NCBI GenBank assembly: GCA_963768045.1
Contig: CAVYGG010000005.1
Span: 487,269-551,268 of the forward strand
Length of the DNA: 64,000 bases
From: an uncultured Actinomycetota bacterium
GTDB taxonomy: Bacteria; Actinomycetota; Actinomycetes; Propionibacteriales; Nocardioidaceae
Direction of reading: 5' to 3'
Part shown: positions 1 to 64,000 of the stretch, one piece after another
Layout of the letters: the number at the start of each line of letters is the position of its first letter
How positions within the stretch are numbered: the stretch's first letter is position 1
Notes under the pieces: generated by a model
Told to the model about the DNA's origin: nothing
Database searches by the model: none
What the model saw: only the letters and a program-made list of their open reading frames with translations
Translations under genes and position numbers: made by a program

Positions 1-800
1 GAGCGGCGCAGGGACAGCAGCCCGACGACGAGGGGAAGGACGATCCAGATCATCGTGGTCGAGCCGAGCATCGCCCACTCCTTGACAGTGTTCGTGGCGC
101 CATCGAGGAGCGCCACCTGCGTGTAGTGCCAGTCGATCCACGGCTGCAGGTCCTCGAACCACGAACGCACCTGAGCCAGGAGCGCGAGGATGCCCGGCAT
201 GACCAGTGAAGCGACGAAGTAGCCCACGATCGCGGCCGCGGAGTTGCGCAGCACGACACCGAGGGCGAAGCCGAAGGCCATGCCAACCAGGTTGTAGAGC
301 ATCATCTGGAGTGCCATGGACAACGAGATGTCCCACGCGGTGTCGACGCCTGCGAGCGCGGACCCGGCCACGTTGCCGAGGGCGCCGACCGCGAAGGCGA
401 CGGAGACGGCGCCGAGGCCCACCAGGAGGGTCGCGATCGCCTTGGCGCCGATCACGCGTCCGCGGCTCGGCACCAGGGTGAACGTCGTGAGCCCACTTCG
501 CTGGCTCCACTCACCGGTGACGGCCAGGATCGCGATGATCGGCAAGATCACCGACATCGGGAACCCGCTCGCCCTCACGAAGTTCTGGTAGGTGACGTCG
601 CTGTTGAGGCCGAGGACGAGGAGCGACCCGGCCGAGATGGGCGACAGGACGCCGATGCTGATGAGCATCCAGAATCCCGAGCGGGTGTTGAACATCTTGC
701 GCAGCTCGACCTTGACGAGTCGGGTGGTCGGGATGGGCTGGGCGGTCCGTCGGGCCGGCTCGGCCTCGATGGTGTCGGGAGTGATGATCGTGGCGGTCAT
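1..800 (-). CDS. ABC-2 type transporter permease (3' end runs off the window)
   Basis: Manual translation from ATG at 800: MTATIITPDTIEAEPARRTAQPIPTTRLVKVELRKMFNTRSGFWMLISIG...EWAMLGSTTMIWIVLPLVVGLLSLRRS. Multiple hydrophobic segments; start overlaps the stop of the upstream ATPase (ATGA). Confidence 0.85.
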   Translation of the reverse strand, partial: MTATIITPDTIEAEPARRTAQPIPTTRLVKVELRKMFNTRSGFWMLISIGVLSPISAGSLLVLGLNSDVTYQNFVRASGFPMSVILPIIAILAVTGEWSQRSGLTTFTLVPSRGRVIGAKAIATLLVGLGAVSVAFAVGALGNVAGSALAGVDTAWDISLSMALQMMLYNLVGMAFGFALGVVLRNSAAAIVGYFVASLVMPGILALLAQVRSWFEDLQPWIDWHYTQVALLDGATNTVKEWAMLGSTTMIWIVLPLVVGLLSLRR

Positions 801-1698
801 GCCGCAACTCCTTCGCGTTGGGTGTCGGCGGTGAGCGACAGGAACATGTCTTCGAGCCCGGCGCCCTCGGCGGACCGGAGCTCGGTGAGGGCGATGCCGG
901 CGGTCAGGGCCACGGCCCCGACCCGAGCGGGGTCGGCGTCGGTGCGGACCGAGCCGTCGCCTGGCGAGCGTGCTGGGGATCCCGGCCTGCTCGAGGGCGT
1001 GCGCGAGGTCGCGCGGTGACGTCGACCGGACGAGCGTCCCCGCTGCGGCGAGCAGCTCTTCCTTGGTGCCGGACGCGACGATCTTGCCGTTGCCGATCAC
1101 GACCAGGTCGTCGGCGATGACCTCGATCTCGTGCAGCAGGTGCGAGGACAACAGGACGGTGCCGCCCTGGCTGGCGAAGCCCGTCAGCAGGTCGCGCATC
1201 CACCGGATCCCGGCAGGGTCGAGCCCGTTGGCCGGTTCGTCGAGGATCAGCACCTGGGGGTCTCCGAGGAGTGCGGTGGCGATGCCGAGGCGTTGACGCA
1301 TGCCGAGGGAGTAGTTGCGCACCCGGCGCTTGGCCTCGGTGGGGGTCAGGCTCGACGAGCTCGAGCATCTCGTCGACCCGGGTGCGGGGCAGACCCATGG
1401 TGTCGGCGGCGATCGTGAGGATCTCGCGTCCGGTGCGACCGGCGTGCTGGGCGGAGGCGTCCAGGAGGACGCCCACCTCGAGGCCGGGGTTGGGGAGGTC
1501 GGCGAACCGTTCTCCGTTGATGGTCGCGGTGCCGGACGTCGGGACGGTCAGACCCACCATGACGCGCATCGTGGTGGACTTGCCGGCGCCGTTCGGACCG
1601 AGGAAGCCGGTCACGCGACCGGGCAGGGCAGTGAAGGAGACGTTGTCGACGGCGGTGAAGCCGGCGTACCTCCGGGTCAGTGACTCAACAGTGATCAT
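797..1698 (-). pseudogene. ABC transporter ATP-binding protein with two apparent frameshifts (~1352 and ~962); possibly sequencing errors
   Basis: Walker A GPNGAGKST in the 904..1731 frame. Signature YSLGMRQRLG, Walker B LILDEP and SSH switch are in a second frame; the C-terminal GLEDMFLSLT..EGVAA* lies beyond a second shift. Confidence 0.85.
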
Positions 1699-1829
1699 GT
1701 GACAACCCTCGCCGCGTCGCGGCGTGCGCACATCGGCGTCGAGGCCGGACCCTCCTCGGCCGTTGGGAGGAGCGGGGTCTCGTTCTTTCGGTCGGTCCCC
1801 GAGGCCTCGGCGGTCCCTAGGCTGGGCGG

Positions 1830-2972
1830 GTGATCACCAACGCCCTGCGCTCGCTGTGGGCCGAGCCCCGCGCAGCCGACGCTCCCGAACGGGTGTCGCG
1901 CGACTGGGTGCTGGTCGGGGTGTTGATGGTGACGGCGCTGCTCGAGGGAGTCCTCCGGGACGACGTCGCCTGGCGGCCGGTCGTGACGATCGTGGCGGTC
2001 GGACTCGCGCCGGTGCTGCTGTGGCGGCGTACCCACCCGTTGGTCTGTGTCGTGGTGGGCTTCGGCACCGGCATGGCGTTGGGACTGGCGAGCCAGCTGG
2101 CCGGGATCCCGGGTGTGGGCCTCAACACGATGATCTACATCCTGGTGCTCGTCTACGCGCTGGTCCGCTGGGGCTCAGGGCGTCAGATCGTGATCGGGCT
2201 GGCGGTGGTGCTGGTCGCTGCGGTATTCAGCATCGCGACCGACTACACCGGGCCGGCCGAGCTCTTCGGCGGGTTCGGCATCCTGGCGGCGGCGGCGGCG
2301 GGCGGAGCGGCGTTCCGCTACCGCGCCGAGAGCCGGCGCCGGGCGTTGGACCAGATCCGCAGCCAGGAGCGGGTCGGCCTCGCGCGCGAGCTGCACGACA
2401 TGGTCGCCCATCACGTCTCGGCGATCGCGGTGCAGGCGCAGGCGGGCCGGGCGATGGCCGGGCAGCGACCTGAGGCGGCGCTCGAGGCGCTGGCGGTCAT
2501 CGAAGGGGAAGCGTCGCGGACGCTGGCGGAGATGCGGGCGATGGTCCGGGTGCTGCGCGACGGAGCGCCGGCGGAGTACGCCCCCCAGCCCGGCGTTGCC
2601 GACCTGGCGTCGCTCGCCCGCCGCGACCCGGTCCCGGTCGTCGACGTGGAGGTGCCGGGTGACCTGGACGAACTTCCGCTCCAGGTCGACGCGGCGGTCT
2701 ACCGGCTGGCGCAAGAGGCGCTGACGAACGCCCTGCGGCACGCCCGCAACGCCTCGCGTGTGGAGATCCGGGTCGTCGAGGGTGGAGGAAGGCTGCGGCT
2801 ACGCGTGACCGACGACGGACAGATCGACCCGGTGCGGCCGGCGAGCCACGGCTTCGGGCTGCTGGGGATGACCGAGCGCGTGCAGCTGCTCGGCGGCACG
2901 TTGCGTGCCGGGCCGGCGCCCGAGGGCGGGTGGACGGTCGACGCCGAGCTGCCGACGGAGGTACGCCGATGA
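1830..2972 (+). CDS. Membrane sensor histidine kinase (HisKA_3/NarX-DesK type)
   Basis: N-terminal TM helices, ARELHDMVAH phospho-His box, QEALTNALRHA N box, VTDDG and GFGLLGMTER G boxes. Confidence 0.93.
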   Translation: MITNALRSLWAEPRAADAPERVSRDWVLVGVLMVTALLEGVLRDDVAWRPVVTIVAVGLAPVLLWRRTHPLVCVVVGFGTGMALGLASQLAGIPGVGLNTMIYILVLVYALVRWGSGRQIVIGLAVVLVAAVFSIATDYTGPAELFGGFGILAAAAAGGAAFRYRAESRRRALDQIRSQERVGLARELHDMVAHHVSAIAVQAQAGRAMAGQRPEAALEALAVIEGEASRTLAEMRAMVRVLRDGAPAEYAPQPGVADLASLARRDPVPVVDVEVPGDLDELPLQVDAAVYRLAQEALTNALRHARNASRVEIRVVEGGGRLRLRVTDDGQIDPVRPASHGFGLLGMTERVQLLGGTLRAGPAPEGGWTVDAELPTEVRR

Positions 2973-3625
2973 CGGTGCGCGTGCTGGTGGCCGACGACCA
3001 GGACCTGGTGCGTACCGGCCTGTCCATGATCCTTGACGCGCAGCCCGGCATCGAGGTCGTCGGCCAGGCCGCCGACGGCCACGCCGCGGTCGAGCTGGCG
3101 CGTCGGCTCCGCCCCGACGTGTGCCTGGTCGACATCCGGATGCCCGGGCTCGACGGCATCGAGGTGACCGAGCTCCTCGCCGGGCGGGGCGTCCCGGACC
3201 CGATGGCGGTGGTGGTGATCACGACCTTCGACCTCGACGAGTACGTCCACGGCGCGCTTCGGGCCGGCGCCCGAGGCTTTCTGCTCAAGGACGCCGGGCC
3301 GGAGCTGCTCGTCCAGGCCGTGCATGCCGCCGCCGTCGGCGATGCCCTGATCGCGCCGAACATCACCCGGCGGCTGCTGTCCACCTTGGCCGCCAGGGAA
3401 CCGTCGAAACGACGTACCCAACCGATCGAGCCGCTCACCGACCGCGAGGAGGAGGTGCTGGCGCTGGTCGCCCGCGGCCGCACGAACGCCGAGATCGCCG
3501 CCGACCTCTTCATCGGCCTGACGACCGCCAAGACCCACGTCGCGAGCCTGCTGACCAAGATCGGCGCCCGCAACAGGGTCGAGATCGCGATGTGGGCCTA
3601 CGACACCGGCCGGGTGGGGGACTGA
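2969..3625 (+). CDS. NarL/FixJ-family response regulator (REC + LuxR HTH)
   Basis: VLVADDQ, LVDIRMP, TTFD, FLLKD; LTDREEEVL...GRTNAEIA HTH; ATGA coupling to the kinase. Confidence 0.95.
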   Translation: MTVRVLVADDQDLVRTGLSMILDAQPGIEVVGQAADGHAAVELARRLRPDVCLVDIRMPGLDGIEVTELLAGRGVPDPMAVVVITTFDLDEYVHGALRAGARGFLLKDAGPELLVQAVHAAAVGDALIAPNITRRLLSTLAAREPSKRRTQPIEPLTDREEEVLALVARGRTNAEIAADLFIGLTTAKTHVASLLTKIGARNRVEIAMWAYDTGRVGD

Positions 3626-3629
3626 AGCC

Positions 3630-3828
3630 GCCGTCCAAGGACTCGGAGAAGCCGTTCCGCCAAGCAAGCAGGATTCGATGAACGCGGTCTCGTCAAGGAG
3701 ATGCGGCGCCAGCCGCGCATCGCGTGTGCGGTGAGCTGGGTGCCGTTGTCCATCCCGATATTCGCCAGTCAACGCCCGGTTTCCGTGATCAGTTCCTCCA
3801 ACACCACGCGGGTGTCGTCGGGGATCTG
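3630..3828 (-). mobile_element. Degenerate IS3-family transposase (integrase core) fragment
   Basis: Translates as DDTRVVLEELITETGR*LANIGMDNGTQLTAHAMRGW, then with shifts ETAFIESC..NGFSESLDG. This resembles the IS3 'RxDNGPE..A...W...TAFIEPGSPWxNGxxESF' region, with an internal stop and frameshifts. Confidence 0.65.
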
Positions 3829-4161
3829 TTGGTCGGCAGCCGACATGAGGCTGGCCGCGTAGTGAGTCTTTCCGCGTATGACTGTCAAGCTCGGGCCGCC
3901 GCGCTCGACGCACTTGTCCCATTCGTCCCGCGAGCGGATCCCCTTGCGTGAGTCCGCGTAGTCGGAGCGAGTGGAGGCCTGCACCTGCCTTTCGGAAGAT
4001 CCGCGTTTACTCCGCGGAATCGGCCCGAGAAACTCCAAGAACATCCGTACCGCTCGGGTAAGGTCATAGCTGACCACGACACCGATGTCGGCTGTCGGCC
4101 CAGGTCAGGGCAGGTTCCGCCGAGTTCTTCCGAGATCCGGCGACACGTGGCGGCGATCATC

Positions 4162-4206
4162 TCGCAATGAGAAGGTCAGGGTTTCGAATCCCCCTGAGCG
4201 CCACCA
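4162..4206 (+). other. 3' half of a tRNA-Ala(CGC)-like sequence, a probable att-site remnant and not a functional tRNA
   Basis: TCGCAATGAGAAGGTCAGGGTTTCGAATCCCCCTGAGCGCCACCA: anticodon loop CGC, T-arm TTCGAATCC and 3' CCA are present; no D-arm or acceptor 5' half upstream. Confidence 0.7.
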
Positions 4207-4468
4207 CACCTAGGTGGTGACCTGCGCAGAGCCGAATCGATCGCGTCGGAACTCCGAACTCGTTCTGTTAGCGCGGATCAAGGGGGCTTTCAGTCCGCGT
4301 TGTGTCGCATTCAGGGGCTGACTGCGACCCACGTCTGGTCCAGTGACCCAGAGGGGTCCGCCAAGACCGGGACGGCTGCTTGGATGCCCTGCGTTGTGCC
4401 GCTGGCACCGCCGACCAGTCCTGCATTGGCCGTCGCCACCCTCTGCTGTGCGAACGCGCAGACCTACG

Positions 4469-5431
4469 TCAGGAGCCTGCGGGGGTCCTGGTCGCCCTCG
4501 CGTAGCGGTCCGAGAGCACGCGTAGGTGGTCGACAAGGGCGGGGGGACCGGTCACCGAGAAGTCCAGGCCCAGCATGCCGATCCAGACCGCGATTACCTC
4601 CACGCTGTCGCCGCCGGTGACCAGGACCGACTCGGTGTCGGACACCGCCTCGACGGTACCGACCGCGGGGTTGATCCTCGCCAGCACCTCCTCTGCGGCG
4701 GCGTGAACGGGGATCCGCGAGTGCACCGCCCATCCGGTGCGCGCCACCTCGCGCACGACGAACTCGGTCAGGTCGCCCGGGAACGGCTGCGGGGCGAAAC
4801 GGCGTCCGCCGGGAGTGCGCATTCGCAGCCAGTCAACCCGGTACGGCGCCCACCCGCCGGTCGCGGGGTCGCGGCCGACGAGGTACCAGCGCCGCTGCCA
4901 GCCGACCAGGTGGTAAGGCTCGATCACGCACGTCTCGTCGCGGTAGTGACAGCGCAGCCCTTGGTGGTCTCGGATCGCTGCGGCCAGCTCGTTCAGTTGC
5001 TCCGCCTCGACCACGGGATCCTCGACGTTGGAGTCGGTGTTGACCGGACCGGCGCTGGTCGCCACGCGGAGGGCCGCCAGTCGGTGACGTAGCCGGTCGG
5101 GCAGCACCTGTTCCAGCTTGGTGAGCGCTCGCCCTCCGCTCTCCTCGAACCCTGCCATCCCGGTGGCGGCGCGGAGGCCGACGACGACGGCTGCGGCCTC
5201 TGCCTCGTCCAGGAGGAGTGGCGGCATCTTGGCGCCGACGCCGAGGCGGTAGCGGCCGCCGCGTCCGCGGATCGCGTCGACGGGGTAGCCGAGGTCCCGG
5301 AGGCGCGTGACGTCGTTGCGCACCGTGCGGTCGGTGACCGCCAGCCGGTCGGCCAGCTCCGCCCCGGACCAGTCGGCACGGGACTGCAGCAGGCCGAGGA
5401 GGGCCAGCATGCGGGCGGACGTGTCGCGCAC
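4469..5431 (-). CDS. HTH-WYL domain transcriptional regulator (YafY/PafB-like)
   Basis: GTG start with AAGGAG RBS; SGAELADRLAVTDRTVRNDVTRLRDLGYP HTH_11; IEPYHLV...RRWYLVG...YRVDWL WYL motif. Confidence 0.92.
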   Translation of the reverse strand: MRDTSARMLALLGLLQSRADWSGAELADRLAVTDRTVRNDVTRLRDLGYPVDAIRGRGGRYRLGVGAKMPPLLLDEAEAAAVVVGLRAATGMAGFEESGGRALTKLEQVLPDRLRHRLAALRVATSAGPVNTDSNVEDPVVEAEQLNELAAAIRDHQGLRCHYRDETCVIEPYHLVGWQRRWYLVGRDPATGGWAPYRVDWLRMRTPGGRRFAPQPFPGDLTEFVVREVARTGWAVHSRIPVHAAAEEVLARINPAVGTVEAVSDTESVLVTGGDSVEVIAVWIGMLGLDFSVTGPPALVDHLRVLSDRYARATRTPAGS

Positions 5432-5493
5432 GGCGTACTCCTTTGCGATCCATCTGTGGCGTGATGACGGAGGTGCCAGGGTCTCGAGAATAA

Positions 5494-5510
5494 CGGAACG
5501 AAACGTTCCG
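5494..5510. promoter_or_regulatory. Perfect inverted repeat CGGAACG-AAA-CGTTCCG, candidate operator of the WYL regulator
   Basis: Lies in the divergent intergenic region between the WYL regulator and the epoxide hydrolase. Confidence 0.55.
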
Positions 5511-5562
5511 GAATTACTCATAGCGTCCTCTCTACCAGGCCAAACGAGACAGGAGACGCACC

Positions 5563-6699
5563 ATGAGCAGCACCACGACAACCCCCGAGATCCGCCCGTT
5601 CCGGGTGGAGTTCCCGCAGGCCGACCTCGACGACCTCGGCGAGCGCCTAGCGCGGACCCGGTATGCGCCGGCGGCGCCCGGCGACTCCTGGGACTACGGG
5701 ACGCCGAAGTCCTACTTGCGCGACATGGTCGAGCGCTGGAAGGCGTTCGACTGGCGTGCGGTCGAGGCCAGGATCAACGCCCGCCCGAACTTTCTGACCG
5801 AGATCGACGGCCAGACCATCCACTTCGTCCATGTGCGTTCCGAGGTCCCGGACGCGAGGCCGCTGTTGCTAGCGCACACCTATCCGGGCTCGTTCCTGGA
5901 GTTCCTCGAGATGATCGAGCCGCTGACCGACCCGGTCGCCCATGGTGGTCGGCCCGAGGACGCGTTCCATGTCGTGGTTCCGTCGGTCCCGGGCTTCGGC
6001 TTCTCCACTCCGGTCGTCGACGGCAGCTGGACGATGGCACGGGTGGCCCGCGCCTACGACTCGCTGATGCGCCGGCTCGGCTACGACTCATACGGCACGC
6101 ACGGCAGCGACGGCGGCGCCATGGTCTCCCGCGAGCTCGCGGTGCTCGATCCCGAGGGGTTCCTCGGCGCTCACGTGCTTCAGCTGTTCTCGTTCCCGAG
6201 CGGCGCGCCCGGCGAGATGGACGCCTTCGGCGAGAAAGAGTACGCCGCGCTCGCCCACCTGCAGTGGTTCCAGAGCGTGGGCGGCTACAACAGCATGAAC
6301 GCCACCCGGCCGCAGACCGTCGCTGCCGGTCTGGCGGACTCGCCCGTTGCCGTGCTCGCTTACAGCGAGCTGTTCGAGAACTTCGGCAACGGCACCAGCC
6401 TGGTGCGGCCGGAGCAGGTCCTGGCGCAGGCCACCCTCTACTGGTTGACCAACACCTACGCCACCGCGGCTCGCTACCACTACGAGGAGCAGCGCGCCGT
6501 GCCCGAGCCTGCCGTCAGCCAGGGCCGCATCGGTGTGGCCGTGTTCAAGGACGACTTCCAGACGATCCGGATCCTCGCCGAGCGGGACAACGCGAACATC
6601 GCTCACTGGTCAGAGTTCCCCCGCGGTGGGCACTACGCCGCCCTCGAGGTGCCTGATGACGTCGTCGCCGACCTGAGAGCGTTCTTCGCCCGGGCCTAG
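5563..6699 (+). CDS. Epoxide hydrolase (EHN N-terminus + alpha/beta hydrolase)
   Basis: IRPFRV..DLDDL.ERL EHN start; HTYPGS (HGxP variant); GSDGG nucleophile motif; GGHYAALEVP catalytic His; RBS GGAG. Confidence 0.9.
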   Translation: MSSTTTTPEIRPFRVEFPQADLDDLGERLARTRYAPAAPGDSWDYGTPKSYLRDMVERWKAFDWRAVEARINARPNFLTEIDGQTIHFVHVRSEVPDARPLLLAHTYPGSFLEFLEMIEPLTDPVAHGGRPEDAFHVVVPSVPGFGFSTPVVDGSWTMARVARAYDSLMRRLGYDSYGTHGSDGGAMVSRELAVLDPEGFLGAHVLQLFSFPSGAPGEMDAFGEKEYAALAHLQWFQSVGGYNSMNATRPQTVAAGLADSPVAVLAYSELFENFGNGTSLVRPEQVLAQATLYWLTNTYATAARYHYEEQRAVPEPAVSQGRIGVAVFKDDFQTIRILAERDNANIAHWSEFPRGGHYAALEVPDDVVADLRAFFARA

Positions 6700-6781
6700 C
6701 CAGCTGCGTGCAGAAGCGTCGCTGGACGGCGAGAGGGTCAGCACCCTCGGCGCGCGTCGGGTCGGCAGCCTGCCCGCGGGT

Positions 6782-6798
6782 TCACCCGAAGGGGATGA
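6782..6798. promoter_or_regulatory. Palindromic motif TCACCC-GAAGG-GGATGA (regulon box, exact)
   Basis: Exact TCAYCC-N5-GGRTGA, upstream of the FGE remnant and HAD gene. Confidence 0.7.
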
Positions 6799-6942
6799 TG
6801 CCCGCCGCTCGCTGGTGGCCCAGCATCGAAGTGGCTGCCGCGGCGAGACTGCGGAAGCCGTGCCAATCTGTCGGGTGTCCTGGACCCCGATCCCGGCAAC
6901 CGAACGATCACCAGCCGCATCCGGGAGCGAGGCGCCGAACGG

Positions 6943-7056
6943 GGCATGATCTGGATCCCGGGCGGCACCTTCCAGATGGGCTCCGACGATCATTGCCCCG
7001 AAGAGGCGCCCACGCACGAGGTGAGCATGGACGGCTTCCGGATGGACGCGCACACG
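6943..7056 (+). pseudogene. N-terminal remnant of formylglycine-generating enzyme (sulfatase-modifying factor)
   Basis: GMIWIPGGTFQMGSDDHCPEEAPTHEVSMDGFRMDAHT is the typical FGE-sulfatase N-terminus; similarity ends abruptly. Confidence 0.75.
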
Positions 7057-7100
7057 ATGCATCAGCCGAGCCCGAGCCCTAGGAAGGAATGGAGCGCGCG

Positions 7101-8027
7101 ATGACCGATCCGTTGTCCATCTGGCGGGAGGGTGCCGCCAAGGAGGCCATCCTCGGTTTCGTGGAGCAGACCTGCACGGAGGGCTCCGCCGGCTGGGTGC
7201 CGGTCGAGGAGCGGGTCGCCGTCTTCGACAACGACGGCACGCTGTGGTGCGAGAAGCCGATGCCCATCCAGCTCGACTTCGTCCTGCGCCGGCTGGCCGA
7301 GATGGCCGTGGGCGACCCGACGCTGCGCGACCGGCAACCGTGGAAGGCCGCCCACGAGCGCGACTATGCCTGGCTGGCGCAGGTCATGACGGAGCACTAC
7401 GCGGGCGACGACACCAACGTGAAGACGGTCGGGGCCGGCATCGTGGCGGCGTTCGCGAACATCACCGTCGACCAGTTCGAGGCGGACTCCCTCGAATTCC
7501 TGCGCAGTGCTCGGCACCCCACGTTGGACCGCGGCTACCTCGAGTGTGCGTACGCACCCATGCTCGAGCTCCTCTCGCACTTGAGGGCCAGCGGCTTCAC
7601 GAACTACATCGCCTCGGGTGGGGGTCGCGACTTCATGAGGCCGATCAGCCAGCAGGTCTACGGCATTCCCAGGGAAGGCGTGATCGGAAGCGCTGTCGCA
7701 CTCGCCTACATCCCGGACGAACGAGGGGGCGCCATCACCCGCCAGATGGTCGCCGACCACCTAGACGACGGTCCGGAGAAGCCGGTTCGCATCTGGACCC
7801 GCACCGGACGACGTCCCGTGCTGGCAGCCGGCAACTCCAACGGCGACATCGAGATGCTCGACTTCACCCAGCACCCGGACAAGCCCTCCCTGCGGCTCCT
7901 GGTGCTGCACGACGACCCCGAGCGGGAGTTCGACTACGTCTCAGGAGCGGAACGAGCCCTCGACCGCGCGGCCAGCAGCGGCTGGACCGTCGTCAGCATC
8001 AAGAACGACTGGGCCACGGTGTTCTGA
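7101..8027 (+). CDS. HAD-superfamily hydrolase (nonspecific acid phosphatase type)
   Basis: Motif I AVFDNDGTLWCEKP, motif II IASGGG, Lys motif GPEKP, motif IV GNSNGDIEML. Confidence 0.9.
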   Translation: MTDPLSIWREGAAKEAILGFVEQTCTEGSAGWVPVEERVAVFDNDGTLWCEKPMPIQLDFVLRRLAEMAVGDPTLRDRQPWKAAHERDYAWLAQVMTEHYAGDDTNVKTVGAGIVAAFANITVDQFEADSLEFLRSARHPTLDRGYLECAYAPMLELLSHLRASGFTNYIASGGGRDFMRPISQQVYGIPREGVIGSAVALAYIPDERGGAITRQMVADHLDDGPEKPVRIWTRTGRRPVLAAGNSNGDIEMLDFTQHPDKPSLRLLVLHDDPEREFDYVSGAERALDRAASSGWTVVSIKNDWATVF

Positions 8028-8066
8028 CGGCATCTCGTCACAGGACGTCGCCCTGAGGGCGAGGTG

Positions 8067-11000
8067 TCACGACTCCGACGCGTCCACTAGGTGTGGCACG
8101 CCGACGTCCTGGGTGAGGAGCTCCGGCGTGATGTGCTCCAGTCGGGCGCAGCCGGCCAGTCGCATGGTCGTCGTGAGCTCCTGATCGAGCAGGTTGAGCA
8201 CCCGCGCCACGCCCCCCTGCCCGTTGACGGCGAGGCCCCACACGGCAGGCCGACCGATCATCACGGCGTCGGCGCCCAAACCCAGCGCCTTCAGCACGTC
8301 GGAGCCTCGCCGAACACCACCGTCGACGAGCAGGGCCATGCGGTGGCCGGCAGTGTCGAGCGCTCGCCGGGCGCCCCGCAGCGCCTCGAGCGGCGCCGTC
8401 GCCACGTCCAGCTGCCGGCCTCCGTGGTTGGAGATGACGACGCCGTCATACCCCTCCTCAGCCGCATGGAAGACGTCCTCCTCGCGGAGGACTCCCTTGA
8501 GCCAGATCGGCAGATCGGTCTGCTGGCGCAACCAGGCGAGCCCTTCCCAGGTCATGGCCGCGTCCTTCATCGTCTCGAAGCGCAGGAGCGGTGACCGCGA
8601 TGCCAGCCCGACTCCGTCGAGATGCGGGAGATGGACCTGGCTGTCGAGCGCGAACCCATGGCGCATGTCGGTCTCCCGACGCCCGGAGACCGGCGCGTCG
8701 ACGGTCACCACCAGGCCGTGGAACCCCGCCGTGCGGGCGCGGTCGACGATCGTCGTCATCAGGTCGTGGTCGCGGAGGGGGTAGAGCTGGAGGAGGAGCG
8801 GCGCCGTCGATCCCACGAAGGCCTCCGCCACGTCCTCCAAGGAGGTCGTAGACAAGAAGGAGAGCACCATCCCGTGCCCCAGCCGCGCAGCCGCTCGCGC
8901 GGTGGCCAGCTCTCCCTCGGGGTGGACCAGCCGCTGCATCGCGGTGGGGGCGATCAGGATCGGCGAGGAGAGGGCCCGCCCGAGGAGTCGGGCCTCGGTG
9001 GAGACCGTCTCGACGTCGACGAGGACGCGGGGGCGCACGTGCAGCCAGCCATACGAGGCGCGGTTCCGCGCCAGGGCCTGCCCGTCCTCGGCTCCGCCCG
9101 CGAAGTAGTCGAAGATCGGCGCCGGGAGGACGGCCCGAGCGGCCTCCTCCATGTCGTGGAGGTTGAGCACCTGATCCGGCGTACTCGACGGTGCGCCCAC
9201 CCCCTCCACCGTGCGTTGCGCGTGCACCGGGCGGTGCGCGCGAACGACCTGACCCTCGAGGACCGACGCCCCCCGCTCCACGATCGCGAACGGCCCCACG
9301 TGGGCGCCGCTCTCGACGGCCGTCGATCCGAACCGGAGGGAGTGGTGCTCGATCGAGTGCCCGAACATCTGTGACTGATGCTCGAGGATGACACGGTCGC
9401 CGACGCTCTTGAGGTCGTACTCGCTGCCGAGCGACGAGGCCAGCAAGCATGTCCCACGGCCGACCCGGGCTCCCATCGACCGCCACAAGACGGTCAGGAA
9501 CCAGGTCCCCTGAAGTTGGGTCAGGAACGCCGCCTCCGCATCCATCACCACGGTCTCCACCAGCAGCCACCGCGTGTAGGCCCAGCCGTACGCCGGGTGC
9601 TCGCCGGCGCGCACGCGCCCCAGGACGACCCACTTGAGCAGGGGAACGCAGGCGACCTTGACCAGTCTCGGGACCAGCAGCAGCGCGGGCAGCAGGACCC
9701 ACAGGGCGGTGGTCGGCACTGCACCGACGAGCCCGTTGGCCACCGCGCCCATCAGCACGAAGCCCGCGACGTCCACCCCGCCCACAACCAACCACTGCAG
9801 CAGTGCCAAGGCGGTCTGATTGCGCGCGTACTGCACCGAGCTCACGCGGTCCGGGCGTAACGAGGCCCGGCCCACCACCCGCGGTGGCGAACCCACCGCG
9901 ACCGAGCCCCGCGGGATCACATCCCCGCCTCCGGCGACGCTCAGGTCGCCCAGGAGCGAGCCCGCGGACACCTCCGCACCGCAGAGGAGCACGCACGAGT
10001 TCGCCACGATCGCATCGTCGCCGATCCGCACCCCGGCGCTCGCTCCCTCGGCTCCGCGTGTTCCCTCCGCCTGATCGAGGGCGTACACGGCGACGTTCCC
10101 GGCGACCATGCCCCGGTCGCCGATCTCCAGCAGGTCGGGTTCGGCGGTGTAGGGCGCAGCCAGGAACGGCCGGACGCCGACTCGGGCGCCCAGGAGCCGG
10201 TACCACCAGCGCATGGGGTGGGACATCACGTTGAGCCGCAGGAACATCGCGAAGAACGGCACGTCGACCAGTCGCGCGTATACCCATCGGCTCCAGTCGG
10301 CCTCCCTCGGCAGCATGCGCTTCACGACGACGACGAGGGCGAAGTAAGCCGCCGGGATGATCACACGCAGTGCGAGAGCGGCGGCCGCGAAGAAGGACAG
10401 CGCGGCCGGCGAAGTGGACCTTCCGAGCAGCAGGTCGGCTACCGACGGCATTGCTTGGCCGAGCGCGTCGACCGTAGTGGTCACGAAGAGGATGCCGACG
10501 GCGGCGGCCAGGCTCACGAGGTAGCCGACCAGGACGAACGCCGCCACCTGCGCGCCCACGCCCGGTACATATCGTGCGGACGGCGCGGCCGGCCCGCCCG
10601 CGGCCACGCGATCGTCCACAGCCGCAAGGGGCGTCACGCTCGCGCCGGCGTCGACGACAGCGCCGCCGAGCAGGGTGCTGTGGGCGCCAATCGTGCAGCC
10701 GGCCCCGATCTCCACCGGCTCGACCACGAGCCGGCCTCCTTGTGGACGACCGGGCAGCACGGTCACGTCCCTGCCGACGACGGTGCCGTCGCCGATCGTG
10801 ATCTCCTTCATGTCGTGGAGCGCCACAGATTCCACGCGAACCTTCCTCCCGATCCGCGCGCCGCCGAGCCGGTAGAACGCCGTGAGCGCACCGGTCCCTC
10901 GCAGGACTCCCAGCTGGGCCTCGACGGCGCGGAGGGTCTGGCGCGCGAGCAGCCAGCGGAAGTATGACGGACTCCACAGGTCGGCCTGCCCTCCGGGCCG

Positions 11001-13619
11001 GGGGGCACGCCCCAACCTGACAAGCACAACGGCCGCGGCCATCGTCACGAGGAGCACACATGCGAGCCACCCGGGTCCCAGCAGGAGCAGCTCGAGGGCG
11101 GACAACCGGCGCGCGGCGAGCTCGAACGTCACCAGCGCGGGCACGAAGCCGACCGCCAGGAGCGAGGGCCGCACGAGCAGACCGAGCAGCTGGAGCACCA
11201 TCGCTGACACGGACGTGGCGGACGTCGCCTCGGGAGGCGGGTCGGGCTCGGTCCGGGGCCCGGTCTGGGGCCCGGTCTGGGGCCCGGTCTGCGGCCCGCT
11301 GGGCGCCTGAACGGCCGCGAGCCCGTCGAAGTAGACACCGAGTTCCCGGATCGTCGGGTGGTCGTAGAACAGAGTGGGTGGCACGGTGGTTGCGAACCGC
11401 TGCTCCAACTGCTCGATCAGCTCGAGCGTGCCCAAAGAGTCGAGTCCGACGTCGAACAGCGGCCGGTCGTCGTCGACATGCTGCGAGGTGACGATCGCGA
11501 AATAGGCACGCACGAGCGCTGCCACAGCGCCGCCTGCGGTCGCATCAGCGGCCGCCGGGACATCGGCTGCGACCGGGTGGTCCGGCTCCACCGGAGCACC
11601 GGCCAACCGGTCGCTCAGCTGCTGCTTCTGGACCTTGCCCGTCTGGGTCCGGGGCAGCTCGTCAACGAAGTGGACGCGCCGAGGCACCTTGAACCCGGCC
11701 AGGAGCGCACGGCAGCGCGCCTTGACCTTCGCAGCGTCGGGCTGGGCGCCGTCCCGGACGACGGCGATCTCGACCACCTCACCGAGGACCGCATGTGGTA
11801 CGGCGAAGGCCGCGGACTCCCGGATGCCGTCGATCCCGTCGACCACCTGCTCGACCTCCCAGGCGAACACGTTCTCGCCACCGACGTCGATCATGTCTTT
11901 CCGGCGCCCGACCACGTGCACGCACCCCGCATCGTCCAATGACCCGAGGTCGCCGCTGCGGTAGTAGCCGTCGGCGGTGAACACCGCGGACGTGCCGATG
12001 TCGATTCGCCCGTCGGAGAGGTAACCGCTGAACACCGTCTCGCCCCGAAGCACGATCTCGCCGACCTGCCCGGTAGCGACCTGCTGGTCCTGGCCGTCGA
12101 CGATCCGCACCTCGAGGCCAGGCAGGACCCGCAGTCCCCGCTTCATCGGCTCCTGGGTCTCCACCTTGAAGGCGACGTGGCAGGTCGCCTCGGTCATGCC
12201 GAACCCCTGGATGACGTCGCAGTCGAACAGCGTGGCAACCCGGTGGACCATGGCTGGGTCCGGGGCCGCTCCACCGGTCAGCACCCACCGAAGCGCCGGG
12301 AAAGTCAGGCCCTTGAGGCGGTCGGAGTCGCACATGAGCTGGAGCATCGACGGCACCAGCTTGACGATCGTGACCCCTTCGGTGGCCACCATCTCGCCGA
12401 CCTCGTCGTACCGGAGCTGGTTCTCATGGAAGACGTGCCGCGCGCCGATCAGCATCGCGATCCACACAAAGGCCGCGTCACCCACGTGGAACATCGGACC
12501 GAAGTGACCCCAGCAATGCTGCTCGTCGGCGCGCAGCCCCAGTGCGCGGATGGTGGCGAACGAGTGGGCGACCACATTGTGGTGGGTGTGCAGCACCATC
12601 TTGCTGCGGCCGGTGGTCCCGGATGTGCCGAAGCCCTGCACGTATGACGCCGGGCGGGCCGGCGGGTCGACGTCCCGATCGGTGCCCGGATCAGCGGCCA
12701 GGAGCGAGTCCCATGAGCGTTGGTCCTCGACCGGGACCTCCACCGGCGCGGTTGTCCACACCAGTGTGCGTACCGGCAGATCGCTCCAGGGAAGCGCCCG
12801 AAGGGTCTCGGCGAAGGCGTCGGACGTGACCAGGACGGACACGCCGCCCGCCCGGAGTCCTGCCTCGATCTCGCTTGCCGACAACCGATGATTGAGCGGG
12901 AAGACGATCGCCCCGGTCGTGGCGGCGACAAAGAACAGCTCCATGGCGATGTGACTGTTCGACAGCAGCACCGCGATGGTGGGCTGTTGCCCCGTCACCT
13001 CCCGGATCTCCCGGAGCTGCGCTCGCAGGGACGCCGCAATCCTGGCCACCCGGTCGCGGCACTCGGCGTACGAGATCCAGGCTCCACCGACCTCGTAGGC
13101 CGGCCGGTCGGCATGCTCTCGGCACGCGATCTCGAACAGTTCGGCCAGATCGGTCCTGCCCGTCGGCGCCCACGGCAACAGCCTGTCAAGCGATAGCGAC
13201 TCGACACGTGCCGGCGCGTTCCGCTCGCGCAGCCGGCGGGCCAGCAGCATGGCCATCGCGCGGTTGAACCGCGCGGCAAGGGCTGGGTCACCGTCGAGCA
13301 GCCGGCGCAGCGGAGCCTCCGGGATCCGCAGCACGCTGGCCGACCCATCCGATGCTCGAAGGGTGGCCGAGGCCGCCCGACCCTCGAGCAGCGACATCTC
13401 GCCGACGATCTCACCGCCAACGACAAATCCGACGGGCTCCTCGATCCCGTCAACGGTCACACACAGCTCGCCGTCTAGGACGAGGAAGACCGCTCCCGGG
13501 TGACGGCCCTCCACGATGAGCGCGGAGCCCTGAGGCAGCTCCTCCCGAGTGCCCAGACGCATCAGGGCGTCGATGTCGGCGTCCGTGAGGGCCCCGAAGA
13601 CGTAAAGGACTTCCGTCAT
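8067..13619 (-). CDS. 1850-aa NRPS-like protein: cNMP-binding + adenylation (acyl-CoA-ligase-like) + carrier domain + three Pls-type TM/beta-helix modules + FMN-dependent alpha-hydroxy acid oxidase
   Basis: cNMP: LIVEG..VFLVLDGEL..GEIVGEMSLL..ASATLRA. A domain: GTSGTTGRSK, PMFHV, QGFGMTEA, YRSGDLG, RRKDMI..GGENV, LPRTQTGK. T domain: FDVGLDSL. Three 'RxxGARxG' beta-helix repeats separated by TM pairs, plus LKWVVLGR..GEHP. FMN domain: FDYFAGGA, APTA, TVDAP, LKGV, SNHGGRQLD, DGGVRRGSD, GRP. Confidence 0.88.
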   Translation of the reverse strand: MTEVLYVFGALTDADIDALMRLGTREELPQGSALIVEGRHPGAVFLVLDGELCVTVDGIEEPVGFVVGGEIVGEMSLLEGRAASATLRASDGSASVLRIPEAPLRRLLDGDPALAARFNRAMAMLLARRLRERNAPARVESLSLDRLLPWAPTGRTDLAELFEIACREHADRPAYEVGGAWISYAECRDRVARIAASLRAQLREIREVTGQQPTIAVLLSNSHIAMELFFVAATTGAIVFPLNHRLSASEIEAGLRAGGVSVLVTSDAFAETLRALPWSDLPVRTLVWTTAPVEVPVEDQRSWDSLLAADPGTDRDVDPPARPASYVQGFGTSGTTGRSKMVLHTHHNVVAHSFATIRALGLRADEQHCWGHFGPMFHVGDAAFVWIAMLIGARHVFHENQLRYDEVGEMVATEGVTIVKLVPSMLQLMCDSDRLKGLTFPALRWVLTGGAAPDPAMVHRVATLFDCDVIQGFGMTEATCHVAFKVETQEPMKRGLRVLPGLEVRIVDGQDQQVATGQVGEIVLRGETVFSGYLSDGRIDIGTSAVFTADGYYRSGDLGSLDDAGCVHVVGRRKDMIDVGGENVFAWEVEQVVDGIDGIRESAAFAVPHAVLGEVVEIAVVRDGAQPDAAKVKARCRALLAGFKVPRRVHFVDELPRTQTGKVQKQQLSDRLAGAPVEPDHPVAADVPAAADATAGGAVAALVRAYFAIVTSQHVDDDRPLFDVGLDSLGTLELIEQLEQRFATTVPPTLFYDHPTIRELGVYFDGLAAVQAPSGPQTGPQTGPQTGPRTEPDPPPEATSATSVSAMVLQLLGLLVRPSLLAVGFVPALVTFELAARRLSALELLLLGPGWLACVLLVTMAAAVVLVRLGRAPRPGGQADLWSPSYFRWLLARQTLRAVEAQLGVLRGTGALTAFYRLGGARIGRKVRVESVALHDMKEITIGDGTVVGRDVTVLPGRPQGGRLVVEPVEIGAGCTIGAHSTLLGGAVVDAGASVTPLAAVDDRVAAGGPAAPSARYVPGVGAQVAAFVLVGYLVSLAAAVGILFVTTTVDALGQAMPSVADLLLGRSTSPAALSFFAAAALALRVIIPAAYFALVVVVKRMLPREADWSRWVYARLVDVPFFAMFLRLNVMSHPMRWWYRLLGARVGVRPFLAAPYTAEPDLLEIGDRGMVAGNVAVYALDQAEGTRGAEGASAGVRIGDDAIVANSCVLLCGAEVSAGSLLGDLSVAGGGDVIPRGSVAVGSPPRVVGRASLRPDRVSSVQYARNQTALALLQWLVVGGVDVAGFVLMGAVANGLVGAVPTTALWVLLPALLLVPRLVKVACVPLLKWVVLGRVRAGEHPAYGWAYTRWLLVETVVMDAEAAFLTQLQGTWFLTVLWRSMGARVGRGTCLLASSLGSEYDLKSVGDRVILEHQSQMFGHSIEHHSLRFGSTAVESGAHVGPFAIVERGASVLEGQVVRAHRPVHAQRTVEGVGAPSSTPDQVLNLHDMEEAARAVLPAPIFDYFAGGAEDGQALARNRASYGWLHVRPRVLVDVETVSTEARLLGRALSSPILIAPTAMQRLVHPEGELATARAAARLGHGMVLSFLSTTSLEDVAEAFVGSTAPLLLQLYPLRDHDLMTTIVDRARTAGFHGLVVTVDAPVSGRRETDMRHGFALDSQVHLPHLDGVGLASRSPLLRFETMKDAAMTWEGLAWLRQQTDLPIWLKGVLREEDVFHAAEEGYDGVVISNHGGRQLDVATAPLEALRGARRALDTAGHRMALLVDGGVRRGSDVLKALGLGADAVMIGRPAVWGLAVNGQGGVARVLNLLDQELTTTMRLAGCARLEHITPELLTQDVGVPHLVDASES
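11250..11297. repeat. 4 x 12-bp tandem repeat encoding a (GPQT)3-GPRT linker
   Basis: GGTCCGGGGCCC/GGTCTGGGGCCC/GGTCTGGGGCCC/GGTCTGCGGCCC, between the T domain and the first TM segment. Confidence 0.9.
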
Positions 13620-13815
13620 CTCACGACCCCTCCGGTGGCCTCGCTGCCCGAGCTTCCGGTGGCCGCGGGGTGGCTGCTCGTCGGCGCATCGGCCCTAGGG
13701 CGTGGCCGGCGACGCACTCACATGCCGATGAGAGGCCGCCAAGTCTGCAGTCCGACGGTGCGCACTCTTGGTCAACTGGACCCATGGCGTGCCGCCCCTC
13801 GTCCCAACGTGCGCC

Positions 13816-14712
13816 TCACTTGATGGGAGGAATCAATCCTGTCTTCCGGTGGATGAAGCAGAATCCCTCCAGGGTTCCTCCCGACCATTCTGCTTTGTCC
13901 GGCCGCCAGAAGGCAGTGATCACCAGGTCTGCGCGATCGTCGCGATCGGCGGTCAGATCGGCGCAACCCGATCGTCCCTTCTTGTTCAGTGTCGCTGCCG
14001 AGGGGTATTGCGTCACCTCGGCCTGAATCGTGGTGGGGAGGAGTTCCGCCCGATGGGGTTTCTTGCACGACGACAAAGGCTGGATCCGGTTCGGATCGGG
14101 GACCTGGTCGATACACATCTGGAACCGCACGGGATCCGAGTCCACGGCGCCGCGTAGGGATCTCGTCTGAGGCGCTAGCTGGCAGCACCCGTCCATCGCC
14201 CGGACGCCGACATCGCAGCGCACCCCACCGCTGACCCGCGGCCCTTCGGGCTGCCGATGGCCAATAGACCACGAACTCGAGGGTCCTGACGCCGGGGCTC
14301 GAAATGCCGAGATAGCCCAATCCTGCGACAGAGGGGCAGGAATCGGCGAGCTGCTTCACCAGCCCGAGGGTCGGTTCCTCGGCCAGTGTGATGACCTCGA
14401 CGGTCTCCAGGGTGTGGGCCCTCGAACATTCGATGGCCGGGGTCTCGTCGACCCAGTCGTCAGCATGAACACCGTGCGCGACGGGCCTACCCGGGAAGGA
14501 CTCGAGATGATCCGCCGGCGTGCTCCGGCATTGTCCGACCTTGGGAGGCGGTGGCACGTCACCCGCTGGGGAAGCTCGTGTCGACGAGGCAGCCGCTGGC
14601 GAAGGCTGTGTAGGCGGAGCCGCGGGCGAGCTGGCATCGCTGGTGCACGCCGCGCACGCGACGCCGACAAAACCGTGACCATCAAGGCTTTGGCGCGGAC
14701 GGATCTCGTCAT
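13816..14712 (-). pseudogene. Cys-rich secreted septum-formation-family-like protein, frameshifted
   Basis: PPKVGQC...IECSRAHTLE...YWPS..RAAGQRW|VRCDV...SCKKPHRAE. The frame changes at a GGGG run near 14225 and probably again near 14600-14650. Confidence 0.55.
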
Positions 14713-14724
14713 GAGCGTCCCCTA

Positions 14725-14762
14725 TTGATCACAGTGACCCTGGTTGATCACAGTGACCCTGG
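14725..14762. repeat. Perfect 19-bp tandem duplication TTGATCACAGTGACCCTGG x2
   Basis: Copies at 14725-14743 and 14744-14762. Confidence 0.9.
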
Positions 14763-14896
14763 CCGCGCACGGATGCAAACCGTTGCAACGCCCTCATCTG
14801 CCGGGCGGTATCAAGGGTCAGCGCAACGAGCTCTTGCGGCCAAGCCCACGGCTCGGCAGCTGGGGAAGGGCGGTCGACGACGAGCTGCGAACGACC

Positions 14897-15313
14897 TCAG
14901 GAACCGGCCAGGGCCCTGGCCTTGCCCGCCTGGAACTCGGCCTCGTCGATCACGCCCTTGTCCTTGAGGTCGGCGAGTCGAGCGATCTCCTCGGCCGGGC
15001 TGGCGGCGCCTGATCCGGCCACACTCTGGATGTACTGGCGCTGGGCCGCGTCTCGAGCCTGCACGTCCTCGATCGAGTGCTGAGTCATCTCCTTGCCGCG
15101 GGCGATCAGGTAGACGAGGACACCGAGATAGGGCAGGACGATGACGAAGATGATCCACAGTGCCTTGACCCCACCGGACATCTCGTGGCTGCGGAAGATG
15201 TCGGCGAACACCCGGATCAGCAAGGTGATCCAGATGAAGAAGCAGAAGAACCAGAGCATCGACCAGAAGACCTGGCCGGTGCCGAACTCGAGCAGTGTGA
15301 TCAACGGTGACAT
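14897..15313 (-). CDS. PLDc_N + SHOCT domain membrane protein
   Basis: DIFRSHEMSGGVKALWIIFVIVLPYLGVLVYL (PLDc_N-like); EEIARLADLKDKGVIDEAEFQAGKARAL (SHOCT). Confidence 0.88.
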   Translation of the reverse strand: MSPLITLLEFGTGQVFWSMLWFFCFFIWITLLIRVFADIFRSHEMSGGVKALWIIFVIVLPYLGVLVYLIARGKEMTQHSIEDVQARDAAQRQYIQSVAGSGAASPAEEIARLADLKDKGVIDEAEFQAGKARALAGS

Positions 15314-15517
15314 TGGATTCCTTTGACGATGCGAAGCGCCGCCGCCTTTCGGCGCCCAGCGACTGGCGGGCTCGGGCCGGCCCGTCGGGACACACTCTGC
15401 TGGTCGAACGGTCGTGCCGCAAGGACCAGGAGCTACCGGCGAGTCCGCTGAGTCACGGGCGGACTCCTCGGCCGCAGTGACCCCGACGGCAGAGGTGAGG
15501 AAGGCTGGATGCCGCGA

Positions 15518-16597
15518 TCAGTGTCGGTCGACGAAGAGGACTTCGATGGCGTTGTTTCCGTAGCCCAGCCGGTTCCACGGTGGGACGTCGGGCTGCACGT
15601 TGTCGGCAGCGTCGGTCGCGCGCGCGCGGAGGGTGTGGCGTCCAACGTCGTTGCTGTCCCAGACGAATGACCAGTCCTGCCATTGGTACGGCCCCTTCGG
15701 CGGGTCCAGCTGCGCTGGGTGCCAGTCACCCTCGCCGGTGAGGCTGATGTCGACCTGCGTCACCGGCCCGGTGCCCGACCAGGCTTTACCCCGGATCGTG
15801 TAAGGCCCCATGGGCAGGATGGCCTCGGGAGTGGGGTCGGTGATGCGGGCCCGGACACGCATGAGGCTCACCGCTTCGTGAGGGCGATCCGGCCACTCGT
15901 AGACATAGTGGCCGGTCTGGAACTCGCCGATGAACGGCTCGGTGAGGACGTCGATCCGGCTGAGCCACTTCACCGAGGCGACGGCGTACCAGTGCGGAGC
16001 GATGATCCGAAACGGTGCGCCATGATCGGGCGTCAACGGTTCGCCGTTCATCTCATAGGCGACCAGGATCGCCGAGGAGGGATCGGCTGCCTGGGCGAGG
16101 GGCAGCGCGCGGACGAACGTGAGGTCGCTCTGGTTGGTGTTCGGGAGGATCGCCTGCAGGTGGTACGGGCCGTGATCGGCACCTTCGAAGCGGACGTCGA
16201 CCCCCGTCTTCGCCGGCTGGGCCAGCGCGAGTACGTCGCTCAGCCGGGCACCGGTCCACCGTGCGGTCGACACGGCGTAGTCCCCCCACGGTTCCCCGGT
16301 CGGAAGCGGTCTCATGTCCAGGCGCCCGTTGCCCGCACATTCCAGAGTGACCGCCTGCTCGCGGGCCGGCATCGAGCGAAGGTCATCGAGGGTCAGCGTC
16401 ATGGGCTTGCCCACGGCACCGCCGATCTCCAAGGAGCCGTCGTGGGTGGGCAACGCGAAGTTGCTGCGGATGTAGTGGAGCGCGGTGGGCGTGATGTCCC
16501 CCACCAGAGCTTCGGGCGGCGCCTCGGCGTTGTACGGAGCGGGATTGATCATCTCCAGTGCGGCGCGTGCCGACTCGAGATCGCTTGCGGCGGTCAT
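15518..16597 (-). CDS. Sulfite oxidase-family molybdopterin oxidoreductase
   Basis: HYIRSNF, TLECAGN (Mo-ligand Cys), AYEMNGEPL..DHGAPFR, SVKWL; Ig-like dimerisation tail ARATD..QP..WN. Confidence 0.9.
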   Translation of the reverse strand: MTAASDLESARAALEMINPAPYNAEAPPEALVGDITPTALHYIRSNFALPTHDGSLEIGGAVGKPMTLTLDDLRSMPAREQAVTLECAGNGRLDMRPLPTGEPWGDYAVSTARWTGARLSDVLALAQPAKTGVDVRFEGADHGPYHLQAILPNTNQSDLTFVRALPLAQAADPSSAILVAYEMNGEPLTPDHGAPFRIIAPHWYAVASVKWLSRIDVLTEPFIGEFQTGHYVYEWPDRPHEAVSLMRVRARITDPTPEAILPMGPYTIRGKAWSGTGPVTQVDISLTGEGDWHPAQLDPPKGPYQWQDWSFVWDSNDVGRHTLRARATDAADNVQPDVPPWNRLGYGNNAIEVLFVDRH

Positions 16598-16644
16598 GGG
16601 CTCGGTCTTCCTCTCGATTGGTCGTGGTCGCTGGCGCTCTCGCC

Positions 16645-17505
16645 TCAGAAGTCGGCGTCGTCGAAGCTCGGTTCGCGGCCGTCGTTGAAGGATCCGATTC
16701 CTTCGACGCGGTCGGGGTGGACAGCCGAGCGCCAGTGGGCGTCCATCATGATGGCGATGGCCTGCTCGATCGGCTGGCCTTCGCCCAGGTGTACGGCGCG
16801 TTTCACCGACTGCACTGCCGTGGGTGAGTTGCCTGCGATCGTGTCCGCGATGCGCCGGGCGGCGAGCATCAGCTCAGCCGCAGGATGGATCTCGTTGACC
16901 ATGCCGAGACGGTAGAGCTCCTGCGCCGGAACGGGCTCGCCGGTCATCAGCATCTGCAGGGCCTTGCCGCGGGGGAGCAGGCGTGGCAGCAGAGCAGGCG
17001 ACCCGCCGCCAGCGGCGAGGCCGAGCATGGCTTCGGGTTGTCCGAATGTCGCCGTCTCGGAGGCGATGATGAAGTCGGTGCTCTGGGCCAGCTCACAGCC
17101 ACCGCCGTAGGCGATTCCGTTGACCGCAGCGAAGATCGGCTTGCGCAGCTGACGCACGGTGTAGAGGGTGCGGTCGAACGCCTGGCGTTGTCGCAGCCAG
17201 TCCTCCTTGGTCATGGCCCTGCGTTGTCGCAGGTCGCTGCCGACGGAGAAGGCTCGGTCACCGGCTCCGGTCAGGATCACGACCCGGACGGCGGTCCGCA
17301 CCGCGATCGTCTCCACGATCTCGGTGAGGAGGGCGCCCATCTCGGTGGTGATCGCGTTGTCGGCATGGGGTCGGTTGAGGGTGACCACTGCCACCTGGTC
17401 GCCCTCGAGGTAGTCGAGGAGAACGGGGGCCTCGGTCTCGACGATGTCTGGCGGGGGTGGTCCGAAGTCGAGGGCCTTCCATCGGTCCGTACCGGATGTG
17501 CTCAT
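16645..17505 (-). CDS. Enoyl-CoA hydratase/isomerase family protein
   Basis: TLNRP, RAFSVGSDL, AVNGIAYGGGCELA, FGQPE. Confidence 0.92.
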   Translation of the reverse strand: MSTSGTDRWKALDFGPPPPDIVETEAPVLLDYLEGDQVAVVTLNRPHADNAITTEMGALLTEIVETIAVRTAVRVVILTGAGDRAFSVGSDLRQRRAMTKEDWLRQRQAFDRTLYTVRQLRKPIFAAVNGIAYGGGCELAQSTDFIIASETATFGQPEAMLGLAAGGGSPALLPRLLPRGKALQMLMTGEPVPAQELYRLGMVNEIHPAAELMLAARRIADTIAGNSPTAVQSVKRAVHLGEGQPIEQAIAIMMDAHWRSAVHPDRVEGIGSFNDGREPSFDDADF

Positions 17506-17548
17506 CGCTGTGCAGTCCTCTCGTCGTTCCGGCGGTTCATATGTCCTG

Positions 17549-18889
17549 TCACGTGTCCAGCTCTGCCAGCCAGCGCATGGCCTGGAGACCGGGCGCGAAG
17601 AAGTACTCCCCGCCCCGTGTCACCACGAACGGCGGCAGGTTCTGCAGCTTGCGACGGATCGGTCGCGTGGGGATGGTGAAGCCGCTCGACCCGTCGTTCG
17701 GTCCAACGAGGGGGTCCTTTTCGAGCGGGGCCCCGATGAAGATGCCGTCGTTGAGCCATTGGGTCTTGACGAACTCGAACTGGCGCTTGAGGTGCGCTCC
17801 GGCGAACACGAAGATGATCCCTCGGTCCTCGCCGTCGTCCTCGAGCACGCCCGGGGGCAGCATGGGTCCGTAGCTCGTGCCGCGCCGGATCATCCGGTGC
17901 AGTCGGACGTCCACGCTGCCGTCCATGTCCATGGCGTCGCGCGGGTTGGCCCGTCGAGCGTGGGCACCGACCGGGCACTTGAACCCGCGGGGGTCATCGG
18001 CAAACAGGAAGTCGTTGTTGCGCTGCGCGTCGGCACCGAGCCCGGGGTCATCGCGGAACGGTGCTAGAGCGAGCGGAGCACCGCTCTGCCAGCGACCGAC
18101 CATCTTCGCGCCGAGGAGGTCCTCCTCCTCGCGGCTTGCCGCCCGGTCGCGCAGGTAGCGTCGGTAGGCCGCAACCTTCGTGTGCAGCTTCCGGAAGACG
18201 ACGTAGGTGCCGTTGCGACCAAGAACTTCCGGGGTCGGCATCGGCGGCAGCTCACCGGTCTCGTCGGGATAGCCGAGGATGATCTCGCCCGCCTTGAGGG
18301 GCCGCTCGCGTGGACTCGTCGAAGGCCTCCCGGTGCCCTCGACCGCGGGCTGACCGATGCCGTCCTTGAACCCGAAGGAGGTCCGTCCGCTGGCGAGCTG
18401 GTAGCAGTCCTGGCGCCAGACCACCTCCAACCCCGGTAGCTCGGTGTGGGCGCGGCGGGCCTTCTCGGCTACAGCCTCGAGCTCAGCAACGTCAGCGGAC
18501 AGAGCGGCGATGGCCACGTGCACGTCGGCACTCCCGAGCGGCGGCTCCCACTGCTCTGGGCTGCTCTCACCTACGTCTCCCAGCAGGGCGGCGCGCGCTG
18601 CCATCCCGTCGCGGAACTCGGGAGCAAAACTGTCCAATGACGCCTGCGGGACTCCCAGAGCCTCGAGACCGTGGTAGCTGAACCCCACGGTGAGCGTCGT
18701 GTCGTCCTCCGCCTTGGAGGTCTGCGCGTCGGTGGCGATGCGATGCAGCCTCCGGACGAGCTCCCTGCCGTCGGCGCGGTCCGCGATACGCAGTAAGAGA
18801 TAGGTGCCGACGTACGGCGAGGGACGCTCGAACAGTGCTCCTGCCTGGATGTCGTCGAGCTCAAGGTGGGGACTGGTCGCCTCGACCAT
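17549..18889 (-). CDS. DyP-type heme peroxidase
   Basis: LDDIQ start, FGFKDGI (GxxDG), AHARRANPR proximal His, IRRG distal Arg, RGGEYFFAP. Confidence 0.9.
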   Translation of the reverse strand: MVEATSPHLELDDIQAGALFERPSPYVGTYLLLRIADRADGRELVRRLHRIATDAQTSKAEDDTTLTVGFSYHGLEALGVPQASLDSFAPEFRDGMAARAALLGDVGESSPEQWEPPLGSADVHVAIAALSADVAELEAVAEKARRAHTELPGLEVVWRQDCYQLASGRTSFGFKDGIGQPAVEGTGRPSTSPRERPLKAGEIILGYPDETGELPPMPTPEVLGRNGTYVVFRKLHTKVAAYRRYLRDRAASREEEDLLGAKMVGRWQSGAPLALAPFRDDPGLGADAQRNNDFLFADDPRGFKCPVGAHARRANPRDAMDMDGSVDVRLHRMIRRGTSYGPMLPPGVLEDDGEDRGIIFVFAGAHLKRQFEFVKTQWLNDGIFIGAPLEKDPLVGPNDGSSGFTIPTRPIRRKLQNLPPFVVTRGGEYFFAPGLQAMRWLAELDT

Positions 18890-18911
18890 GGGTGTGAGAT
18901 GCCTTCCGTCG

Positions 18912-20042
18912 CTAGTGGTGCTCGGGGGGCTCGGGCGGGTGCTGGTTGGGCGGCGACAGGTAGGGGAACGTGTCGCTCGCCGGGCGGGTGGCTGAGTCGA
19001 CACCGTCGCGGACGGTCGGGCCATGTCCGCCGTTGACGAGCTGGGTGAAGACCGTGTCCATCACGTCGTCGTTCAAGGTCCGTCCCCCGCAGGTCTGGTG
19101 CGGTTCACCACGTCGTGCCGCGAGCTCGATCTCGAGGAACGAACCCTGCTCGACGTAGGGCTTGGTGACGTCGACGACCAGGAAATCGGCCAGGACCAGG
19201 TCCGTCAGGGGGTGGTTGCCGTTCTCGTCCGGCGGCCAGTCCACCTTGCCGTCCAGGCCGTCCCAGAAGGCGAGGTTGGCGTTCAGCCGCGCGCGGTAGG
19301 CACCTCCGTAGGAGTCGCCCAGGTGGAATGCGTCCTCCATGTTGTAGAGGTCACGGATCTCGAGGTCCCGGTTCACCTGGTCGAACTCCTTCGAGGCGAG
19401 CATCATGTTCTTCACCTCGGGTCGCCCGACGCGTTCGATCCGTACCTTGACCGTGCCTCGTGTCAGCGTCTCTGCGACGACACCGAGGAGGCCGGAACCA
19501 CCCAGCAGCCGCGAGTCGATCTCGATCACGAGGCTCAGGACGTTCTTGCCGTCCAGAAAGATCGAGCCGGGATCGGTGAACGCCAGCTCGTGGGTCGCGA
19601 GGGTCGTCAGCGCCGCCCGAGCGTCCATGATGAACGGATCCCAGCGCGCGCCGGCGAAGACCCGCATGCCGCCGCCGGACCCTCCGTCAGGATCGTTCAC
19701 GCGGAACGAGACCCTCTCTCCGGTCGAGGAGGTGCAGGTGCCTTCCTGTGTGGGCTCGTCAGCGGTGGGATCCGGGGAGGAGAAGACGCAGTCGAGGACG
19801 TACTCGTCGTCGGTGGGGACGAACCGCCAGCCTTGACCGCCCGATGCCGGCCCGTTGAGTGGTCGCAGCCTGAAGCGGTAGAGGAGTCCCTTCGAGAACA
19901 GGTCGGAGGGCTTGGCCATCGGCAGCGTGTTCACGACGAGCACGAGACGATCCGCGTGTCGGGGGCTCGGGAAGGCGTACACGTCGGTGATGTCCGCGAT
20001 CGGGTCGGCGATGGCGCGCGGCCCGGAGATGTGGTCCGACAT
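18912..20042 (-). CDS. DUF4331 family protein
   Basis: MSDH..P..DP.ADITDVYAF N-terminus, VFAG..DPF, ERVGRP, GRTLNDDVMD, FPYL..P. Confidence 0.8.
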   Translation of the reverse strand: MSDHISGPRAIADPIADITDVYAFPSPRHADRLVLVVNTLPMAKPSDLFSKGLLYRFRLRPLNGPASGGQGWRFVPTDDEYVLDCVFSSPDPTADEPTQEGTCTSSTGERVSFRVNDPDGGSGGGMRVFAGARWDPFIMDARAALTTLATHELAFTDPGSIFLDGKNVLSLVIEIDSRLLGGSGLLGVVAETLTRGTVKVRIERVGRPEVKNMMLASKEFDQVNRDLEIRDLYNMEDAFHLGDSYGGAYRARLNANLAFWDGLDGKVDWPPDENGNHPLTDLVLADFLVVDVTKPYVEQGSFLEIELAARRGEPHQTCGGRTLNDDVMDTVFTQLVNGGHGPTVRDGVDSATRPASDTFPYLSPPNQHPPEPPEHH

Positions 20043-20070
20043 GGGATTGGCGTTCCCGGTCCCTTGCGCG

Positions 20071-20619
20071 CTAGTCGCCGGCCTCGTCGAGCAGCGGCTG
20101 CATCGCTGGATGCTCGAGGAGCTCGGCGGCCGCCGGGTGGTCGAGAACCTGCTGGAAGGCCGCGTTCACGCGTGCGGCCTTTCGGATCTCCTTGACGGTG
20201 CCGCCGTAGTTGCGGGCGTAGGCCGCTGCCGGCTTCTCGGCCTCCAGGATGAAGCCCTTGAGCGCGGCCAGGTCTGGCAGTCCGTCGTACCCGTCCACGT
20301 GGCGGAAGATGACGTCGAACAGTGTCAGGGTCGGCCCAGAGGAGAAGAAGTCCTCCATGTAGGCGTCCCACGGTCCATCGAAGCTGGTGATGAACGCGAG
20401 CCGGGTGTCCTCGTCGAAGAGGACGAACCGCGCCTCGTGGATCGTCGCGACGGCCATCCCGTAGTCACCCGGCCGATACCCAGGCGTGTCCTGCAGCTCC
20501 AGCAGAGCGCTCCGCAGCGATGGTCCTTCACCGGGCTTCACGTGGAAGAACAAGGTGAACTCGCTCGTCGGACCGACGCTCAAGCCCGGGTGGGACGATT
20601 CGGACGCTGACGCTGCCAT
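20071..20619 (-). CDS. Hypothetical protein, first gene of the DUF4331/DyP operon
   Basis: IHEARFVLF..RLAFITSFDGPWDAYMEDF; plausible RBS (GGAGG); co-oriented with the downstream genes. Confidence 0.75.
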   Translation of the reverse strand: MAASASESSHPGLSVGPTSEFTLFFHVKPGEGPSLRSALLELQDTPGYRPGDYGMAVATIHEARFVLFDEDTRLAFITSFDGPWDAYMEDFFSSGPTLTLFDVIFRHVDGYDGLPDLAALKGFILEAEKPAAAYARNYGGTVKEIRKAARVNAAFQQVLDHPAAAELLEHPAMQPLLDEAGD

Positions 20620-20736
20620 CGATGCCTCCGGGGAAATGGTGAACGCAACAGAACCGGGCCAGCGTGAGCGATTCGAGTCGGCTCTCCGAGCCAGTCCAGG
20701 TTCAGCAGACGCTAGGCGGCGTGAGGCCGCCGCGCC

Positions 20737-20753
20737 TCATCCGTGCTGGGTGA
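20737..20753. promoter_or_regulatory. Palindromic motif TCATCC-GTGCT-GGGTGA (regulon box, exact)
   Basis: About 120 bp upstream of the DyP operon start. Confidence 0.7.
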
Positions 20754-20964
20754 TGCCATCCGAAGAGGACCGCGAGCCCTCTCGCAGCGTCCCCATAGCG
20801 CTCCGTCTTCCACCTGCTCACGTGGACGTTCGCCTGGTGATCCCCGTCCCAGGGAGCATCGCCTCCTGACAGTTGGTTGGTTGGCTCCACGTGGGAGTCG
20901 CCTGCTGACAGCAGTCCCGCCGGCCGGTAAGTTGACCCGCCCGACAGTCATTCCGGGAGTGTCC

Positions 20965-21744
20965 ATGGACCAGCCGCTCCGCGTGCTCGTGAGCGCAGGC
21001 GCCTCCGGAATCGGAGCCTCGATCGCCGAACGTTTCCGGGCCGACGGCGCCAACGTGAGCATCTGCGACCGTGATCAGGCCGCCGTTCGCATCGCTACCG
21101 AGATCGACCCGACCCTCCACGCCGTGGTCGGCGATGTCGCCGACGCCGGTGACACGGAGCGCTGGGTCGAGGCGGTTGTCGACCTGTGGGGAGGTGTCGA
21201 CGTTCTCGTCAACAACGCGGGCATCGCCGGCCCCACAGCTCTGGTCGAGGACATCGACCCCGAAGCCTGGCGCGACTGCCTTGCGGTCAACATAGGCAGC
21301 CACTTCCTCATGGCCCGACTCGTCATCCCGCACATGAAGAAGCAGCAATCCGGCGCGATCGTGGCCATCTCGTCCACGGCCGGGCTCTACGGCTACGGCA
21401 TGCGCACGCCGTACGCCGCCGCCAAGTGGGCGGTCATCGGTTTCACGAAGTCGCTCGCCGTCGAGCTCGGCCCCTTCGGCATCCGCGCCAACGTCGTGGC
21501 CCCCGGTGCCGTCGAGGGTCCCCGCATGGGCCGGGTCATCGAGGCTGAGGCCGCCCAGCGCGGGATCTCGGCTGACGTCGTGCAGCGAGAGTACGTCGGG
21601 AGCCAGTCGATTCCGCGCTTCGTCAAGCCCTCGGAGATCGCCGACGTGTGTGCGTTCCTGGCCTCATCGCACGCCTCGATGGTCAACGGCCAGGTGATCG
21701 CCGTGGACGGCAACACCGAAACGTTCCACATCGCGTCGCGCTGA
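20965..21744 (+). CDS. SDR family oxidoreductase
   Basis: SAGASGIG, NNAG, YAAAKW catalytic motif, VAPG. Confidence 0.93.
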   Translation: MDQPLRVLVSAGASGIGASIAERFRADGANVSICDRDQAAVRIATEIDPTLHAVVGDVADAGDTERWVEAVVDLWGGVDVLVNNAGIAGPTALVEDIDPEAWRDCLAVNIGSHFLMARLVIPHMKKQQSGAIVAISSTAGLYGYGMRTPYAAAKWAVIGFTKSLAVELGPFGIRANVVAPGAVEGPRMGRVIEAEAAQRGISADVVQREYVGSQSIPRFVKPSEIADVCAFLASSHASMVNGQVIAVDGNTETFHIASR

Positions 21745-21820
21745 TCCCGGCATCGGTCGTGCTGACGGAGTCGACGACCTTTCGCTAGGGTTGATCGAAC
21801 AATCAGTCAGGAGTCCTGCG

Positions 21821-23050
21821 ATGGATCCCAGCAACGTGGCGACCGACATCGCTTCGCCGACCACTACCCCGGAGTCGCGAGCCAGCCAGAAGCCGCCGAC
21901 CGCCACGCGCAGCCTGCCGGGCATCGCCTACACCGATCCACTGCTGTACGAGCAAGAGCTCACCGAGGTCTTCGAGCGAGCGTGGACCCTCGTCGGCCAC
22001 ATCTCCGAGCTGTCCGAGCCGGGCCACTACGTCACCGCGAACGTCGGACGCGAGCCGGTCCTCGTGGTCCGCGGCCACGACGGGGAATTGCGCGCCATGT
22101 CGAACGTCTGCCGGCATCGGGCTTCGACGATCCTCGAGGGCACCGGTCAGACCCGCTCGGTCATGCGCTGCCCCTATCACGCGTGGACCTACGAGCTCGA
22201 CGGTCAGTTGGCGGCTGCGCCGTCCGGCCAGGGGTTCGCCTGCCTCGACCGCGACCAGGTGGCCCTGCCGCAGTTCCGGGTCGGTGTCGTCGGTGGCCTG
22301 GTGTTCTGCTGCACCCACCCCGAGCAGATGTCGCTGGGGGAAATGCTCGGCCCGGTGGGGCCGTATCTCGAATGGCTGAACGTGTCCGGCCTGCAGGTGC
22401 AACGCGGTCCCGAAGGCGCCCGGTGGACCGAGGACTTCGAGGAGAACTGGAAGATCCTCGCCGACAACTATTTCGAGGACTACCACGTCCCCGTGGCCCA
22501 TCCGACCCTGGTGCGACTGGTCGACGTCAAGGAGACCATCGGCGACAACAACGACTGGTGCGAGTGGTCCCGGGTGCCGTACCGCACCCGGCCGTCCCGC
22601 GACCCCCGCGAGCGCGAGTACCAGAGCCTCAGGCGCCGGATGCCAGGGATGCCCGAGGAGTTCGAGAACGCCATGGGCCACGTCTGCATCTGGCCGACGA
22701 CGTTCTTCGAGATCTACCCGCACCACATCGACATGTGGCAGCTGGAGCCCGCGGGGCTGCAGCGGACCCGGGCGACGACCATGACGCTCGTGCACCCGGA
22801 CGAGGGTGAGCAGGACCGCCGGGCGCGCGAGCTGATGCGCGAGCTCAACGTGGACATCATGGGCCAGGACGTCGACATCACCACCCGCGTGCAGCGCGGC
22901 GTCCAGGCGCCGTCGTACCACTCGGGCATCCTCAACGACGAGCAGGAGTTCTCGGTGATTCGCTTCCAGCAGCGGCTGCGCGAGCTGCTGCCGCGGATCG
23001 CCGAGCTCGAGGCAACGGCCACGGGGGAGCGCAGCGTTGCCTCACCCTGA
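21821..23050 (+). CDS. Rieske non-heme iron oxygenase alpha subunit (choline/carnitine monooxygenase-like)
   Basis: NVCRHR...CPYHAWTY Rieske cluster; ENWKI.ADNYFEDYH....H mononuclear iron site; QDVDI..VQRG. Confidence 0.9.
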   Translation: MDPSNVATDIASPTTTPESRASQKPPTATRSLPGIAYTDPLLYEQELTEVFERAWTLVGHISELSEPGHYVTANVGREPVLVVRGHDGELRAMSNVCRHRASTILEGTGQTRSVMRCPYHAWTYELDGQLAAAPSGQGFACLDRDQVALPQFRVGVVGGLVFCCTHPEQMSLGEMLGPVGPYLEWLNVSGLQVQRGPEGARWTEDFEENWKILADNYFEDYHVPVAHPTLVRLVDVKETIGDNNDWCEWSRVPYRTRPSRDPREREYQSLRRRMPGMPEEFENAMGHVCIWPTTFFEIYPHHIDMWQLEPAGLQRTRATTMTLVHPDEGEQDRRARELMRELNVDIMGQDVDITTRVQRGVQAPSYHSGILNDEQEFSVIRFQQRLRELLPRIAELEATATGERSVASP

Positions 23051-23405
23051 CGCGTGGCTCTTCCTGCCTCCCGAGGTCGAGGCATTGGTGCCGCGACTGC
23101 TGGCTCGCCTCGCCGCCACCGGGGGCGGCTCGCCGGAGGACGTCGAGCGCGACCTGCGCAATCGCATCGAGACGCTGATCCTCGAGGGCGACGCCGAGCA
23201 GTGGCGGATGTTCCTGCGCGAAGCGACCAAGGTGGTGGCCGAGTACGCCGGCAACGACGCAGAGGCGCGCACGGTGCTCGCCTCGATCCTTGACGATCAG
23301 TTCTTGCTCGCTCGCGCCGTGGTTGACCTCGAACGCACCGACCTCGACGCACGCGAGCAGCTGGCCCGCGCCGGCGCGACGCCCCCGCGCTCGAGCCGCG
23401 TGTAA
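23037..23405 (+). CDS. Hypothetical all-alpha protein
   Basis: 122-aa ORF overlapping the Rieske stop; GGAG upstream; natural-looking amino-acid composition. Confidence 0.6.
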   Translation: MPHPDAWLFLPPEVEALVPRLLARLAATGGGSPEDVERDLRNRIETLILEGDAEQWRMFLREATKVVAEYAGNDAEARTVLASILDDQFLLARAVVDLERTDLDAREQLARAGATPPRSSRV

Positions 23406-23736
23406 GCCCGCACGAGGATCGGGACGTGTCCTCATGTCCGAGAGCTCGTCGTGCCGACCGGCGCGGGGCGTGACAATTTGCAACCCTCCAGCGCTGTACA
23501 AGTGAGGCGAGCATGGTGCGAAGGGGGTCGAGCCAGGCGGTCGTTCGGAGGAACACTCGTGACGCCCTCACGTCGCGGCCCCCGACGATCGGTGGATGCC
23601 GCGTGTGAACGCGCTGGCCCCCGTGAGCTGGCGGAGAGCACGTGGCAGGCGACCACCTCGCCCATGCTCGTCTCCCGCAGCGAAGCCGACCGTTCGGCCG
23701 ATGCAGAACTGGACTCCCGCTGTCCGGCACGCGGCG

Positions 23737-25122
23737 TCAACGAGGATCGAAGATGCTGGGCTGTAGCTGCTCGCCGGCGAGGAGGCGAGCAACGCGCTCC
23801 CCGCCGTAGATCGACGGCAGAAAGCCGACGCCGTTGCAGCCGAGGTTGTAGTGGAGCCTGGGGTGACGAGGGTGGACCCCGACGACTCGCACTCCGCCGT
23901 CGTTGTAGCCCATGAGACCGTGCCATTGGAAGTCGTAGGGGAGACCCGGTGGTCGCGCCGGCTGTGCGAACGGGCGGACCTGCTCGTCCATAGCGCCCAG
24001 AAGCGTCCCCGGGAACGGGCTGTTTGGGTCGTACGCCGGTCCGTGGAACGGGTACTCCGGTCCGCCCATGCAGGTCAGAGTGACGGTGTCGTCGGCTCGG
24101 TCGTAGGTGCGCCGGGTGACGTAGACGTATGCCGTGTCATCGCCGATGGTGGTGTTGCGGATGTAGCTCATCGCAGCGGGAGCGCGCGGCTGGTCGACGA
24201 AGGCGGTCATGTAGGCGACTCGGCCCGTCACCAGTTGATCGGACGCCAACCGAATGGGCTCTCCGGCATGGTCGGCCACGACATGGTCCACGAACCCGTT
24301 GGTGCACAGCACCACCTCGGACGACGCCACTGAGTGGCCTCGGGTCTGCACCACAACCCGATCGTCACTGACGACGACTCGGTCGACGCCGGTGTGGTCG
24401 ACGTACTTGAAGCGTTCCGGATAGTGACGCTCCAGGTACGCGAGTACCTGTTGGACGAGGACGCCGCTGTTGGCGCACCCTTTGCGGTCGGAGAGAACGG
24501 CCCGATACCGGTCGTCGCGGGTCTCCAGCACCTCCCGGACTCGCGCCTGGGGGACCAGGCTGTAGAGGCCGGCGAACTCTGCGGGGATCTGGGACACGAA
24601 CTCGGCCTCGTCGGAAACCAGGCACGTCTCGAGGTGCAGACCGCCCTGCCGGCGCACCAGATTGCTCCGCAGGTGCACGAGCACGTGGTGCAGGTTGAAC
24701 ATGCCCATGTGGCCGGTGAACCGCTCCACTCGAACAGAGGCCTCGCTCTCGTCGACCACCCTGTCGAGCAGGTCGTGCGCATGGTCGAAACCGTCCTGCG
24801 CCTCAGCCGCCATCTCCACGCCGAACTCGTCGGCGATATCGCACAGCGGGCGCTCGAAGTACGTCGTGAGCTGGCCCGCGTTGCGCCCCGTCGCACCCCA
24901 CCCCACTCGGTCCCGCTCCACCAGCAGCACCCGCCTCGCCGTGTCACGCAAGGTGAAGAAGGCCGTCGCAACCCCCGCGATGCCGGCACCGACGATCACG
25001 ACGTCGGTTCGGGCATCCCCATCCAGCGGTCTGGGTGGACCGTCGGGCGCGAACTGGGCGATCCACGGGGACCTGCTGGGCTGGTCCTCATAGGCCACGC
25101 CACCCGACGAGGAGCCATCCAT
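23737..25122 (-). CDS. FAD-dependent oxidoreductase (DAO / gamma-glutamylputrescine oxidase-like)
   Basis: DVVIVGAGIAG, GATGRNAG, VVLCTNG, WHGLMGY, GCNGVG. Confidence 0.88.
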   Translation of the reverse strand: MDGSSSGGVAYEDQPSRSPWIAQFAPDGPPRPLDGDARTDVVIVGAGIAGVATAFFTLRDTARRVLLVERDRVGWGATGRNAGQLTTYFERPLCDIADEFGVEMAAEAQDGFDHAHDLLDRVVDESEASVRVERFTGHMGMFNLHHVLVHLRSNLVRRQGGLHLETCLVSDEAEFVSQIPAEFAGLYSLVPQARVREVLETRDDRYRAVLSDRKGCANSGVLVQQVLAYLERHYPERFKYVDHTGVDRVVVSDDRVVVQTRGHSVASSEVVLCTNGFVDHVVADHAGEPIRLASDQLVTGRVAYMTAFVDQPRAPAAMSYIRNTTIGDDTAYVYVTRRTYDRADDTVTLTCMGGPEYPFHGPAYDPNSPFPGTLLGAMDEQVRPFAQPARPPGLPYDFQWHGLMGYNDGGVRVVGVHPRHPRLHYNLGCNGVGFLPSIYGGERVARLLAGEQLQPSIFDPR

Positions 25123-25311
25123 CCGAGCGATTCAACCATCTGCCCTCGAGCACCGACAGGTCCCCCTGAGAGGTGCGTTTCTGCCACCTACAGTCGTGGG
25201 GGCGGAACCGGTCCGGGGCAGCTGGGGCTCGCGGTGATCTGTTCGCTCGTACAGCGGTCATCGCTAGGCGGGCATAGCGTGGATGAGCGTCTCGGGGGGA
25301 GGGAGCTCGTC

Positions 25312-25476
25312 ATGGTGCCGATGTTCGAGATTGCGTTCGTGATCGTGTGTGTAGTGCTCGGCCTGTGGTGGTTCCGGCGGACGAGCCTCTATCGGGCTCA
25401 CCGGAGGTCGGGAATCGACCCAGGTCAGTCCGGGACCAACCGGTCCAGCTATATCGGCGGTGGTGACGCAGGCTAG
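25312..25476 (+). CDS. Small single-pass membrane protein
   Basis: MVPMFEIAFVIVCVVLGLWWFRR...; GGAGGGAG RBS upstream. Confidence 0.5.
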   Translation: MVPMFEIAFVIVCVVLGLWWFRRTSLYRAHRRSGIDPGQSGTNRSSYIGGGDAG

Positions 25477-25530
25477 AACGGCGCCCAACGGGCGAGCCCG
25501 GGGTGGCTGCGCGCCTGAAGCGGTCAAGGG

Positions 25531-26469
25531 TCAGGCGGAGCCGCCCTGGTACGTACGGCGGTAGGCCGTCGGCGTGACGCCGAGCCGTCTGGCGAGGTGG
25601 AGTCTCAGGTTCCCTCCCGTACCGAGCCCGCTGAGCTCGGCAATCTGCTCGATCGACAGGTCGGTCGTCTCGAGTAGCCGGCGGGCCTCGTCCAGACGCT
25701 GCGCGGCCAGCCAGCGCAGGGGCGTGCTCCCGTTCTCGGCCAGGAAACGGCGGGCGAACGTGCGCGGTGCCCATCCCGCGTGCCGGGCCATGTCGTCGAC
25801 GGTCAGCGGCTCGGACAGATGGGTCACCATCCAGGCGCAGGTGGCAGCCAGGCCGTCACCCGCCGCAGGCAGCGGCCGCGTGAGGAACTGCGCCTGGCCG
25901 CCGTCGCGGTACGGCGCGACCACCATCGCGCGGGCCAGGCCCGCCGCAACCGTCGCGCCGTGGTCCTGCCGCACCACGTGAAGGCACAGGTCGATCCCGG
26001 CAGCGAGCCCGGCGCTGGTCAGGATCTGACCTGCGTCGACGAACAGCACATCGGGGTCCACGTCGACCTCCGGGTAGCACTCGGCCAGTTCGGCGGCGGC
26101 CGCCCAGTGGGTCGCCGCGCCCTTGCCGTCGAGAAGGCCGGCGCCGGCGAGCGCGAACGCGCCCGTGCACACAGACATCAGGCGGGCACCACGCGCAGCG
26201 GCGGCGCGTAACGCCTCGCAGATCTCGTCGCTGGGGCGGTCGTTGGGCACGTAGCCCGGAACGACGACGGTGTCCGCCTCGGCCAGCGCGTCGAGGCCCC
26301 GGCTCGCGAGGAGCGAGTATCCGGTGGTCGTCGGAACCGGCCCGGGAGTCGGAGCGCAGACCTCGAACGAGTACGGCGCGGGAGCGGCCCAGCGGCCGAA
26401 CATCTGGGCCGGGATGGACAGATCGAAGGCGACGACCTGGGGGATGGCCAGCGCCACCACGCGATGCAC
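25531..26469 (-). CDS. GlxA-family (DJ-1 + AraC) transcriptional regulator
   Basis: SVCTGAF.LA.AGLLDG..ATHW, TSAG..AGIDL; AraC HTHs RTFARRF and LLETTDLSIEQIA. Confidence 0.92.
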   Translation of the reverse strand: MHRVVALAIPQVVAFDLSIPAQMFGRWAAPAPYSFEVCAPTPGPVPTTTGYSLLASRGLDALAEADTVVVPGYVPNDRPSDEICEALRAAAARGARLMSVCTGAFALAGAGLLDGKGAATHWAAAAELAECYPEVDVDPDVLFVDAGQILTSAGLAAGIDLCLHVVRQDHGATVAAGLARAMVVAPYRDGGQAQFLTRPLPAAGDGLAATCAWMVTHLSEPLTVDDMARHAGWAPRTFARRFLAENGSTPLRWLAAQRLDEARRLLETTDLSIEQIAELSGLGTGGNLRLHLARRLGVTPTAYRRTYQGGSA

Positions 26470-26510
26470 GGGGCGATCGTGCCACATCGGCAGGCAGTAT
26501 CCTCACGAAT

Positions 26511-26528
26511 AGTGGCATTCATGCCACT
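26511..26528. promoter_or_regulatory. Inverted repeat AGTGGCAT-TC-ATGCCACT in the divergent GlxA/DJ-1 intergenic region
   Basis: Perfect 8-bp arms. Confidence 0.5.
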
Positions 26529-26563
26529 CGCGCACTCCACGCCCTCGTCCGACGATGGACGGC

Positions 26564-27187
26564 ATGACCACCGTTCCGAGCGCGCGTCCCGGCCCCGAGG
26601 ACCCCCACCACATCGGCATCCTGTTGTTCGACGGCGTCGAGGAGCTCGACGCGGTCGGCCCCTGGGAGGTGCTCGCCTGGTGGACCCGGTCGTTCCCCGA
26701 GGACGGCTACACCGCATCGACGTTCTCGACCGACGGCACCGCTGTGACCGGTAACAAGGGGCTGGTCATCCAGCCCCACCACTCACGTGACGACGTGCCG
26801 GAGATGGCCGTCCTCCTGCACCCGGGCGGCGACACCCGAGCGCTGAGCGATGACCCGGAGCACCTCGAGTGGCTCCGCAAGCAGCGCACGGTCGTCCCAC
26901 TCCTGACCAGCGTCTGTACCGGCTCGCTGGTCTACGCAAAGGCGGGGCTGCTCCGCGACCGGCCGGCGACGACGTACTGGGGCGCCCTCGGCGGCCTCAC
27001 TGAGAACGACCCGACCATCGAGGTCCGCCCGGACGCGCGGTGGGTCGACGACGGTGACGTCGTCACGGCGGCGGGTGTCAGCGCCGGCATCGACATGGCG
27101 CTGCACCTGGTGGTCCGGCTGGCCGGCCCGGACCGGGCCCGGGAGGTGCGTCGCGGCATCCAGTACGACCCCGAGCCACCGGTCTGA
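26564..27187 (+). CDS. DJ-1/PfpI family protein (isonitrile hydratase-like)
   Basis: GVEELDAVGP, HPGG, SVCTGS, TAAGVSAGIDMAL, IQYDPEPP. Confidence 0.9.
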   Translation: MTTVPSARPGPEDPHHIGILLFDGVEELDAVGPWEVLAWWTRSFPEDGYTASTFSTDGTAVTGNKGLVIQPHHSRDDVPEMAVLLHPGGDTRALSDDPEHLEWLRKQRTVVPLLTSVCTGSLVYAKAGLLRDRPATTYWGALGGLTENDPTIEVRPDARWVDDGDVVTAAGVSAGIDMALHLVVRLAGPDRAREVRRGIQYDPEPPV

Positions 27188-27582
27188 TCGACGGGCCCGC
27201 CCGAACCCCCGGCGCGGTCTCGTTGCCGCTACGGGCGTGGAAGGCGGCCGAGGCCACACCACGTCGTGAGGACGCCCGGTCTCCCGTCCGGGTCGAAGTC
27301 GTCGAAGATGATGGTGGGAGTGTCGGGGTCGTCGCGGTCCACGAGGAACGTCCTCCGGTCGAGTGGCATGGCCTCCTTGGCGAGGCCGTCCTCGCTGACG
27401 AGCAGTCTCTTAGTGCGAGGCGAGAGGTCGGGGCGGCTCGAACCTGAGGCGGAGCTCAATCCTCCAGGAATCCAGCCTGGTCCTACGTTCCTAGTCCCAC
27501 GCCTCGGCGCCTCGGCTGGAAGCAATGCGTCCCCCGGTTTGTTCACGTGGAGGTGGAGCAACTCTCGACGGAGGTGCCGGTC

Positions 27583-28137
27583 ATGGCGTCCAACGAAGTC
27601 AGAATCAGCACCGAGCGACTGGTGATGGGACCGTGGACTCCCGAGGACGCGTCAGCAGGCCTGTCGATCTTCGGCAGCGACGAGGTCACGCACTGGCTCA
27701 CCCCAGCCATGGAGCCTATCCACGATGACGCCGGGATGCTGACCGCGCTGGACGAGTGGGCCAAGGAGGATGTCGATGCAGTGCCTCCGGTCGGGCATTG
27801 GGCCGTGCGACGTGTCCAGGACGACGCCTTGGTCGGGTCGATCACCCTACGTCGGATGCCGCCCTTCCAGGAGGATCTCGAGCTGGCCTGGCAGTTCAGT
27901 CCGAGCTATTGGGGGAACGGCTACGCGACGGAGGCTGCCAGGGCCGTGGCTGCCTGGGCCTTCGAACGATCGGCACACGAGGTGTTCGCCGTGATGCGAC
28001 CTGCCAACGAGCGAGCGGAGAAGGTCGCGCGCCGGTTGGGGATGCAGTGGGTCGGGGAGACGAACAAGTACTACGACCTGCGCCTCCAGGTGTATCGCCT
28101 GAGGCCGACGGACCTCGCCCCGGTCAGCGATCCCTAG
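27583..28137 (+). CDS. GNAT N-acetyltransferase (RimJ/RimL type)
   Basis: TERLVM, YWGNGYATEAARA, N..A.KVARRLGM. Confidence 0.9.
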   Translation: MASNEVRISTERLVMGPWTPEDASAGLSIFGSDEVTHWLTPAMEPIHDDAGMLTALDEWAKEDVDAVPPVGHWAVRRVQDDALVGSITLRRMPPFQEDLELAWQFSPSYWGNGYATEAARAVAAWAFERSAHEVFAVMRPANERAEKVARRLGMQWVGETNKYYDLRLQVYRLRPTDLAPVSDP

Positions 28138-28194
28138 CCGCCGCTCTGCCGCCCCACACTGGCGCGCGGGCCGTTGCCCGCCCCAGTCGCGGAG

Positions 28195-28872
28195 TCAGTC
28201 CACGTGGGGGTCGAGGTGTGGGTCGGGGTGCGTGTTCGGGTCGCCGCGGGCTGCCCGGACGAGCATGCGCTCTCCCGGGCGCCCGAAGATGCTCAGCACC
28301 TCCGCCGGGCCCTCCCCGGTGCTGCCGAACCAGTGCGGCACCTGGGTGTCGAACTCGGCTGCCTCACCCACGGCCAGCACCACGTCGCGGTCACCGAGGA
28401 TGAGGCGCATCCGGCCGGCCAACACGTACAGCCACTCGAAACCGTCGTGCGTGCGCGGTTTCGGAGTCGCCTGCGACACCGGGATGACGATCTTCCACGC
28501 CTGTACGCCGCCGGGCCGGGTCAGCGGGAGCACGGTGCGCCCGTTCACCCGGCGTGGCTTGAGCCGGATCCGAGGGTCGCCGACCTCCGGGGCTCCGACC
28601 AGGTCGTCGATCGGCACCCGGTACACCTGTGCCAGTGGCAGCAGCAGTTCCAGGCTCGGTCGGCGCTGCCCGTTCTCCAGCCGCGACAGCGTGCTCTTCG
28701 AGATGCCGGCGTGGGCAGCGGCCACGGTCAACGTCAGCCCACGCTGTGTGCGTATCCGCCGCAATCGCGGACCCACCAGGACGAGCGCCGCGGCGATCGC
28801 CGTCGCGCCCTCCGGGGCATGACGCTCTCGTCGGGTCGGCGGCGGGTTCGCCTCAGTCGTCACGCCGCCCAT
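28195..28872 (-). CDS. XRE-family HTH + cupin transcriptional regulator
   Basis: GISKSTLSRLENGQRRPSLELL; THDGFEWLYVL..FDTQVPH. Confidence 0.92.
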   Translation of the reverse strand: MGGVTTEANPPPTRRERHAPEGATAIAAALVLVGPRLRRIRTQRGLTLTVAAAHAGISKSTLSRLENGQRRPSLELLLPLAQVYRVPIDDLVGAPEVGDPRIRLKPRRVNGRTVLPLTRPGGVQAWKIVIPVSQATPKPRTHDGFEWLYVLAGRMRLILGDRDVVLAVGEAAEFDTQVPHWFGSTGEGPAEVLSIFGRPGERMLVRAARGDPNTHPDPHLDPHVD

Positions 28873-28942
28873 TGGACCTCACTCGTCCCGAAAACAGCAA
28901 CAATCGTTGTTCTCAGCCTCGAAACCCGCGACGCTCCTGAGC

Positions 28943-29893
28943 ATGAACGAGTACGACGCGGTGGTCATCGGCGGAGGTGCCGCGGGGCTCTCCGCCGCGT
29001 TGGTCCTGACCCGCGCCCGGCGCCGGATCGTGGTGGTCGACGCCGGGCAGCCGCGCAACGCCCCGGCCGCCCACATCCAGGGCTTTCTGGGCTCGGACGG
29101 GCTCGCTCCGACCGAGCTGCTGGCCACCGGCAGAGAAGAGGTCGCCGGGTACGGCGGCGATCTGCTCGCGGGAACCGTCTCGAGCGTGGCTGCCGACGCC
29201 CACACCACCTGGGGCCGTCCCTCCTTCCAGGTAAGGCTGAACGACGGCGGCCTACTGCGGTCGCGACGTGTCCTCGTCACCACCGGGTTACATGACGACA
29301 TCCCCGACCTCCCCGGCGTGCGTGAGCGGTGGGGACGCGACGTGCTGCACTGCCCGTACTGCCACGGGTACGAGGTCCGCGACCAACCGCTGGGAGTTCT
29401 CGGCGGTACGCCCGAGGCACTTGCCCACGCCCACCTCATCCGACAGTGGTCCGACGACGTGGTGTTCCTCGCCCACGGCAATTCGCTCACCGCGAACGAG
29501 CGCGAGCAGCTCGCCGCCCGCGCCATCGGCGTCGTCGAGGGTCCGGTGGCCCGCCTGGTCATCGAGGCGGACCACCTGACCGGCGTCGAGCTCGAGTCGG
29601 GCCGGTTCGTGCCCAGGGCGGCGCTGTTCGTACGGCCGCGGTTCGTGCCCAACGACGACCTGCTGACGGCTCTGGGGTGCGTCACCGACGACAACGGCTG
29701 GGTCGTCACCGACACCACCGGGCTGACCAGTGTCCCGGGCGTGTGGGCAGCCGGGAACGCCGTGAACCCGCGCGCTCAGGTCATCACCGCAGCGGGCGAG
29801 GGGTCCGCCGCTGCCATTGCCCTCAACAACGACCTCGTCGACGAGGACCTCTCGATCGCCGTCTCTCACTACCGGCCCGGCCTGCCCGACTGA
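28943..29893 (+). CDS. Thioredoxin reductase-like NAD(P)/FAD oxidoreductase
   Basis: VIGGGAAGLSAA, HCPYCHG, TSVPGVWAAGN. Confidence 0.9.
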   Translation: MNEYDAVVIGGGAAGLSAALVLTRARRRIVVVDAGQPRNAPAAHIQGFLGSDGLAPTELLATGREEVAGYGGDLLAGTVSSVAADAHTTWGRPSFQVRLNDGGLLRSRRVLVTTGLHDDIPDLPGVRERWGRDVLHCPYCHGYEVRDQPLGVLGGTPEALAHAHLIRQWSDDVVFLAHGNSLTANEREQLAARAIGVVEGPVARLVIEADHLTGVELESGRFVPRAALFVRPRFVPNDDLLTALGCVTDDNGWVVTDTTGLTSVPGVWAAGNAVNPRAQVITAAGEGSAAAIALNNDLVDEDLSIAVSHYRPGLPD

Positions 29894-29945
29894 CGGCGTC
29901 CATCCATCCTCTGCACACCCACCCAACCCACACAGGAGCATCACC

Positions 29946-30212
29946 ATGTCCGACGCACACCCCGGCCCGCACACGATGCGGCAGAACCCCGTCGGCCCAC
30001 CCAGCAAGCACCAGCTCGCCATCATGATCTGGGTCGCCGTCTTTCCGACCCTGACGGTCCTCAATCTGACGCTCGGGCACTGGCTGGCAGACCTCGGCCC
30101 GGTCCTGCGGACCTTCGTCCTCGCGACCGTCGCCGTCCCGATCGTCATCTACGGCCTCATGCCCCGGCTGCACCGCGTCCGCGTGCTCATGCTCAGTCGG
30201 CGCATGGCCTGA
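29946..30212 (+). CDS. Small two-TM membrane protein
   Basis: PPSKHQLAIMIWVAVFPTL...VPIVIYGLMP; AGGAG RBS. Confidence 0.7.
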   Translation: MSDAHPGPHTMRQNPVGPPSKHQLAIMIWVAVFPTLTVLNLTLGHWLADLGPVLRTFVLATVAVPIVIYGLMPRLHRVRVLMLSRRMA

Positions 30213-30279
30213 GCCGTGCACATCCCTCCAGGGATGCCAGTGGTCGCCGTCCGCTAGCTCGAGATCCGAATGGCCGAGG

Positions 30280-30622
30280 TCACGGCGTACGCACCGGAAC
30301 CCGATGTGGCTCATGCCGGTGTCCACCATCTGGGGTCGGCGGGCAGCTGGGCGGTAGCGCAGGCAGTAGGTGTCGGCGCAGAGGAACGACCCGCCTTGAT
30401 CACCTTGCGGGGCACCCGGAACTGCGGCTGCCGACGGTCGTAGCTGGCCTCGACCTCCGGCCCGCGCGGCTTGCGGGGCACGCAGCACGGCGCCACGTCC
30501 GGCTCTGCGCGATGCCGGGTGGCGTACCAGTCCGAGGTCCACTCCCACACGTTCCCGGCCGTGTCGAACAGCCCGTACGGGTTGGCCGGAAAGGAACCGA
30601 CCGCCGCCGTCAGCCCGCGATC
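30280..30622 (-). pseudogene. C-terminal remnant of formylglycine-generating enzyme
   Basis: VGSFPANPYGLFDTAGNVWEWTSDWY...RKVIK|GGSFLCADTYCLRYRPAAR...SHIGFRC. No N-terminal half, and one frameshift near 30395. Confidence 0.85.
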
Positions 30623-30625
30623 ACC

Positions 30626-31297
30626 TCACAGACCGCCGAGCCCCTTGCCGAAGATGACGACGCCGATCACCAGCAGGAGCACGGCCATCACCGTGGCGTT
30701 GTTGGCCGCCAACCAGACGCGCAGGTCGTCCAGTGGGGCCTGCATCCGCCTGCTCGCGACCAGATAACCGACAACGGGGACGGCCACCGTGCAGGAACCG
30801 AGCAGCACGAAGACGACGACGGCGACGACGCTGTCGGCCGTCGAGAGCCCGGCACCGCCGATGGCGACTCCGCCGCCGAGGCACAGCACGAGGTTCTTCG
30901 GGTTCGCCGCCGAGAGCAGCGCACCGAGCCCGAACGCCTTGCCCGCCGACATGGAGTCGATGGCGCCCATCCACGCCGGCAGCTCCGGTTCCTCGCCAGG
31001 GCGCGGGCGAGCCCGCCACTGCTTGACGGCGAGCCAGACCGCCAGCACTCCGAGGACCATCTTGAGCACGGAGGAGAACGTCGACGGGTCGGCCGCGTCG
31101 CCGTCGTCGACCGGCTCGACCACCAGGGTCACGACACCGATGACGAGCGTGATGCCGACCAGCCAGCCCACCAGGAAGCCGGCGCTCGCCGACCTCGGCC
31201 GAGGTCCGAGGAGCAGGAGGATCACCGCGATGATCGGGACCGGTGAGATGGCGACGCCAAGTGCCAGGGGGAGCAGCTCGCCGATCACCTCACCCAT
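30626..31297 (-). CDS. GAP family (glycopeptidolipid-addressing-like) membrane protein
   Basis: LALGVAISPVPIIAVILLL, ANPKNL, WL..NN..VMAVLLLVIG. Confidence 0.85.
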   Translation of the reverse strand: MGEVIGELLPLALGVAISPVPIIAVILLLLGPRPRSASAGFLVGWLVGITLVIGVVTLVVEPVDDGDAADPSTFSSVLKMVLGVLAVWLAVKQWRARPRPGEEPELPAWMGAIDSMSAGKAFGLGALLSAANPKNLVLCLGGGVAIGGAGLSTADSVVAVVVFVLLGSCTVAVPVVGYLVASRRMQAPLDDLRVWLAANNATVMAVLLLVIGVVIFGKGLGGL

Positions 31298-31369
31298 GTC
31301 CGACTCCCTCCCGGATTCCCGCATGCCGTGGGCCGCACCCCACGATCGGACAGGCCTGGTGGCGCCAGA

Positions 31370-31386
31370 TCACCTGATACGGCTGA
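31370..31386. promoter_or_regulatory. Degenerate regulon box TCACCT-GATAC-GGCTGA
   Basis: Two mismatches; upstream of the GAP gene. Confidence 0.45.
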
Positions 31387-31483
31387 GCCTGCCCTGCGCC
31401 AGGGGCGTTGTCGATTGCCGTGTGTCAGCCCTGCCCGCCGCGGATCAGGCTGCTGATGTCGAAGCCGGTCTGGCCGTCGGTTT

Positions 31484-34219
31484 TCAGAGGAGGTCGAGCG
31501 AGCGAGCCACGGCGAGGGCGTCGCTGCGGCGTCGGACGCCGAGCTTGCCGTACAGGCTGGAGACGTGCGTCTTGACCGTGTTCTCCGAGAGATACAACGC
31601 GGCCGCGATGTCGGCATACGTCGCTCCGCGCGCCAGCCCGCGGAGCACGTCGCGCTCTCGAGGGCTGAGGGCCGGACGTACGACCGTGTCGGGGACGAGC
31701 TGGCGTTCCTCGGGTGTGGCCGTCCACGGGCCGAGGACGTCGCTCATGCCGGGCAGACCGCGGGTGGCCTCGACCAGCTGGTCGACCCACGGTTCCGGGC
31801 TCTCCTGCTGCAGCCTCTCGAGCAGGACGTGGGTCGATGTACCCTGCCGCGTCCAGCCGAGGAACGGCACCGCGTTGCCGCGGACCTCCGTGACCACGAC
31901 CGCGGTCCGGAGCAGGTCCGAGGCGGTGGCCCCTTCGCCAAGCGCATCACGCAGCTGCGCCTCGCAGACGAGAGCCAGCGCCCGGCAGGGCGGCTGGACC
32001 AGTCGGACGTTCGCGGCGGCGTGAGCGAAGTGCTGCGCTGCCGTGCGTGGGTCGCCCCCCAGGTCGGCGCCGAGCCCACGTAGGAGTTCCCCTTCGCCGG
32101 GCCACCCGAGGTCATCGAGGGCCGTGGCCAGGCCCAGGAGACCGTGGTGGTCGCCGGCCAAAGCCATGAGGAACCCGCGCTCGACGTGCAGGACGGCGTT
32201 CAGGTACGGCGGGAGGTGGGGTGTCTCGACGGGCTCCTCGATGATGCGCTCGGCCGCCATGACCGCGCCGTCCATCAGCGCGAGCCGTGCGTCGCGCATC
32301 CGGGTCCAGAACTTCACGCTCCAGTCGGACGGATGCACCTTCTCCGTGGTGAGCGGTAGGTCCTCGCTCGTGCGGGGGAACGGGAGTGCGGGGAACCTGG
32401 CGAGCTGACTGACCAGAAGAGCTCTGTGCTCGGCCAGCACCGGCCGCCACGGGACGCCCTCCTCGATGTCCTCCAACAGCATCGCGGCCAGCCGCAGGCT
32501 CTGTGACTCCTTGCCCTGGAGGAAGAACACCAGGGCCAGGTGGGACATCGCCGTGATCGCGTGCACGGGCATGTTCCACGCCTGGCTCAGGCGTACGGCG
32601 TCGGTCAGGCTCTCCTCGGCTGCCTCGAGCCTGCCCAGCCAGGTCTGGTTCAGCCCGAGCTCGTGGAGCAGGTGCGGGAGGACCAGACGCGGCGGACCGA
32701 CGCCGACCTCGCCACTGACGACGTCCTCAGCGTCGGCGACGGCGGCCTCGAGCGACTCCAGGCCGAGCCGTCCCCTCATCATCCGGACGCACGCGAGCTG
32801 TACGGCGAACTCGCCGCTGGTCCGGGACTCCTTCGGCAGATCACGCAGCAGCCGGTCGATCCACGAGATCGCGCCCTCCACGTCGGAGTTGAACCATCTC
32901 TCGAGGGCCAGGCAGAACCACACGCCGGGGTTGGCGTCGACCGTCTGGGGGAACCGTCGGGCGAAGCCGCGTACGGCCGCGTGGTGGCCGTGCATGAGCA
33001 GCGCGTGTCCGTCACTGGCGATCAGGGCCGCCGCCTGGTCCGGGAGGTTCAACGCGATCAACCGCTGGAATGCGGGCTGTGCCTCGCCTCGTGCGACGTC
33101 CAGCCGCACCGCGCGCAGGACGGTCGCCTTCGCCTCGTCCACGTCGACTCCACCGGCGAGGATGCGACGACGTACCACCTCTGCCATCAGCGGATGGATG
33201 CGATAGCGGTCTCGCGAACCGGTCGCATCGGGCTCATCGACGCCGCGCTGGTGCGGAGGCTCGGTGTCGCCCGTCAACGGTGTGGCGGGCGAGGACCCGA
33301 GGTGGGTCACGAGCAGTCCGGTGGTCTCGAGCCCGGCCAGCACCTGGCCCGCGCCCGGGTCGTCCGAGAGGTGGGCGGCCGTCTCTGCGCTGACGACGTC
33401 GTTGCCGGCCACGCACAGCAGCAGATGACGCTCGCGAGGCTGCAGCGCCGCGAACACCTCGGAGGCCACCCGGTCGGCCGCGGCGAGATCGTTCGCCTCG
33501 AACCGTCGGGCCGCGGCGAGACGGTCCGGGAAGTTCCCCACCGCGCGGGCCGCGAGCACCGTCGCTCCGCACCATCCCTCGGTCCGGTCCGTGATGATGC
33601 GGGCCACCTCGGCCGAGTCGCTGCGAGAGTGCTCGGCGACGAGGACGGCGGACTCCGACTCGGTGAGGCGCAGGATCTCGCCGCGGAGGACGGTGAAGTG
33701 GCCGAGCAGCTCCGGACCGAGGCGGGTGATGGGGAGGTCCCACCGTGAGACGAGCAGCAGTCGCATGGTCTCGGGCTCTGCATCGAGCCGGTCGTCGACG
33801 TACCGCAGTGTGGCCGGCGGCAGGAGTTGGGCGTCGTCGACGATGACCAGCGGAGGGGTCCGGCCCTCGTCGGCCTGGTCGAGCACCCGGGCGAGATCGT
33901 GAGGGCCCACGGCCGGATCGCCGTGCAGCCATACGGCGTCATCGGGATCCCGTGCCGCGCGGCCGAGCCGGACCCACCCGCTGACCCCGAGCGTCTTCCC
34001 CGACCCCATCGGGCCGACGAGCAGCGTCAACGGGTTGTCGGTCACCTCGTCGAGCCGCTGCCAGAGCTGCGTTCGCGGCACATACACACGCGGCAGCCGG
34101 GGGACGTCCTGCAGGGCTCCGTGCTCGGGCAGCCGAGGGTCACCGGCGGTCTTGGCCGATCCCCGGCGCGCTGCCGTCGGACCCGTCACGTCACCCTCCC
34201 GGTCCGCCGGGTGACGCAC
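31484..34219 (-). CDS. MalT-like large ATP-binding LuxR regulator, copy 1 (start uncertain)
   Basis: Walker A GPMGSGKT, VIVDDAQ, TEGW, YRIHPL; C-terminal LSPRERDVL..IAAALYLSENTVKTHVSSLYGKLGV HTH. Confidence 0.92.
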   Translation of the reverse strand: MRHPADREGDVTGPTAARRGSAKTAGDPRLPEHGALQDVPRLPRVYVPRTQLWQRLDEVTDNPLTLLVGPMGSGKTLGVSGWVRLGRAARDPDDAVWLHGDPAVGPHDLARVLDQADEGRTPPLVIVDDAQLLPPATLRYVDDRLDAEPETMRLLLVSRWDLPITRLGPELLGHFTVLRGEILRLTESESAVLVAEHSRSDSAEVARIITDRTEGWCGATVLAARAVGNFPDRLAAARRFEANDLAAADRVASEVFAALQPRERHLLLCVAGNDVVSAETAAHLSDDPGAGQVLAGLETTGLLVTHLGSSPATPLTGDTEPPHQRGVDEPDATGSRDRYRIHPLMAEVVRRRILAGGVDVDEAKATVLRAVRLDVARGEAQPAFQRLIALNLPDQAAALIASDGHALLMHGHHAAVRGFARRFPQTVDANPGVWFCLALERWFNSDVEGAISWIDRLLRDLPKESRTSGEFAVQLACVRMMRGRLGLESLEAAVADAEDVVSGEVGVGPPRLVLPHLLHELGLNQTWLGRLEAAEESLTDAVRLSQAWNMPVHAITAMSHLALVFFLQGKESQSLRLAAMLLEDIEEGVPWRPVLAEHRALLVSQLARFPALPFPRTSEDLPLTTEKVHPSDWSVKFWTRMRDARLALMDGAVMAAERIIEEPVETPHLPPYLNAVLHVERGFLMALAGDHHGLLGLATALDDLGWPGEGELLRGLGADLGGDPRTAAQHFAHAAANVRLVQPPCRALALVCEAQLRDALGEGATASDLLRTAVVVTEVRGNAVPFLGWTRQGTSTHVLLERLQQESPEPWVDQLVEATRGLPGMSDVLGPWTATPEERQLVPDTVVRPALSPRERDVLRGLARGATYADIAAALYLSENTVKTHVSSLYGKLGVRRRSDALAVARSLDLL

Positions 34220-34388
34220 GGTGGGCCGGGGGCCGGTCGAGGCCCCGCGTCTCCCTCCGCACGCACACCTGGTCTATGGGCGCGTCATCCACCGAGGTGC
34301 CCCCGGTCAGCGACGCGAACGACGCTCACGGGGGACCATCGTGTCCATTGTCGTCATCGACGGTAGATGGGCCCACGGGTCACACGCC

Positions 34389-34405
34389 TCATCCGTGACG
34401 GGTGA
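34389..34405. promoter_or_regulatory. Palindromic motif TCATCC-GTGAC-GGGTGA (regulon box, exact)
   Basis: Upstream of MalT-like regulator 1, suggesting autoregulation. Confidence 0.7.
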
Positions 34406-34439
34406 GGTTCATGAAGCCCCGAGGGACGGGATCGACCTC

Positions 34440-34868
34440 CTAGTCACCCGTGCTGATCTGCTGGCACAGCGCCCAGATCACAAACACATCGAAGGCGATG
34501 ATGACGATCGCCCAGAAGGGGTAGTAGGGCATGAACGCGAAGTTGCTGAGCATGGACAATCCGGCGATCACGATGCCGCAGACCCGGGCCCACGTCTGGC
34601 CGACCAGCAGCCCGATGCCGGCCGCGAGGCCGATCGCCCCGATGATGATGTGGAACCATCCCCAGGCCGTCACGTCGAACTCCCAGGTGTAGTTCAACCC
34701 CCGGACGTAGACCGAGTCGTTGGCCGCCGCGGCGATGCCCTCGAGGAGCGAGAAGACCGAAGCGATCACCAGAATGAACCCGGCGAAGGTGACGATCCCG
34801 TAGGCGAATATGCCTGACTCGGAGCTGTCGGAGCCGTCGTAGCCGGCCTGGGGTGAGGTGTTGCTCAT
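34440..34868 (-). CDS. Four-TM membrane protein (DUF7144-like), paralog of 47424..47894
   Basis: FAG..L......EGIAA..., TAWGW.H, WARV.GI..A.LS...NF...PYYPFW. Confidence 0.8.
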   Translation of the reverse strand: MSNTSPQAGYDGSDSSESGIFAYGIVTFAGFILVIASVFSLLEGIAAAANDSVYVRGLNYTWEFDVTAWGWFHIIIGAIGLAAGIGLLVGQTWARVCGIVIAGLSMLSNFAFMPYYPFWAIVIIAFDVFVIWALCQQISTGD

Positions 34869-34967
34869 GTGCTGCCTCCACTCGTGTCGCGCGCGTCGCG
34901 GAACTGCGACTCGAACGCCGTCTGGTCGCGCGATGTCAACGTTAGGTCCACGCTGAGGCGCGCGGGG

Positions 34968-34984
34968 TCACCCGGAACGGGCGA
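34968..34984. promoter_or_regulatory. Regulon box TCACCC-GGAAC-GGGCGA
   Basis: One mismatch; upstream of the gene starting at 34868. Confidence 0.6.
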
Positions 34985-35033
34985 AGGCCAGAGTCGGCTG
35001 AGGCCCCGTTGCGCCAGTTTGTGCCGTGAGGCG

Positions 35034-35536
35034 TCACTCAGGGTCCTCGGGCTGCGACCGCCCCAGCTCCTCCAGAACCGCCTTGCCTTCGTCGGACAGC
35101 TCGGCGCGGATCAGGACCCCTTCGGACCGGTCGAGGACCGGAGCGAGCAGGGTCGCATCCGCACCGCTCGACATCACGAAGAGGGCCGACGTACCCGGCT
35201 TGACGGCGGCGCGGACCTCAGCGAGGAAGTCGTCGCTGATCCCGGCGTCGCGTAGTCGTTGGGCTCCGGCTCCGGCGGCAGCGCCCACGGCCGCCCCCGC
35301 CACTGGGTTGAGCAGCAGGAGGCCGACGGCCGCACCCCACATGGCACCCTTACCAGCCCCCCGCGCCCTGAAGTGCTTGAGCTGCCGTACCCGGGGCTCC
35401 GGATCGCTCGGCACCCAGCTGATCGCCGCCGCGTCGTGCACGACGAGTCCCCGCGCTCCACGAGCCCGGTCAGGTGGGCCTCACCCGTCTCGGCGCCGAA
35501 CGCCGTCGGGAAGAGCCAGACGGTGACGGAGGGCAT
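35034..35536 (-). pseudogene. DUF1269 family membrane protein, frameshift near 35448
   Basis: MPSVTVWLFPTAFGAE...ERG|LVVHDAAAISW...GAMWG..VGLLL..GISDDFL.EV...PGTSALF. Confidence 0.75.
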
Positions 35537-35653
35537 GCCTCTCTCCTGGAGGACCTGGTCCCGCTCGGCGTTTGCTCAGGCGGCGAAGACCCGCGCAGCG
35601 CGGCCTCCTCGTGTCCCCGCCAGCAAGGGTCCCGCCTAGGCGTGCCGACGTGC

Positions 35654-35670
35654 TCACCCGGAAACGGTGA
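35654..35670. promoter_or_regulatory. Regulon box TCACCC-GGAAA-CGGTGA
   Basis: One mismatch; upstream of the DUF1269 gene. A further degenerate copy TCGCCC-GTTTC-CGGTGA lies at 35853-35869. Confidence 0.55.
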
Positions 35671-36011
35671 ACAGGGCGGGTCATCCGCCGGCGCGTCATG
35701 GGGCGGCCGTCCCTGGTCGCCGACGACACCGCCTCCTCGAGGTCGGCATGGAGGGCCGGCTCGACGTCAGGCTCCGCCCCGCTGAGTACGTCGCGCACCC
35801 TAGGCAGGGCTGGCCGGATGACGGTTCCCCCGGTTCAGGTGACCATCGGGCCTCGCCCGTTTCCGGTGAAGCACGCCGAGCGCGGGGCACCTAATCTGCG
35901 ATGAGCCGCAACGTGGTGCTGGGAGTGATCGGTGGACCGCAACCTCGTCCGTGCACGCACGGGAGATCGAGCACATCACGCGCCCCCGCGACGGGCACGG
36001 GTGGCGCCGTG

Positions 36012-36215
36012 ATGACCCGCATGATGATCCGGGTCGACACCGAGCTCTCCGACGAGCTGGTCGCGGCGTTCCCACACCTGACGCCCAGGACGCAACGTGC
36101 GACGACGACACTCACCGGCGACCTGACCGACCAGGAGGAGCTGCAGGGAGTCCTGAACCTGCTCAACTCGCTCGGCATCAAGGTCGTGGAGATCGTGACC
36201 ATCCCGGAGGAGTGA
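36012..36215 (+). CDS. Small hypothetical protein of the 'DQxxLxGxL' type
   Basis: TTLTGDLTDQEELQGVLNLLNSLGIKVVEI; similar to 51853..52104. Confidence 0.7.
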   Translation: MTRMMIRVDTELSDELVAAFPHLTPRTQRATTTLTGDLTDQEELQGVLNLLNSLGIKVVEIVTIPEE

Positions 36216-36237
36216 GGAGTGGCTCGAGATCACCCGG

Positions 36238-36254
36238 TCACCCCGTGGGGATGA
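36238..36254. promoter_or_regulatory. Palindromic motif TCACCC-CGTGG-GGATGA (regulon box, exact)
   Basis: Preceded by an extra half-site TCACCC at 36230; upstream of the CYTH-like gene. Confidence 0.7.
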
Positions 36255-36436
36255 TGCACGTCCGCTGCCCGAGGCATTGAATGCTCGCGTCCCGGCCGGG
36301 AAAGTCACGCGCTCCGGATGCGGGGGCGCATGCTCGCTTCCGTGGGCCCGTCATGGAAAGGGAATCGCGTGTCTGACATTCGTGACTGCGAGGCGTCCGT
36401 TCGGGGACGGTCGCTGGACGCGGCAAGGCCTCTCGG

Positions 36437-37228
36437 ATGAGCGAACGCATCGTCGGTGACGACCTGGTCCGGCTCTTGGAGCTCGTGAAGGGCGCCGACA
36501 GCGTGGAGATGAAGCTGACTGTGCCGGAGGACGCCCACCGGTCAGCGATCGCGGCCTTGGGCATGGACCCTCTGCAGGCTCAGATCCGGCAGGTGTTCTT
36601 CTTCGACACCCCGGACCTGGCGCTCAACAAGGCGGGCGTCGTCGCGCGCGTCCGGAGGATCCAGGGCCGTGACGCCGACTCGGTGGTCAAGCTGCGACCC
36701 GTCGTTCCCGACGAGATCCCCGACGAGGTACGGCGCTCGCCGACGTTCGGAGTCGAGGTCGACGTCATGCCGGGGGGCTACGTGTGCTCCGCGTCCCTGA
36801 AGGGCAAGGTCCGGGCGAACGCCGTCATGAGAAGCGTGTCCGGCGAGAAGCGGCTGAGCAAGCTGTTCTCGGCCGAGCAACGGATGTTCTTCGAGGCCCA
36901 CGCCCCCACGGGTCTCGCGATCGACGACCTGTCCGTCCTCGGGCCCATCTTCGTGCTCAAGCTCAAGCTTCCGGGTGCCACGTTCTCGCGTCGCATCGTG
37001 GTGGAGATGTGGCTGTACCCGGACGGCTCGCGCATCCTGGAGCTCTCTGCCAAGTCGTCGCCGGACGATGCTCTCGAGGCCGGGGTCGAGCTCCGAGCCT
37101 TCTTCGAAGGCAAGGGGATCAACACCTCGGGCCAGCAACAGACCAAGACCAGGACCGCCCTGGACTTCTACGCCGCGGAGCTGCGGGCAGGGGTTTCCGA
37201 CGAAGCGCGACCTGGGTCGCCCACCTGA
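36437..37228 (+). CDS. CYTH-like (triphosphate tunnel / class IV adenylate cyclase-like) protein
   Basis: SVEMKL (ExK), FFDTPDLAL..AGVVARVRR, VVKLRP, EVD, LELSAK, QTKT. Confidence 0.65.
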   Translation: MSERIVGDDLVRLLELVKGADSVEMKLTVPEDAHRSAIAALGMDPLQAQIRQVFFFDTPDLALNKAGVVARVRRIQGRDADSVVKLRPVVPDEIPDEVRRSPTFGVEVDVMPGGYVCSASLKGKVRANAVMRSVSGEKRLSKLFSAEQRMFFEAHAPTGLAIDDLSVLGPIFVLKLKLPGATFSRRIVVEMWLYPDGSRILELSAKSSPDDALEAGVELRAFFEGKGINTSGQQQTKTRTALDFYAAELRAGVSDEARPGSPT

Positions 37229-37241
37229 GGAGCGAAGAATC

Positions 37242-37625
37242 GTGAAGCTACTTCTTTTCCGGTGGGTCGTCCTGGCCGTGGTCCTCGCCCTGGTGGCGTG
37301 GCTCGTACCCGACGTCGACATCAAGGGAGGTCTTTTCGGCCTCTTGGTCGCGGCGGCGATCTTCGGATTGGTCAACGCCGTGGTGGGTCCGGTGCTCCGA
37401 CTTCTCAGCCTGCCCATCACGATGGTGACGTTCGGGCTCTTCTCCCTGGTCGTCAACGGGCTCCTGCTGGCCCTGACCGCCGGGCTCTCGTCATACCTGG
37501 ACGTCGGCGGCCTCTTCCAGACGATCGTGGCTGCGTTCCTGATCAGCGTGCTGAACACGATGACCCACTTCGTCGTGATCCGTACGGTCACGAAGAGTCC
37601 AGCGTCTCAGACGACCGCGGCGTGA
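37242..37625 (+). CDS. Four-TM 'phage holin superfamily IV' (YvlD/DUF360) membrane protein
   Basis: IFGLVNAVVGPVLRLLSLPITMVTFGLFSLVVNG. Confidence 0.85.
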   Translation: MKLLLFRWVVLAVVLALVAWLVPDVDIKGGLFGLLVAAAIFGLVNAVVGPVLRLLSLPITMVTFGLFSLVVNGLLLALTAGLSSYLDVGGLFQTIVAAFLISVLNTMTHFVVIRTVTKSPASQTTAA

Positions 37626-37628
37626 CGG

Positions 37629-38621
37629 TCAGGCGACTCCCGACCGTGCGAGGAATGCCGAGAGTGGTCCGGGCAGCTCGGCCGTACGGTCGCCCCAGTC
37701 CGTGACCACTGCCGTCCCGGCAATGAGGTCGTGAAGCCCGCGATGCTCACGCTGCAGCACGATCATGAGTAACCCGATGCCCGCGAACGCGACGCTCAAC
37801 GGGAACACGAGAGTCCGGACGAAGGCCTGCCGGCCCGTGATGGGCGCGCCATCGGCCCGAACCACCCGGAGTCCCACGGCAGCCTTGCCGAAGGTGCGCC
37901 CAGCAACCGCCAGCCCGACGAAGACGTAGAGAAAGGCCCAGAGAGCCAGCGCCAGGACCGCAAGGGGCTGCGACCGGTCTCCGCTCAGCGGGTGACCGAA
38001 GAATGTCGTGGTCAGCAGATCGGTCACGAAGTACCCCGCCGCGAACGCGGCGGTGATGATCACCACGTCGACGACGGCGGCCAGAGCGCGACCGAGCGGC
38101 CCGGCGTAGTGCCCCGTCACCGAGGTCCGGGATCCGTTGGTGGAGGACATGTCGGTGGACGACGTGTCGTCTCGCAGGTGCTCCGGGGCCACGGTCCGGT
38201 CGGCGGGTCGACGCAGCAGACGGTCGACCCCACGGTCGACCAGCGCGTCGACCCCGACCACCTGCCGACGCCCGAGGTCCACCGCGGAGTCCGCGAAACG
38301 ACCCGTGCTCGCCATGATGATGTCCGGCACGCCCGAGCGCTGGACGACCGCCTCGAGGTCGACTCGGGCCAACAGCAGGTCCAGGTCGACCCCGGCCATC
38401 ACCTCGTTGAGGTCGACGCGACTGAGCAGACGCTGGACGTCGATCCGGTCCATCAGCACGTTCGGATCGATCCGATCGACGATCCGCTGGACGTCGATGC
38501 GCTCGATCAGCTGGTCGAGATCGACGTACTCCAGGATCACGTCGGGATCGACGAACTCGACGACCCGTCCGGTTGCAGCACCGGCGACGCGGCCCAGGAT
38601 GCCCTTGCCCGGCGCGCTCAC
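37629..38621 (-). CDS. RDD family protein with N-terminal 9-residue pseudo-repeats
   Basis: YAGPLGRALAAVVD, GRTFGK..VGLRVV, RGLHDLIAGT; N-terminal VDLDQLIER/IDVQRIVDR/... repeats. Confidence 0.85.
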   Translation of the reverse strand: MSAPGKGILGRVAGAATGRVVEFVDPDVILEYVDLDQLIERIDVQRIVDRIDPNVLMDRIDVQRLLSRVDLNEVMAGVDLDLLLARVDLEAVVQRSGVPDIIMASTGRFADSAVDLGRRQVVGVDALVDRGVDRLLRRPADRTVAPEHLRDDTSSTDMSSTNGSRTSVTGHYAGPLGRALAAVVDVVIITAAFAAGYFVTDLLTTTFFGHPLSGDRSQPLAVLALALWAFLYVFVGLAVAGRTFGKAAVGLRVVRADGAPITGRQAFVRTLVFPLSVAFAGIGLLMIVLQREHRGLHDLIAGTAVVTDWGDRTAELPGPLSAFLARSGVA

Positions 38622-38652
38622 CGAACCCTGCCTTCCGCGAGTTGCTCGATCA

Positions 38653-39696
38653 TCACGGAGCGAACTCCATCACGACTTTGATGTCGTCGGCAGTCCTGCT
38701 CAGCGCCTGGTCGACATTGTCGGGGCCGACGCGCCGCGTGATCAGCCCTTCGAGCCAGGCCCGGTCGGCCCTGGCGAGGGCTGCTGCGCCTCGGTAGTAG
38801 TGACGACGATTGGCGTTCACCGAGCCGAACACCGCGAGATTCTTGAGCACGGCGTCGTTGGCGAGTGACGCGGGACCAGGAGTGGGCGTGGAAGGGGCGG
38901 ACCCGATCCCGGTCAGGCACAGGATCCCTCCCGGCGCCAGTGCGTCGGCCGCCTGCTGGATCAGGGGTGACACACCAGTGCACTCGACCACGATGTCCGG
39001 GTCGAAGTCCAGGTCGGCGATCAGGCCCGTGTGGTACGTCGCTCCAAGCCCATGGACGAGCTCCGGTTTTCTCCCTGTCGTGACCCGGTCGAGCACATGG
39101 ATCTCGAGGCCCCATTGTTGTCCGATCATGGCCGCGAGCAAACCGATCGGCCCCGCACCGACGACCAGCACGGTGCGCGGATCCCAGAAGGTCCGCCGGC
39201 CGATGGCCAGGATCTGCTCCCATGCCTTGGCCACGACCGTCGTCGGTTCCAGAAGGACTCCGACGACACCGAGGCTCTGGTCCACCTTGACGACGTACTC
39301 CGGCTCGATCCGCCAACGCTCCGACATGAACCCGTGAACCTGCTTGATCCCGCGCTCTGAGTACGCACCGTTGGAGCACATGTCCCACTCGCCCACGGCA
39401 CAGTTCGGACAGGGTGCCGGATCCGGCCGCCGAACGATCCCCACGACATGGTCACCGACCGCCAACCCCGTCGGCCCGGGGTCGAGCACCCTCCCCAGCG
39501 ACTCGTGGCCGAGGATCAGTCGGTGCTCGCCGAGCGGCGCCCACCCGTAGTCTCCGGATCCGATCTCGACATCCGTGCCGCAGACACCAACCGCCAGCGC
39601 CTCGACCACGACCGAGCCGAGCTCGGCGCTCGGCTCGGGAACGTCGTCCAGCTTCGCCGAGCCGCGTTGCCCCGGTTCCACCGTCACTGCGTGCAT
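38653..39696 (-). CDS. Zn-dependent glucose 1-dehydrogenase (MDR family)
   Basis: GVCGTD, GHESLG, C..C......C, ERGIK..HGFM.E, LLEP, GAGPIG, GSVNAN. Confidence 0.88.
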   Translation of the reverse strand: MHAVTVEPGQRGSAKLDDVPEPSAELGSVVVEALAVGVCGTDVEIGSGDYGWAPLGEHRLILGHESLGRVLDPGPTGLAVGDHVVGIVRRPDPAPCPNCAVGEWDMCSNGAYSERGIKQVHGFMSERWRIEPEYVVKVDQSLGVVGVLLEPTTVVAKAWEQILAIGRRTFWDPRTVLVVGAGPIGLLAAMIGQQWGLEIHVLDRVTTGRKPELVHGLGATYHTGLIADLDFDPDIVVECTGVSPLIQQAADALAPGGILCLTGIGSAPSTPTPGPASLANDAVLKNLAVFGSVNANRRHYYRGAAALARADRAWLEGLITRRVGPDNVDQALSRTADDIKVVMEFAP

Positions 39697-39783
39697 GGCC
39701 GCCTCATTTCGGTCGATCGAGTCTGGCCCGGGCCGAGGACAGCAGGCATCCCCTTCGGCGGATGAGCCTCCCGTGCAGAGCTG

Positions 39784-41106
39784 TTACGTGTCGGTCGGCG
39801 GAGTTGCGGCGTGAGGCGTCGGCGCTGTATCGGCCATGTCGTCGTCGCCGGGGCTGTCGATCGCAGTGGTGTCCCGGGCTCTGCCCCCAGCTGCACGACC
39901 CAACCCCACCAGCATCTGCACGGCTGCGAGGAGCACGATCACCACGACGGTCGCCCAGAACAACCTGGTGGGGGACGCCTCGTTGCCCCAGAGCAGGACG
40001 ACGACGCCCAGTACGCCGATCGCGATGCGCAACCAGCCCGCGTTGCTCGCTGTCCAGCGGCCGGCTGCGGCGGCGGAACTGTCACCGAGCGACGAGCCGA
40101 CCGACTCCAGGTTGCGGCTCAGTGTCGACCGGACGGAGGTGCCCAGCTTCGTGTGGCCGGTGAACCAGCCGATGAACATCAGGATCAGTCCGACCCAGAG
40201 GAGCGTGCGCTGACTTCGTTCGAGATACGAGAGCAGCTGGTCGAAGAAGACCTTGCTCGCTGGACCGAACACCGTGCCCGTCAGCTGGTTGACGAACAGC
40301 TGTCGGCTGATCGACAGCAGAAGTGCTACGAGCAGTGAGTTCGCAGCGAGGAGCGCACCGATGATGACCGTCATCCTCGGTCGGCGACGGGACAGCATGA
40401 GTGCGGCCAGGTACAGGACCGCGACAACCACGAGAAGCCACTTGGCCACCGGGTTCGCGAACGCGTAGATGTTCTGCAGCTGGTTCAGCTGGGGTGCCTC
40501 CAGAAGCACGATCTCCCGGTTCTCCGCGGGGAGCGGCGGGGCGTTCTGGACGATCGTGAGCCCGCGGTCGACCAGACGTTGCTTGACCTGGTCGATGACG
40601 TCGGAGAGGTCGAGGACGAGCGCCCCGTTCTGGATGGACACGGCCCCCGATTCGTCCCCCTTCAGCACCCGGACCAGCGCCTCCTGCGCCCTCGTGTTGG
40701 CCGCTACCCAGAACTCCGCGAAGGCGTCGGAGGCTATGAACGCTCGTACCTGGGACTCGATCAGCCCGTTCACGGCTCCGGCGAGAGGACCGACCAGGGC
40801 CTGGAGGCGTGGCTTGCTCTTGATGACGTCGGCGAAAACTTGGTTGAGCAGGGCCTCGACGTCCACCTGCGACTCGAGGGCGTCCGTCACCTTGGTCGTG
40901 ATGGCCGCCTGCACCTCGGGCGAGTTCACGAGCGGCCCCACCGTTGCGACGTACCTCTGGCCGTCGTTGATGGTGCGCTGGCCCCAGTACGCGAAGGACG
41001 CGGGCACCGTGAGGATGGCGGCGAGGATGAGGCAGATGACCGCAGCGATTGATCTTCCGCGTGTCGGACGCGCGGTCGGCGGTGGTACGGATGCGGTCTC
41101 TGCCAT
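39784..41106 (-). CDS. Hypothetical integral membrane protein
   Basis: N-terminal TM, extracellular helical region (YVATVGPL..P.VQ), five C-terminal TMs; GGAGGA RBS. Confidence 0.75.
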   Translation of the reverse strand: MAETASVPPPTARPTRGRSIAAVICLILAAILTVPASFAYWGQRTINDGQRYVATVGPLVNSPEVQAAITTKVTDALESQVDVEALLNQVFADVIKSKPRLQALVGPLAGAVNGLIESQVRAFIASDAFAEFWVAANTRAQEALVRVLKGDESGAVSIQNGALVLDLSDVIDQVKQRLVDRGLTIVQNAPPLPAENREIVLLEAPQLNQLQNIYAFANPVAKWLLVVVAVLYLAALMLSRRRPRMTVIIGALLAANSLLVALLLSISRQLFVNQLTGTVFGPASKVFFDQLLSYLERSQRTLLWVGLILMFIGWFTGHTKLGTSVRSTLSRNLESVGSSLGDSSAAAAGRWTASNAGWLRIAIGVLGVVVLLWGNEASPTRLFWATVVVIVLLAAVQMLVGLGRAAGGRARDTTAIDSPGDDDMADTAPTPHAATPPTDT

Positions 41107-41237
41107 CAGACGTTCCTCCCGCGCCTCACCGGGGACGCGTGACGACCAGCGCTCAGCCTCGGGCTTGCGGCTGACTGGTTTCGCGCCGTGCTGGGCGCCC
41201 GTTGGTCGACCGTAGAGCGCCCGTGTGGTCCGGCCCA

Positions 41238-41254
41238 TCGTCCGGGGTGGATGA
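41238..41254. promoter_or_regulatory. Regulon box TCGTCC-GGGGT-GGATGA
   Basis: One mismatch; upstream of the gene starting at 41106. A weaker copy TCCCCT-TCGGC-GGATGA at 39749-39765 precedes the glucose dehydrogenase. Confidence 0.6.
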
Positions 41255-41335
41255 TCCAGCCGCGTGGTCGCTCAGGAACCGCCACCGCCGGAGTCAGAGG
41301 TTGCTCACCGGATGCCCGCCTGTGCCGCCGGCCGG

Positions 41336-42676
41336 TCAATGCGCGCTCGCGACGGCCCGGTCGAGGAGTCCGGCTCGAGCTGAGAGCAGCTCCTCCCCGA
41401 CAATCGCGGCGACGGCGGCCAGGATGACGACCGGCATCAGATCGGTCGCGGCACTGCCCAGGAGGAGGACCACGAGCAAGATTCCGGTCACCGGGAGCCC
41501 GGTGACCGCAACCCCGGCGGCCATCCCGATCGCAAGACCGGGCACCGCGCCGAGACCCGGTAGCAGGTCGACCGCGACCGTGCCGAACACGGCGCCGATG
41601 AAGATCGCGGGGAACACGGGCCCGCCACGGAACACTCCGATGCACAGGGCGTAGGCGATGCTCTTGGTGCCCAACAGCATCACCAGGGCACCTGTCGACC
41701 ACGCCTCCGGGTGGGCGGACAGCGTCGACAGGGTGGCCTGACCGGACAGGGCGACCTGCTCCGGTGAGTGGCCGGTCACCACGCTGTAGAGGGCGGCGCT
41801 GCAGCCGGCGAGCAGGCCGGCGCCGATCGTGGTCGCCAAGAGGTGAGTGCCGGCGAGTTCCGCGAGGCGTCGTCCTACGACGAAGACACACCAGGTCAGG
41901 AACGCGACTGCCAGCCCGAGGGGGATCGCCCAGACGACGTCGGCGACCTCGAGCTGGACCGGCTTCAGCCCGGGGACGGCCAAGGAGCCGATGGACAGTC
42001 CGGTCCAGTCTCCGAGCCCGGTGAACACCAGGGCGCCGACGCCACTCGACACCAGGCAGGGCAGGAGGAGCAGCATGGCCTGGCGACGGGCCAGACCGAC
42101 CACTTCGACGAACATCACGGCCGCGACGAGGGGGTTACCGAAGATCGCCGAGATCGAGGCCGCGGACCCGGCGGCTCCGATCGTGGCGCTGGCACGGGCA
42201 TGGCCGTGGACGGGGCTCCACCGGACGGCGAGGAGTGCGAGGCCGCTGCCCATCGCGATCAGGGGCCCCTCGGGGCCGACCACGGCACCCAGCACCAGGC
42301 TCGCAGCCGCCGCCAGGACCACCCCGGGCAACGCGTTCGGCGGTGTGACCCCACCGGCCAGGCCCATGGCCGGCACGTGGCCGCCATGTCCGGGCAGGTG
42401 CTTCACGACGAGCGCGACGAGGAGGCCGGCGAGCCCGATGGTGAGGATCGGCCACCAGGACGGCAGCTCGTGATAGCCGAGGTTCTCGGGGAGGCTGTGC
42501 CACACGACGTGCTGGAGCTGGTGCACGGCGGCCAGGAAGCCGAAGGCGACCACCGACAGCGGGATGCCGATCAACGCCGAGATCAGTAGCAGCGTGAGAT
42601 AGCCACGACTGTGGAGGAAGGTACCGATCCCCCCGGCGGGTTCCTCGCTGTCGCCGTGCGACGCCTCGGCGCTCAT
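41336..42676 (-). CDS. ClC-family chloride channel protein
   Basis: PGHGGHVP, VGPEGP (gating Glu motif), GVFRGGPVFP; many TMs. Confidence 0.85.
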   Translation of the reverse strand: MSAEASHGDSEEPAGGIGTFLHSRGYLTLLLISALIGIPLSVVAFGFLAAVHQLQHVVWHSLPENLGYHELPSWWPILTIGLAGLLVALVVKHLPGHGGHVPAMGLAGGVTPPNALPGVVLAAAASLVLGAVVGPEGPLIAMGSGLALLAVRWSPVHGHARASATIGAAGSAASISAIFGNPLVAAVMFVEVVGLARRQAMLLLLPCLVSSGVGALVFTGLGDWTGLSIGSLAVPGLKPVQLEVADVVWAIPLGLAVAFLTWCVFVVGRRLAELAGTHLLATTIGAGLLAGCSAALYSVVTGHSPEQVALSGQATLSTLSAHPEAWSTGALVMLLGTKSIAYALCIGVFRGGPVFPAIFIGAVFGTVAVDLLPGLGAVPGLAIGMAAGVAVTGLPVTGILLVVLLLGSAATDLMPVVILAAVAAIVGEELLSARAGLLDRAVASAH

Positions 42677-42763
42677 TCGCGGAGACTACTGGACCTCGAA
42701 GAGTCCCTTGCTCGTCCCGCGCGGAGCACGCTCCGGCGGCCGAGGGCCCGACATGACCGCAAC

Positions 42764-44836
42764 ATGATCTGGAGGCGTCATGGACGAGGACACGCGCCCG
42801 TAGGGCCGCAGCCGACGACGAAGGGCGTGCCATCATGGACCGTGCCGAGCGTCCGCTGGGCCGACGTCGTGCGGCTCCTTGCGTCGTGGGTCCTCAGTTT
42901 CCTCTCGCTGCTGCTGACCGCGGAGCTTCTCCCGGGTTTCACCTACACGTCGTGGGTGCCGCTGCTGGTCGCGGCGGCCGTCACTGGCCTCGTCGGCATG
43001 ATCGTGCGCCCGGTGCTCGTCGAGCTGAGTGCGGTGATCGGCTGGATCGCTGTGGCCTTGGCGACGCTGTTCGGACAGGCCATCGTGATTCAGATTGCCT
43101 TGTCGGTGGTGCCCGGCGTCGCGTTCGACTCCTTCTGGACCGCGGTCGCAGCGGCTTGGATCACAGCGGCCTTCGGGACCTTGCTCGCGTGGATCTTCAG
43201 CGCCGGCACGGATGACTCGTTCGTGGCCAGCCTGAGCCGGATCAAGCCCGGTCAGGTGACCGACCCCGACGTGGACGGCGTGGTCTTCCTCCAGTTCGAC
43301 GGCGTCTCGTTCCCGGTCATCCACTGGGCGCTCACGTCCGGGACGATGCCGACCTTGCGCCGGTGGGTGGACGCGGGTGCGCAGCTCGCTCACGAGTGGA
43401 CGGTCCAGCTGCCGTGTACGACGCCCGCGAGCCAGCAGGCGATCCTGATGGGCACGTCGGACCGCGTGCCGGCGTTCCGGTGGTACGACCGGGAGCTGGG
43501 CCGCTTGCTGGTCGCCAACCGCCCCGACGACGCGGCGATCATCGAGCGGCGTGCCAGCAGCGGGCTCGGGCTGCTGGCCGACGACGGCGTCTCGATCTCC
43601 AACATCTTCACCGGTGACGCGCCGAGGGCTGCCATGACCATGAGCAGGCTCGAGATCGCTCGCGGGTCACGTCGGACGCGCAAGGTGTTCGCCCGCTTCC
43701 TGCTGCGCCCCGATGGACTGTGCCGCAGCCTCGCCCGCACCGTCGCCGAGGTCGTTCGTGAGCGCTTCCAGGCGGTCAAGCAGAAGCGGCTCGACGTGCA
43801 CCCTCGGGTCCATCGCTCGTGGACCTTTGCCGGGCTTCGAGCCTTCAGCAACGGGCTGCTCCGCGACCTCAACACCACGTTGGTGAGCGAGGAGATGATG
43901 CGCGGCGCCAAGAGCATCTACGTCGACTACGTCGACTACGACGAGATCGCCCACCACGCGGGCTCCACCAGGATCGAGTCCCTCGCGGCGCTCACCGGCC
44001 TCGACCATGTGCTCGCCGTGCTCGAGAGGATCGAACGGCGCGCCCCGCGGCGCTATCGCTTCGTGCTGCTCAGCGACCACGGCCAGAGCCAGGGAGAGCC
44101 GTTCGCGTCCCGCTACGGCACCGACCTGAGTGAGCTGTGCCGAAACCTGACCGCATCGACGACGACCGGCGTTGAAGGCAGCATCGAGGGCTGGGGACGC
44201 GTCGACTCGGTGCTCGAGGACCTTGCCGGCTCCGGCGGGTCGAGTATGCAGAAGGCCGCATCTCGTCGGGTCGAGCGGAAGATGCAGCCGGCGGCCGAGC
44301 CTGATGTCGAGCTGATCGTGCTCGGGAGCGGCAACCTCGGGTTGGTCTACGTCCCCGGACCCGAGCGGCTCACGCTGGAGGAACTGGAGGCGCGCTGGCC
44401 CGAGCTGGTGCCCGGCTTGGCCGGACACCCTGGTATCGGGTTTGTGGCCGCGCTGGGCGACGACGGTCCGGTGGCCATCGGCGTTGACGGGCGGCACCAC
44501 CTCGCGACCGGTCTCGTCGAGGGAGTCGACCCGCTGATCCCGTTCGGGGCGCACGCCGCCGCAATGCTGCTGGCGGCGACGTTGATGAAGGAGGCGCCGG
44601 ATCTCTACGTCAACAGCAGCGTGGATCCGGACACCCTCGACGTGGCGGCCTTCGAGCCGCTGGTCGGTTGCCACGGCGGCTTGGGCGGCTGGCAGGACCG
44701 TGGGTTCGTGGTGGCGCCGCCCGATCTGCTGCAGCCGACGTCGACGATCGTCGGCGGAGAGCAGCTGCACCGCCATCTCGTCGACATCCTGGAAACGCTC
44801 GGGCATCGTGCGGACCTCGTGAGGAGCACACCATGA
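42764..44836 (+). CDS. Holin-IV-like TM domain fused to an alkaline phosphatase/phosphodiesterase-superfamily domain (start uncertain)
   Basis: Four N-terminal TMs; FLQFDG, PCTTPASQ, DYDEIAHHAG, LSDHGQS, HGGLGG metal-binding motifs. Confidence 0.82.
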   Translation: MIWRRHGRGHAPVGPQPTTKGVPSWTVPSVRWADVVRLLASWVLSFLSLLLTAELLPGFTYTSWVPLLVAAAVTGLVGMIVRPVLVELSAVIGWIAVALATLFGQAIVIQIALSVVPGVAFDSFWTAVAAAWITAAFGTLLAWIFSAGTDDSFVASLSRIKPGQVTDPDVDGVVFLQFDGVSFPVIHWALTSGTMPTLRRWVDAGAQLAHEWTVQLPCTTPASQQAILMGTSDRVPAFRWYDRELGRLLVANRPDDAAIIERRASSGLGLLADDGVSISNIFTGDAPRAAMTMSRLEIARGSRRTRKVFARFLLRPDGLCRSLARTVAEVVRERFQAVKQKRLDVHPRVHRSWTFAGLRAFSNGLLRDLNTTLVSEEMMRGAKSIYVDYVDYDEIAHHAGSTRIESLAALTGLDHVLAVLERIERRAPRRYRFVLLSDHGQSQGEPFASRYGTDLSELCRNLTASTTTGVEGSIEGWGRVDSVLEDLAGSGGSSMQKAASRRVERKMQPAAEPDVELIVLGSGNLGLVYVPGPERLTLEELEARWPELVPGLAGHPGIGFVAALGDDGPVAIGVDGRHHLATGLVEGVDPLIPFGAHAAAMLLAATLMKEAPDLYVNSSVDPDTLDVAAFEPLVGCHGGLGGWQDRGFVVAPPDLLQPTSTIVGGEQLHRHLVDILETLGHRADLVRSTP

Positions 44837-45879
44837 ACCAGTCGCGCACCCTCCGGCTGCTCGTTGCAGCCGCCGCCATCGTGATCGTGATCGGCGGGAT
44901 CAGGTCCGCCGCCGGAATCGTGGCGCCGGCCATGCTGGCGCTGGCCCTCACCATGGTGTTCCACCCGATCCGGGCTTCCCTCGAGGGCAAAGTCCCCACG
45001 TGGGTGGCGACCACGGTCGTGCTTCTTGCGGCGTACCTGCTGATCGTGGTCTTCGCGCTCGCCCTCGTGATCTCGCTCGGACAGCTGTCGTCCCTGGTGT
45101 CGACGTACTCACCAGAGCTCAACAGCCATCTCGATGACGCCGGTGGCTGGCTCCAGGGTCGCGGTGTCGACAGTGGCCAGACCGATGCGATGGTCGGTGC
45201 GCTCGACCCCCAGAAGCTCGTCGGGGTCGTCACTTCGTTGCTGGCGAGCATTGCGGATGTGCTCGGCAACCTGTTCTTCGTCGGCACGCTCCTCGCGTTC
45301 CTGGCCGTGGACGCGGCGTACGTCGGACGCCTCACCGAGATCACCCGGGCCCACCGGCCCCAGGTCGTCGACGCGTTGTCATCGTTCGCGCATGGAACGC
45401 GCACCTATCTCGGTGTCTCTGCTGTCTTCGGCCTCATCGTCGCCGTGTGCGATACCGCACTGTTGTGGGCGATGGGCGTGCCAGGCGCTTTCGTCTGGGG
45501 CGTGCTGGCCTTTGTCACCAACTTCATCCCCAACATCGGCTTCGTGATCGGGGTGATCCCTCCGGCCCTGGTCGCCCTGCTGGACAGTGGACCCGGCCTG
45601 ATGCTGGCCGTGATCGCCGTCTACTGCCTCCTCAACTTCGTGATCCAGTCCGTCATCCAGCCGCGCTACGTCGGGGTGGCCGTCGGCCTGTCGACCTCGC
45701 TGACGTTCATGTCGCTCATCCTCTGGACCTGGGTGCTCGGCCCCTTGGGCGCGCTGATGGCCGTCCCCATGAGCTTGTTCTTCAAGGCCATCCTGGTCGA
45801 AGCCGACCCCGACGCGAGGTGGCTCGACCCAGTGATCAGCGGCCGCCCCGATGACCACCCGGCGACAGCGGCGCCATGA
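44833..45879 (+). CDS. AI-2E family transporter
   Basis: FVTNFIPNIG, QSVIQPRYVG..VGLS, WVLGPLGALMAVP. Confidence 0.9.
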   Translation: MNQSRTLRLLVAAAAIVIVIGGIRSAAGIVAPAMLALALTMVFHPIRASLEGKVPTWVATTVVLLAAYLLIVVFALALVISLGQLSSLVSTYSPELNSHLDDAGGWLQGRGVDSGQTDAMVGALDPQKLVGVVTSLLASIADVLGNLFFVGTLLAFLAVDAAYVGRLTEITRAHRPQVVDALSSFAHGTRTYLGVSAVFGLIVAVCDTALLWAMGVPGAFVWGVLAFVTNFIPNIGFVIGVIPPALVALLDSGPGLMLAVIAVYCLLNFVIQSVIQPRYVGVAVGLSTSLTFMSLILWTWVLGPLGALMAVPMSLFFKAILVEADPDARWLDPVISGRPDDHPATAAP

Positions 45880-46361
45880 GACGCCGCAAGGTCACCGCGT
45901 CGCGGCCCGTCTTGATCTCGATCGGCCTGCTCGTCGCGTACTACGCGTTCCCGGCTCAGTGGCATGACTCCTGGATTGTCATCTTCATCAGCCTCGCGGC
46001 CACCGCCGGCGGCCTGGGACTCGTGGGCTGGATGATGGTCAAGGAGCTCGATCGCCTGCGGCACGGCGGTGAGGGACTGACCACCCGGGTACTGGTGATC
46101 TTGCTCGTGATGCTGGTGGTGAGCTTCGCGTTCGCCTTCTTCCTGATCAGCCAGCTCAGCCCCCACCAGTTCGCAGGCCTGTCCACCCGCACGGACGCCC
46201 TCTACTTCACGGTCACGACGATGTCGACGGTGGGATACGGCGATGTGCACGCTTCGGGACAGCTGGCCCGCGCACTGGTGTGCTGCATGATCATCTTCGA
46301 CGTCGTCGTGGTGGCCTCACTGCTGCGGCTCAAGTTCGCGCGGGGTCCGGGACAGAGCTGA
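45876..46361 (+). CDS. Small potassium channel family protein
   Basis: DALYFTVTTMSTVGYGD selectivity filter. Confidence 0.9.
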   Translation: MRRRKVTASRPVLISIGLLVAYYAFPAQWHDSWIVIFISLAATAGGLGLVGWMMVKELDRLRHGGEGLTTRVLVILLVMLVVSFAFAFFLISQLSPHQFAGLSTRTDALYFTVTTMSTVGYGDVHASGQLARALVCCMIIFDVVVVASLLRLKFARGPGQS

Positions 46362-46380
46362 GTGATCGCGACGGCTGTGG

Positions 46381-47358
46381 TCAGTGGGTGTCCGGCACCG
46401 AGGTGACCGGGCGCTCCTCGGGCTCGTAGTCGGCACGGTAGATGTCGGGCTCGAGGTAGACCGACGTCGCAGTTGGCTCCGCACTGCGGATGCCCGACTC
46501 GGCCGCGTCGATCGTGGCGGCGATCTGCTCCGCCGTGCTGCCCTGGTCGACGCCGATCTTGGCGGCCACCAGCAGCTCCTCGGGGCCCAGATGGAGGGTC
46601 TTCAGGTCGATGATCCTCTCGATGCCGAGGGTCGTGGTGAGCGCCGCGATGATCCGGCCCTGCGCCTCGCGTGACGCCGACTCGCCGAGCAGAAGGCTCT
46701 TGGTCTCGATGGCCAGGATGGCGGCCACCACGACGAGCAGGAGCCCGATCATGGCGGTGCCCACGGCGTCGAAGTAGTAGTTGTCGGTCAGCAGGGACAA
46801 CGAGACGGCGAGGAGCGCGAACGCCAGGCCGAGGAGCGCCGCAAGGTCCTCGAGCAGGATGACGGGCAGCTCAGGCTTCTTGGCGCGCCTGATGAACTGC
46901 GTGAACGAGGCCTGCCCGCGGACCTTGTTGGTCTCGATGATCGCCGTCCGGAACGACAGGCTCTCCATCACGATCGCCATACCCAGAACCACGAGCGGGA
47001 CCCACCACCACTTCCCGGGGTCCTCATGATGACCGGTCCGGATCTGATGGAACTTGTGGAAGCCCTCGTAGAGCGCGAAGAGACCGCCCACCGAGAACAA
47101 CACGATCGAGACCACGAAGGCATAGACGTACCGCTCGCGGCCGTAACCGAACGGGTGCTCTTCGGTGGCCTCGCGCCGCGCCTTCTTGCCGCCGAGCAGC
47201 AGCAGTCCTTGGTTGCCCGCGTCCGCGACGGAGTGGATCGCCTCGGCGAGCATCGAGCTGATCCCGGTCAGGAAGAATGCGATGAACTTCGTGATCGCGA
47301 TGCCGGCGTTCGCCAGCAAGGCGGCCACGACCGCTCTGGTGCCTCCGTCCGTCGCCAT
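46381..47358 (-). CDS. Cation diffusion facilitator family transporter
   Basis: SMLAEAIHSVAD, HPFGYGRERY, LLEDLAAL. Confidence 0.92.
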   Translation of the reverse strand: MATDGGTRAVVAALLANAGIAITKFIAFFLTGISSMLAEAIHSVADAGNQGLLLLGGKKARREATEEHPFGYGRERYVYAFVVSIVLFSVGGLFALYEGFHKFHQIRTGHHEDPGKWWWVPLVVLGMAIVMESLSFRTAIIETNKVRGQASFTQFIRRAKKPELPVILLEDLAALLGLAFALLAVSLSLLTDNYYFDAVGTAMIGLLLVVVAAILAIETKSLLLGESASREAQGRIIAALTTTLGIERIIDLKTLHLGPEELLVAAKIGVDQGSTAEQIAATIDAAESGIRSAEPTATSVYLEPDIYRADYEPEERPVTSVPDTH

Positions 47359-47423
47359 GGCCGCAGGTTACCGAAGCCCGGAATCGTCGGAGATGAGCTC
47401 TGGTTGGGTCGAAGGCCGTCGAG

Positions 47424-47894
47424 TCAGCGCGATCGATCGGACCTGATCTCCGCCCCGTGCACGGTGAGCGCCAGGATGACGACCACATCGAGGGCGATCA
47501 TCATCAGCGACCAGAGCGGGTACGCCGCCAGGAATCCCACGTTGACGATGGCGCTCAGCATCGCCACGATCACGCCGACGACCCGTGCCCACGTGCGCCC
47601 GGCAAACACCGCGAAGCCGGCGATCAGGACGATGATTCCGCCGATCAGCTGGACCCAGCCCCAGGCTGTGAAGTCGACGTTGATGACGAGGCCCGACCTG
47701 CCGACGAGGTAGTAGTCGTCGTTGAAGAGTGCAACCAGGCCCTGGATGATGTGGAAGGTGCCGAGCATCGCCATGATCGTCCCGGCGAAGGCGATCCAGC
47801 CGACCCATCCCGAGTAGGCGTCGTATCCCGGCTGTCCCGGCGACGGTTGCTCATCGGGGTCCATCGGGGACATCGGAGATGCGGGCTCGGTCAT
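47424..47894 (-). CDS. Four-TM membrane protein (DUF7144-like)
   Basis: GWIAFAG..., QGLVAL, DFTAWGW, WARVVGV, AYPLWS. Confidence 0.82.
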   Translation of the reverse strand: MTEPASPMSPMDPDEQPSPGQPGYDAYSGWVGWIAFAGTIMAMLGTFHIIQGLVALFNDDYYLVGRSGLVINVDFTAWGWVQLIGGIIVLIAGFAVFAGRTWARVVGVIVAMLSAIVNVGFLAAYPLWSLMMIALDVVVILALTVHGAEIRSDRSR

Positions 47895-47955
47895 GGCGTT
47901 CCTCTCGTGCCGGCGTACGTGCGGCGAGCATGTCCCCGGCGTCCTGGCGCCTGCA

Positions 47956-47972
47956 TCATCCCGAGCGGATGA
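47956..47972. promoter_or_regulatory. Palindromic motif TCATCC-CGAGC-GGATGA (regulon box, exact)
   Basis: About 60 bp upstream of the start at 47894. Confidence 0.7.
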
Positions 47973-48036
47973 CGAGGTGCGGTGCGCCGTTGGGCTGGGC
48001 GAGAACCGCCTCGAGACCGTCCGGTTGTGGGTTGGA

Positions 48037-48822
48037 TCAGGGGTTGGCATGGTCCAGCGGTGTCGGGACCCCGATCTCCAGAATCATCGACTTGCACTGC
48101 GGTGCCACTGCCTCGAGGGCGCTCGCGAACTCCGGTCCCGGGCGGTCCATCCAGCCGCGCGGATACCGCTGGCCCCCGGGTGTGTGGAGGCTTCCCCAGT
48201 GCACGGGGATCGCGCAGGCGGCTCCGACACGGAGGCAGGCCTCGGCCGCCTGCTCCGGGCCCATGTGTCCTCCGGAGAGCCGAGGACCCCAGCCGGACAC
48301 CGGGACGATGGCGAGGTCGATGGGTCCACCTGCCTGTTCGGGGAGCTCCGACAGACCGTCGAACAGCTCCGTGTCGCCGGCGAGCCAGATCCTGGAGGAC
48401 GGCGCGTCCACCAGGTGACCGTTCGCCGCATTCGGTCGGTGCGGCATCGGTCGTGCGGAGTGCACGGCGGCGCACAGGGTGACTCGCACTCCGGCATCAG
48501 CGGGGCCCACACGGATCCACTCTCCATCGGCAGGGGCGACGGCGGCGAGGTTGCGCTTGCGCAGCCACGCAACGTTCGCCGCTCCCGTGATGACCGGAGC
48601 AGCGGGAGGGAGCAGGCGAAGAGACCGGAGCTCGGCATGGTCGTGGTGGAGGTGTGACAGGAGCACGACGTCAGCGCCGTTCCAGTGAGCAGGCATGGGA
48701 CGGCCTCCCCGCCGCCGCAGGGGCCCCGCATGGCGGCGCAGGAGCGGATCCGCGATGAGCCGGACACCGTCGACATCGAGGACGACCGTGGAGTGACCCA
48801 GCCACGTCACGGTGGTGTTCAC
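48037..48822 (-). CDS. MBL-fold metallo-hydrolase
   Basis: TWLGHSTV, SHLHHDH, AGDT, PVHWG. Confidence 0.88.
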   Translation of the reverse strand: MNTTVTWLGHSTVVLDVDGVRLIADPLLRRHAGPLRRRGGRPMPAHWNGADVVLLSHLHHDHAELRSLRLLPPAAPVITGAANVAWLRKRNLAAVAPADGEWIRVGPADAGVRVTLCAAVHSARPMPHRPNAANGHLVDAPSSRIWLAGDTELFDGLSELPEQAGGPIDLAIVPVSGWGPRLSGGHMGPEQAAEACLRVGAACAIPVHWGSLHTPGGQRYPRGWMDRPGPEFASALEAVAPQCKSMILEIGVPTPLDHANP

Positions 48823-49064
48823 GCGGGATTCTCCCGCCCGTCGCCTGGCACGGTTTGAGTGTGCTCGCCGCGGAGGCCCACCGCGTCCTCCGATGATGAT
48901 GATGCTGGCCGACGGAGGAAGAGGCATGTGCAGGCATTTCCTACGCGGACGAAGAATGCGAACATCGCCGGCTCGGAGTAGCGTTCCGGCCGTGCCTTGA
49001 CCCCAGACCCGCTCACGGCACAGTGCGCGTCGCTTGGGAGTAGTGGCCAGGGAGGGCACGCCGT

Positions 49065-51758
49065 ATGGAGGGAAAGCAACAGGACGATCCGACCACGGGG
49101 GCCGGTGAGCCGTTCGGCGCGCTCGCACCGTCGACCTGGTTCGGGGTTCCGACAGTGCCGGACGACTACGTCCGCCGCACTCGGGTGTTCCGGTTGCTGG
49201 ACCGTGGCGCGACCTCCCCGTTGGTACTGGTCAGTGCTCCCGCCGGGAGCGGCAAGACGTCGCTCGTAGCGGACTGGGTCAGCCTCCGGGCCTCGGACGA
49301 GCAGACGGAGTGGGTCACGTTCGAGCGGGAGGATGACGCCTTCTGGCCCGGCGTGTTGGGAGGGCTGGCGCGGCTCGGGGTCGACGTACCCTCCCGCTCC
49401 TTCCCGGCAGGCACGCTGGCCGTAGACCGTCAGTTGCTCACCGCTCTCGCGATGGTGATCGCACGAAGCGTCACGCCGTTGACCCTCGTCCTCGACGGAT
49501 ACGAGCTGAGCTCCAGAGATGTCGCCCATGACCTCGACTACCTGCTTCGGCACTCCGGGCGCCGCCTGCACATCGTCCTCGTCACCCGAGTCGACCCCAT
49601 CCTCCCGCTCTACCGCTACCGCCTGGAGGGCTCGCTCACCGAGATCCGCATGGTCGACCTCGCCTTCACCGATGCTGAGGCCGATGAGTTGCTGAGAAGT
49701 GCGGACGTGACACTGACGGCCGACTCGGTCCACGCGCTGAACGAGCGGACGCACGGATGGGTGGCCGGCCTGCGTTTCGCCTCCAAGCTCTTGGTCAACA
49801 GCGATGAGCCGGACGTGGCGGTGTCGCAGGTGGCTGGTGACAGCGGGGACATCGGCGAGTATCTGATGGGGGAGGTGCTCGCGGCTCAGTCGCCCGAGAA
49901 CCGCCACCTCCTGCTGAGTACGAGCATCCCGGCCACGCTCCAGCCCGGCCTCGCCGAAGAGCTCGGAGGGCGGGCCGCGACGCGGATGCTGTCGCTCCTG
50001 GCGAGGGGTAACGCTTTCGTGGAACCCGTGCCTGAGCATCCCGGGTTCTATCGTTACCACCCCTTCTTCAGAGACCTGTTGAGGGCCGAGTTCGCCTACG
50101 AGTCGCCGAAGGAGATGGAGCGGCTGCAGCGCACCGCCGCGGAGTGGCTCGCGCGGGAAGGGCTCTTCGCTGCCAGCATCGGCCACTACGCGGAGATCGG
50201 AGCGTGGGCGGACGCGGCCGGATTGGTCGTGGACGAGCTGGCCTTCGCGCCGCTCTTGACGGGTGGCACCGATGACCCCTTGGCGAAGGTGCTGATGCCG
50301 ATCCCCGAGGAGCTCCGAGATCCCGCTGCGTCCGTCGTACGGGCCGCTCTTGCGCTGGGCAGGGGCGACCCCGAACGCGTCACCACCGAGCTGGCCCAGG
50401 TGCCAGACGCGGAGAGATCAGCGGGCGACGGGCACAACGGAGCTCTCTCCCTGGCCGTCGCCGTCCTCCAGAGCATTCGGGCGCGCGCCTCCGACGACGC
50501 CTACGAGGCGTTCGAGCTTGCCGAGGAAGCGGCAGAGGCTCTCACCGAGCGCCGCCGAGAGACGAGGGCGGAAGCCCAGCACGAGCTCTCCGCCCTGGTG
50601 TTCGCAAGCAAGGGCATTGCAGCGCTGCGCCGAGGTCGACTCAGCCAGGCGCACGATCTCTTCACAGACGGCGCCGAGTCAGCTCACTACCTCGGTTCGG
50701 AGGCGCTCTTCGTCGAATGTCAGGGATACCTGGCCCTCATCGCTGCCCTACGGGACCACCTCTCTGAGGCTGTCCTGCTCGCCGACCAAGCCATCGCGGC
50801 CGCCGACGATGTGGGGATTCGCGTGCGAGACCGATCGGCGGCCCCGCAGGTCGCCCTGGCCTGGGTGGCCATGGAGCGCTACGACCTGAGCGCTGCCGCC
50901 AAGCATGTGAAGCTGGCGAGCCTCTCCGACGCCTTCCTGGGAGATCGGGTACCGGCGGCGATGCTGGCCCTGACCAGATCCCGCCTGCAGGCGGCACGCG
51001 GGGACCTGGACGGCGCGATCACCATCGTGGGTCAGGCATACGAGGGCATCGCCGATGGGACCGATTGGCTCGCCGCGCAGCTGCGGCTCGAGGCCCTGCG
51101 GCTGAGGGTGGCGAACGGGGACGTCGCAGGCGTCGTCCTGGAGACGCGGGATCTGGAGGACGACTACGCGGCCGAGGTGGCGCTGATCGTGGCCGAGGTC
51201 GGGCTGGTCGACGGCGACGACGACGCGGTCACGGAAGCGCTGTCACGTGTCATCGGACACGACAGCCGCCCCGGTGTGCAGATGTCAGCCTGGCTGGTCG
51301 AGGCCGAGCGTCAGCTGCGGAGCGGCTCACCGGCCAAAGCCGGAGCGGCGGTCGAGCGCTCGCTGAGACTGGCCGCTCCCGAGGGCTTCCGTCGGCCGTT
51401 CAACGAGGCCACCGCGGCGGTCACCAGCCTGCTTCCCGGGGACAACGTGATGGCTCGGGGAGTCGCATCGGCGAGGTATCCCCGTCAGACCGCGGCGAGC
51501 GGACGATGGGAGGGAGTCAGCGTCCACTCCCAGACAGCCGTCGCACAGACACTGGTCGTGGAGCACCTCACCGAGAAGGAGCTCGAGGTCCTCGGACACT
51601 TGGCGGAGCTTCTCACGACCGAGGAGATCGCCGAGACGATGTTCGTCTCGGTGAACACCGTCCGGACCCATGTACGCAACATCTTGCGGAAACTCGGCGT
51701 ACCCCGCCGAAACGCGGCCGTACGACGGGCTCGTGAGCTGGACCTCCTGCCCAAGTGA
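49065..51758 (+). CDS. MalT-like large ATP-binding LuxR regulator, copy 2
   Basis: SAPAGSGKTSL, LVLDG, TRVDP, THGWVAGL, YRYHPFF; LTEKELEVL..EEIAETMFVSVNTVRTHVRNILRKL HTH. Confidence 0.94.
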   Translation: MEGKQQDDPTTGAGEPFGALAPSTWFGVPTVPDDYVRRTRVFRLLDRGATSPLVLVSAPAGSGKTSLVADWVSLRASDEQTEWVTFEREDDAFWPGVLGGLARLGVDVPSRSFPAGTLAVDRQLLTALAMVIARSVTPLTLVLDGYELSSRDVAHDLDYLLRHSGRRLHIVLVTRVDPILPLYRYRLEGSLTEIRMVDLAFTDAEADELLRSADVTLTADSVHALNERTHGWVAGLRFASKLLVNSDEPDVAVSQVAGDSGDIGEYLMGEVLAAQSPENRHLLLSTSIPATLQPGLAEELGGRAATRMLSLLARGNAFVEPVPEHPGFYRYHPFFRDLLRAEFAYESPKEMERLQRTAAEWLAREGLFAASIGHYAEIGAWADAAGLVVDELAFAPLLTGGTDDPLAKVLMPIPEELRDPAASVVRAALALGRGDPERVTTELAQVPDAERSAGDGHNGALSLAVAVLQSIRARASDDAYEAFELAEEAAEALTERRRETRAEAQHELSALVFASKGIAALRRGRLSQAHDLFTDGAESAHYLGSEALFVECQGYLALIAALRDHLSEAVLLADQAIAAADDVGIRVRDRSAAPQVALAWVAMERYDLSAAAKHVKLASLSDAFLGDRVPAAMLALTRSRLQAARGDLDGAITIVGQAYEGIADGTDWLAAQLRLEALRLRVANGDVAGVVLETRDLEDDYAAEVALIVAEVGLVDGDDDAVTEALSRVIGHDSRPGVQMSAWLVEAERQLRSGSPAKAGAAVERSLRLAAPEGFRRPFNEATAAVTSLLPGDNVMARGVASARYPRQTAASGRWEGVSVHSQTAVAQTLVVEHLTEKELEVLGHLAELLTTEEIAETMFVSVNTVRTHVRNILRKLGVPRRNAAVRRARELDLLPK

Positions 51759-51776
51759 GCAGTCACCCGAGGCCGT

Positions 51777-51793
51777 TCATCCCAAAGGGATGA
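51777..51793. promoter_or_regulatory. Palindromic motif TCATCC-CAAAG-GGATGA (regulon box, exact)
   Basis: Directly after the regulator 2 stop and upstream of the small-protein/cls genes; extra half-site TCACCC at 51763. Confidence 0.72.
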
Positions 51794-51852
51794 GGCGATC
51801 AGCAGCCCGGCACGGTGCCCTGATCCCAGAGCCCCTGACACGAGGCCGGGAC

Positions 51853-52104
51853 ATGGTGGCGATGACCGACGACAGAATGTACGAAGTGCGCATCACCGGC
51901 GCACTGCCTGACGTCGCCCTGGACGGTCTGGACGATGTCGAGGTGGCGCGGAAGGAGATGCGCACCGTGTTGAGCGGCCGCTTCGCCGACCAAGCCGCCC
52001 TCTATGGCTTTCTCAATCGGCTCCGGTCCCTGGGACTGGAAGTGGTCGAGGTCCGGCAGGTGGCGGACACGCCGGAGCCCCGAACCGAGGATGGAACGTC
52101 ATGA
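51853..52104 (+). CDS. Small hypothetical protein of the 'DQAALxG' type
   Basis: YEVRITG...TVLSGRFADQAALYGFLNRLRSLGLEVVEVR. Confidence 0.78.
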   Translation: MVAMTDDRMYEVRITGALPDVALDGLDDVEVARKEMRTVLSGRFADQAALYGFLNRLRSLGLEVVEVRQVADTPEPRTEDGTS

Positions 52105-52325
52105 GCCGGCCAAGTGGCGACGACGGATCGCTCTACGAGCTGACGATCATGGGTTCGATCGGTCCGGTCTTCCGGTCGGCCCTGACTCCGGCCGGAGTGT
52201 CCAGATCCGAGGTCTGCACGATCCTCCGCGCCGGCCACGCCTCGGGTCGGGACCTGGTGGATCTCCTTCTTCTCATCCAGGAGAAGGGATTGACGGTTGA
52301 AGGTGCGTTCGCGATCGAACGGTGA
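52101..52325 (+). CDS. Small hypothetical protein, probable distant paralog of the preceding gene
   Basis: YELTIMGSIGP...TILRA..DLVDLLLLIQEKGLTV; ATGA coupling. Confidence 0.65.
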   Translation: MSRPSGDDGSLYELTIMGSIGPVFRSALTPAGVSRSEVCTILRAGHASGRDLVDLLLLIQEKGLTVEGAFAIER

Positions 52326-52349
52326 CCGCTCGGCGCCGAGCCTCGGGGA

Positions 52350-53885
52350 GTGGACCGATACGCCCGGGCGGCCAGGGACGTGACGAGCGCACCAGGTGTC
52401 GTCCGGCTCCTCGCAACACCGGGGTGGCTCAGCTCCATGCCGGTGCTGGTCGGACTGTGCTTGCTCGTCCTGGACCTCGGGCTGCGGGTGGCGGTCCTCG
52501 GGATCATCCCGAGCAACCGGAAACCGTCGTCCGCGATGGCCTGGCTGCTGCTGATCTTTCTGGTTCCTTTGCCAGGGATCGGGCTCTTCCTCCTGCTCGG
52601 GAGCAACCGGGTGGGTCGGCGTCGGCACACGAAGCAGGCGGAGGTGAACGCCCGGATCCAGGAGCGTACCGCCCACGTGGTGACTCTGGACGCAGACGAG
52701 CCGGGCCCGGCGTACGTGCAGTCCGTGACCACTCTCAACCGGCACCTGGGAACCCTGCCGGCCTTCGGCGGCAACTCCGTGGAGCTGCTCCCGGACTACG
52801 CGGAGTCGATCGCAGCGATGATCGGGGAGATCAACGAAGCCAAGACATTCGTGCACGTGCAGTTCTACATCACGGCCTGGGACGACCTGACCGGGCCGTT
52901 CTTCGACGCGTTGGTGGCCGCGAGTGCGCGGGGAGTGGTGACCCGGTTGCTGTTCGACCATCTGGGCTCACGGGGGATTCCGGGCTACAAGGGCATGCTG
53001 GAACGTCTGGCCGGGACCGCGATCGACTGGCGTCCCATGCTCCCGATCCATCCCCTGAAGGGGGAGTTCAGGCGGCCTGACCTGCGCAACCACCGGAAGA
53101 TCCTGGTGGTCGACGGCCGGGTCGCGTTCGCCGGGTCGCAGAACCTCGTAGAGCCTGGCTACAACAAGCCGAAGAACCACGCAGCCGGTCGGGAGTGGGT
53201 CGAGCTGATGGCTCGTGTCGAGGGACCGGTGGTGGCGGCTCTCGACGCCGTCTTCGCCAGCGACTGGTACAGCGAGTCCGACCAGAGCCTGGCCGACGAG
53301 CTCGTGGTTCCGGAGCAGGTGCCGCGGGGAGGTGAGCTCACCTGTCAGGTGATCCCGAGCGGCCCGGGCTTCGTCGCCGAGAACAACCTGCGCGCCTTCA
53401 CGACCCTGATCTACTCAGCGCAGCGTCGCGTGTCCTTGACCAGCCCCTACTTCGTTCCGGACGAGTCACTGCTGTACGCCGTGACCACCGCCGCGCAGCG
53501 CGGTGTGGAGGTGGAGCTGTTCGTCAGCGAGGAAGGCGACCAGTTCATGGTGTACCACGCCCAGTGCTCGTACTACCGCGCCCTCCTGGAGTCCGGCGTC
53601 CGGATCTACCTGTACCCCGCGCCCTACGTGCTGCACTCCAAGCACTTCACCATCGATGACGACGTGGCGGTCCTGGGGTCGAGCAACATGGACATGCGCT
53701 CGTTCGGGTTGAACTACGAGGTCTCGCTGATGGTCCTGGGTCCCGACATCGTGAGGCGCATGCGCACGGTCGAGGACCGGTACCGGGAGGGGTCTCGCGA
53801 GCTCACCCTGGACGAGTGGGGCCGACGGACCTACCGGTCGCGATGGCTGGACAACGTGATGCGCCTGACCGCTGCCCTGCAGTAG
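52350..53885 (+). CDS. cls: Cardiolipin synthase (start uncertain)
   Basis: Two HKD motifs NHRKILVVDG and LHSKHFTIDD; SPYFVP; GSSNMDMRSF..NYE; N-terminal TM/PLDc_N region. Confidence 0.93.
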   Translation: MDRYARAARDVTSAPGVVRLLATPGWLSSMPVLVGLCLLVLDLGLRVAVLGIIPSNRKPSSAMAWLLLIFLVPLPGIGLFLLLGSNRVGRRRHTKQAEVNARIQERTAHVVTLDADEPGPAYVQSVTTLNRHLGTLPAFGGNSVELLPDYAESIAAMIGEINEAKTFVHVQFYITAWDDLTGPFFDALVAASARGVVTRLLFDHLGSRGIPGYKGMLERLAGTAIDWRPMLPIHPLKGEFRRPDLRNHRKILVVDGRVAFAGSQNLVEPGYNKPKNHAAGREWVELMARVEGPVVAALDAVFASDWYSESDQSLADELVVPEQVPRGGELTCQVIPSGPGFVAENNLRAFTTLIYSAQRRVSLTSPYFVPDESLLYAVTTAAQRGVEVELFVSEEGDQFMVYHAQCSYYRALLESGVRIYLYPAPYVLHSKHFTIDDDVAVLGSSNMDMRSFGLNYEVSLMVLGPDIVRRMRTVEDRYREGSRELTLDEWGRRTYRSRWLDNVMRLTAALQ

Positions 53886-53925
53886 CGGTTGCGGCGCTCG
53901 ACGCCTGTCCTCGACCGCCCAGCGT

Positions 53926-53942
53926 TCATCCGCCACGGAGGA
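53926..53942. promoter_or_regulatory. Regulon box TCATCC-GCCAC-GGAGGA
   Basis: One mismatch; upstream of the SHOCT/HerA-like genes. Confidence 0.55.
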
Positions 53943-54032
53943 GGCGAAACCCCGGTCGCGTCGACAGTTTGATCCTGCGGCAATTGCCCGCCTGACGACC
54001 CGTGCCGTGACGACACAAGGAGAAACACGCCG

Positions 54033-54419
54033 ATGGACGACTTCGGTCTTTGGGACGTCTTCCTCTCGATGTTCTGGTTCATGCTGCTGTTCGCGTGGAT
54101 CTGGTTGATCATCAGCATCTTCGGAGACATCTTCCGCGATCGAGAGCTCGGTGGCTGGGCGAAGGCGTTGTGGACGTTGTTCCTGATCTTCGCTCCGTGG
54201 TTGGGGGCGATCGTCTACCTCATCGTGCGTGGGAACTCGATGAACGTGCGCTCGCTGCAGGCTGCGCAGGAGCGGGATGCCAGCATGCGTGCCTACGTGC
54301 AGCAGGCCGCAGGCACGACGAGCACCGCTGACGAGCTCCGGCAGCTCGGAGAGCTCCACGCGGCGGGGACGATCACGGACGAGGACTACGCGCGGGCCAA
54401 GGCCAAGGTCCTGGCCTGA
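54033..54419 (+). CDS. PLDc_N + SHOCT domain membrane protein (paralog of 14897..15313)
   Basis: DIFRDRELGGWAKALW..; DELRQLGELHAAGTITDEDYARAKAKVL. Confidence 0.88.
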   Translation: MDDFGLWDVFLSMFWFMLLFAWIWLIISIFGDIFRDRELGGWAKALWTLFLIFAPWLGAIVYLIVRGNSMNVRSLQAAQERDASMRAYVQQAAGTTSTADELRQLGELHAAGTITDEDYARAKAKVLA

Positions 54420-54437
54420 CGGTGTGGGGTCGCCTCA

Positions 54438-55943
54438 GTGGAGATCGCTGACCGCCTGGCTCAGCAGGTGGCCGAGTACCGGCAGGTCCGTGACCACCTC
54501 GAGCGTGGCGTGCTGCCGTTGGCCACGTCCCTCGACGGGCGCTCGTTCGAATTCCAGGCGTCGCTCCACGGCCTGGATCTGACGCGCGGCGCCTATGTGA
54601 GCCTCGAAACGGAGGAAGGCAGCCGGCTCGGCCAGATCACCGACCTCACTCACACGACTGAGCGGGCGGACGTCGAGGCGGCGACCGGCGGTGGCTCCTC
54701 GGGCGTTCTCCTGCGTATGGCCGGTGGGACGGGCCTGGTCCTCGACGTCGATGCCCCGCCGTTCCACGATGCGCGGATCCGGCCTGCCGATCCGCGCGAG
54801 GTCGCCGCCTGGTTCGAGCACGCGGCGCCCCGAGATCGAGCGGGGCTGATCGCGGGTGAGTTCCTCCTCGCCGGCGGCGTCCCGGCGGTCCTCGACAGTG
54901 GCGGGTTCAGCCGGCACACGTTCATGTGCGGGCAGTCGGGCTCCGGCAAGACGTACTCCCTGGGCCTCCTCCTCGAGCGGGTGCTCGCACAGACAACCCT
55001 GCGCATGGTGATCCTCGACCCGAACTCGGACTTCGTGGGACTGGGCCGCCTCCGCGACGACGCCGAGGCGGACTCCTCCGCCGCCTACGAACGTGTCCAG
55101 GAGGAGGTTCTCGTCTGGAGTCACGGTGTCAGCGGTGATCGGGAGCTGCGCCTCCGGTTCGCCGAGCTGGACTTCGCCATCCAGGGCGCGCTGCTCGACC
55201 TCGACCCGATCCGTGACCGGGAGGAGTACGCCGTATTGTCGGACCTGCTCCGCGCGGCAGACGACGGGGCGCCGCTGATCACCGGCCTCGAGCAACTGAC
55301 GGAATCGGGATCGGAGGATGCCCGGCGGCTCGGGATGCGGGCGAGCAACCTCGGGGTGCTCCAGTGGGGCATCTGGGACCCGCAGCAGCGGTCGCTCATC
55401 CAGGAGCTGCGCGAGCCGAGCACGCGGTGCACGGTGGTGGACCTCGGCTCACTCGAGACAGTCGGGGAGCAGCGAGTCGTCGCCGCGGCGGTCCTGTCGA
55501 CCCTGTGGGACACGAGGCTGTCTCGTGAACCGTGTCTCATCGTCATCGACGAGGCTCACAACATCTGTCCTGCCGAACCGGCTGACCCGCTCAGCCGGAT
55601 CTCGACGGGTCGTGCGGTCCAGATCGCCGCAGAAGGGCGCAAGTACGGGCTCTACCTGCTCACCTCCACCCAGCGACCGGACAAGGTCCACGAGAACGTC
55701 GTCTCACAGTGCGACAACCTTCTCCTGATGCGGATGAACTCAGAAGCCGATGTGGCCACGCTCCGCACGATCTTCTCGTTCATCCCGCCAGGTCTGATGG
55801 CCGGAGCGACGTCGTTTCGCTTGGGGCAGGCGTTGGTGGGCGGCAGGATCTTTCCGCAGAGCGGCTACCTGCAGATGGGTCGACGGGTTTCCCAGGAGGG
55901 GGGCCTTGACGTCCCGACGAGCTGGGCTACCCCGCGCGGATGA
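54438..55943 (+). CDS. HerA/DUF87-like P-loop ATPase
   Basis: RHTFMCGQSGSGKT, ILDPNSDF, IVIDEAHN, EGRKYG, STQRP. Confidence 0.88.
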   Translation: MEIADRLAQQVAEYRQVRDHLERGVLPLATSLDGRSFEFQASLHGLDLTRGAYVSLETEEGSRLGQITDLTHTTERADVEAATGGGSSGVLLRMAGGTGLVLDVDAPPFHDARIRPADPREVAAWFEHAAPRDRAGLIAGEFLLAGGVPAVLDSGGFSRHTFMCGQSGSGKTYSLGLLLERVLAQTTLRMVILDPNSDFVGLGRLRDDAEADSSAAYERVQEEVLVWSHGVSGDRELRLRFAELDFAIQGALLDLDPIRDREEYAVLSDLLRAADDGAPLITGLEQLTESGSEDARRLGMRASNLGVLQWGIWDPQQRSLIQELREPSTRCTVVDLGSLETVGEQRVVAAAVLSTLWDTRLSREPCLIVIDEAHNICPAEPADPLSRISTGRAVQIAAEGRKYGLYLLTSTQRPDKVHENVVSQCDNLLLMRMNSEADVATLRTIFSFIPPGLMAGATSFRLGQALVGGRIFPQSGYLQMGRRVSQEGGLDVPTSWATPRG

Positions 55944-55967
55944 GACCCCGCGTCTGGATTCGCGCTC

Positions 55968-56246
55968 TCAGACCAGAGGGTCACCCTCGGACTCGGCCTC
56001 CGGCCGCGGGACCAACGGCTCCCACTTGAGCTGGAACTCGATCTCCTCCTCGTCCTTACCGCGTTCGTGCTCGACGGAGAACTGGGCACGCCGAGGCACG
56101 CGGATGCGTTCACCTGCGACCTGGACACGGAACGGCTTGCCCGACTCGAGGGCGTCCGCCAGACGTCGTAGCTTCGCCACGACCTCCGGAATGGAATAGA
56201 TGAGTTCCACATCGCGAGGGGCTTTGTCCATGAGGTTCCGTTTCAT
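55968..56246 (-). CDS. Amphi-Trp domain protein
   Basis: VAKLRRLADALE..F.VQVAGERIRVP...VEHER...EIEFQLKW. Confidence 0.82.
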   Translation of the reverse strand: MKRNLMDKAPRDVELIYSIPEVVAKLRRLADALESGKPFRVQVAGERIRVPRRAQFSVEHERGKDEEEIEFQLKWEPLVPRPEAESEGDPLV

Positions 56247-56273
56247 CGTGGGCACGCGAAACCGCGCACCACA

Positions 56274-56290
56274 TCATCCTGAGCGGGTGA
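56274..56290. promoter_or_regulatory. Palindromic motif TCATCC-TGAGC-GGGTGA (regulon box, exact)
   Basis: In the short gap upstream of the amphi-Trp gene. Confidence 0.7.
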
Positions 56291-56307
56291 GGCCCGACGC
56301 GGACGGC

Positions 56308-56577
56308 TTAACCGAGGATCCTGGCCTTCTGCTCAGCGAACTCCTCGTCCGTGAGGATCCCCTTGGCATGCAGCTCACCGAGCTGGGTCAGCAGCACCAC
56401 CGGGTCAGGGGCCGCCTCCGCTGGAGCCGGCGGGGGTGGAGCCGGGGCGGCCTGCTCCTGCTGGCCCCCCTGCGCGGCCCAGCGGTTCGCCTGGCGTCGA
56501 GACACGTTGTTGGAGACGTGGGTGGCCGTGCCCGCGATCACTGCGGTCCGGGCGACTCCCCGGAGTAGTCCTGGCAT
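56308..56577 (-). CDS. SHOCT domain protein
   Basis: MPGLLRGVARTAVIAGTAT.VS; Pro/Gln linker; LGELHAKGILTDEEFAEQKARIL. Confidence 0.88.
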   Translation of the reverse strand: MPGLLRGVARTAVIAGTATHVSNNVSRRQANRWAAQGGQQEQAAPAPPPPAPAEAAPDPVVLLTQLGELHAKGILTDEEFAEQKARILG

Positions 56578-56643
56578 CTTCTTGCTTCCTTCGTGTTGGA
56601 ACGGATGTGCCTGGGTGTCATGCGCAAGCCTCGTGGAGGGGCG

Positions 56644-57081
56644 TCAGCGTGCTTCCGCGCCCTCGATGGACGAGAGCAGATCAGTGGGTGACACGCGTCC
56701 ACTGGCCACGAGCTCAGCACCCCCGCGTCGCAGGGCAGCTACGAACGGTGCGGCCCACCGGTTCTCGTAGATGAGGATCCCGGCCGAGCTGTTCGGTTCC
56801 ATGACAGACCCGGCGTCATTCATGTCGTCGTCGCCCAGCAGGCCGGACGAGGCGCCCTCGAACACCGCGAGATCGAGGTCGCCGTCGCCGTCGAAGTCGG
56901 CGATCTGGAGAGCAGTCACCGAGCCGTCCGCGTCCTTGCGCACGAACATCAGGTCCAGGATCCGGATGATCCCGCGATCCACGAGATCGACCAGGATCGG
57001 GAAACCCTCCCCGGTCATCTTGTTCCCAGGAAATTCCACGACCAGGTAGTCGACCGGGCCGAGCTCGTCTTCGTCCGCCAT
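56644..57081 (-). CDS. DUF6325-like protein
   Basis: LGPVDYLVVEFPG, LVDRGIIRILDL, YENRWAAPF..ALRR.G. Confidence 0.8.
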   Translation of the reverse strand: MADEDELGPVDYLVVEFPGNKMTGEGFPILVDLVDRGIIRILDLMFVRKDADGSVTALQIADFDGDGDLDLAVFEGASSGLLGDDDMNDAGSVMEPNSSAGILIYENRWAAPFVAALRRGGAELVASGRVSPTDLLSSIEGAEAR

Positions 57082-57186
57082 CTCTGCGCCACCATCCGTG
57101 TCGATCATGTCTGGCTCTCGCCACTCATCAGGTCCGACGTTAGGAGCAGCCGCCAAATCGGTCCTCATCCTCCGGTGAGGAGTTTC

Positions 57187-57203
57187 TCGTCTGCCTCGGA
57201 TGA
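57187..57203. promoter_or_regulatory. Degenerate regulon box TCGTCT-GCCTC-GGATGA
   Basis: In a divergent intergenic region; extra half-site TCATCC at 57165. Confidence 0.5.
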
Positions 57204-57261
57204 GGTCGCTGCCTCCCGCCGCCGGGCACCATGACGATCGGATTCCTGGATCGAGTTGGCG

Positions 57262-58587
57262 ATGGCATGGCGTGACTCCCGCTGGCACTACGGCAACCTC
57301 CCGTCCGACGATCTGCTCGCGCTCTCGCGTCGCTTGGGCGAATCATTCCTGGGACGCTGCGTACGCCGCTTCCTGGCCATGGCCGGGATCGACCGGTGCA
57401 TCGTGCTCGCGTCCCAGGCGTTCACCGCGATCATCCCTTTGCTGATCCTCCTCTCCACCTTCGCTCCGGCCGGCCATGAGGATTTTCTGGCACAGACCAT
57501 CGTCACGAGGTTCGGACTGACCGGCGACACGGCCGCCGCCGTACATCAGCTCTTCACTACCCCCGACCACGCGTCCAGCGGTGTCAGCGTGTTCAGTGCG
57601 CTGCTGCTCGTGTTCTCGGCCGTCTCGTTCACCCGCAGGCTGCAGGCGATGTACCGAGCCGCCTGGGAGAAGGAGCACGAGGGCGTCCGGAGCGGGCTGT
57701 TCGCAGCCCTGGGACTCGCCGCCCTGCTGGTTGAGGTGCTCGTGGTCTACGCGATCAGGAGCGTGGCCAGGAGCATCCCGGTCGACTGGTTGCTGATGCT
57801 GCCCTTGTCAGCGGCCACCGGACTGGTGCTCTGGACGTCGATTCCCTACCTGCTTCTCAACCGCGCGGTCCATTGGCGACGGCTCCTCGTGACGGGAGGC
57901 GTCGCAGCCATCGGAACGGCGCTGTACGGCGTGGCGACCACTGTCTACATGCCAGGGCTCATGGAGCGGTACACCCTGGAGTTCGGCCTCTTCGGCATCA
58001 CGATCGTCCTCATCGGGTGGCTCCTGGTCGTCTCGGGTGTGATTGTCGTCAGCGCCGCGGTGGGCGCCGAGTTCGACAAGTCCAGGACGCGGTGGATCGT
58101 GCGACTCAGGACGAGGTACCACCTCGTCGACCCGGACGGCCCCGTCCTGGTGGCCGAAGACCTCGACCGTACGTCGGGCCTCGTGCTCGCCGACGTCCGG
58201 TTGTTTGTTCGAGTCGGCATCAACTGGCTGGTCCTGACCGCGGCGGTGGCGGCCGCCACCGTGATCGTCCCCGGCATCGACGTCGAGGGCGGTCTTGCCG
58301 CCTATCTGGTGGTGTCCCTGTTGTTCGGCCTCGTCAACGCCACGCTCGGACCGCTGTTGCATCTGGTCGCGCTCCCGCTGTCCGCGGTGACACTGGGATT
58401 GTTCGCACTCGTCGTGAACGGCGTCCTGCTGGCCGTCACTGCCGCGCTCACGACGAGCCTCGATCTCGGGGGCTTCGGCGACGCGGTGCTCGGCGCCCTC
58501 GTCATCTCGATCCTGACGACCTTGCTCGAGCTCGTGCTCCGTCCCATCAAGCCCGACCCCCCACGCGGGGGTCCGGGGTTTTCCTGA
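57262..58587 (+). CDS. YihY/BrkB-like membrane protein fused to a C-terminal holin-IV domain
   Basis: LASQAFTAIIPLL...FGLFG...IGWL (YihY-like), then LFGLVNATLGPLL..ALP...TLGLF.LVVNG (holin IV). Confidence 0.75.
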   Translation: MAWRDSRWHYGNLPSDDLLALSRRLGESFLGRCVRRFLAMAGIDRCIVLASQAFTAIIPLLILLSTFAPAGHEDFLAQTIVTRFGLTGDTAAAVHQLFTTPDHASSGVSVFSALLLVFSAVSFTRRLQAMYRAAWEKEHEGVRSGLFAALGLAALLVEVLVVYAIRSVARSIPVDWLLMLPLSAATGLVLWTSIPYLLLNRAVHWRRLLVTGGVAAIGTALYGVATTVYMPGLMERYTLEFGLFGITIVLIGWLLVVSGVIVVSAAVGAEFDKSRTRWIVRLRTRYHLVDPDGPVLVAEDLDRTSGLVLADVRLFVRVGINWLVLTAAVAAATVIVPGIDVEGGLAAYLVVSLLFGLVNATLGPLLHLVALPLSAVTLGLFALVVNGVLLAVTAALTTSLDLGGFGDAVLGALVISILTTLLELVLRPIKPDPPRGGPGFS

Positions 58588-58685
58588 GCGCGACGGTCTT
58601 CGTGCAGAGGCTCGCTCGTCCGTGTCGCGGGCGAAGCTCTGCGAGTCCCAACGGATTGAGCGCGACCCATCTGGCGCCGGATGCC

Positions 58686-59412
58686 TCACGCGAGCGCGTG
58701 GATCCGTAGGCGACCGCAAACCCCAGCGTCGTGACGACTCCGACCAGCTTGCCTCCGTGCTTGAACGCCTCGGGCATCATCGTGTTGGCCAGCATCGTGA
58801 GGATCGCACCGGCCGCGAACGCGAGCACGAAGGCACTCGTGTCGGGTGAGGAGTCCTGGAACGCCGCATATCCGCCCAGGGAGGACAGTCCGCAGACCAC
58901 GGCGATAGCGATCCACATCCACAGGATCCGGCTTCGTGGCCAGCCGTCCCTCGAGAGCCCGCTCGTGGCGGAGATCGCCTCCGGAAGGTTGGAGACGAAG
59001 ACGGCGGCGAGATAGGCAGCGCCGACCTCCCGCCCTCGAAGATCGTCAGGCCGATCACCATCGACTCCGGTATGCCGTCGAGCACGGTGCCGAGCACGAT
59101 GGCCAGTGCGGAGCCACTGCCTTCACCGGTCGCGGCCTTGCGTCCACTCCCGCCGAGCCGGTCGATCAGCCGGTCGCCGCCGAAGAAGACCAGACAGCCG
59201 GCGAACAGCCCAGCGACGACTGAGCCGTGCCCGGATGACATGTCGGTGGCCTCTTCGATCAGGTCGAACGACACCGCGCTGATCAACACGCCGGCTCCGA
59301 AGCCCATGATCAGCCCGATGGTGCGCAAGCCGATCTGGAACGTGAGGGCGATCAGCGCGCCGATCACGAGCGAGGATCCGGCGAGTACCCCCCATCCGAA
59401 TGCCGCCCCCAT
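58686..59412 (-). pseudogene. ZIP-family metal transporter with two single-base frameshifts (~59030, ~58705); possibly sequencing errors
   Basis: MGFGAGVLISAVSFDL, LDGIPES | FVSNLPEA, FAAGAILTMLANTMMPEAF, Y|IHALA*. Both shifts fall at G runs. Confidence 0.82.
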
Positions 59413-59465
59413 CGCCACCTCCTGACGCGCCGTTGAACCCTTGCATGCGTCCCGAACTGGGCGAG

Positions 59466-59482
59466 TCATCCGCGGGGGGTGA
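59466..59482. promoter_or_regulatory. Palindromic motif TCATCC-GCGGG-GGGTGA (regulon box, exact)
   Basis: Near the centre of the divergent ZIP/small membrane protein intergenic region. Confidence 0.7.
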
Positions 59483-59541
59483 CGACTGCTCCACCCGGCC
59501 GGGCCCACAGTTCGACCCGGATCTCCGCGAGAGGAGCACCC

Positions 59542-59838
59542 ATGGGGTGTCTGTTCGTCATGTTCGCCGGCCTGTTTCCACGGCTCGGCCTGTTGATGGT
59601 CTGGATCGCACGCCCGAACCAGGTCGATCTCGCCTTCGACGGGTGGTTCTGGCCCCTGTTGGGCATCATCTTCCTGCCGTTCACGACCCTGATGTACGTG
59701 ATCTTGTATCGCGGAGGCGGTCTCTCGGGATTCGACTGGTTCTGGATCTGCGTGGCGGTCCTCTTCGACATCGGCCACACGGTGACCGGGTACTCCCAGC
59801 GCCGGGCCGTACCGGGCTATCGGCCCCACACCCTCTGA
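59542..59838 (+). CDS. Small three-TM membrane protein
   Basis: MGCLF....FPRL...WIARP..AF..W.WPLLG.IFLP.TTL.Y; GAGGAG RBS. Confidence 0.8.
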   Translation: MGCLFVMFAGLFPRLGLLMVWIARPNQVDLAFDGWFWPLLGIIFLPFTTLMYVILYRGGGLSGFDWFWICVAVLFDIGHTVTGYSQRRAVPGYRPHTL

Positions 59839-59953
59839 TCACGTCCGTTCTCGTCGCGCCGGCGTAGCCACCTGCCACCGGACGTCACCAGGACGGTCGC
59901 CTCGCCGACGACCACCGGCTCCGTCATGCTGAAGCCTGGCTGGACCGTAGGCA

Positions 59954-60190
59954 GTGTTGGCGACGAACCCCATACAACTTCCGCGCCGACGAGAGCTACA
60001 GGTCCGCCGTGCTGTCAGAGCGAGCGTCGTGCAGATCCTGGGCGCGGTGCTCGGGCTCGCGTTTGGACTCCTCGTCCCGCGCATCGACATCGGCCCGACC
60101 GTATCGATCGGACGCGTGACCGAACTTCTGTTCACGCTCGGACTAGGAACGCTCGGGATCGTGACGTTGGCCTTTGTGATGTTCGACGAT
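59954..60190 (+). pseudogene. Probable N-terminal fragment of a membrane protein (DUF2254-like)
   Basis: Two hydrophobic helices (VVQILGAVLGLAFGLLVPRI; LLFTLGLGTLGIVTLAF), after which the coding-like signal is lost. Confidence 0.35.
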
Positions 60191-60314
60191 CTCGTCGAGG
60201 CAACTCCTCCGCACCGCACGCCGCCATCACTCGTTACGCCAGCGGAGCGCTGCAGGTCCAGCTACGTGAGCCGTACGAGCTCGGCGCGGGCCGTCCGGCT
60301 AGTACGTTGACGCA

Positions 60315-61925
60315 ATGCAGCGCGCGGGCGTCCGGATGGGTACCTCCGGGATCGTGCTTTTGACGCTCGCGTCGGGACAGTTCCTGATGACGCTCGACAG
60401 CTCCGTCATGAATGTGTCGATCGCGACCGTGGCCGCCGACGTAGGGACCACGGTGACCGGGATCCAGACCGCGATCACCCTGTACACCCTCGTGATGGCG
60501 TCGTTCATGATCACCGGCGGCAAGATCGGTCAGATCGTTGGTCGCAAGCGGGCGTTCGCGATCGGCTGCGTCGTCTACGGCTGCGGGTCGTTCGTCACGT
60601 CAATTGCGCCGAATCTCACGGTGCTGATCGTCGGATGGTCGGTCCTGGAGGGCGTCGGCGCCGCGCTGATCATGCCCGCCATCGTGGCGTTGGTCGCATC
60701 CAACTTCGGCCGCGCCGAGCGCCCTCGCGCGTACGGACTGGTGGCATCAGCCGGTGCCATTGCCGTGGCGGCCGGGCCACTCATCGGTGGTTTGTTCACC
60801 ACCTATCTGTCCTGGCGTTATGTGTTTGTCGGCGAGGTCCTTGTGGTGGGCGCGATCCTGGCCCTGACCCGGCGAATCGCCGACGTGCCACCCGAGAAGC
60901 GCGTCAAGCTCGACCTCGTCGGGACCGCCCTGTCGGCGCTCGGCCTGGCACTCGTCGTGTTCGGGATCCTGCGCTCGGGAGAGTGGGGGCTCGTCCGGGC
61001 CAAGCCGTCAGCGCCCGAATGGTTGGGTCTGTCGCCGTCGATCTGGCTGGGGCTTGCCGGGGGCGTCGTCCTCTGGCTCTTCGTGGCGTGGGAGAATCGA
61101 CAGGTAGCCCGGGGCGCCGAACCCCTCGTCGATCCCGTGATCCTTCAGAACTCGGTCCTTCGCGGCGGGCTCACCGCGTTCTTCTTCCAGTACCTTCTGC
61201 AGGCCGGTCTCTTCTTTGCGGTGCCACTGTTCCTCTCGGTAGCACTCGGGCTGTCCGCCATCGACACTGGCGTGCGACTTCTTCCGCTGTCGGTCACTCT
61301 GCTGCTGGCGGCTGCGGGAATCCCGAAGGTTTTTCCCGAGGCGTCGCCGCGCCGGGTGGCTCAGCTCGGGATACTCGCGATGTTCGCCGGCATCGTGGTC
61401 ATGGTCGCCGCGCTCGACGCCGGTGCCGGTCCCGAGATCGTCACCTGGCCGATGCTGCTGGCCGGCCTCGGGATAGGTGCGCTGGCTTCGCAGCTCGGCA
61501 GCGTCACCGTGTCCTCGGTTCCGGACGAGCAGGCCGGCGACGTCGGCGGCCTGCAGAACACGGTGACGAATCTCGGAGCATCGATCGGCACCGCACTCGC
61601 CGGCGCCGTGCTCATCTCAGCCCTGACGACGTCGTTCCTGACCGGGATCGAGCAGAACCCCGACGTCCCCTCCGAAGTCACATCCACGGCCACCGTCGAG
61701 CTCGCCGACGGCATTCCCTTCGTTTCCGATCAGCAGCTCCAAACCGCGCTCGACGAGGCAGGGGTGTCGGCGACTACAAGCGACGAGATCGTCGCCGAGA
61801 ACTCGACCGCGCGCCTCGTCGGACTGCGTACGTCGCTCGCGGTCCTGGCGCTCATCGCCTTGATCGCCCTGTTCTTCACCCGCAGGATTCCGACCGAGCA
61901 GCCAGCATCGAGCGCCGCGAGCTGA
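60315..61925 (+). CDS. MFS transporter (14-TM DHA2-like)
   Basis: FLMTLDSSVMNV, GGKIGQIVGRKR, GPLIGG, SWRYVF, DLVG. Confidence 0.92.
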   Translation: MQRAGVRMGTSGIVLLTLASGQFLMTLDSSVMNVSIATVAADVGTTVTGIQTAITLYTLVMASFMITGGKIGQIVGRKRAFAIGCVVYGCGSFVTSIAPNLTVLIVGWSVLEGVGAALIMPAIVALVASNFGRAERPRAYGLVASAGAIAVAAGPLIGGLFTTYLSWRYVFVGEVLVVGAILALTRRIADVPPEKRVKLDLVGTALSALGLALVVFGILRSGEWGLVRAKPSAPEWLGLSPSIWLGLAGGVVLWLFVAWENRQVARGAEPLVDPVILQNSVLRGGLTAFFFQYLLQAGLFFAVPLFLSVALGLSAIDTGVRLLPLSVTLLLAAAGIPKVFPEASPRRVAQLGILAMFAGIVVMVAALDAGAGPEIVTWPMLLAGLGIGALASQLGSVTVSSVPDEQAGDVGGLQNTVTNLGASIGTALAGAVLISALTTSFLTGIEQNPDVPSEVTSTATVELADGIPFVSDQQLQTALDEAGVSATTSDEIVAENSTARLVGLRTSLAVLALIALIALFFTRRIPTEQPASSAAS

Positions 61926-62069
61926 TCGGCTTCCGCTCATGTTGGTCAGGTGTCGAGCTCGGAAAGCCAGCCCAGCGCACTCAGGCTGGGAATGAAGCAG
62001 TACCGCCGCCGCGGTTGGAGATCGACGAGCGTTGTCTTCCAGATCGTCAATCGGCGACCCGTGCCGGCG

Positions 62070-62525
62070 TCACTGACGGGCCATGGCGACGCGGAGGCGT
62101 TCCTCGGGGTCGATGAAGTGGTCGTGGTCGTCCTTGCCGACGCCGATCTGGACCCAGCCGATCTGGCCGGTGAACCGACTGCTCTGTGCGGTGTGGTCGG
62201 GAGTGACGCTGGTGCCGGACTCGTAGCGATGTCGGTGGGCTCGTCGGCGGAGAAGATCAAGCTGGGTCATCTCGACGCGGCCGGTGCCGACCTCGTCGCC
62301 GTCGTAGAAGAGGGTCACGTTGCCGCCCTTGGCGAGGCCGCCTCCGTCGTAGGCAAATTCCATGCGGACCTGGTGCACGCCGGCCGGGACCGGGGAGTCA
62401 GCCTCGGTTGCGAACTCGTGGATCCCCAGAACGTAGTAGACGAACTTCGCTTTCCCGCCCTTCGTGTACAGGGCCCACCCTCCGAACCTGCCGCCTTGGG
62501 CAATGAGGACGCCCTCGGCGCCGCT
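62070..62525 (-). pseudogene. C-terminal remnant of an arylsulfatase
   Basis: GAEGVLIAQGGRFGGWALY...VRMEFAYDGGGLAKGG...FSADE.TDI...RFTGQIGWVQI...DHFIDPEERLRVAMARQ*. The catalytic domain is absent and there are small internal indels. Confidence 0.8.
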
Positions 62526-62581
62526 TCGGCGGCGAGCAACGCGACCCCATGGACGCTAAGGCGGGCCAGCGACCTCGCGTG

Positions 62582-62598
62582 TCACCCCCTTCGGACGA
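62582..62598. promoter_or_regulatory. Regulon box TCACCC-CCTTC-GGACGA
   Basis: One mismatch; immediately upstream of the arylsulfatase remnant. Confidence 0.6.
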
Positions 62599-62669
62599 GT
62601 CGGCTCCGTGGACGGGACGTGTCCGGGACGTCGCTCTTCGTCGGCCACCAACGAGCGGGGGCCCCCATG

Positions 62670-63329
62670 TCAGACGGCGACGCTCACCGGGAACGTCGCG
62701 ATCCAGGCGAGCGCGGCGATGAGGACGGCGCCACCCGCAAGGGTCATGACCCAGCGCAGGCGCCGGGTGGTGAGCCTGGTGCTCATGCCGGCGAAGAACA
62801 GCACCACGGCGTAGAGCACGACCGTCAGCACGTAGTTGCTGGACCGCTGGATGTTCTGGCGAACCTCGGCGGCCGACACCTCCGCGGCGGCATCGATGCG
62901 CTCCGCCTCGTCGCGGGAGGCGACGTGGTACTCGTCCATCGCGAACGGGGTCGGTGGCGCCTCGGGGTTGGCGAAGGGCTTTGTCGCCATCCACGCGTCG
63001 TACGCCGGCCGGAACTCGTCCCGGAAGCGCTTCACGAAGAAGTCGGCGACCTCGCCGTCACCGCGGCGGTCTGCCTCGGCCCAGGCGATGAACGTGGCCA
63101 CGTCGACCTGCGTCTCTGCCTGGGACAGTCCCTGTGCCCGCGCCGCCTCGATCCGGAGCGCGTTGGTGCGACCGGCGGCCGCCGCCTGCTCGCCGTTCCA
63201 ACGGGTGGCCTGGTAGCTGCTCCACGACGTACCGAGTGCGGCGACCACGAGCAGCACCGTGACCAGAAGCTCCTGCCAGGCTCGCCCGTCCTCGGACCGA
63301 GCCTCAGCGTGGGTTGCCATGCTCGTCAC
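62670..63329 (-). CDS. Hypothetical membrane protein (DUF4337-like)
   Basis: ELLVTVLL.VAAL.TSWSSYQATRWNG...PPTPFAMDEY...SSNYVLTVVLYAVVLFFAG. Confidence 0.75.
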   Translation of the reverse strand: MTSMATHAEARSEDGRAWQELLVTVLLVVAALGTSWSSYQATRWNGEQAAAAGRTNALRIEAARAQGLSQAETQVDVATFIAWAEADRRGDGEVADFFVKRFRDEFRPAYDAWMATKPFANPEAPPTPFAMDEYHVASRDEAERIDAAAEVSAAEVRQNIQRSSNYVLTVVLYAVVLFFAGMSTRLTTRRLRWVMTLAGGAVLIAALAWIATFPVSVAV

Positions 63330-64000
63330 ACGGAGGCGTTAGCGAGAGGCCGGCGACCTGGGCCTGGGTGTCGATCAACCGGATGGTGCGCTCCATGGCT
63401 GTCGGCGGCAGTCTGCCCACCCCGTGACCATGTGGGTGGTTGAAGAAGACCAGGAGCAGCATGAGCAGTGCGATGACGATGGTGACGCTGCCCATCAGCA
63501 TGCCCTGCGTCACCGCGCCCTCCGACGAGTCGGCGAAGAACAGCAGATACGCAAAGATCACCCCGCAGATCACGAATAGCACGAGCCAGAGGGGCAACGG
63601 GATGATCCCCTCCGCGCCGTGCACCCGCGCGATCCGCGCCTGCTCCCGATCGGCCGTCTGGCTCATCCACCGGTCGTAGGCAGACTGCTCCGCCGATGTG
63701 CGGGCGTCGACCTGGCGGATCGTCCGGAACATCTCAGCTCCCCACGGGTTGATCTGGTCACCCAGGGTTCCGTCCGCCATGGCATCCCACTCCGGCCCCG
63801 CCACGGATCTTGCGTAGCACGTGAGCTCGCTCGTGAGCTCCTCGGGTGCGTCTCCGGGCAAGAACTGGGCCGTCTGCACTTGCTGCGCCACGATCGTCGC
63901 CTCAGTCTCGGCGCCCGAGCGCGACTCGTCGTAGGACTGAAAGGCCAGGAAGATGATGAACCCGAGTAGCACGGAGAAGCCTGTCGCCAGAACCCCGAAG
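63304..64000 (-). CDS. DUF4239-like membrane protein (5' end outside the window)
   Basis: FGVLATGFSVLLGFIIF...YARSV..EW..M...R..R....IPLPLWLVL. Confidence 0.75.
   Translation of the reverse strand, partial: FGVLATGFSVLLGFIIFLAFQSYDESRSGAETEATIVAQQVQTAQFLPGDAPEELTSELTCYARSVAGPEWDAMADGTLGDQINPWGAEMFRTIRQVDARTSAEQSAYDRWMSQTADREQARIARVHGAEGIIPLPLWLVLFVICGVIFAYLLFFADSSEGAVTQGMLMGSVTIVIALLMLLLVFFNHPHGHGVGRLPPTAMERTIRLIDTQAQVAGLSLTPPCDEHGNPR

Follow-up and report, generated by a model that had tools for sequence, protein, structure and literature searches.

A palindromic promoter box shared by genes of a Nocardioides island encoding two MalT-like LuxR regulators

The palindrome TCAYCC-N5-GGRTGA is very probably the sequence to which a dimeric MalT-like transcription activator of the LAL/STAND-LuxR type binds. 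This assignment is based on the statistics of the motif, the geometry of the promoters, the conservation of box, regulator and target genes across genomes, and the homology to a published system. The analysis covered a window of 64,000 nucleotides, i.e., the whole stretch of DNA under study, from the 3.26-Mb genome of a soil Nocardioides. The palindrome TCATCC-5nt-GGATGA has been described for Actinoplanes sp. SE50/110 (Droste et al. 2020, PMC7567727), and the Nocardioides island is a new example of this known regulon; since the system has already been published, it does not represent a new regulon type.

The window contains eight exact copies of the palindrome compared to 0.03 expected, and none of 100 shuffled sequences reached eight; at up to one mismatch, 13 copies are found in total versus 0.78 expected from shuffling. 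All exact and all one-mismatch copies are located at the coordinates reported in an earlier note on this DNA (Table 1). The weaker copies named there (31370, 35853, 39749 and 57187) are also present, with two to four mismatches each, and are accompanied by a −10-like hexamer at the fixed offset of the strong sites. Three additional weak sites were found in the window at 35826, 48886 and 57165. Scanning of the window, including its coding DNA, with a weight matrix trained solely on sites of other genomes yielded 23 matches of at least 8 bits, and just three weak ones (53803, 55721 and 58004) lie deep inside genes. Although around 88% of the genome is coding, about 21 of its 26 top matrix matches (approximately 80%) are intergenic (binomial P ~1e-15). 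The sites at 41238 and 47956 fall within the longest open reading frames, yet they are positioned 5' of the probable true starts at 41106 and 47894, the latter being an ATG with the ribosome site GAGAGGA. The intergenic placement described previously holds, and the proposed distance of 30 to 200 bp from a gene start was slightly too narrow, the actual range being approximately 20 to 310 bp. The suggested regulon of around 56 kb is not continuous: the window scan revealed no box at 21-30 kb or 41.3-46.4 kb, and the island exceeds both window ends with sites at C5:465117 and C5:551466. The same scan found no box for the PLDc_N-SHOCT gene 14897-15313, and these island genes without a box count against the favoured explanation. 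The gene of the window that had been taken for a sulfatase encodes a weak type I phosphodiesterase-like domain and has no box; a genuine sulfatase-family gene adjoining a box lies outside the window.

Table 1. Regulator genes and boxes of the window, with the predicted −10-like hexamers (distance from the box in nt) and the genes that follow.
Feature	Position	Strand	Match	−10-like hexamer	Description or genes read into
Box	6782..6798	+	exact	CAGCAT, 22 downstream	rightwards to HAD-like hydrolase 7089-8027 (Pfam HAD)
Box	20737..20753	-	exact	TAGCGT, 22	leftwards into five-gene operon 15518-20619: uncharacterised gene, DUF4331, DyP-like, enoyl-CoA hydratase, Mo-oxidoreductase (Pfam)
Weak box	31370..31386	-	12.8 bits	GATCGT, 22	Sap/LysE-type membrane protein 30626-31324
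Regulator 1	31484..34219	-			911 aa; second, distant LAL-type regulator (putative TPR, GerE HTH)
Box	34389..34405	-	exact	TACCGT, 23	regulator 1, 170 bp 5' of the gene
Box	34968..34984	-	one mismatch	TAACGT, 23	DUF7144 membrane protein 34440-34868
Box	35654..35670	-	one mismatch		DUF1269 gene 35034-35536
Weak box	35826..35842				second box of the DUF1269 gene
Weak box	35853..35869	+		TAATCT, 22	small uncharacterised gene 35901-36215, near-leaderless
Box	36238..36254	+	exact	TTGAAT (poor), fixed offset	uncharacterised 263-aa gene 36437-37228; holin_4_2-type membrane protein 37242-37625
Weak box	39749..39765	-	12.5 bits	CAGACT, 23	Zn-dehydrogenase 38653-39696; RDD protein 37629-38621 (Pfam)
Box	41238..41254	-	one mismatch	TACGGT, 23	uncharacterised ~440-aa protein 39784-41106
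Box	47956..47972	-	exact	CATGCT, 23	second DUF7144 gene 47424-47894; probably also CDF transporter 46381-47358
Degenerate box	48886..48902	-	7.8 bits	CACACT, 22	MBL-fold hydrolase 48037-48822
Regulator 2	49065..51758	+			897 aa; MalT-like STAND/LAL regulator (P-loop NTPase, putative MalT-type TPR, GerE/LuxR HTH)
Box	51777..51793	+	exact	none canonical at fixed offset	19 bp after the regulator 2 stop; small ORF 52101-52325; cardiolipin-synthase-like PLD gene 52350-53885
Box	53926..53942	+	one mismatch	CAGTTT, 22	PLDc_N-SHOCT protein 54033-54419; HerA-like ATPase 54438-55943
Box	56274..56290	-	exact	CACGAT, 23	Amphi-Trp protein 55968-56231
Two abutting boxes	57165..57181 and 57187..57203	divergent promoters		TAACGT, 22 left; CACCAT, 23 right	leftwards DUF6325 56644-57108 and SHOCT 56308-56577; rightwards BrkB-holin fusion 57256-58587
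Box	59466..59482	+	exact	CACAGT, 23	59542-59838; 59954-60310; MFS transporter 60315-61925
Box	62582..62598	-	one mismatch	TAGCGT, 23	small uncharacterised gene 62070-62378

The boxes are placed at a nearly constant distance from a predicted promoter element. A −10-like hexamer of the form [T/C]ANNNT is located 22-23 nt from the box, which would bring the box centre to about −43, abutting the −35 region, and corresponds to the geometry of class II activators. Of the 52 sequences flanking the best sites, eight have TANNNT at this offset (P 2.5e-9) and most others have CANNNT, and in the loci of other genomes NANNNT occurs at offset 22 or 23 in 321 of 394 sites, with around 9% expected. A recognisable −35 hexamer 17 ± 1 bp from the −10 is absent from the oriented promoter consensus, which is typical of activator-dependent promoters. 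The observed offset predicts transcription start sites 34 to 36 nt from the box. In Actinoplanes, the 3' end of the box is 34.4 ± 1.0 nt away from 17 mapped start sites (PMC7567727), which equals the offset of 22-23 nt, the 6-nt hexamer and approximately 6 nt, and the box likewise abuts or overlaps the −35 region. The strong boxes 36238 and 51777 lack a good −10 hexamer at the fixed offset, which argues against the favoured explanation. RNA contigs from soil metatranscriptomes provide weak hints, as they end 10-25 nt inside two predicted start sites: contigs from four studies cover the DUF7144 gene 34440-34868 and stop at 34908-34920, with the start site predicted near 34933, and the contig 35420-35610 ends 10 nt before reaching the start site predicted near 35620.

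A set of 80 loci (1.69 Mb) around homologues of regulator 2, which come from Nocardioides, Kribbella, Actinoplanes, Streptomyces, Kitasatospora, Intrasporangium and other genera, contains 158 exact boxes and 342 boxes with up to one mismatch, compared to 0 and 2 for a reversed control pattern. Boxes accompany the regulator-2 homologues in 76 of the 80 loci across families, and in many genomes the boxes cluster near genes for MalT-like regulators. Box number in relatives, however, correlates only loosely with the presence of weaker LAL homologues, a finding that counts against the favoured explanation. Several target genes keep their boxes in other loci, among them homologues of DUF1269 (13/13), of the MFS transporter 60315-61925 (17/24) and of the boxless PLDc_N-SHOCT gene 14897-15313, a member of the same family as 54033-54419 (box near the start in 27/29). 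Boxes also precede homologues of DUF7144, DUF6325 and the 39784-41106 family in other genomes; the latter family is represented in 26 of the 80 loci, 11 times with a box near the start, and its box-bearing homologues occur in three loci from relatives as well. In G002, the same divergent DUF6325/BrkB gene pair carries two boxes, and the homologue of the MBL-fold hydrolase is preceded by an exact box (L002 9093). Boxes are likewise found upstream of the G001 homologue of the box-36238 target and 216 bp upstream of the G001 orthologue of regulator 1 (L006 8566), and the Sap/LysE-type homologues of G010 and G025 are located beside or 3' of boxes. A box approximately 20-150 bp past the regulator stop, as at 51777, recurs in around 30 of the 80 loci. 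The DUF1269 frame of the window is broken near 35448 in this assembly.

The earlier note had interpreted the palindrome as an operator recognised by the two MalT-like regulators of the island, one of which is preceded by a box. This idea is supported, including the box upstream of regulator 1; however, the homologue of the characterised activator is regulator 2 and not regulator 1. The two proteins share a C-terminal GerE/LuxR-type HTH (regulator 2: 3.3e-14, 52.7 bits; regulator 1: 1.5e-15, 57.0 bits; Pfam cut-off 23.5). Regulator 2 has the N-terminal P-loop STAND NTPase of the MalT/LAL family: its first 350 amino acids align with residues 10-367 of E. coli MalT (8bob) at an E-value of 1.6e-25 in phmmer, and its Walker A motif is APAGSGKT with G61, G63, K64 and T65 invariant in the alignment. 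The Pfam families TPR_MalT (1.6e-10, 41.3 bits) and AAA_16 (1.1e-5, 26.4 bits) were detected below their cut-offs of 45 and 32.6 bits. The ACSP50_3915-type gene was located in Actinoplanes loci using the malT qPCR primer of the published study and the gene order 3912-3918; regulator 2 is 36-37% identical to its product over the full length (E 1e-130), with a near-identical recognition helix and HTH, and judged by sequence is the closest homologue of the characterised MalT ACSP50_3915 in the window. The region upstream of regulator 2, which is shared with the MBL-fold hydrolase, has the degenerate box 48886 only, which speaks against the favoured explanation; upstream of a 78%-identical relative, the box is 26 nt, and not 22-23 nt, away from a conserved TAGCGT. 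Regulator 1 shares around 25% identity with regulator 2 as well as with the two Actinoplanes regulators, and its orthologues in two other Nocardioides are 44-48% identical. Its TPR_12 match is under the cut-off, and the Pfam search found no NTPase family at E<=0.001.

In Actinoplanes, two MalT-like regulators are encoded within a region of 51 genes, and deletion of malT (ACSP50_3915) lowers the expression of 42 of the 51 genes, while overexpression raises at least 39; deletion of the second regulator has slight effects only (PMC7567727). Regulons of this Actinoplanes type are characterised by MalT-dependent transcription that increases on maltose or in late growth. MalT regulation was shown there by transcriptomics and the motif rather than by direct binding, which counts against the favoured explanation, and the region was reported from Micromonosporaceae only (PMC7567727). 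The Nocardioides island resembles it in having the identical 17-bp palindrome upstream of many genes, about 50 genes with two MalT-like LuxR regulators, an apparent ACSP50_3915-type regulator inside the island, and a DUF7144 homologue as neighbour of the malT gene. According to Table S3, the Actinoplanes region includes the families SHOCT, DUF1269 (four), AI-2E, BrkB (two) and MFS (two), as well as amino-acid permease, ThrE and M24 (PMC7567727). The first five are shared by the window and genome analysed here, and the last three are found elsewhere in this genome; the G000 module C4:3953-9841, which consists of amino-acid permease, M24 peptidase, MFS and ThrE genes with three boxes among them, mirrors ACSP50_3946-3950. 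In contrast to Actinoplanes, Nocardioides belongs to the order Propionibacteriales, its half-sites are a mixture of TCATCC and TCACCC, and its regulon is distributed among three or more contigs. Regulator 1 is not an orthologue of ACSP50_3917, no glucosidase or alpha-amylase genes adjoin the regulator, and the arginine deiminase operon is missing. Additional genes of the Nocardioides island encode a cardiolipin-synthase-like protein, a HerA-like ATPase, K+/Cl- channels, a CDF transporter and the DyP/Mo-enzyme operon.

In E. coli, MalT boxes have the core GGA(T/G)GA, with the promoter-proximal site overlapping the −35 region (quoted in PMC7567727). The half-site GGRTGA resembles this core, and the architecture of STAND ATPase, putative TPR-like sensor and LuxR HTH is that of MalT from E. 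coli and Klebsiella; however, the E. coli boxes are asymmetric decamers, mainly arranged as direct repeats, unlike the 17-bp palindrome of Nocardioides, and E. coli MalT controls maltodextrin uptake and catabolism genes, none of which are present in the Nocardioides island. The lux boxes of LuxR and TraR are palindromes recognized by dimeric GerE-type HTH domains, with class II activation from about −42.5. The palindrome described here would similarly be centred near −43 in place of a −35 element. LuxR/TraR-type proteins are small receptors for acyl-homoserine lactones, and their boxes of 18-20 bp are unrelated in sequence, whereas the regulator here is a STAND ATPase of approximately 900 amino acids.

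Other interpretations of the palindrome have to be weighed. Regulator 1 could be the main binder of the boxes, or the two LAL regulators could both recognise them through overlapping specificities, and regulator 2 would in that case have a different role. The GerE HTH of regulator 1 has the same NTVKTH core and a recognition helix similar to that of regulator 2, the protein is conserved in the G010 and G001 islands, and the strong box with a good −10 upstream of its gene would be expected from positive autoregulation. However, its low identity to regulator 2 and to the characterised MalT, its detection in Nocardioides only, while the boxes follow regulator-2-type genes through many genera, the absence of a regulator-1 homologue from some box-bearing loci and the slight effects of the second-regulator deletion in Actinoplanes make this unlikely. 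Far less likely still is a role of the palindrome as the binding site of a repressor, or of an unrelated transcription factor encoded elsewhere, such as the NarL-type response regulator 2969-3625, in which case the link to LAL proteins would be a coincidence. A site over the −35 region might equally block RNA polymerase, and other HTH proteins are also encoded in the window; however, no −35 hexamer is recognisable in the promoters, transcription in Actinoplanes falls rather than rises when the homologous MalT is lost (PMC7567727), and the boxes track the regulator-2 homologues across families.

As an intergenic inverted repeat with perfect 6-bp arms and a variable 5-nt loop, the palindrome might also be a non-regulatory repeat, e.g., a REP/MITE-like element, an RNA hairpin or a terminator. 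The copy number in the whole genome and the geometry of the promoters effectively refute this reading. The palindrome is not REP-like, because the whole genome has just 13 exact copies, eight of them within the window; they cluster in one island, and their flanks are unrelated to each other. An equal frequency genome-wide or in coding DNA, which the earlier note had named as refuting its proposal, is not seen. The Y/R position shows no covariation (on the plus strand C.A in 2/8 and G.U in 4/8 exact copies), the pairable strand is independent of gene direction, and the sites are found 5' of genes at a fixed distance from the −10 and not past stop codons with a T-run.

A MalT-like activator would bind a box that fills the place of the −35 element, with its edge 22-23 nt from the −10 hexamer, and would recruit RNA polymerase to otherwise weak promoters by class II activation. 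We infer activation rather than repression, and regulator 2 would be the most likely binder, switching on about 20 promoters and at least 30 genes of the island as well as smaller modules elsewhere in the genome. Regulator 1 would be among its targets and is a possible second-tier regulator, which would result in a two-tier circuit. The targets would mostly be small membrane proteins, transporters, ion channels and lipid-modifying enzymes. It is tentatively suggested, as a possibility rather than the probable case, that the system represents an old and widespread actinobacterial membrane-remodelling regulon with a ligand other than maltotriose, and with a two-regulator cascade in Nocardioides. 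Its conserved core may consist not of sugar or amino-acid metabolism but of small membrane proteins, comprising DUF7144, DUF1269, PLDc_N-SHOCT, DUF6325, BrkB, AI-2E and MFS together with ion channels and lipid-modifying enzymes. Such a programme may act in slow-growing or stressed cells via a cascade from regulator 2 to regulator 1.

The palindrome TCAYCC-N5-GGRTGA, a box of 17 bp, occurs in eight exact copies in the window, all of them at the positions reported in the earlier note (see table); 0.03 copies are expected, and eight or more were found in none of 100 shuffles. Allowing up to one mismatch gives 13 boxes against 0.78 expected, again in agreement with the earlier positions. The genome (G000; 3.26 Mb, 70% G+C, five contigs, with the window at C5:487269-551268) contains 13 exact boxes, and with eight of these in the window the box does not behave as a REP-like repeat, which would be spread genome-wide or be frequent in coding DNA and which the earlier note had named as the case that would refute its reading. 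A genome-wide weight-matrix scan yielded 26 matches of at least 16 bits, about 21 of which are intergenic, though around 88% of the genome is coding. The window matches at 41238 and 47956 are only apparently coding, with better-supported start codons downstream of both. A matrix derived solely from sites of other genomes gave 23 matches in the window, of which 20 lie outside gene bodies and 17 have a -10-like hexamer 22 or 23 nt from the box edge. Genes were called with a home-made caller based on third-position G+C (GC3) and then annotated with Pfam; start codons are approximate, and a generous distance window was used for tallies of boxes near starts.

When sites are oriented, the box edge and a TANNNT hexamer are 22 or 23 nt apart at 20737, 34389, 34968, 35853, 41238, 62582 and two sites on contig C4, and CANNNT occupies the same offset at 6782, 47956, 53926, 56274 and 59466. 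Eight TANNNT hexamers among 52 flanks correspond to P ~2.5e-9. In 15 loci fetched from relatives, NANNNT peaks sharply, with 27 flanks having it at offset 22 and 19 at offset 23 against about 2 elsewhere, and in all loci pooled the hexamer stands at offset 22/23 in 321 of 394 sites. No ordinary -35 hexamer 17 bp from the -10 was seen in the oriented consensus. Because the hexamer lies at a fixed 22-23 nt, the box centre is placed near -43, abutting the -35 position; together with the absent ordinary -35 hexamer, such an arrangement is that of a class II activator site. A sigma-factor -35 element could be ruled out, since the box is palindromic and, at 22-23 nt from the -10, too distant for a -35 hexamer. 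An RNA hairpin or terminator was also ruled out: the Y/R position lacks covariation, the pairable strand and the gene direction disagree, and a T-run is absent.

The same geometry indicates the gene served by each box; box 20737 belongs to the leftward five-gene operon and not to the rightward SDR gene, and box 34389 belongs to regulator 1. The offset of 22-23 nt, the 6-nt hexamer and a further ~6 nt predict a box-to-TSS distance of 34-35 nt, which equals that published for Actinoplanes sp. SE50/110, where the 3' end of the palindrome, overlapping the -35, is 34.4 +/- 1.0 nt from the TSS (Droste et al. 2020, PMC7567727). Metagenomes of soil and rhizosphere contain the window stretch, and soil metatranscriptomes contain small parts of it. 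Four soil RNA runs were compared as assembled contigs, from which starts and strand are not readable and in which uncovered stretches carry no weight. They give two weak hints: RNA contigs of four studies span the DUF7144 gene 34440-34868 and end at 34908-34920, with the predicted TSS near 34933, and an RNA contig at 35420-35610 ends 10 nt before the TSS predicted for the DUF1269 promoter.

Two large LuxR-type regulators are encoded in the window. Regulator 2 matches AAA_16, TPR_MalT and GerE (Pfam), and over its N-terminal 350 residues it aligns with E. coli MalT (structure 8bob, 1.6e-25). A full-text search for the half-site led to the Actinoplanes study, which was the only match in the literature on the motif and LuxR/LAL regulators outside subscription journals. 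It describes a 51-gene 'maltose-regulated large genomic region' (ACSP50_3900-3950) with two MalT-like LuxR regulators, in which 17 mapped TSS are preceded by the palindrome 5'-TCATCC-5nt-GGATGA-3'; the authors pointed out that it resembles the MalT box of E. coli, GGA(T/G)GA. Deletion of malT (ACSP50_3915) lowered 42 of the 51 genes and its overexpression raised at least 39, and deletion of the second regulator had slight effects only (PMC7567727). In the Actinoplanes loci analysed here, the regulator-2-like gene carries the malT qPCR primer of that paper with 0-3 mismatches and is flanked as published by DUF1269 (ACSP50_3912), 3913, 3914, a DUF7144 homologue (3916), a second LAL gene (3917) and BrkB (3918). 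Regulator 2 and the product of this gene are 36-37% identical over the full length (E 1e-130), and their recognition helices are nearly identical (VSVNTV[RK]THVR.ILRKL...RRN.AVRRAR). A search for an autoregulatory box of regulator 2 yielded no more than a degenerate site; the upstream box of the closest relative is 26 nt from a conserved TAGCGT. Regulator 1 shares ~25% identity with every other LAL compared, has orthologues in Nocardioides only, and is preceded by a box in the window and in a related genome (G001).

The genes behind the boxes mostly encode small membrane proteins: DUF7144 (twice), DUF1269, PLDc_N-SHOCT, SHOCT, DUF6325, Amphi-Trp, holin_4_2 modules, BrkB, RDD and Sap/LysE. Boxes also serve genes for transporters and channels (MFS, CDF), for two hydrolases (one MBL-fold, one HAD), for a Zn-dehydrogenase, for a cardiolipin-synthase-like PLD and for a HerA-like ATPase, as well as a five-gene DUF4331/DyP/crotonase/Mo-enzyme operon. 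Table S3 of PMC7567727 contains SHOCT, DUF1269 (four genes), AI-2E, BrkB (two), MFS (two), amino-acid permease, ThrE and M24 peptidase families. No boxes were found at 21-30 kb and 41.3-46.4 kb of the window, and none of at least 2 bits for the ClC channel gene, the holin-phosphodiesterase/AI-2E/K-channel genes (41.3-46.4 kb) and the SHOCT gene 14897; homologues of these genes elsewhere do carry boxes. Further boxes lie outside the window. The C4 cluster corresponds to ACSP50_3946-3950, with which the Actinoplanes region ends, and is located here on another contig than the window. The C3 boxes adjoin genes for a GH15 glucoamylase/trehalase-like protein, glucose-6-phosphate dehydrogenase and a LURP-one-related protein, and this segment may represent a branch of the regulon linked to sugars.

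Regulators, boxes and further features in the window and elsewhere in the genome
Feature	Coordinates	Remark
Regulator 1 (LAL, LuxR-type)	31484-34219 (-)	
Regulator 2 (MalT-like)	49065-51758 (+)	
Exact boxes	6782, 20737, 34389, 36238, 47956, 51777, 56274, 59466	
One-mismatch boxes	34968, 35654, 41238, 53926, 62582	
DUF7144 gene	34440-34868	
DUF1269 gene	35034-35536 (-)	
HerA/FtsK-like ATPase gene	54438-55943	
1850-aa ORF	8067-13619 (-)	
Amino-acid permease, M24 aminopeptidase, MFS transporter, ThrE exporter cluster	C4:3953-9841 (L096)	three boxes among the genes: 5531, 6785, 8392
Box	C5:551466	70 bp upstream of a bestrophin-like gene cut by the window end
Box	C5:465117	adjoins a sulfatase-family gene
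Three weaker boxes around another LAL paralogue (C3:885514-887760)	C3:880650-889944 (L097)	

Several window genes have peculiarities of their own. The frame of the DUF1269 gene appears broken near 35448: its first 30 residues (ATG 35536) are in another frame than the rest, and one metatranscriptome contig has an extra C after 35448, so that a 1-nt assembly deletion is probable rather than a pseudogene. At 57165-57203, two back-to-back boxes with centres 22 bp apart face divergent promoters (DUF6325-SHOCT leftwards, BrkB-holin rightwards); in the equivalent pair of a related genome (G002), the two boxes are 68 bp apart. The HerA/FtsK-like ATPase gene is translationally coupled to that of a PLDc_N-SHOCT membrane protein, without a nuclease partner, and its homologues in G002 and another relative (G012) also reside in box-controlled operons. 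The 1850-aa ORF combines cNMP-binding, adenylation, carrier and hexapeptide-repeat parts with a C-terminal FMN-dependent dehydrogenase; no box was found upstream, and it apparently lies outside the regulon.

Across 30 related genomes, 0-23 exact boxes per genome were counted (0-2 for the reversed control), with copies adjoining LAL genes in several genera and families. In the 15 fetched loci, boxes precede homologues of DUF7144, PLDc_N-SHOCT, the DUF6325-SHOCT pair, BrkB-holin, holin-phosphodiesterase, Sap/LysE and the families of window genes 39784 and 36437, a pattern seen in four further genomes of the genus and in two further families; the recurring core consists of a DUF7144 gene, a LAL gene and the box. 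Aligned regulator-2-like proteins were then used to search more widely; this identified the genus as Nocardioides, with regulator-2 orthologues in the cultured N. ungokensis LMG 28591, Nocardioides sp. YIM B13467 and NPDC127503, and gave 80 loci (1.69 Mb) from Nocardioides, Kribbella, Actinoplanes, Paractinoplanes, Streptomyces, Kitasatospora, Intrasporangium, Cellulomonas, Jiangellaceae, Streptosporangiaceae and uncultured actinomycetes. They hold 158 exact boxes and 342 with up to one mismatch (control pattern: 0 and 2), and 76 of the 80 have at least one. Among target families in other loci, a box accompanies PLDc_N-SHOCT in 27 of 29 cases, DUF1269 in 13 of 13 and MFS in 17 of 24. A box lies ~20-150 bp past the stop of the MalT-like gene in about 30 of the 80 loci, as at window position 51777; many also have one 100-300 bp upstream, and boxes frequently flank the regulator gene on both sides. 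Of 200 genomes drawn evenly from the class, including one unpublished genome (G054, one copy) on which no conclusion depends, 33 had at least five exact copies (maximum 19), and the control never exceeded 3. The island is patchy within Nocardioides, because most complete genomes of the genus in this draw have 0-2 copies; other Nocardioides have 6-23. It looks accessory and has possibly spread horizontally, as was also proposed by the Actinoplanes authors, who found their region in Micromonosporaceae only (PMC7567727).

Promoter geometry, co-occurrence with the regulator across genomes and the Actinoplanes match all support the earlier note's view of the palindrome as the operator of the island's MalT-like STAND-LuxR regulators. 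Most likely, a MalT-like regulator acts at the palindrome by class II activation, with regulator 2 as predicted binder and regulator 1 as one target: regulator 2, bound to the box abutting the -35, would activate the target promoters and, via box 34389, would switch on regulator 1. The window reveals no new mechanism, since motif, promoter position and activator family had been published before. Three points are new with respect to the searchable literature beyond PMC7567727: the system is widely spread over actinomycete families, its distance to the -10 is fixed among them, and small membrane proteins form a conserved core. The pairing of box and regulator and the shared target core extend beyond Micromonosporaceae to Nocardioides, Kribbella, Streptomyces, Kitasatospora, Intrasporangium and other actinomycetes, and about a dozen DUF families gain a common regulator and a testable promoter signature. 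The conserved targets are mainly small membrane proteins of unknown function, and these data suggest that the name 'maltose-regulated' may misdescribe the real role of the regulon.

Follow-up and report, generated by a model that had tools for sequence, protein, structure and literature searches.

A single gene at 8067–13619 on the minus strand of the window (the whole 64,000-nucleotide stretch of DNA analysed here) encodes, from N- to C-terminus, a CAP/cNMP-fold domain, an acyl-CoA-ligase-type adenylation (A) domain, a carrier domain, a Pls/PosA-type polymerase domain, and an FMN 2-hydroxy-acid dehydrogenase. Judged from sequence, the protein belongs to a rare and distinct clade that has no characterised member and lies within the Pls scaffold; it is not a new class. 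We read it, tentatively, as a membrane-embedded, stand-alone Pls/PosA-type synthetase that would form ester-linked oligomers or polyesters from an anionic hydroxy acid. The features are as follows.

8067–13619 (−): whole ORF (P0001), 1850 aa, a single-gene unit; ORF, SD, and independent contig tiling
13224–13613 (−): CAP/cNMP-fold domain, residues 3–132; PF00027, 47.1 bits; TIGR03896, 88.8 bits
11634–13136 (−): acyl-CoA-synthetase-type A domain, residues 162–662; Pfam, NCBIfam, motifs, and structural relatives
11340–11486 (−): carrier (thiolation) domain, residues 712–760; PF00550, 53.7 bits
9180–11228 (−): Pls/PosA-type polymerase/transferase domain, residues 798–1480; TIGR02353, hydropathy, AF2, and structure comparison
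11001–11228 (−): TM pair 1 of the Pls-type domain; hydropathy
10590–10982 (−): β-helix C1 of the Pls-type domain
10308–10571 (−): TM pair 2 of the Pls-type domain; hydropathy
9825–10292 (−): β-helix C2 of the Pls-type domain
9621–9812 (−): TM pair 3 of the Pls-type domain; hydropathy
9180–9617 (−): β-helix C3 of the Pls-type domain
8112–9140 (−): FMN-dependent (S)-2-hydroxy-acid oxidase/dehydrogenase domain, residues 1494–1836; PF01070, 392.3 bits

Integrity of the gene

The ORF and translation check found 1850 uninterrupted codons with 0 stops, and an SD motif, GGAGG, lies 9 nt 5′ of the ATG at 13619. A first-pass annotation had described this single ORF and its domain order, and both the ORF check and the Pfam scan agree; the motifs it quoted are present as well (PMFHV at residues 375–379, GLDSLG at 725, and SNHGGRQLD at 1730). 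The source genome is a MAG (5 contigs, 81% complete), which leaves room for an assembly or gene-calling artefact joining adjacent genes. We give that explanation practically no weight and have ruled it out, because independent contigs bridge every junction and homologous proteins share the architecture. The bridging contigs are short-read assemblies from other studies’ soil metagenomes, and they cover the three domain junctions with 0 gaps (X7 at 8576–9832, 11262–11936, and 12407–13247; X5 at 11174–11510; X1 at 13045–13619). No stop or frameshift separates the domains. A search for homologs of this architecture returned ~55 independent protein clusters with the same domain order, including proteins 83% identical at 100% coverage. 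The 1850-residue ORF is a real, intact gene. No RNA run for it was found among the public runs listed as holding the sequence.

The membrane domain and its clade

Residues 770–1495 match TIGR02353, the Pls/PosA terminal domain, in three stretches with an E value of 1.6e-48, and the Pfam scan also found Hexapep in the ORF. Hydropathy places three TM pairs at residues ~798–873, 1017–1104, and 1270–1333. An AF2 model of the domain (pLDDT 88.9, pTM 0.90) superposes on ESM-Atlas Pls/PosA clusters with TM scores of 0.80–0.84 over 661–685 residues. The Pls-type core of three TM-pair plus β-helix modules suggested at first pass is therefore well founded, and the six-TM/three-β-helix architecture of Pls/PosA-type synthetases is seen here in full. 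The membrane domain is not the last one, as it is in those enzymes, since FMN_dh (1494–1836) follows it. The TIGR02353 score of 165.6 bits falls far under the curated cut-off of 423.1, so we regard the domain as divergent, and it may do something besides iterative coupling.

Pls of Streptomyces albulus and PosA of Acinetobacter baumannii, the epsilon-poly-L-lysine and delta-poly-L-ornithine synthetases of the NCBIfam TIGR02353 family, likewise consist of A-T followed by a ~700-residue domain of three TM pairs and three left-handed β-helices (PMC10522769). They too are stand-alone genes without a condensation or thioesterase domain, and they share with the ORF a His, Glu, and Asp in C3. Residues H1421 (nt 9357–9359), E1424, D1402, and N1207 are common to the ORF and canonical Pls. 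Unlike Pls and PosA, the ORF has an A domain from the acyl-CoA-ligase branch and a dehydrogenase after the membrane domain, and some members of its clade carry an N-terminal CAP-fold domain.

No solved structure of the Pls-type domain was found by sequence search, and by fold only single β-helix acetyltransferases matched (E ~1e-3). The β-helix matches are O- and N-acyltransferases with CoA or ACP thioesters as donors, such as LpxA and the maltose and galactoside acetyltransferases. Together with LpxD and serine acetyltransferase, these enzymes have in common with the ORF a hexapeptide β-helix, three of which pack as a trimer, and a general-base His; the left-handed β-helix acyltransferases thereby offer a chemical precedent for O-acyl transfer off a phosphopantetheine thioester. 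In the ORF, however, the three helices lie in one chain with TM hairpins between them, and the structural matches are weak and local.

Within the clade, three features never occur apart: the A domain is of acyl type, the Pls domain is divergent, and a 2-hydroxy-acid dehydrogenase forms the C terminus. Wherever the Pls-type domain is a close match (>430 bits), the protein terminates in FMN_dh or Ldh_2, and the next matches, at ≤180 bits, are ordinary Pls. The split from Pls has an SH-aLRT of 100. The first-pass annotation had called this a candidate new synthetase class; a distinct clade it is, but it falls as one monophyletic group inside the known Pls/PosA scaffold and does not merit class status. 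Nothing on the full domain combination was found in the searchable literature, which holds no characterised protein of this kind; the earlier reader also knew of none with both terminal additions.

The family occurs in 17 of ~185,000 species genomes, all of them MAGs, and in dinoflagellates besides. Its range takes in soil Actinobacteria-like MAGs, Gemmatimonadota, Proteobacteria, and Symbiodiniaceae, and it is absent from 24 of 24 congeners. A profile search of 1.84 billion representatives for split forms gave only fragments resembling contig-end truncations. Gene-neighbourhood look-ups and an all-against-all comparison of the flanks of 21 loci showed no common biosynthetic partner, which suggests a self-contained protein, like Pls. 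A STAS-domain gene lies immediately 3′ in one sub-clade, and Ser/Thr kinases lie near three loci.

Activating, dehydrogenase, and N-terminal domains

Pfam places AMP-binding at residues 162–534 and AMP-binding_C at 588–662. The A domain contains TSGTTG, HFGPMFHVGD (with GPMFHVGD beginning at 374), GFGMTEAT, GRRKDMIDVGGENV, and TGKVQK, so that all of the ANL acyl-CoA-synthetase core motifs are present (TSGTTG, PxFH, GYGxTE, GRxKD..GGxN, and the catalytic Lys in PxTxxGK). The hallmarks of an amino-acid-activating NRPS A domain (the Asp in FDxS, YGPTE, and GRxDxQVKIRG) are missing from the ORF. PMFH, GYGMTE, and GRxKDMIxVGGENV run through the whole clade: no member has the FDxS Asp, and motifs A4, A5, and A8 are all of the ANL acyl-ligase form, whereas the canonical Pls relatives checked (20+) all keep the NRPS motifs FDxS and YGPTE. 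These comparisons support an acyl-type A domain, as first proposed, with a non-amino carboxylic acid as its predicted substrate. Among solved structures, the A domain is nearest to feruloyl-/fatty-acyl-, malonyl-, and oxalyl-CoA synthetases, headed by the fatty-acyl/feruloyl-CoA synthases 8weu/8wev, and the best NCBIfam matches are long-chain fatty-acid-CoA ligase models. Residues K420, H372, H378, H481, and K485 are invariant in the family; K420 is presumably a pocket position by the Stachelhaus mapping. A second anionic group on the substrate is probable, given the invariant Lys and His residues in the pocket-forming segments. In the carrier domain that follows, the intact GLDSL serine reported at first pass is Ser728 (nt 11436–11438), and it is conserved in the family.

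The C-terminal FMN_dh match is full length (profile positions 1–349 of 350) and above the gathering score. The domain is 41% identical to spinach glycolate oxidase 1gox (TM 0.94), and a Foldseek search with a 1066-residue model gave only glycolate-oxidase-type matches; the placement of FMN_dh relative to the transferase domain in that model is of moderate confidence (pTM 0.67). Across 47 family members, Tyr1505, Tyr1613, Asp1641, Lys1708, His1732, and Arg1735 are invariant, and Arg1647, the second carboxylate-binding Arg, is nearly so (≥90%). By its residues, the dehydrogenase is catalytically complete, with the binders of a free α-carboxylate kept, in agreement with the complete α-hydroxy-acid oxidase/dehydrogenase first annotated. 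The (S)-2-hydroxy-acid oxidases (glycolate oxidase, HAO1, 4-hydroxymandelate oxidase, LldD, and lactate oxidase) share with it the full TIM barrel at 38–43% identity and all catalytic and carboxylate-binding residues. It differs from these enzymes in forming the C-terminal part of a membrane synthetase, and Leu1589 takes the place of Trp108 of plant glycolate oxidase.

In one sub-clade, FMN_dh is replaced by an NAD(P)-type Ldh_2 domain of the E. coli YbiC type (NF007504, malate/lactate/ureidoglycolate dehydrogenase; 436.6 bits in P0031 against a cut-off of 336). Ldh_2, which the window protein lacks, is unrelated to FMN_dh in fold and cofactor. Since the Ldh_2 group is nested within the FMN_dh clade of the tree, the two appear interchangeable, sharing the same 2-hydroxy/2-oxo-acid chemistry, and this points to that chemistry as the conserved function of the C-terminal domain.

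The N-terminal domain has a cNMP_binding match at residues 26–109, above the gathering threshold (47.1 versus 27.5 bits). In its cassette, GEMSLLEGRAASAT, the position expected to hold the phosphate-binding Arg is Ala83, and alignments set the Arg of Crp 4ev0 and of PycTIR 8jsj against this Ala. The cassette Arg is absent from all family members having the domain, with Ala, Thr, Val, Ile, or Asp instead, and the domain itself is missing from roughly half of the family. The proposal that the synthetase is cNMP-gated is consequently unsupported. The domain would instead be an optional sensor of some other ligand and not a canonical cAMP/cGMP switch.

Candidate functions and their meaning

To our knowledge, the characterised bacterial enzymes on the Pls scaffold all make cationic poly(amino acids), and the fungal PMA synthetase is the sole known use of the scaffold for a non-amino acid. 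The Aureobasidium enzyme is described as an A-T-six-TM NRPS-like protein, with a hydroxy-dicarboxylic acid as the activated substrate and ester bonds as the linkage formed (PMC11286673, PMC11905612), and polymalate is the precedent for a Pls-like polyester synthetase (PMC11286673). By this literature description its layout resembles that of the ORF, and it has no reported fused dehydrogenase or sensor domain. A Mycena protein (P0104) considered as a polymalate-synthetase relative was rejected, being an A-T-C protein without TM pairs.

On our tentative ester-forming reading, the A domain would adenylate a non-amino carboxylic acid and load its own phosphopantetheine arm. The pseudo-trimeric β-helix domain, with the conserved His/Glu pair of C3, would pass the acyl group to the hydroxyl of a free acceptor. 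Repeated transfer would give an ester-linked oligomer or polymer that exits by way of the TM part, a route proposed for both Pls and the fungal polymalate synthetase. The dehydrogenase, acting on the monomer, the acceptor, or the free end of the chain, would convert 2-hydroxy to 2-oxo forms and back, and so couple synthesis to redox state or cap chains. Polyester synthesis with oxidation of the monomer or chain end, as the first-pass annotation had inferred, is plausible. FMN_dh enzymes usually work in the direction of oxidation, so it is unlikely that this domain supplies the hydroxy-acid monomer.

A weaker candidate is a single-turnover acyl transferase, in which A-T loads, for example, a fatty or aromatic acyl group and the β-helix/TM domain moves it once to a membrane or exported molecule or to a 2-hydroxy acid, the dehydrogenase controlling the acceptor pool. 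The fatty-acid-CoA ligase matches and 8weu/8wev fit this, as do the low TIGR02353 score and the single transfers from acyl-ACP made by LpxA and LpxD. However, the invariant basic residues of the pocket segments suit a plain fatty acid poorly, the obligatory dehydrogenase is left without a reason, and the characterised six-TM/three-helix proteins are all iterative polymerases (PMC10522769).

Slightly less probable still is that the dehydrogenase makes the acid to be activated. From a 2-hydroxy acid (or glyoxylate hydrate) it would form a 2-oxo acid (or oxalate) for the A domain to adenylate, and the transferase would then hand the 2-oxoacyl or oxalyl group on to an acceptor with an amine or hydroxyl. 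FMN_dh and NAD(P)-linked Ldh_2 could have only the oxidative direction in common, glycolate oxidases are the closest relatives of the FMN domain, the nearest solved A domains include malonyl- and oxalyl-CoA synthetases, and the invariant cationic residues of the ORF’s own A domain would be a good fit for a small dicarboxylate. Yet similarity to the oxalyl-/malonyl-CoA ligases is no higher than to the fatty-acyl/feruloyl ligases, Leu replaces Trp108, which in plant glycolate oxidase limits the enzyme to small substrates, and such monomers have no nucleophile, leaving a polymerase-type domain unexplained. That this is an ordinary cationic homopoly(amino acid) synthetase with extra domains gained is very improbable, despite the TIGR02353 match and Pls-type fold, given the acyl-ligase motifs of every member and the separation from Pls.

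Returning to the ester-forming reading, its broader form is possible but doubtful: that bacteria and dinoflagellates hold membrane synthetases making a new anionic, polymalate-like polyester or oligoester by thiotemplate chemistry, with a built-in dehydrogenase that sets monomer supply or caps ends. The FMN_dh/Ldh_2 swap is a natural experiment, suggesting that 2-hydroxy/2-oxo-acid chemistry is integral to function. As a single self-contained gene, the synthetase lends itself to a direct heterologous-expression test and would be an attractive one-gene biopolymer catalyst. The clade has swapped in an acyl-type activating domain and gained an obligatory redox domain, which, with its range from soil MAGs to Symbiodiniaceae, points to products of a probably ester-linked class that is not known to have been sought. 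If the polyester reading is true, a polyester synthase of NRPS-like type and without kinship to the PHA synthases would be known from prokaryotes for the first time.

Architecture and integrity of the fused synthetase

The synthetase (P0001; residue numbers are those of this protein) is encoded by one open reading frame, 1850 codons long, at window:8067-13619(-), with a ribosome-binding box, GGAGG, 9 nt 5' of its ATG. The first-pass annotation had described one uninterrupted ORF running from a cNMP-binding domain through adenylation (A), carrier, and Pls-type membrane domains to an FMN enzyme. ORF analysis and Pfam/NCBIfam scans confirmed this order, and every motif it quoted was found in place.

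Domains of the synthetase (Pfam)
Residues 26-109: cNMP_binding, 47 bits
Residues 162-534: AMP-binding
Residues 588-662: AMP-binding_C
Residues 712-760: PP-binding
Between PP-binding and FMN_dh: hexapeptide repeats
Residues 1494-1836: FMN_dh, full-length, 392 bits

Seven studies of soil and rhizosphere metagenomes contain the synthetase stretch. In four of these studies, short-read contigs that are 95-99% identical span all domain junctions with 0 gaps. The full architecture also occurs in ~55 protein clusters of a 5.8-billion-sequence collection, including two homologues at 82-83% identity and 100% coverage. Together, the contigs and these independent clusters effectively exclude an assembly artefact.

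Junctions bridged by public metagenome runs (X1, X5, X7)
~nt 9140: C3/FMN_dh; X7 record 8576-9832
~nt 11280: carrier/TM; X5 11174-11510, X7 11262-11936
~nt 13200: CAP/A; X1 13045-13619, X7 12407-13247

At window:13221-13226, in the linker that follows the CAP-fold domain, a contig of a relative (run X2, 90-95% alike) has gained 2 nt and lost 1 nt; this is an error or else a frameshifted allele of a related strain.

The membrane and adenylation domains

Scanned alone, residues 770-1495 matched TIGR02353 (Pls/PosA terminal domain) in three stretches with an E value of 1.6e-48 (NCBIfam). The score of 165.6 bits is far under the curated cut-off of 423.1. Hydropathy shows three TM-segment pairs (~798-873, 1017-1104, and 1270-1333). 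We built an AlphaFold2 model of residues 785-1490 from a 32-sequence alignment; it is compact and confident (pLDDT 88.9, pTM 0.90), and in it pairs of long helices alternate with three beta-helical segments made of short strands. The proposed Pls-type core of three TM-pair and beta-helix modules is thus borne out. The model matches ESM-Atlas clusters named Pls/PosA with TM scores of 0.80-0.84 across 661-685 residues. It is also consistent with the AlphaFold model published for PosA, where six bent helices lie beneath three beta-helices that pack as in the trimeric sugar-nucleotide acyltransferases (PMC10522769). Its only PDB matches are weak ones to single hexapeptide acyltransferases, so the whole membrane domain is without a solved structure. 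Neither the new clade nor canonical Pls shows any variation at His1421, Glu1424, Asp1402, Asn1207, and Lys1329-Trp1330, suggesting that the two have a catalytic centre in C3 in common.

Other partners of the scaffold were seen. Three long Pls-type proteins (P0155, P0163, and P0183) have at least one classical condensation domain ahead of the membrane domain, one of them with a second A-T module (C-A-T-Pls and A-T-C-A-T-Pls); therefore, the scaffold pairs with more partners than characterised homopolymer synthetases show. An ESM Atlas search with the model of window:9180-11228 also matched a plant (Streptophyta) cluster of 796 aa, annotated as catalase plus hexapeptide repeats, which resembles the Pls-type domain over its residues 275-698 (TM 0.53) and may represent a further fusion of a redox enzyme with part of the scaffold.

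We aligned the A domains of 55 family members and 16 canonical Pls-type proteins. The acyl-CoA-ligase core motifs HFGPMFHVGD, GYGMTEAT, and GRxKDMIxVGGENV are in every family member, whereas the canonical proteins carry FDxS, YGPTE, and GRxDxQVKIRG. Among 25 additional Pls-type proteins checked for motifs, 24 have the NRPS-type YGPTE and none has the acyl-type PxFH/GYGMTE. The acyl-type assignment, with PMFHV and no SFD Asp, therefore extends to the whole family, and a canonical poly(amino acid) synthetase is effectively excluded. The closest solved A domains (feruloyl-/fatty-acyl-CoA synthases, malonyl-CoA synthetase, FadD13, and oxalyl-CoA synthetases) are all similarly distant, so specificity is not readable from them. 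Lys420, replaced by Ser or Cys in Pls types, is invariant in the family, as are His372, His378, His481, and Lys485. These residues presumably occupy substrate-pocket positions and hint at an anionic substrate side group.

The C-terminal dehydrogenase

The FMN domain shares 38-43% identity with plant glycolate oxidase, human HAO1, and 4-hydroxymandelate oxidase. Tyr1505, Tyr1613, Asp1641, Lys1708, His1732, and Arg1735 are conserved in all of 47 family members and Arg1647 in nearly all, in keeping with the complete alpha-hydroxy-acid oxidase/dehydrogenase first proposed. Since these residues include the holders of a free alpha-carboxylate, the substrate is probably a free 2-hydroxy-carboxylate end. 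Leu1589 replaces Trp108, which limits glycolate oxidase to small substrates.

In a search with the Pls-type region alone, all matches above 430 bits end in FMN_dh or, in four clusters, Ldh_2; the next matches (at most 180 bits) are ordinary Pls proteins. The Ldh_2 domain of family member P0031 scores 436.6 against an equivalog cut-off of 336 for the YbiC-type "malate/lactate/ureidoglycolate dehydrogenase" model. A tree built on the Pls-type region separates the clade from Pls as a monophyletic group (SH-aLRT 100) and places the Ldh_2 group within FMN_dh-bearing branches (supports 99, 98, and 94). One fold has therefore been swapped for an unrelated fold of the same chemistry. This replacement is our strongest evidence that 2-hydroxy/2-oxo-acid conversion is integral to function.

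Possible regulation, distribution, and proposed function

The N-terminal domain is a genuine CAP/cNMP fold (47 bits), and its cassette reads GEMSLLEGRAASAT. In HMMER alignments, the phosphate-binding Arg of T. thermophilus Crp (4ev0) and PycTIR (8jsj) falls on Ala83; this Arg is absent from every family member having the domain, and one sub-clade lacks the Glu as well. The domain itself is missing in two of the four major clades, the Ldh_2 group, and all eukaryotic members. The earlier description as "cNMP-gated" is therefore unsupported, and the domain appears to be an optional sensor of some ligand. In a sub-clade without it, a STAS-domain (anti-sigma-antagonist-like) gene lies immediately 3' of the synthetase and may be an alternative regulatory partner. 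Ser/Thr protein kinase genes lie a few kb from the synthetase at three loci in different MAGs.

Genes near homologues
L014:4998-5381, L015:7279-7653, L018:3555-4103, L019:2130-2540: STAS-domain
L003:15651-17438, L005:6119-7774, L007:1-1923: Ser/Thr kinase

One genome for each of ~185,000 prokaryote species yielded only 17 loci, all in MAGs (Gemmatimonadota, Arenicellales, Alpha- and Gammaproteobacteria, and Burkholderiaceae). Searching 1.84 billion representatives with a profile gave fragments and ~8 full-length representatives (50% clustering). The genomes of Symbiodinium and Effrenium contain annotated homologues (33-34% identity). The source genome, 3.26 Mb in 5 contigs and 81% complete, carries a single copy and encodes a PPTase. 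Among 24 congeneric species genomes, none has an orthologue and three have ordinary ~1350-aa Pls-type genes.

Genes around the synthetase
window:4469-5581(-): WYL/HTH regulator
window:5563-6699(+): epoxide hydrolase
window:7089-8027(+): HAD-like hydrolase, convergent with the synthetase
window:15518-16597(-): sulfite-oxidase-type molybdoenzyme (Pfam)
window:16645-17505(-): enoyl-CoA hydratase (Pfam)
window:17549-19024(-): DyP-like protein (Pfam)
window:18912-20042(-): DUF4331 protein (Pfam)

The last four are co-oriented (window:15518-20042(-)), an unusual combination. None of the flanking genes at window:4469-8027 is kept beside homologues, and no neighbour is conserved across homologue loci; the enzyme is thus self-contained, like Pls. 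At L001:6239-16334 (Pseudomonadota MAG), family member P0026 lies between full guaA and a 76-aa duplicated GMP_synt_C fragment, followed by M78 peptidase and HNH genes. The arrangement suggests insertion of an island at the guaA 3' end, consistent with horizontal spread.

With fungal polymalate synthetase (PMC11286673) as the analogue, we tentatively favour a synthetase that would form ester bonds, probably iteratively, from a hydroxy acid bearing an anionic group. The dehydrogenase would act on the free 2-hydroxy-carboxylate of monomer, acceptor, or chain end. Direction is the chief difficulty: FMN enzymes oxidise, so a simple monomer-supply role does not fit. Two rival readings are less likely: a single acyl transfer in place of iterative synthesis and, slightly behind it, a scheme in which the dehydrogenase produces the acid for activation, such as oxalate from glyoxylate, or a 2-oxo acid.

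The first-pass annotation had proposed a new synthetase class. The novelty of the architecture stands, as our literature search found nothing on it and public annotations read just "alpha-hydroxy-acid oxidizing protein" or "NRPS-like". The class does not: the synthetase is a variant of the known Pls kind.
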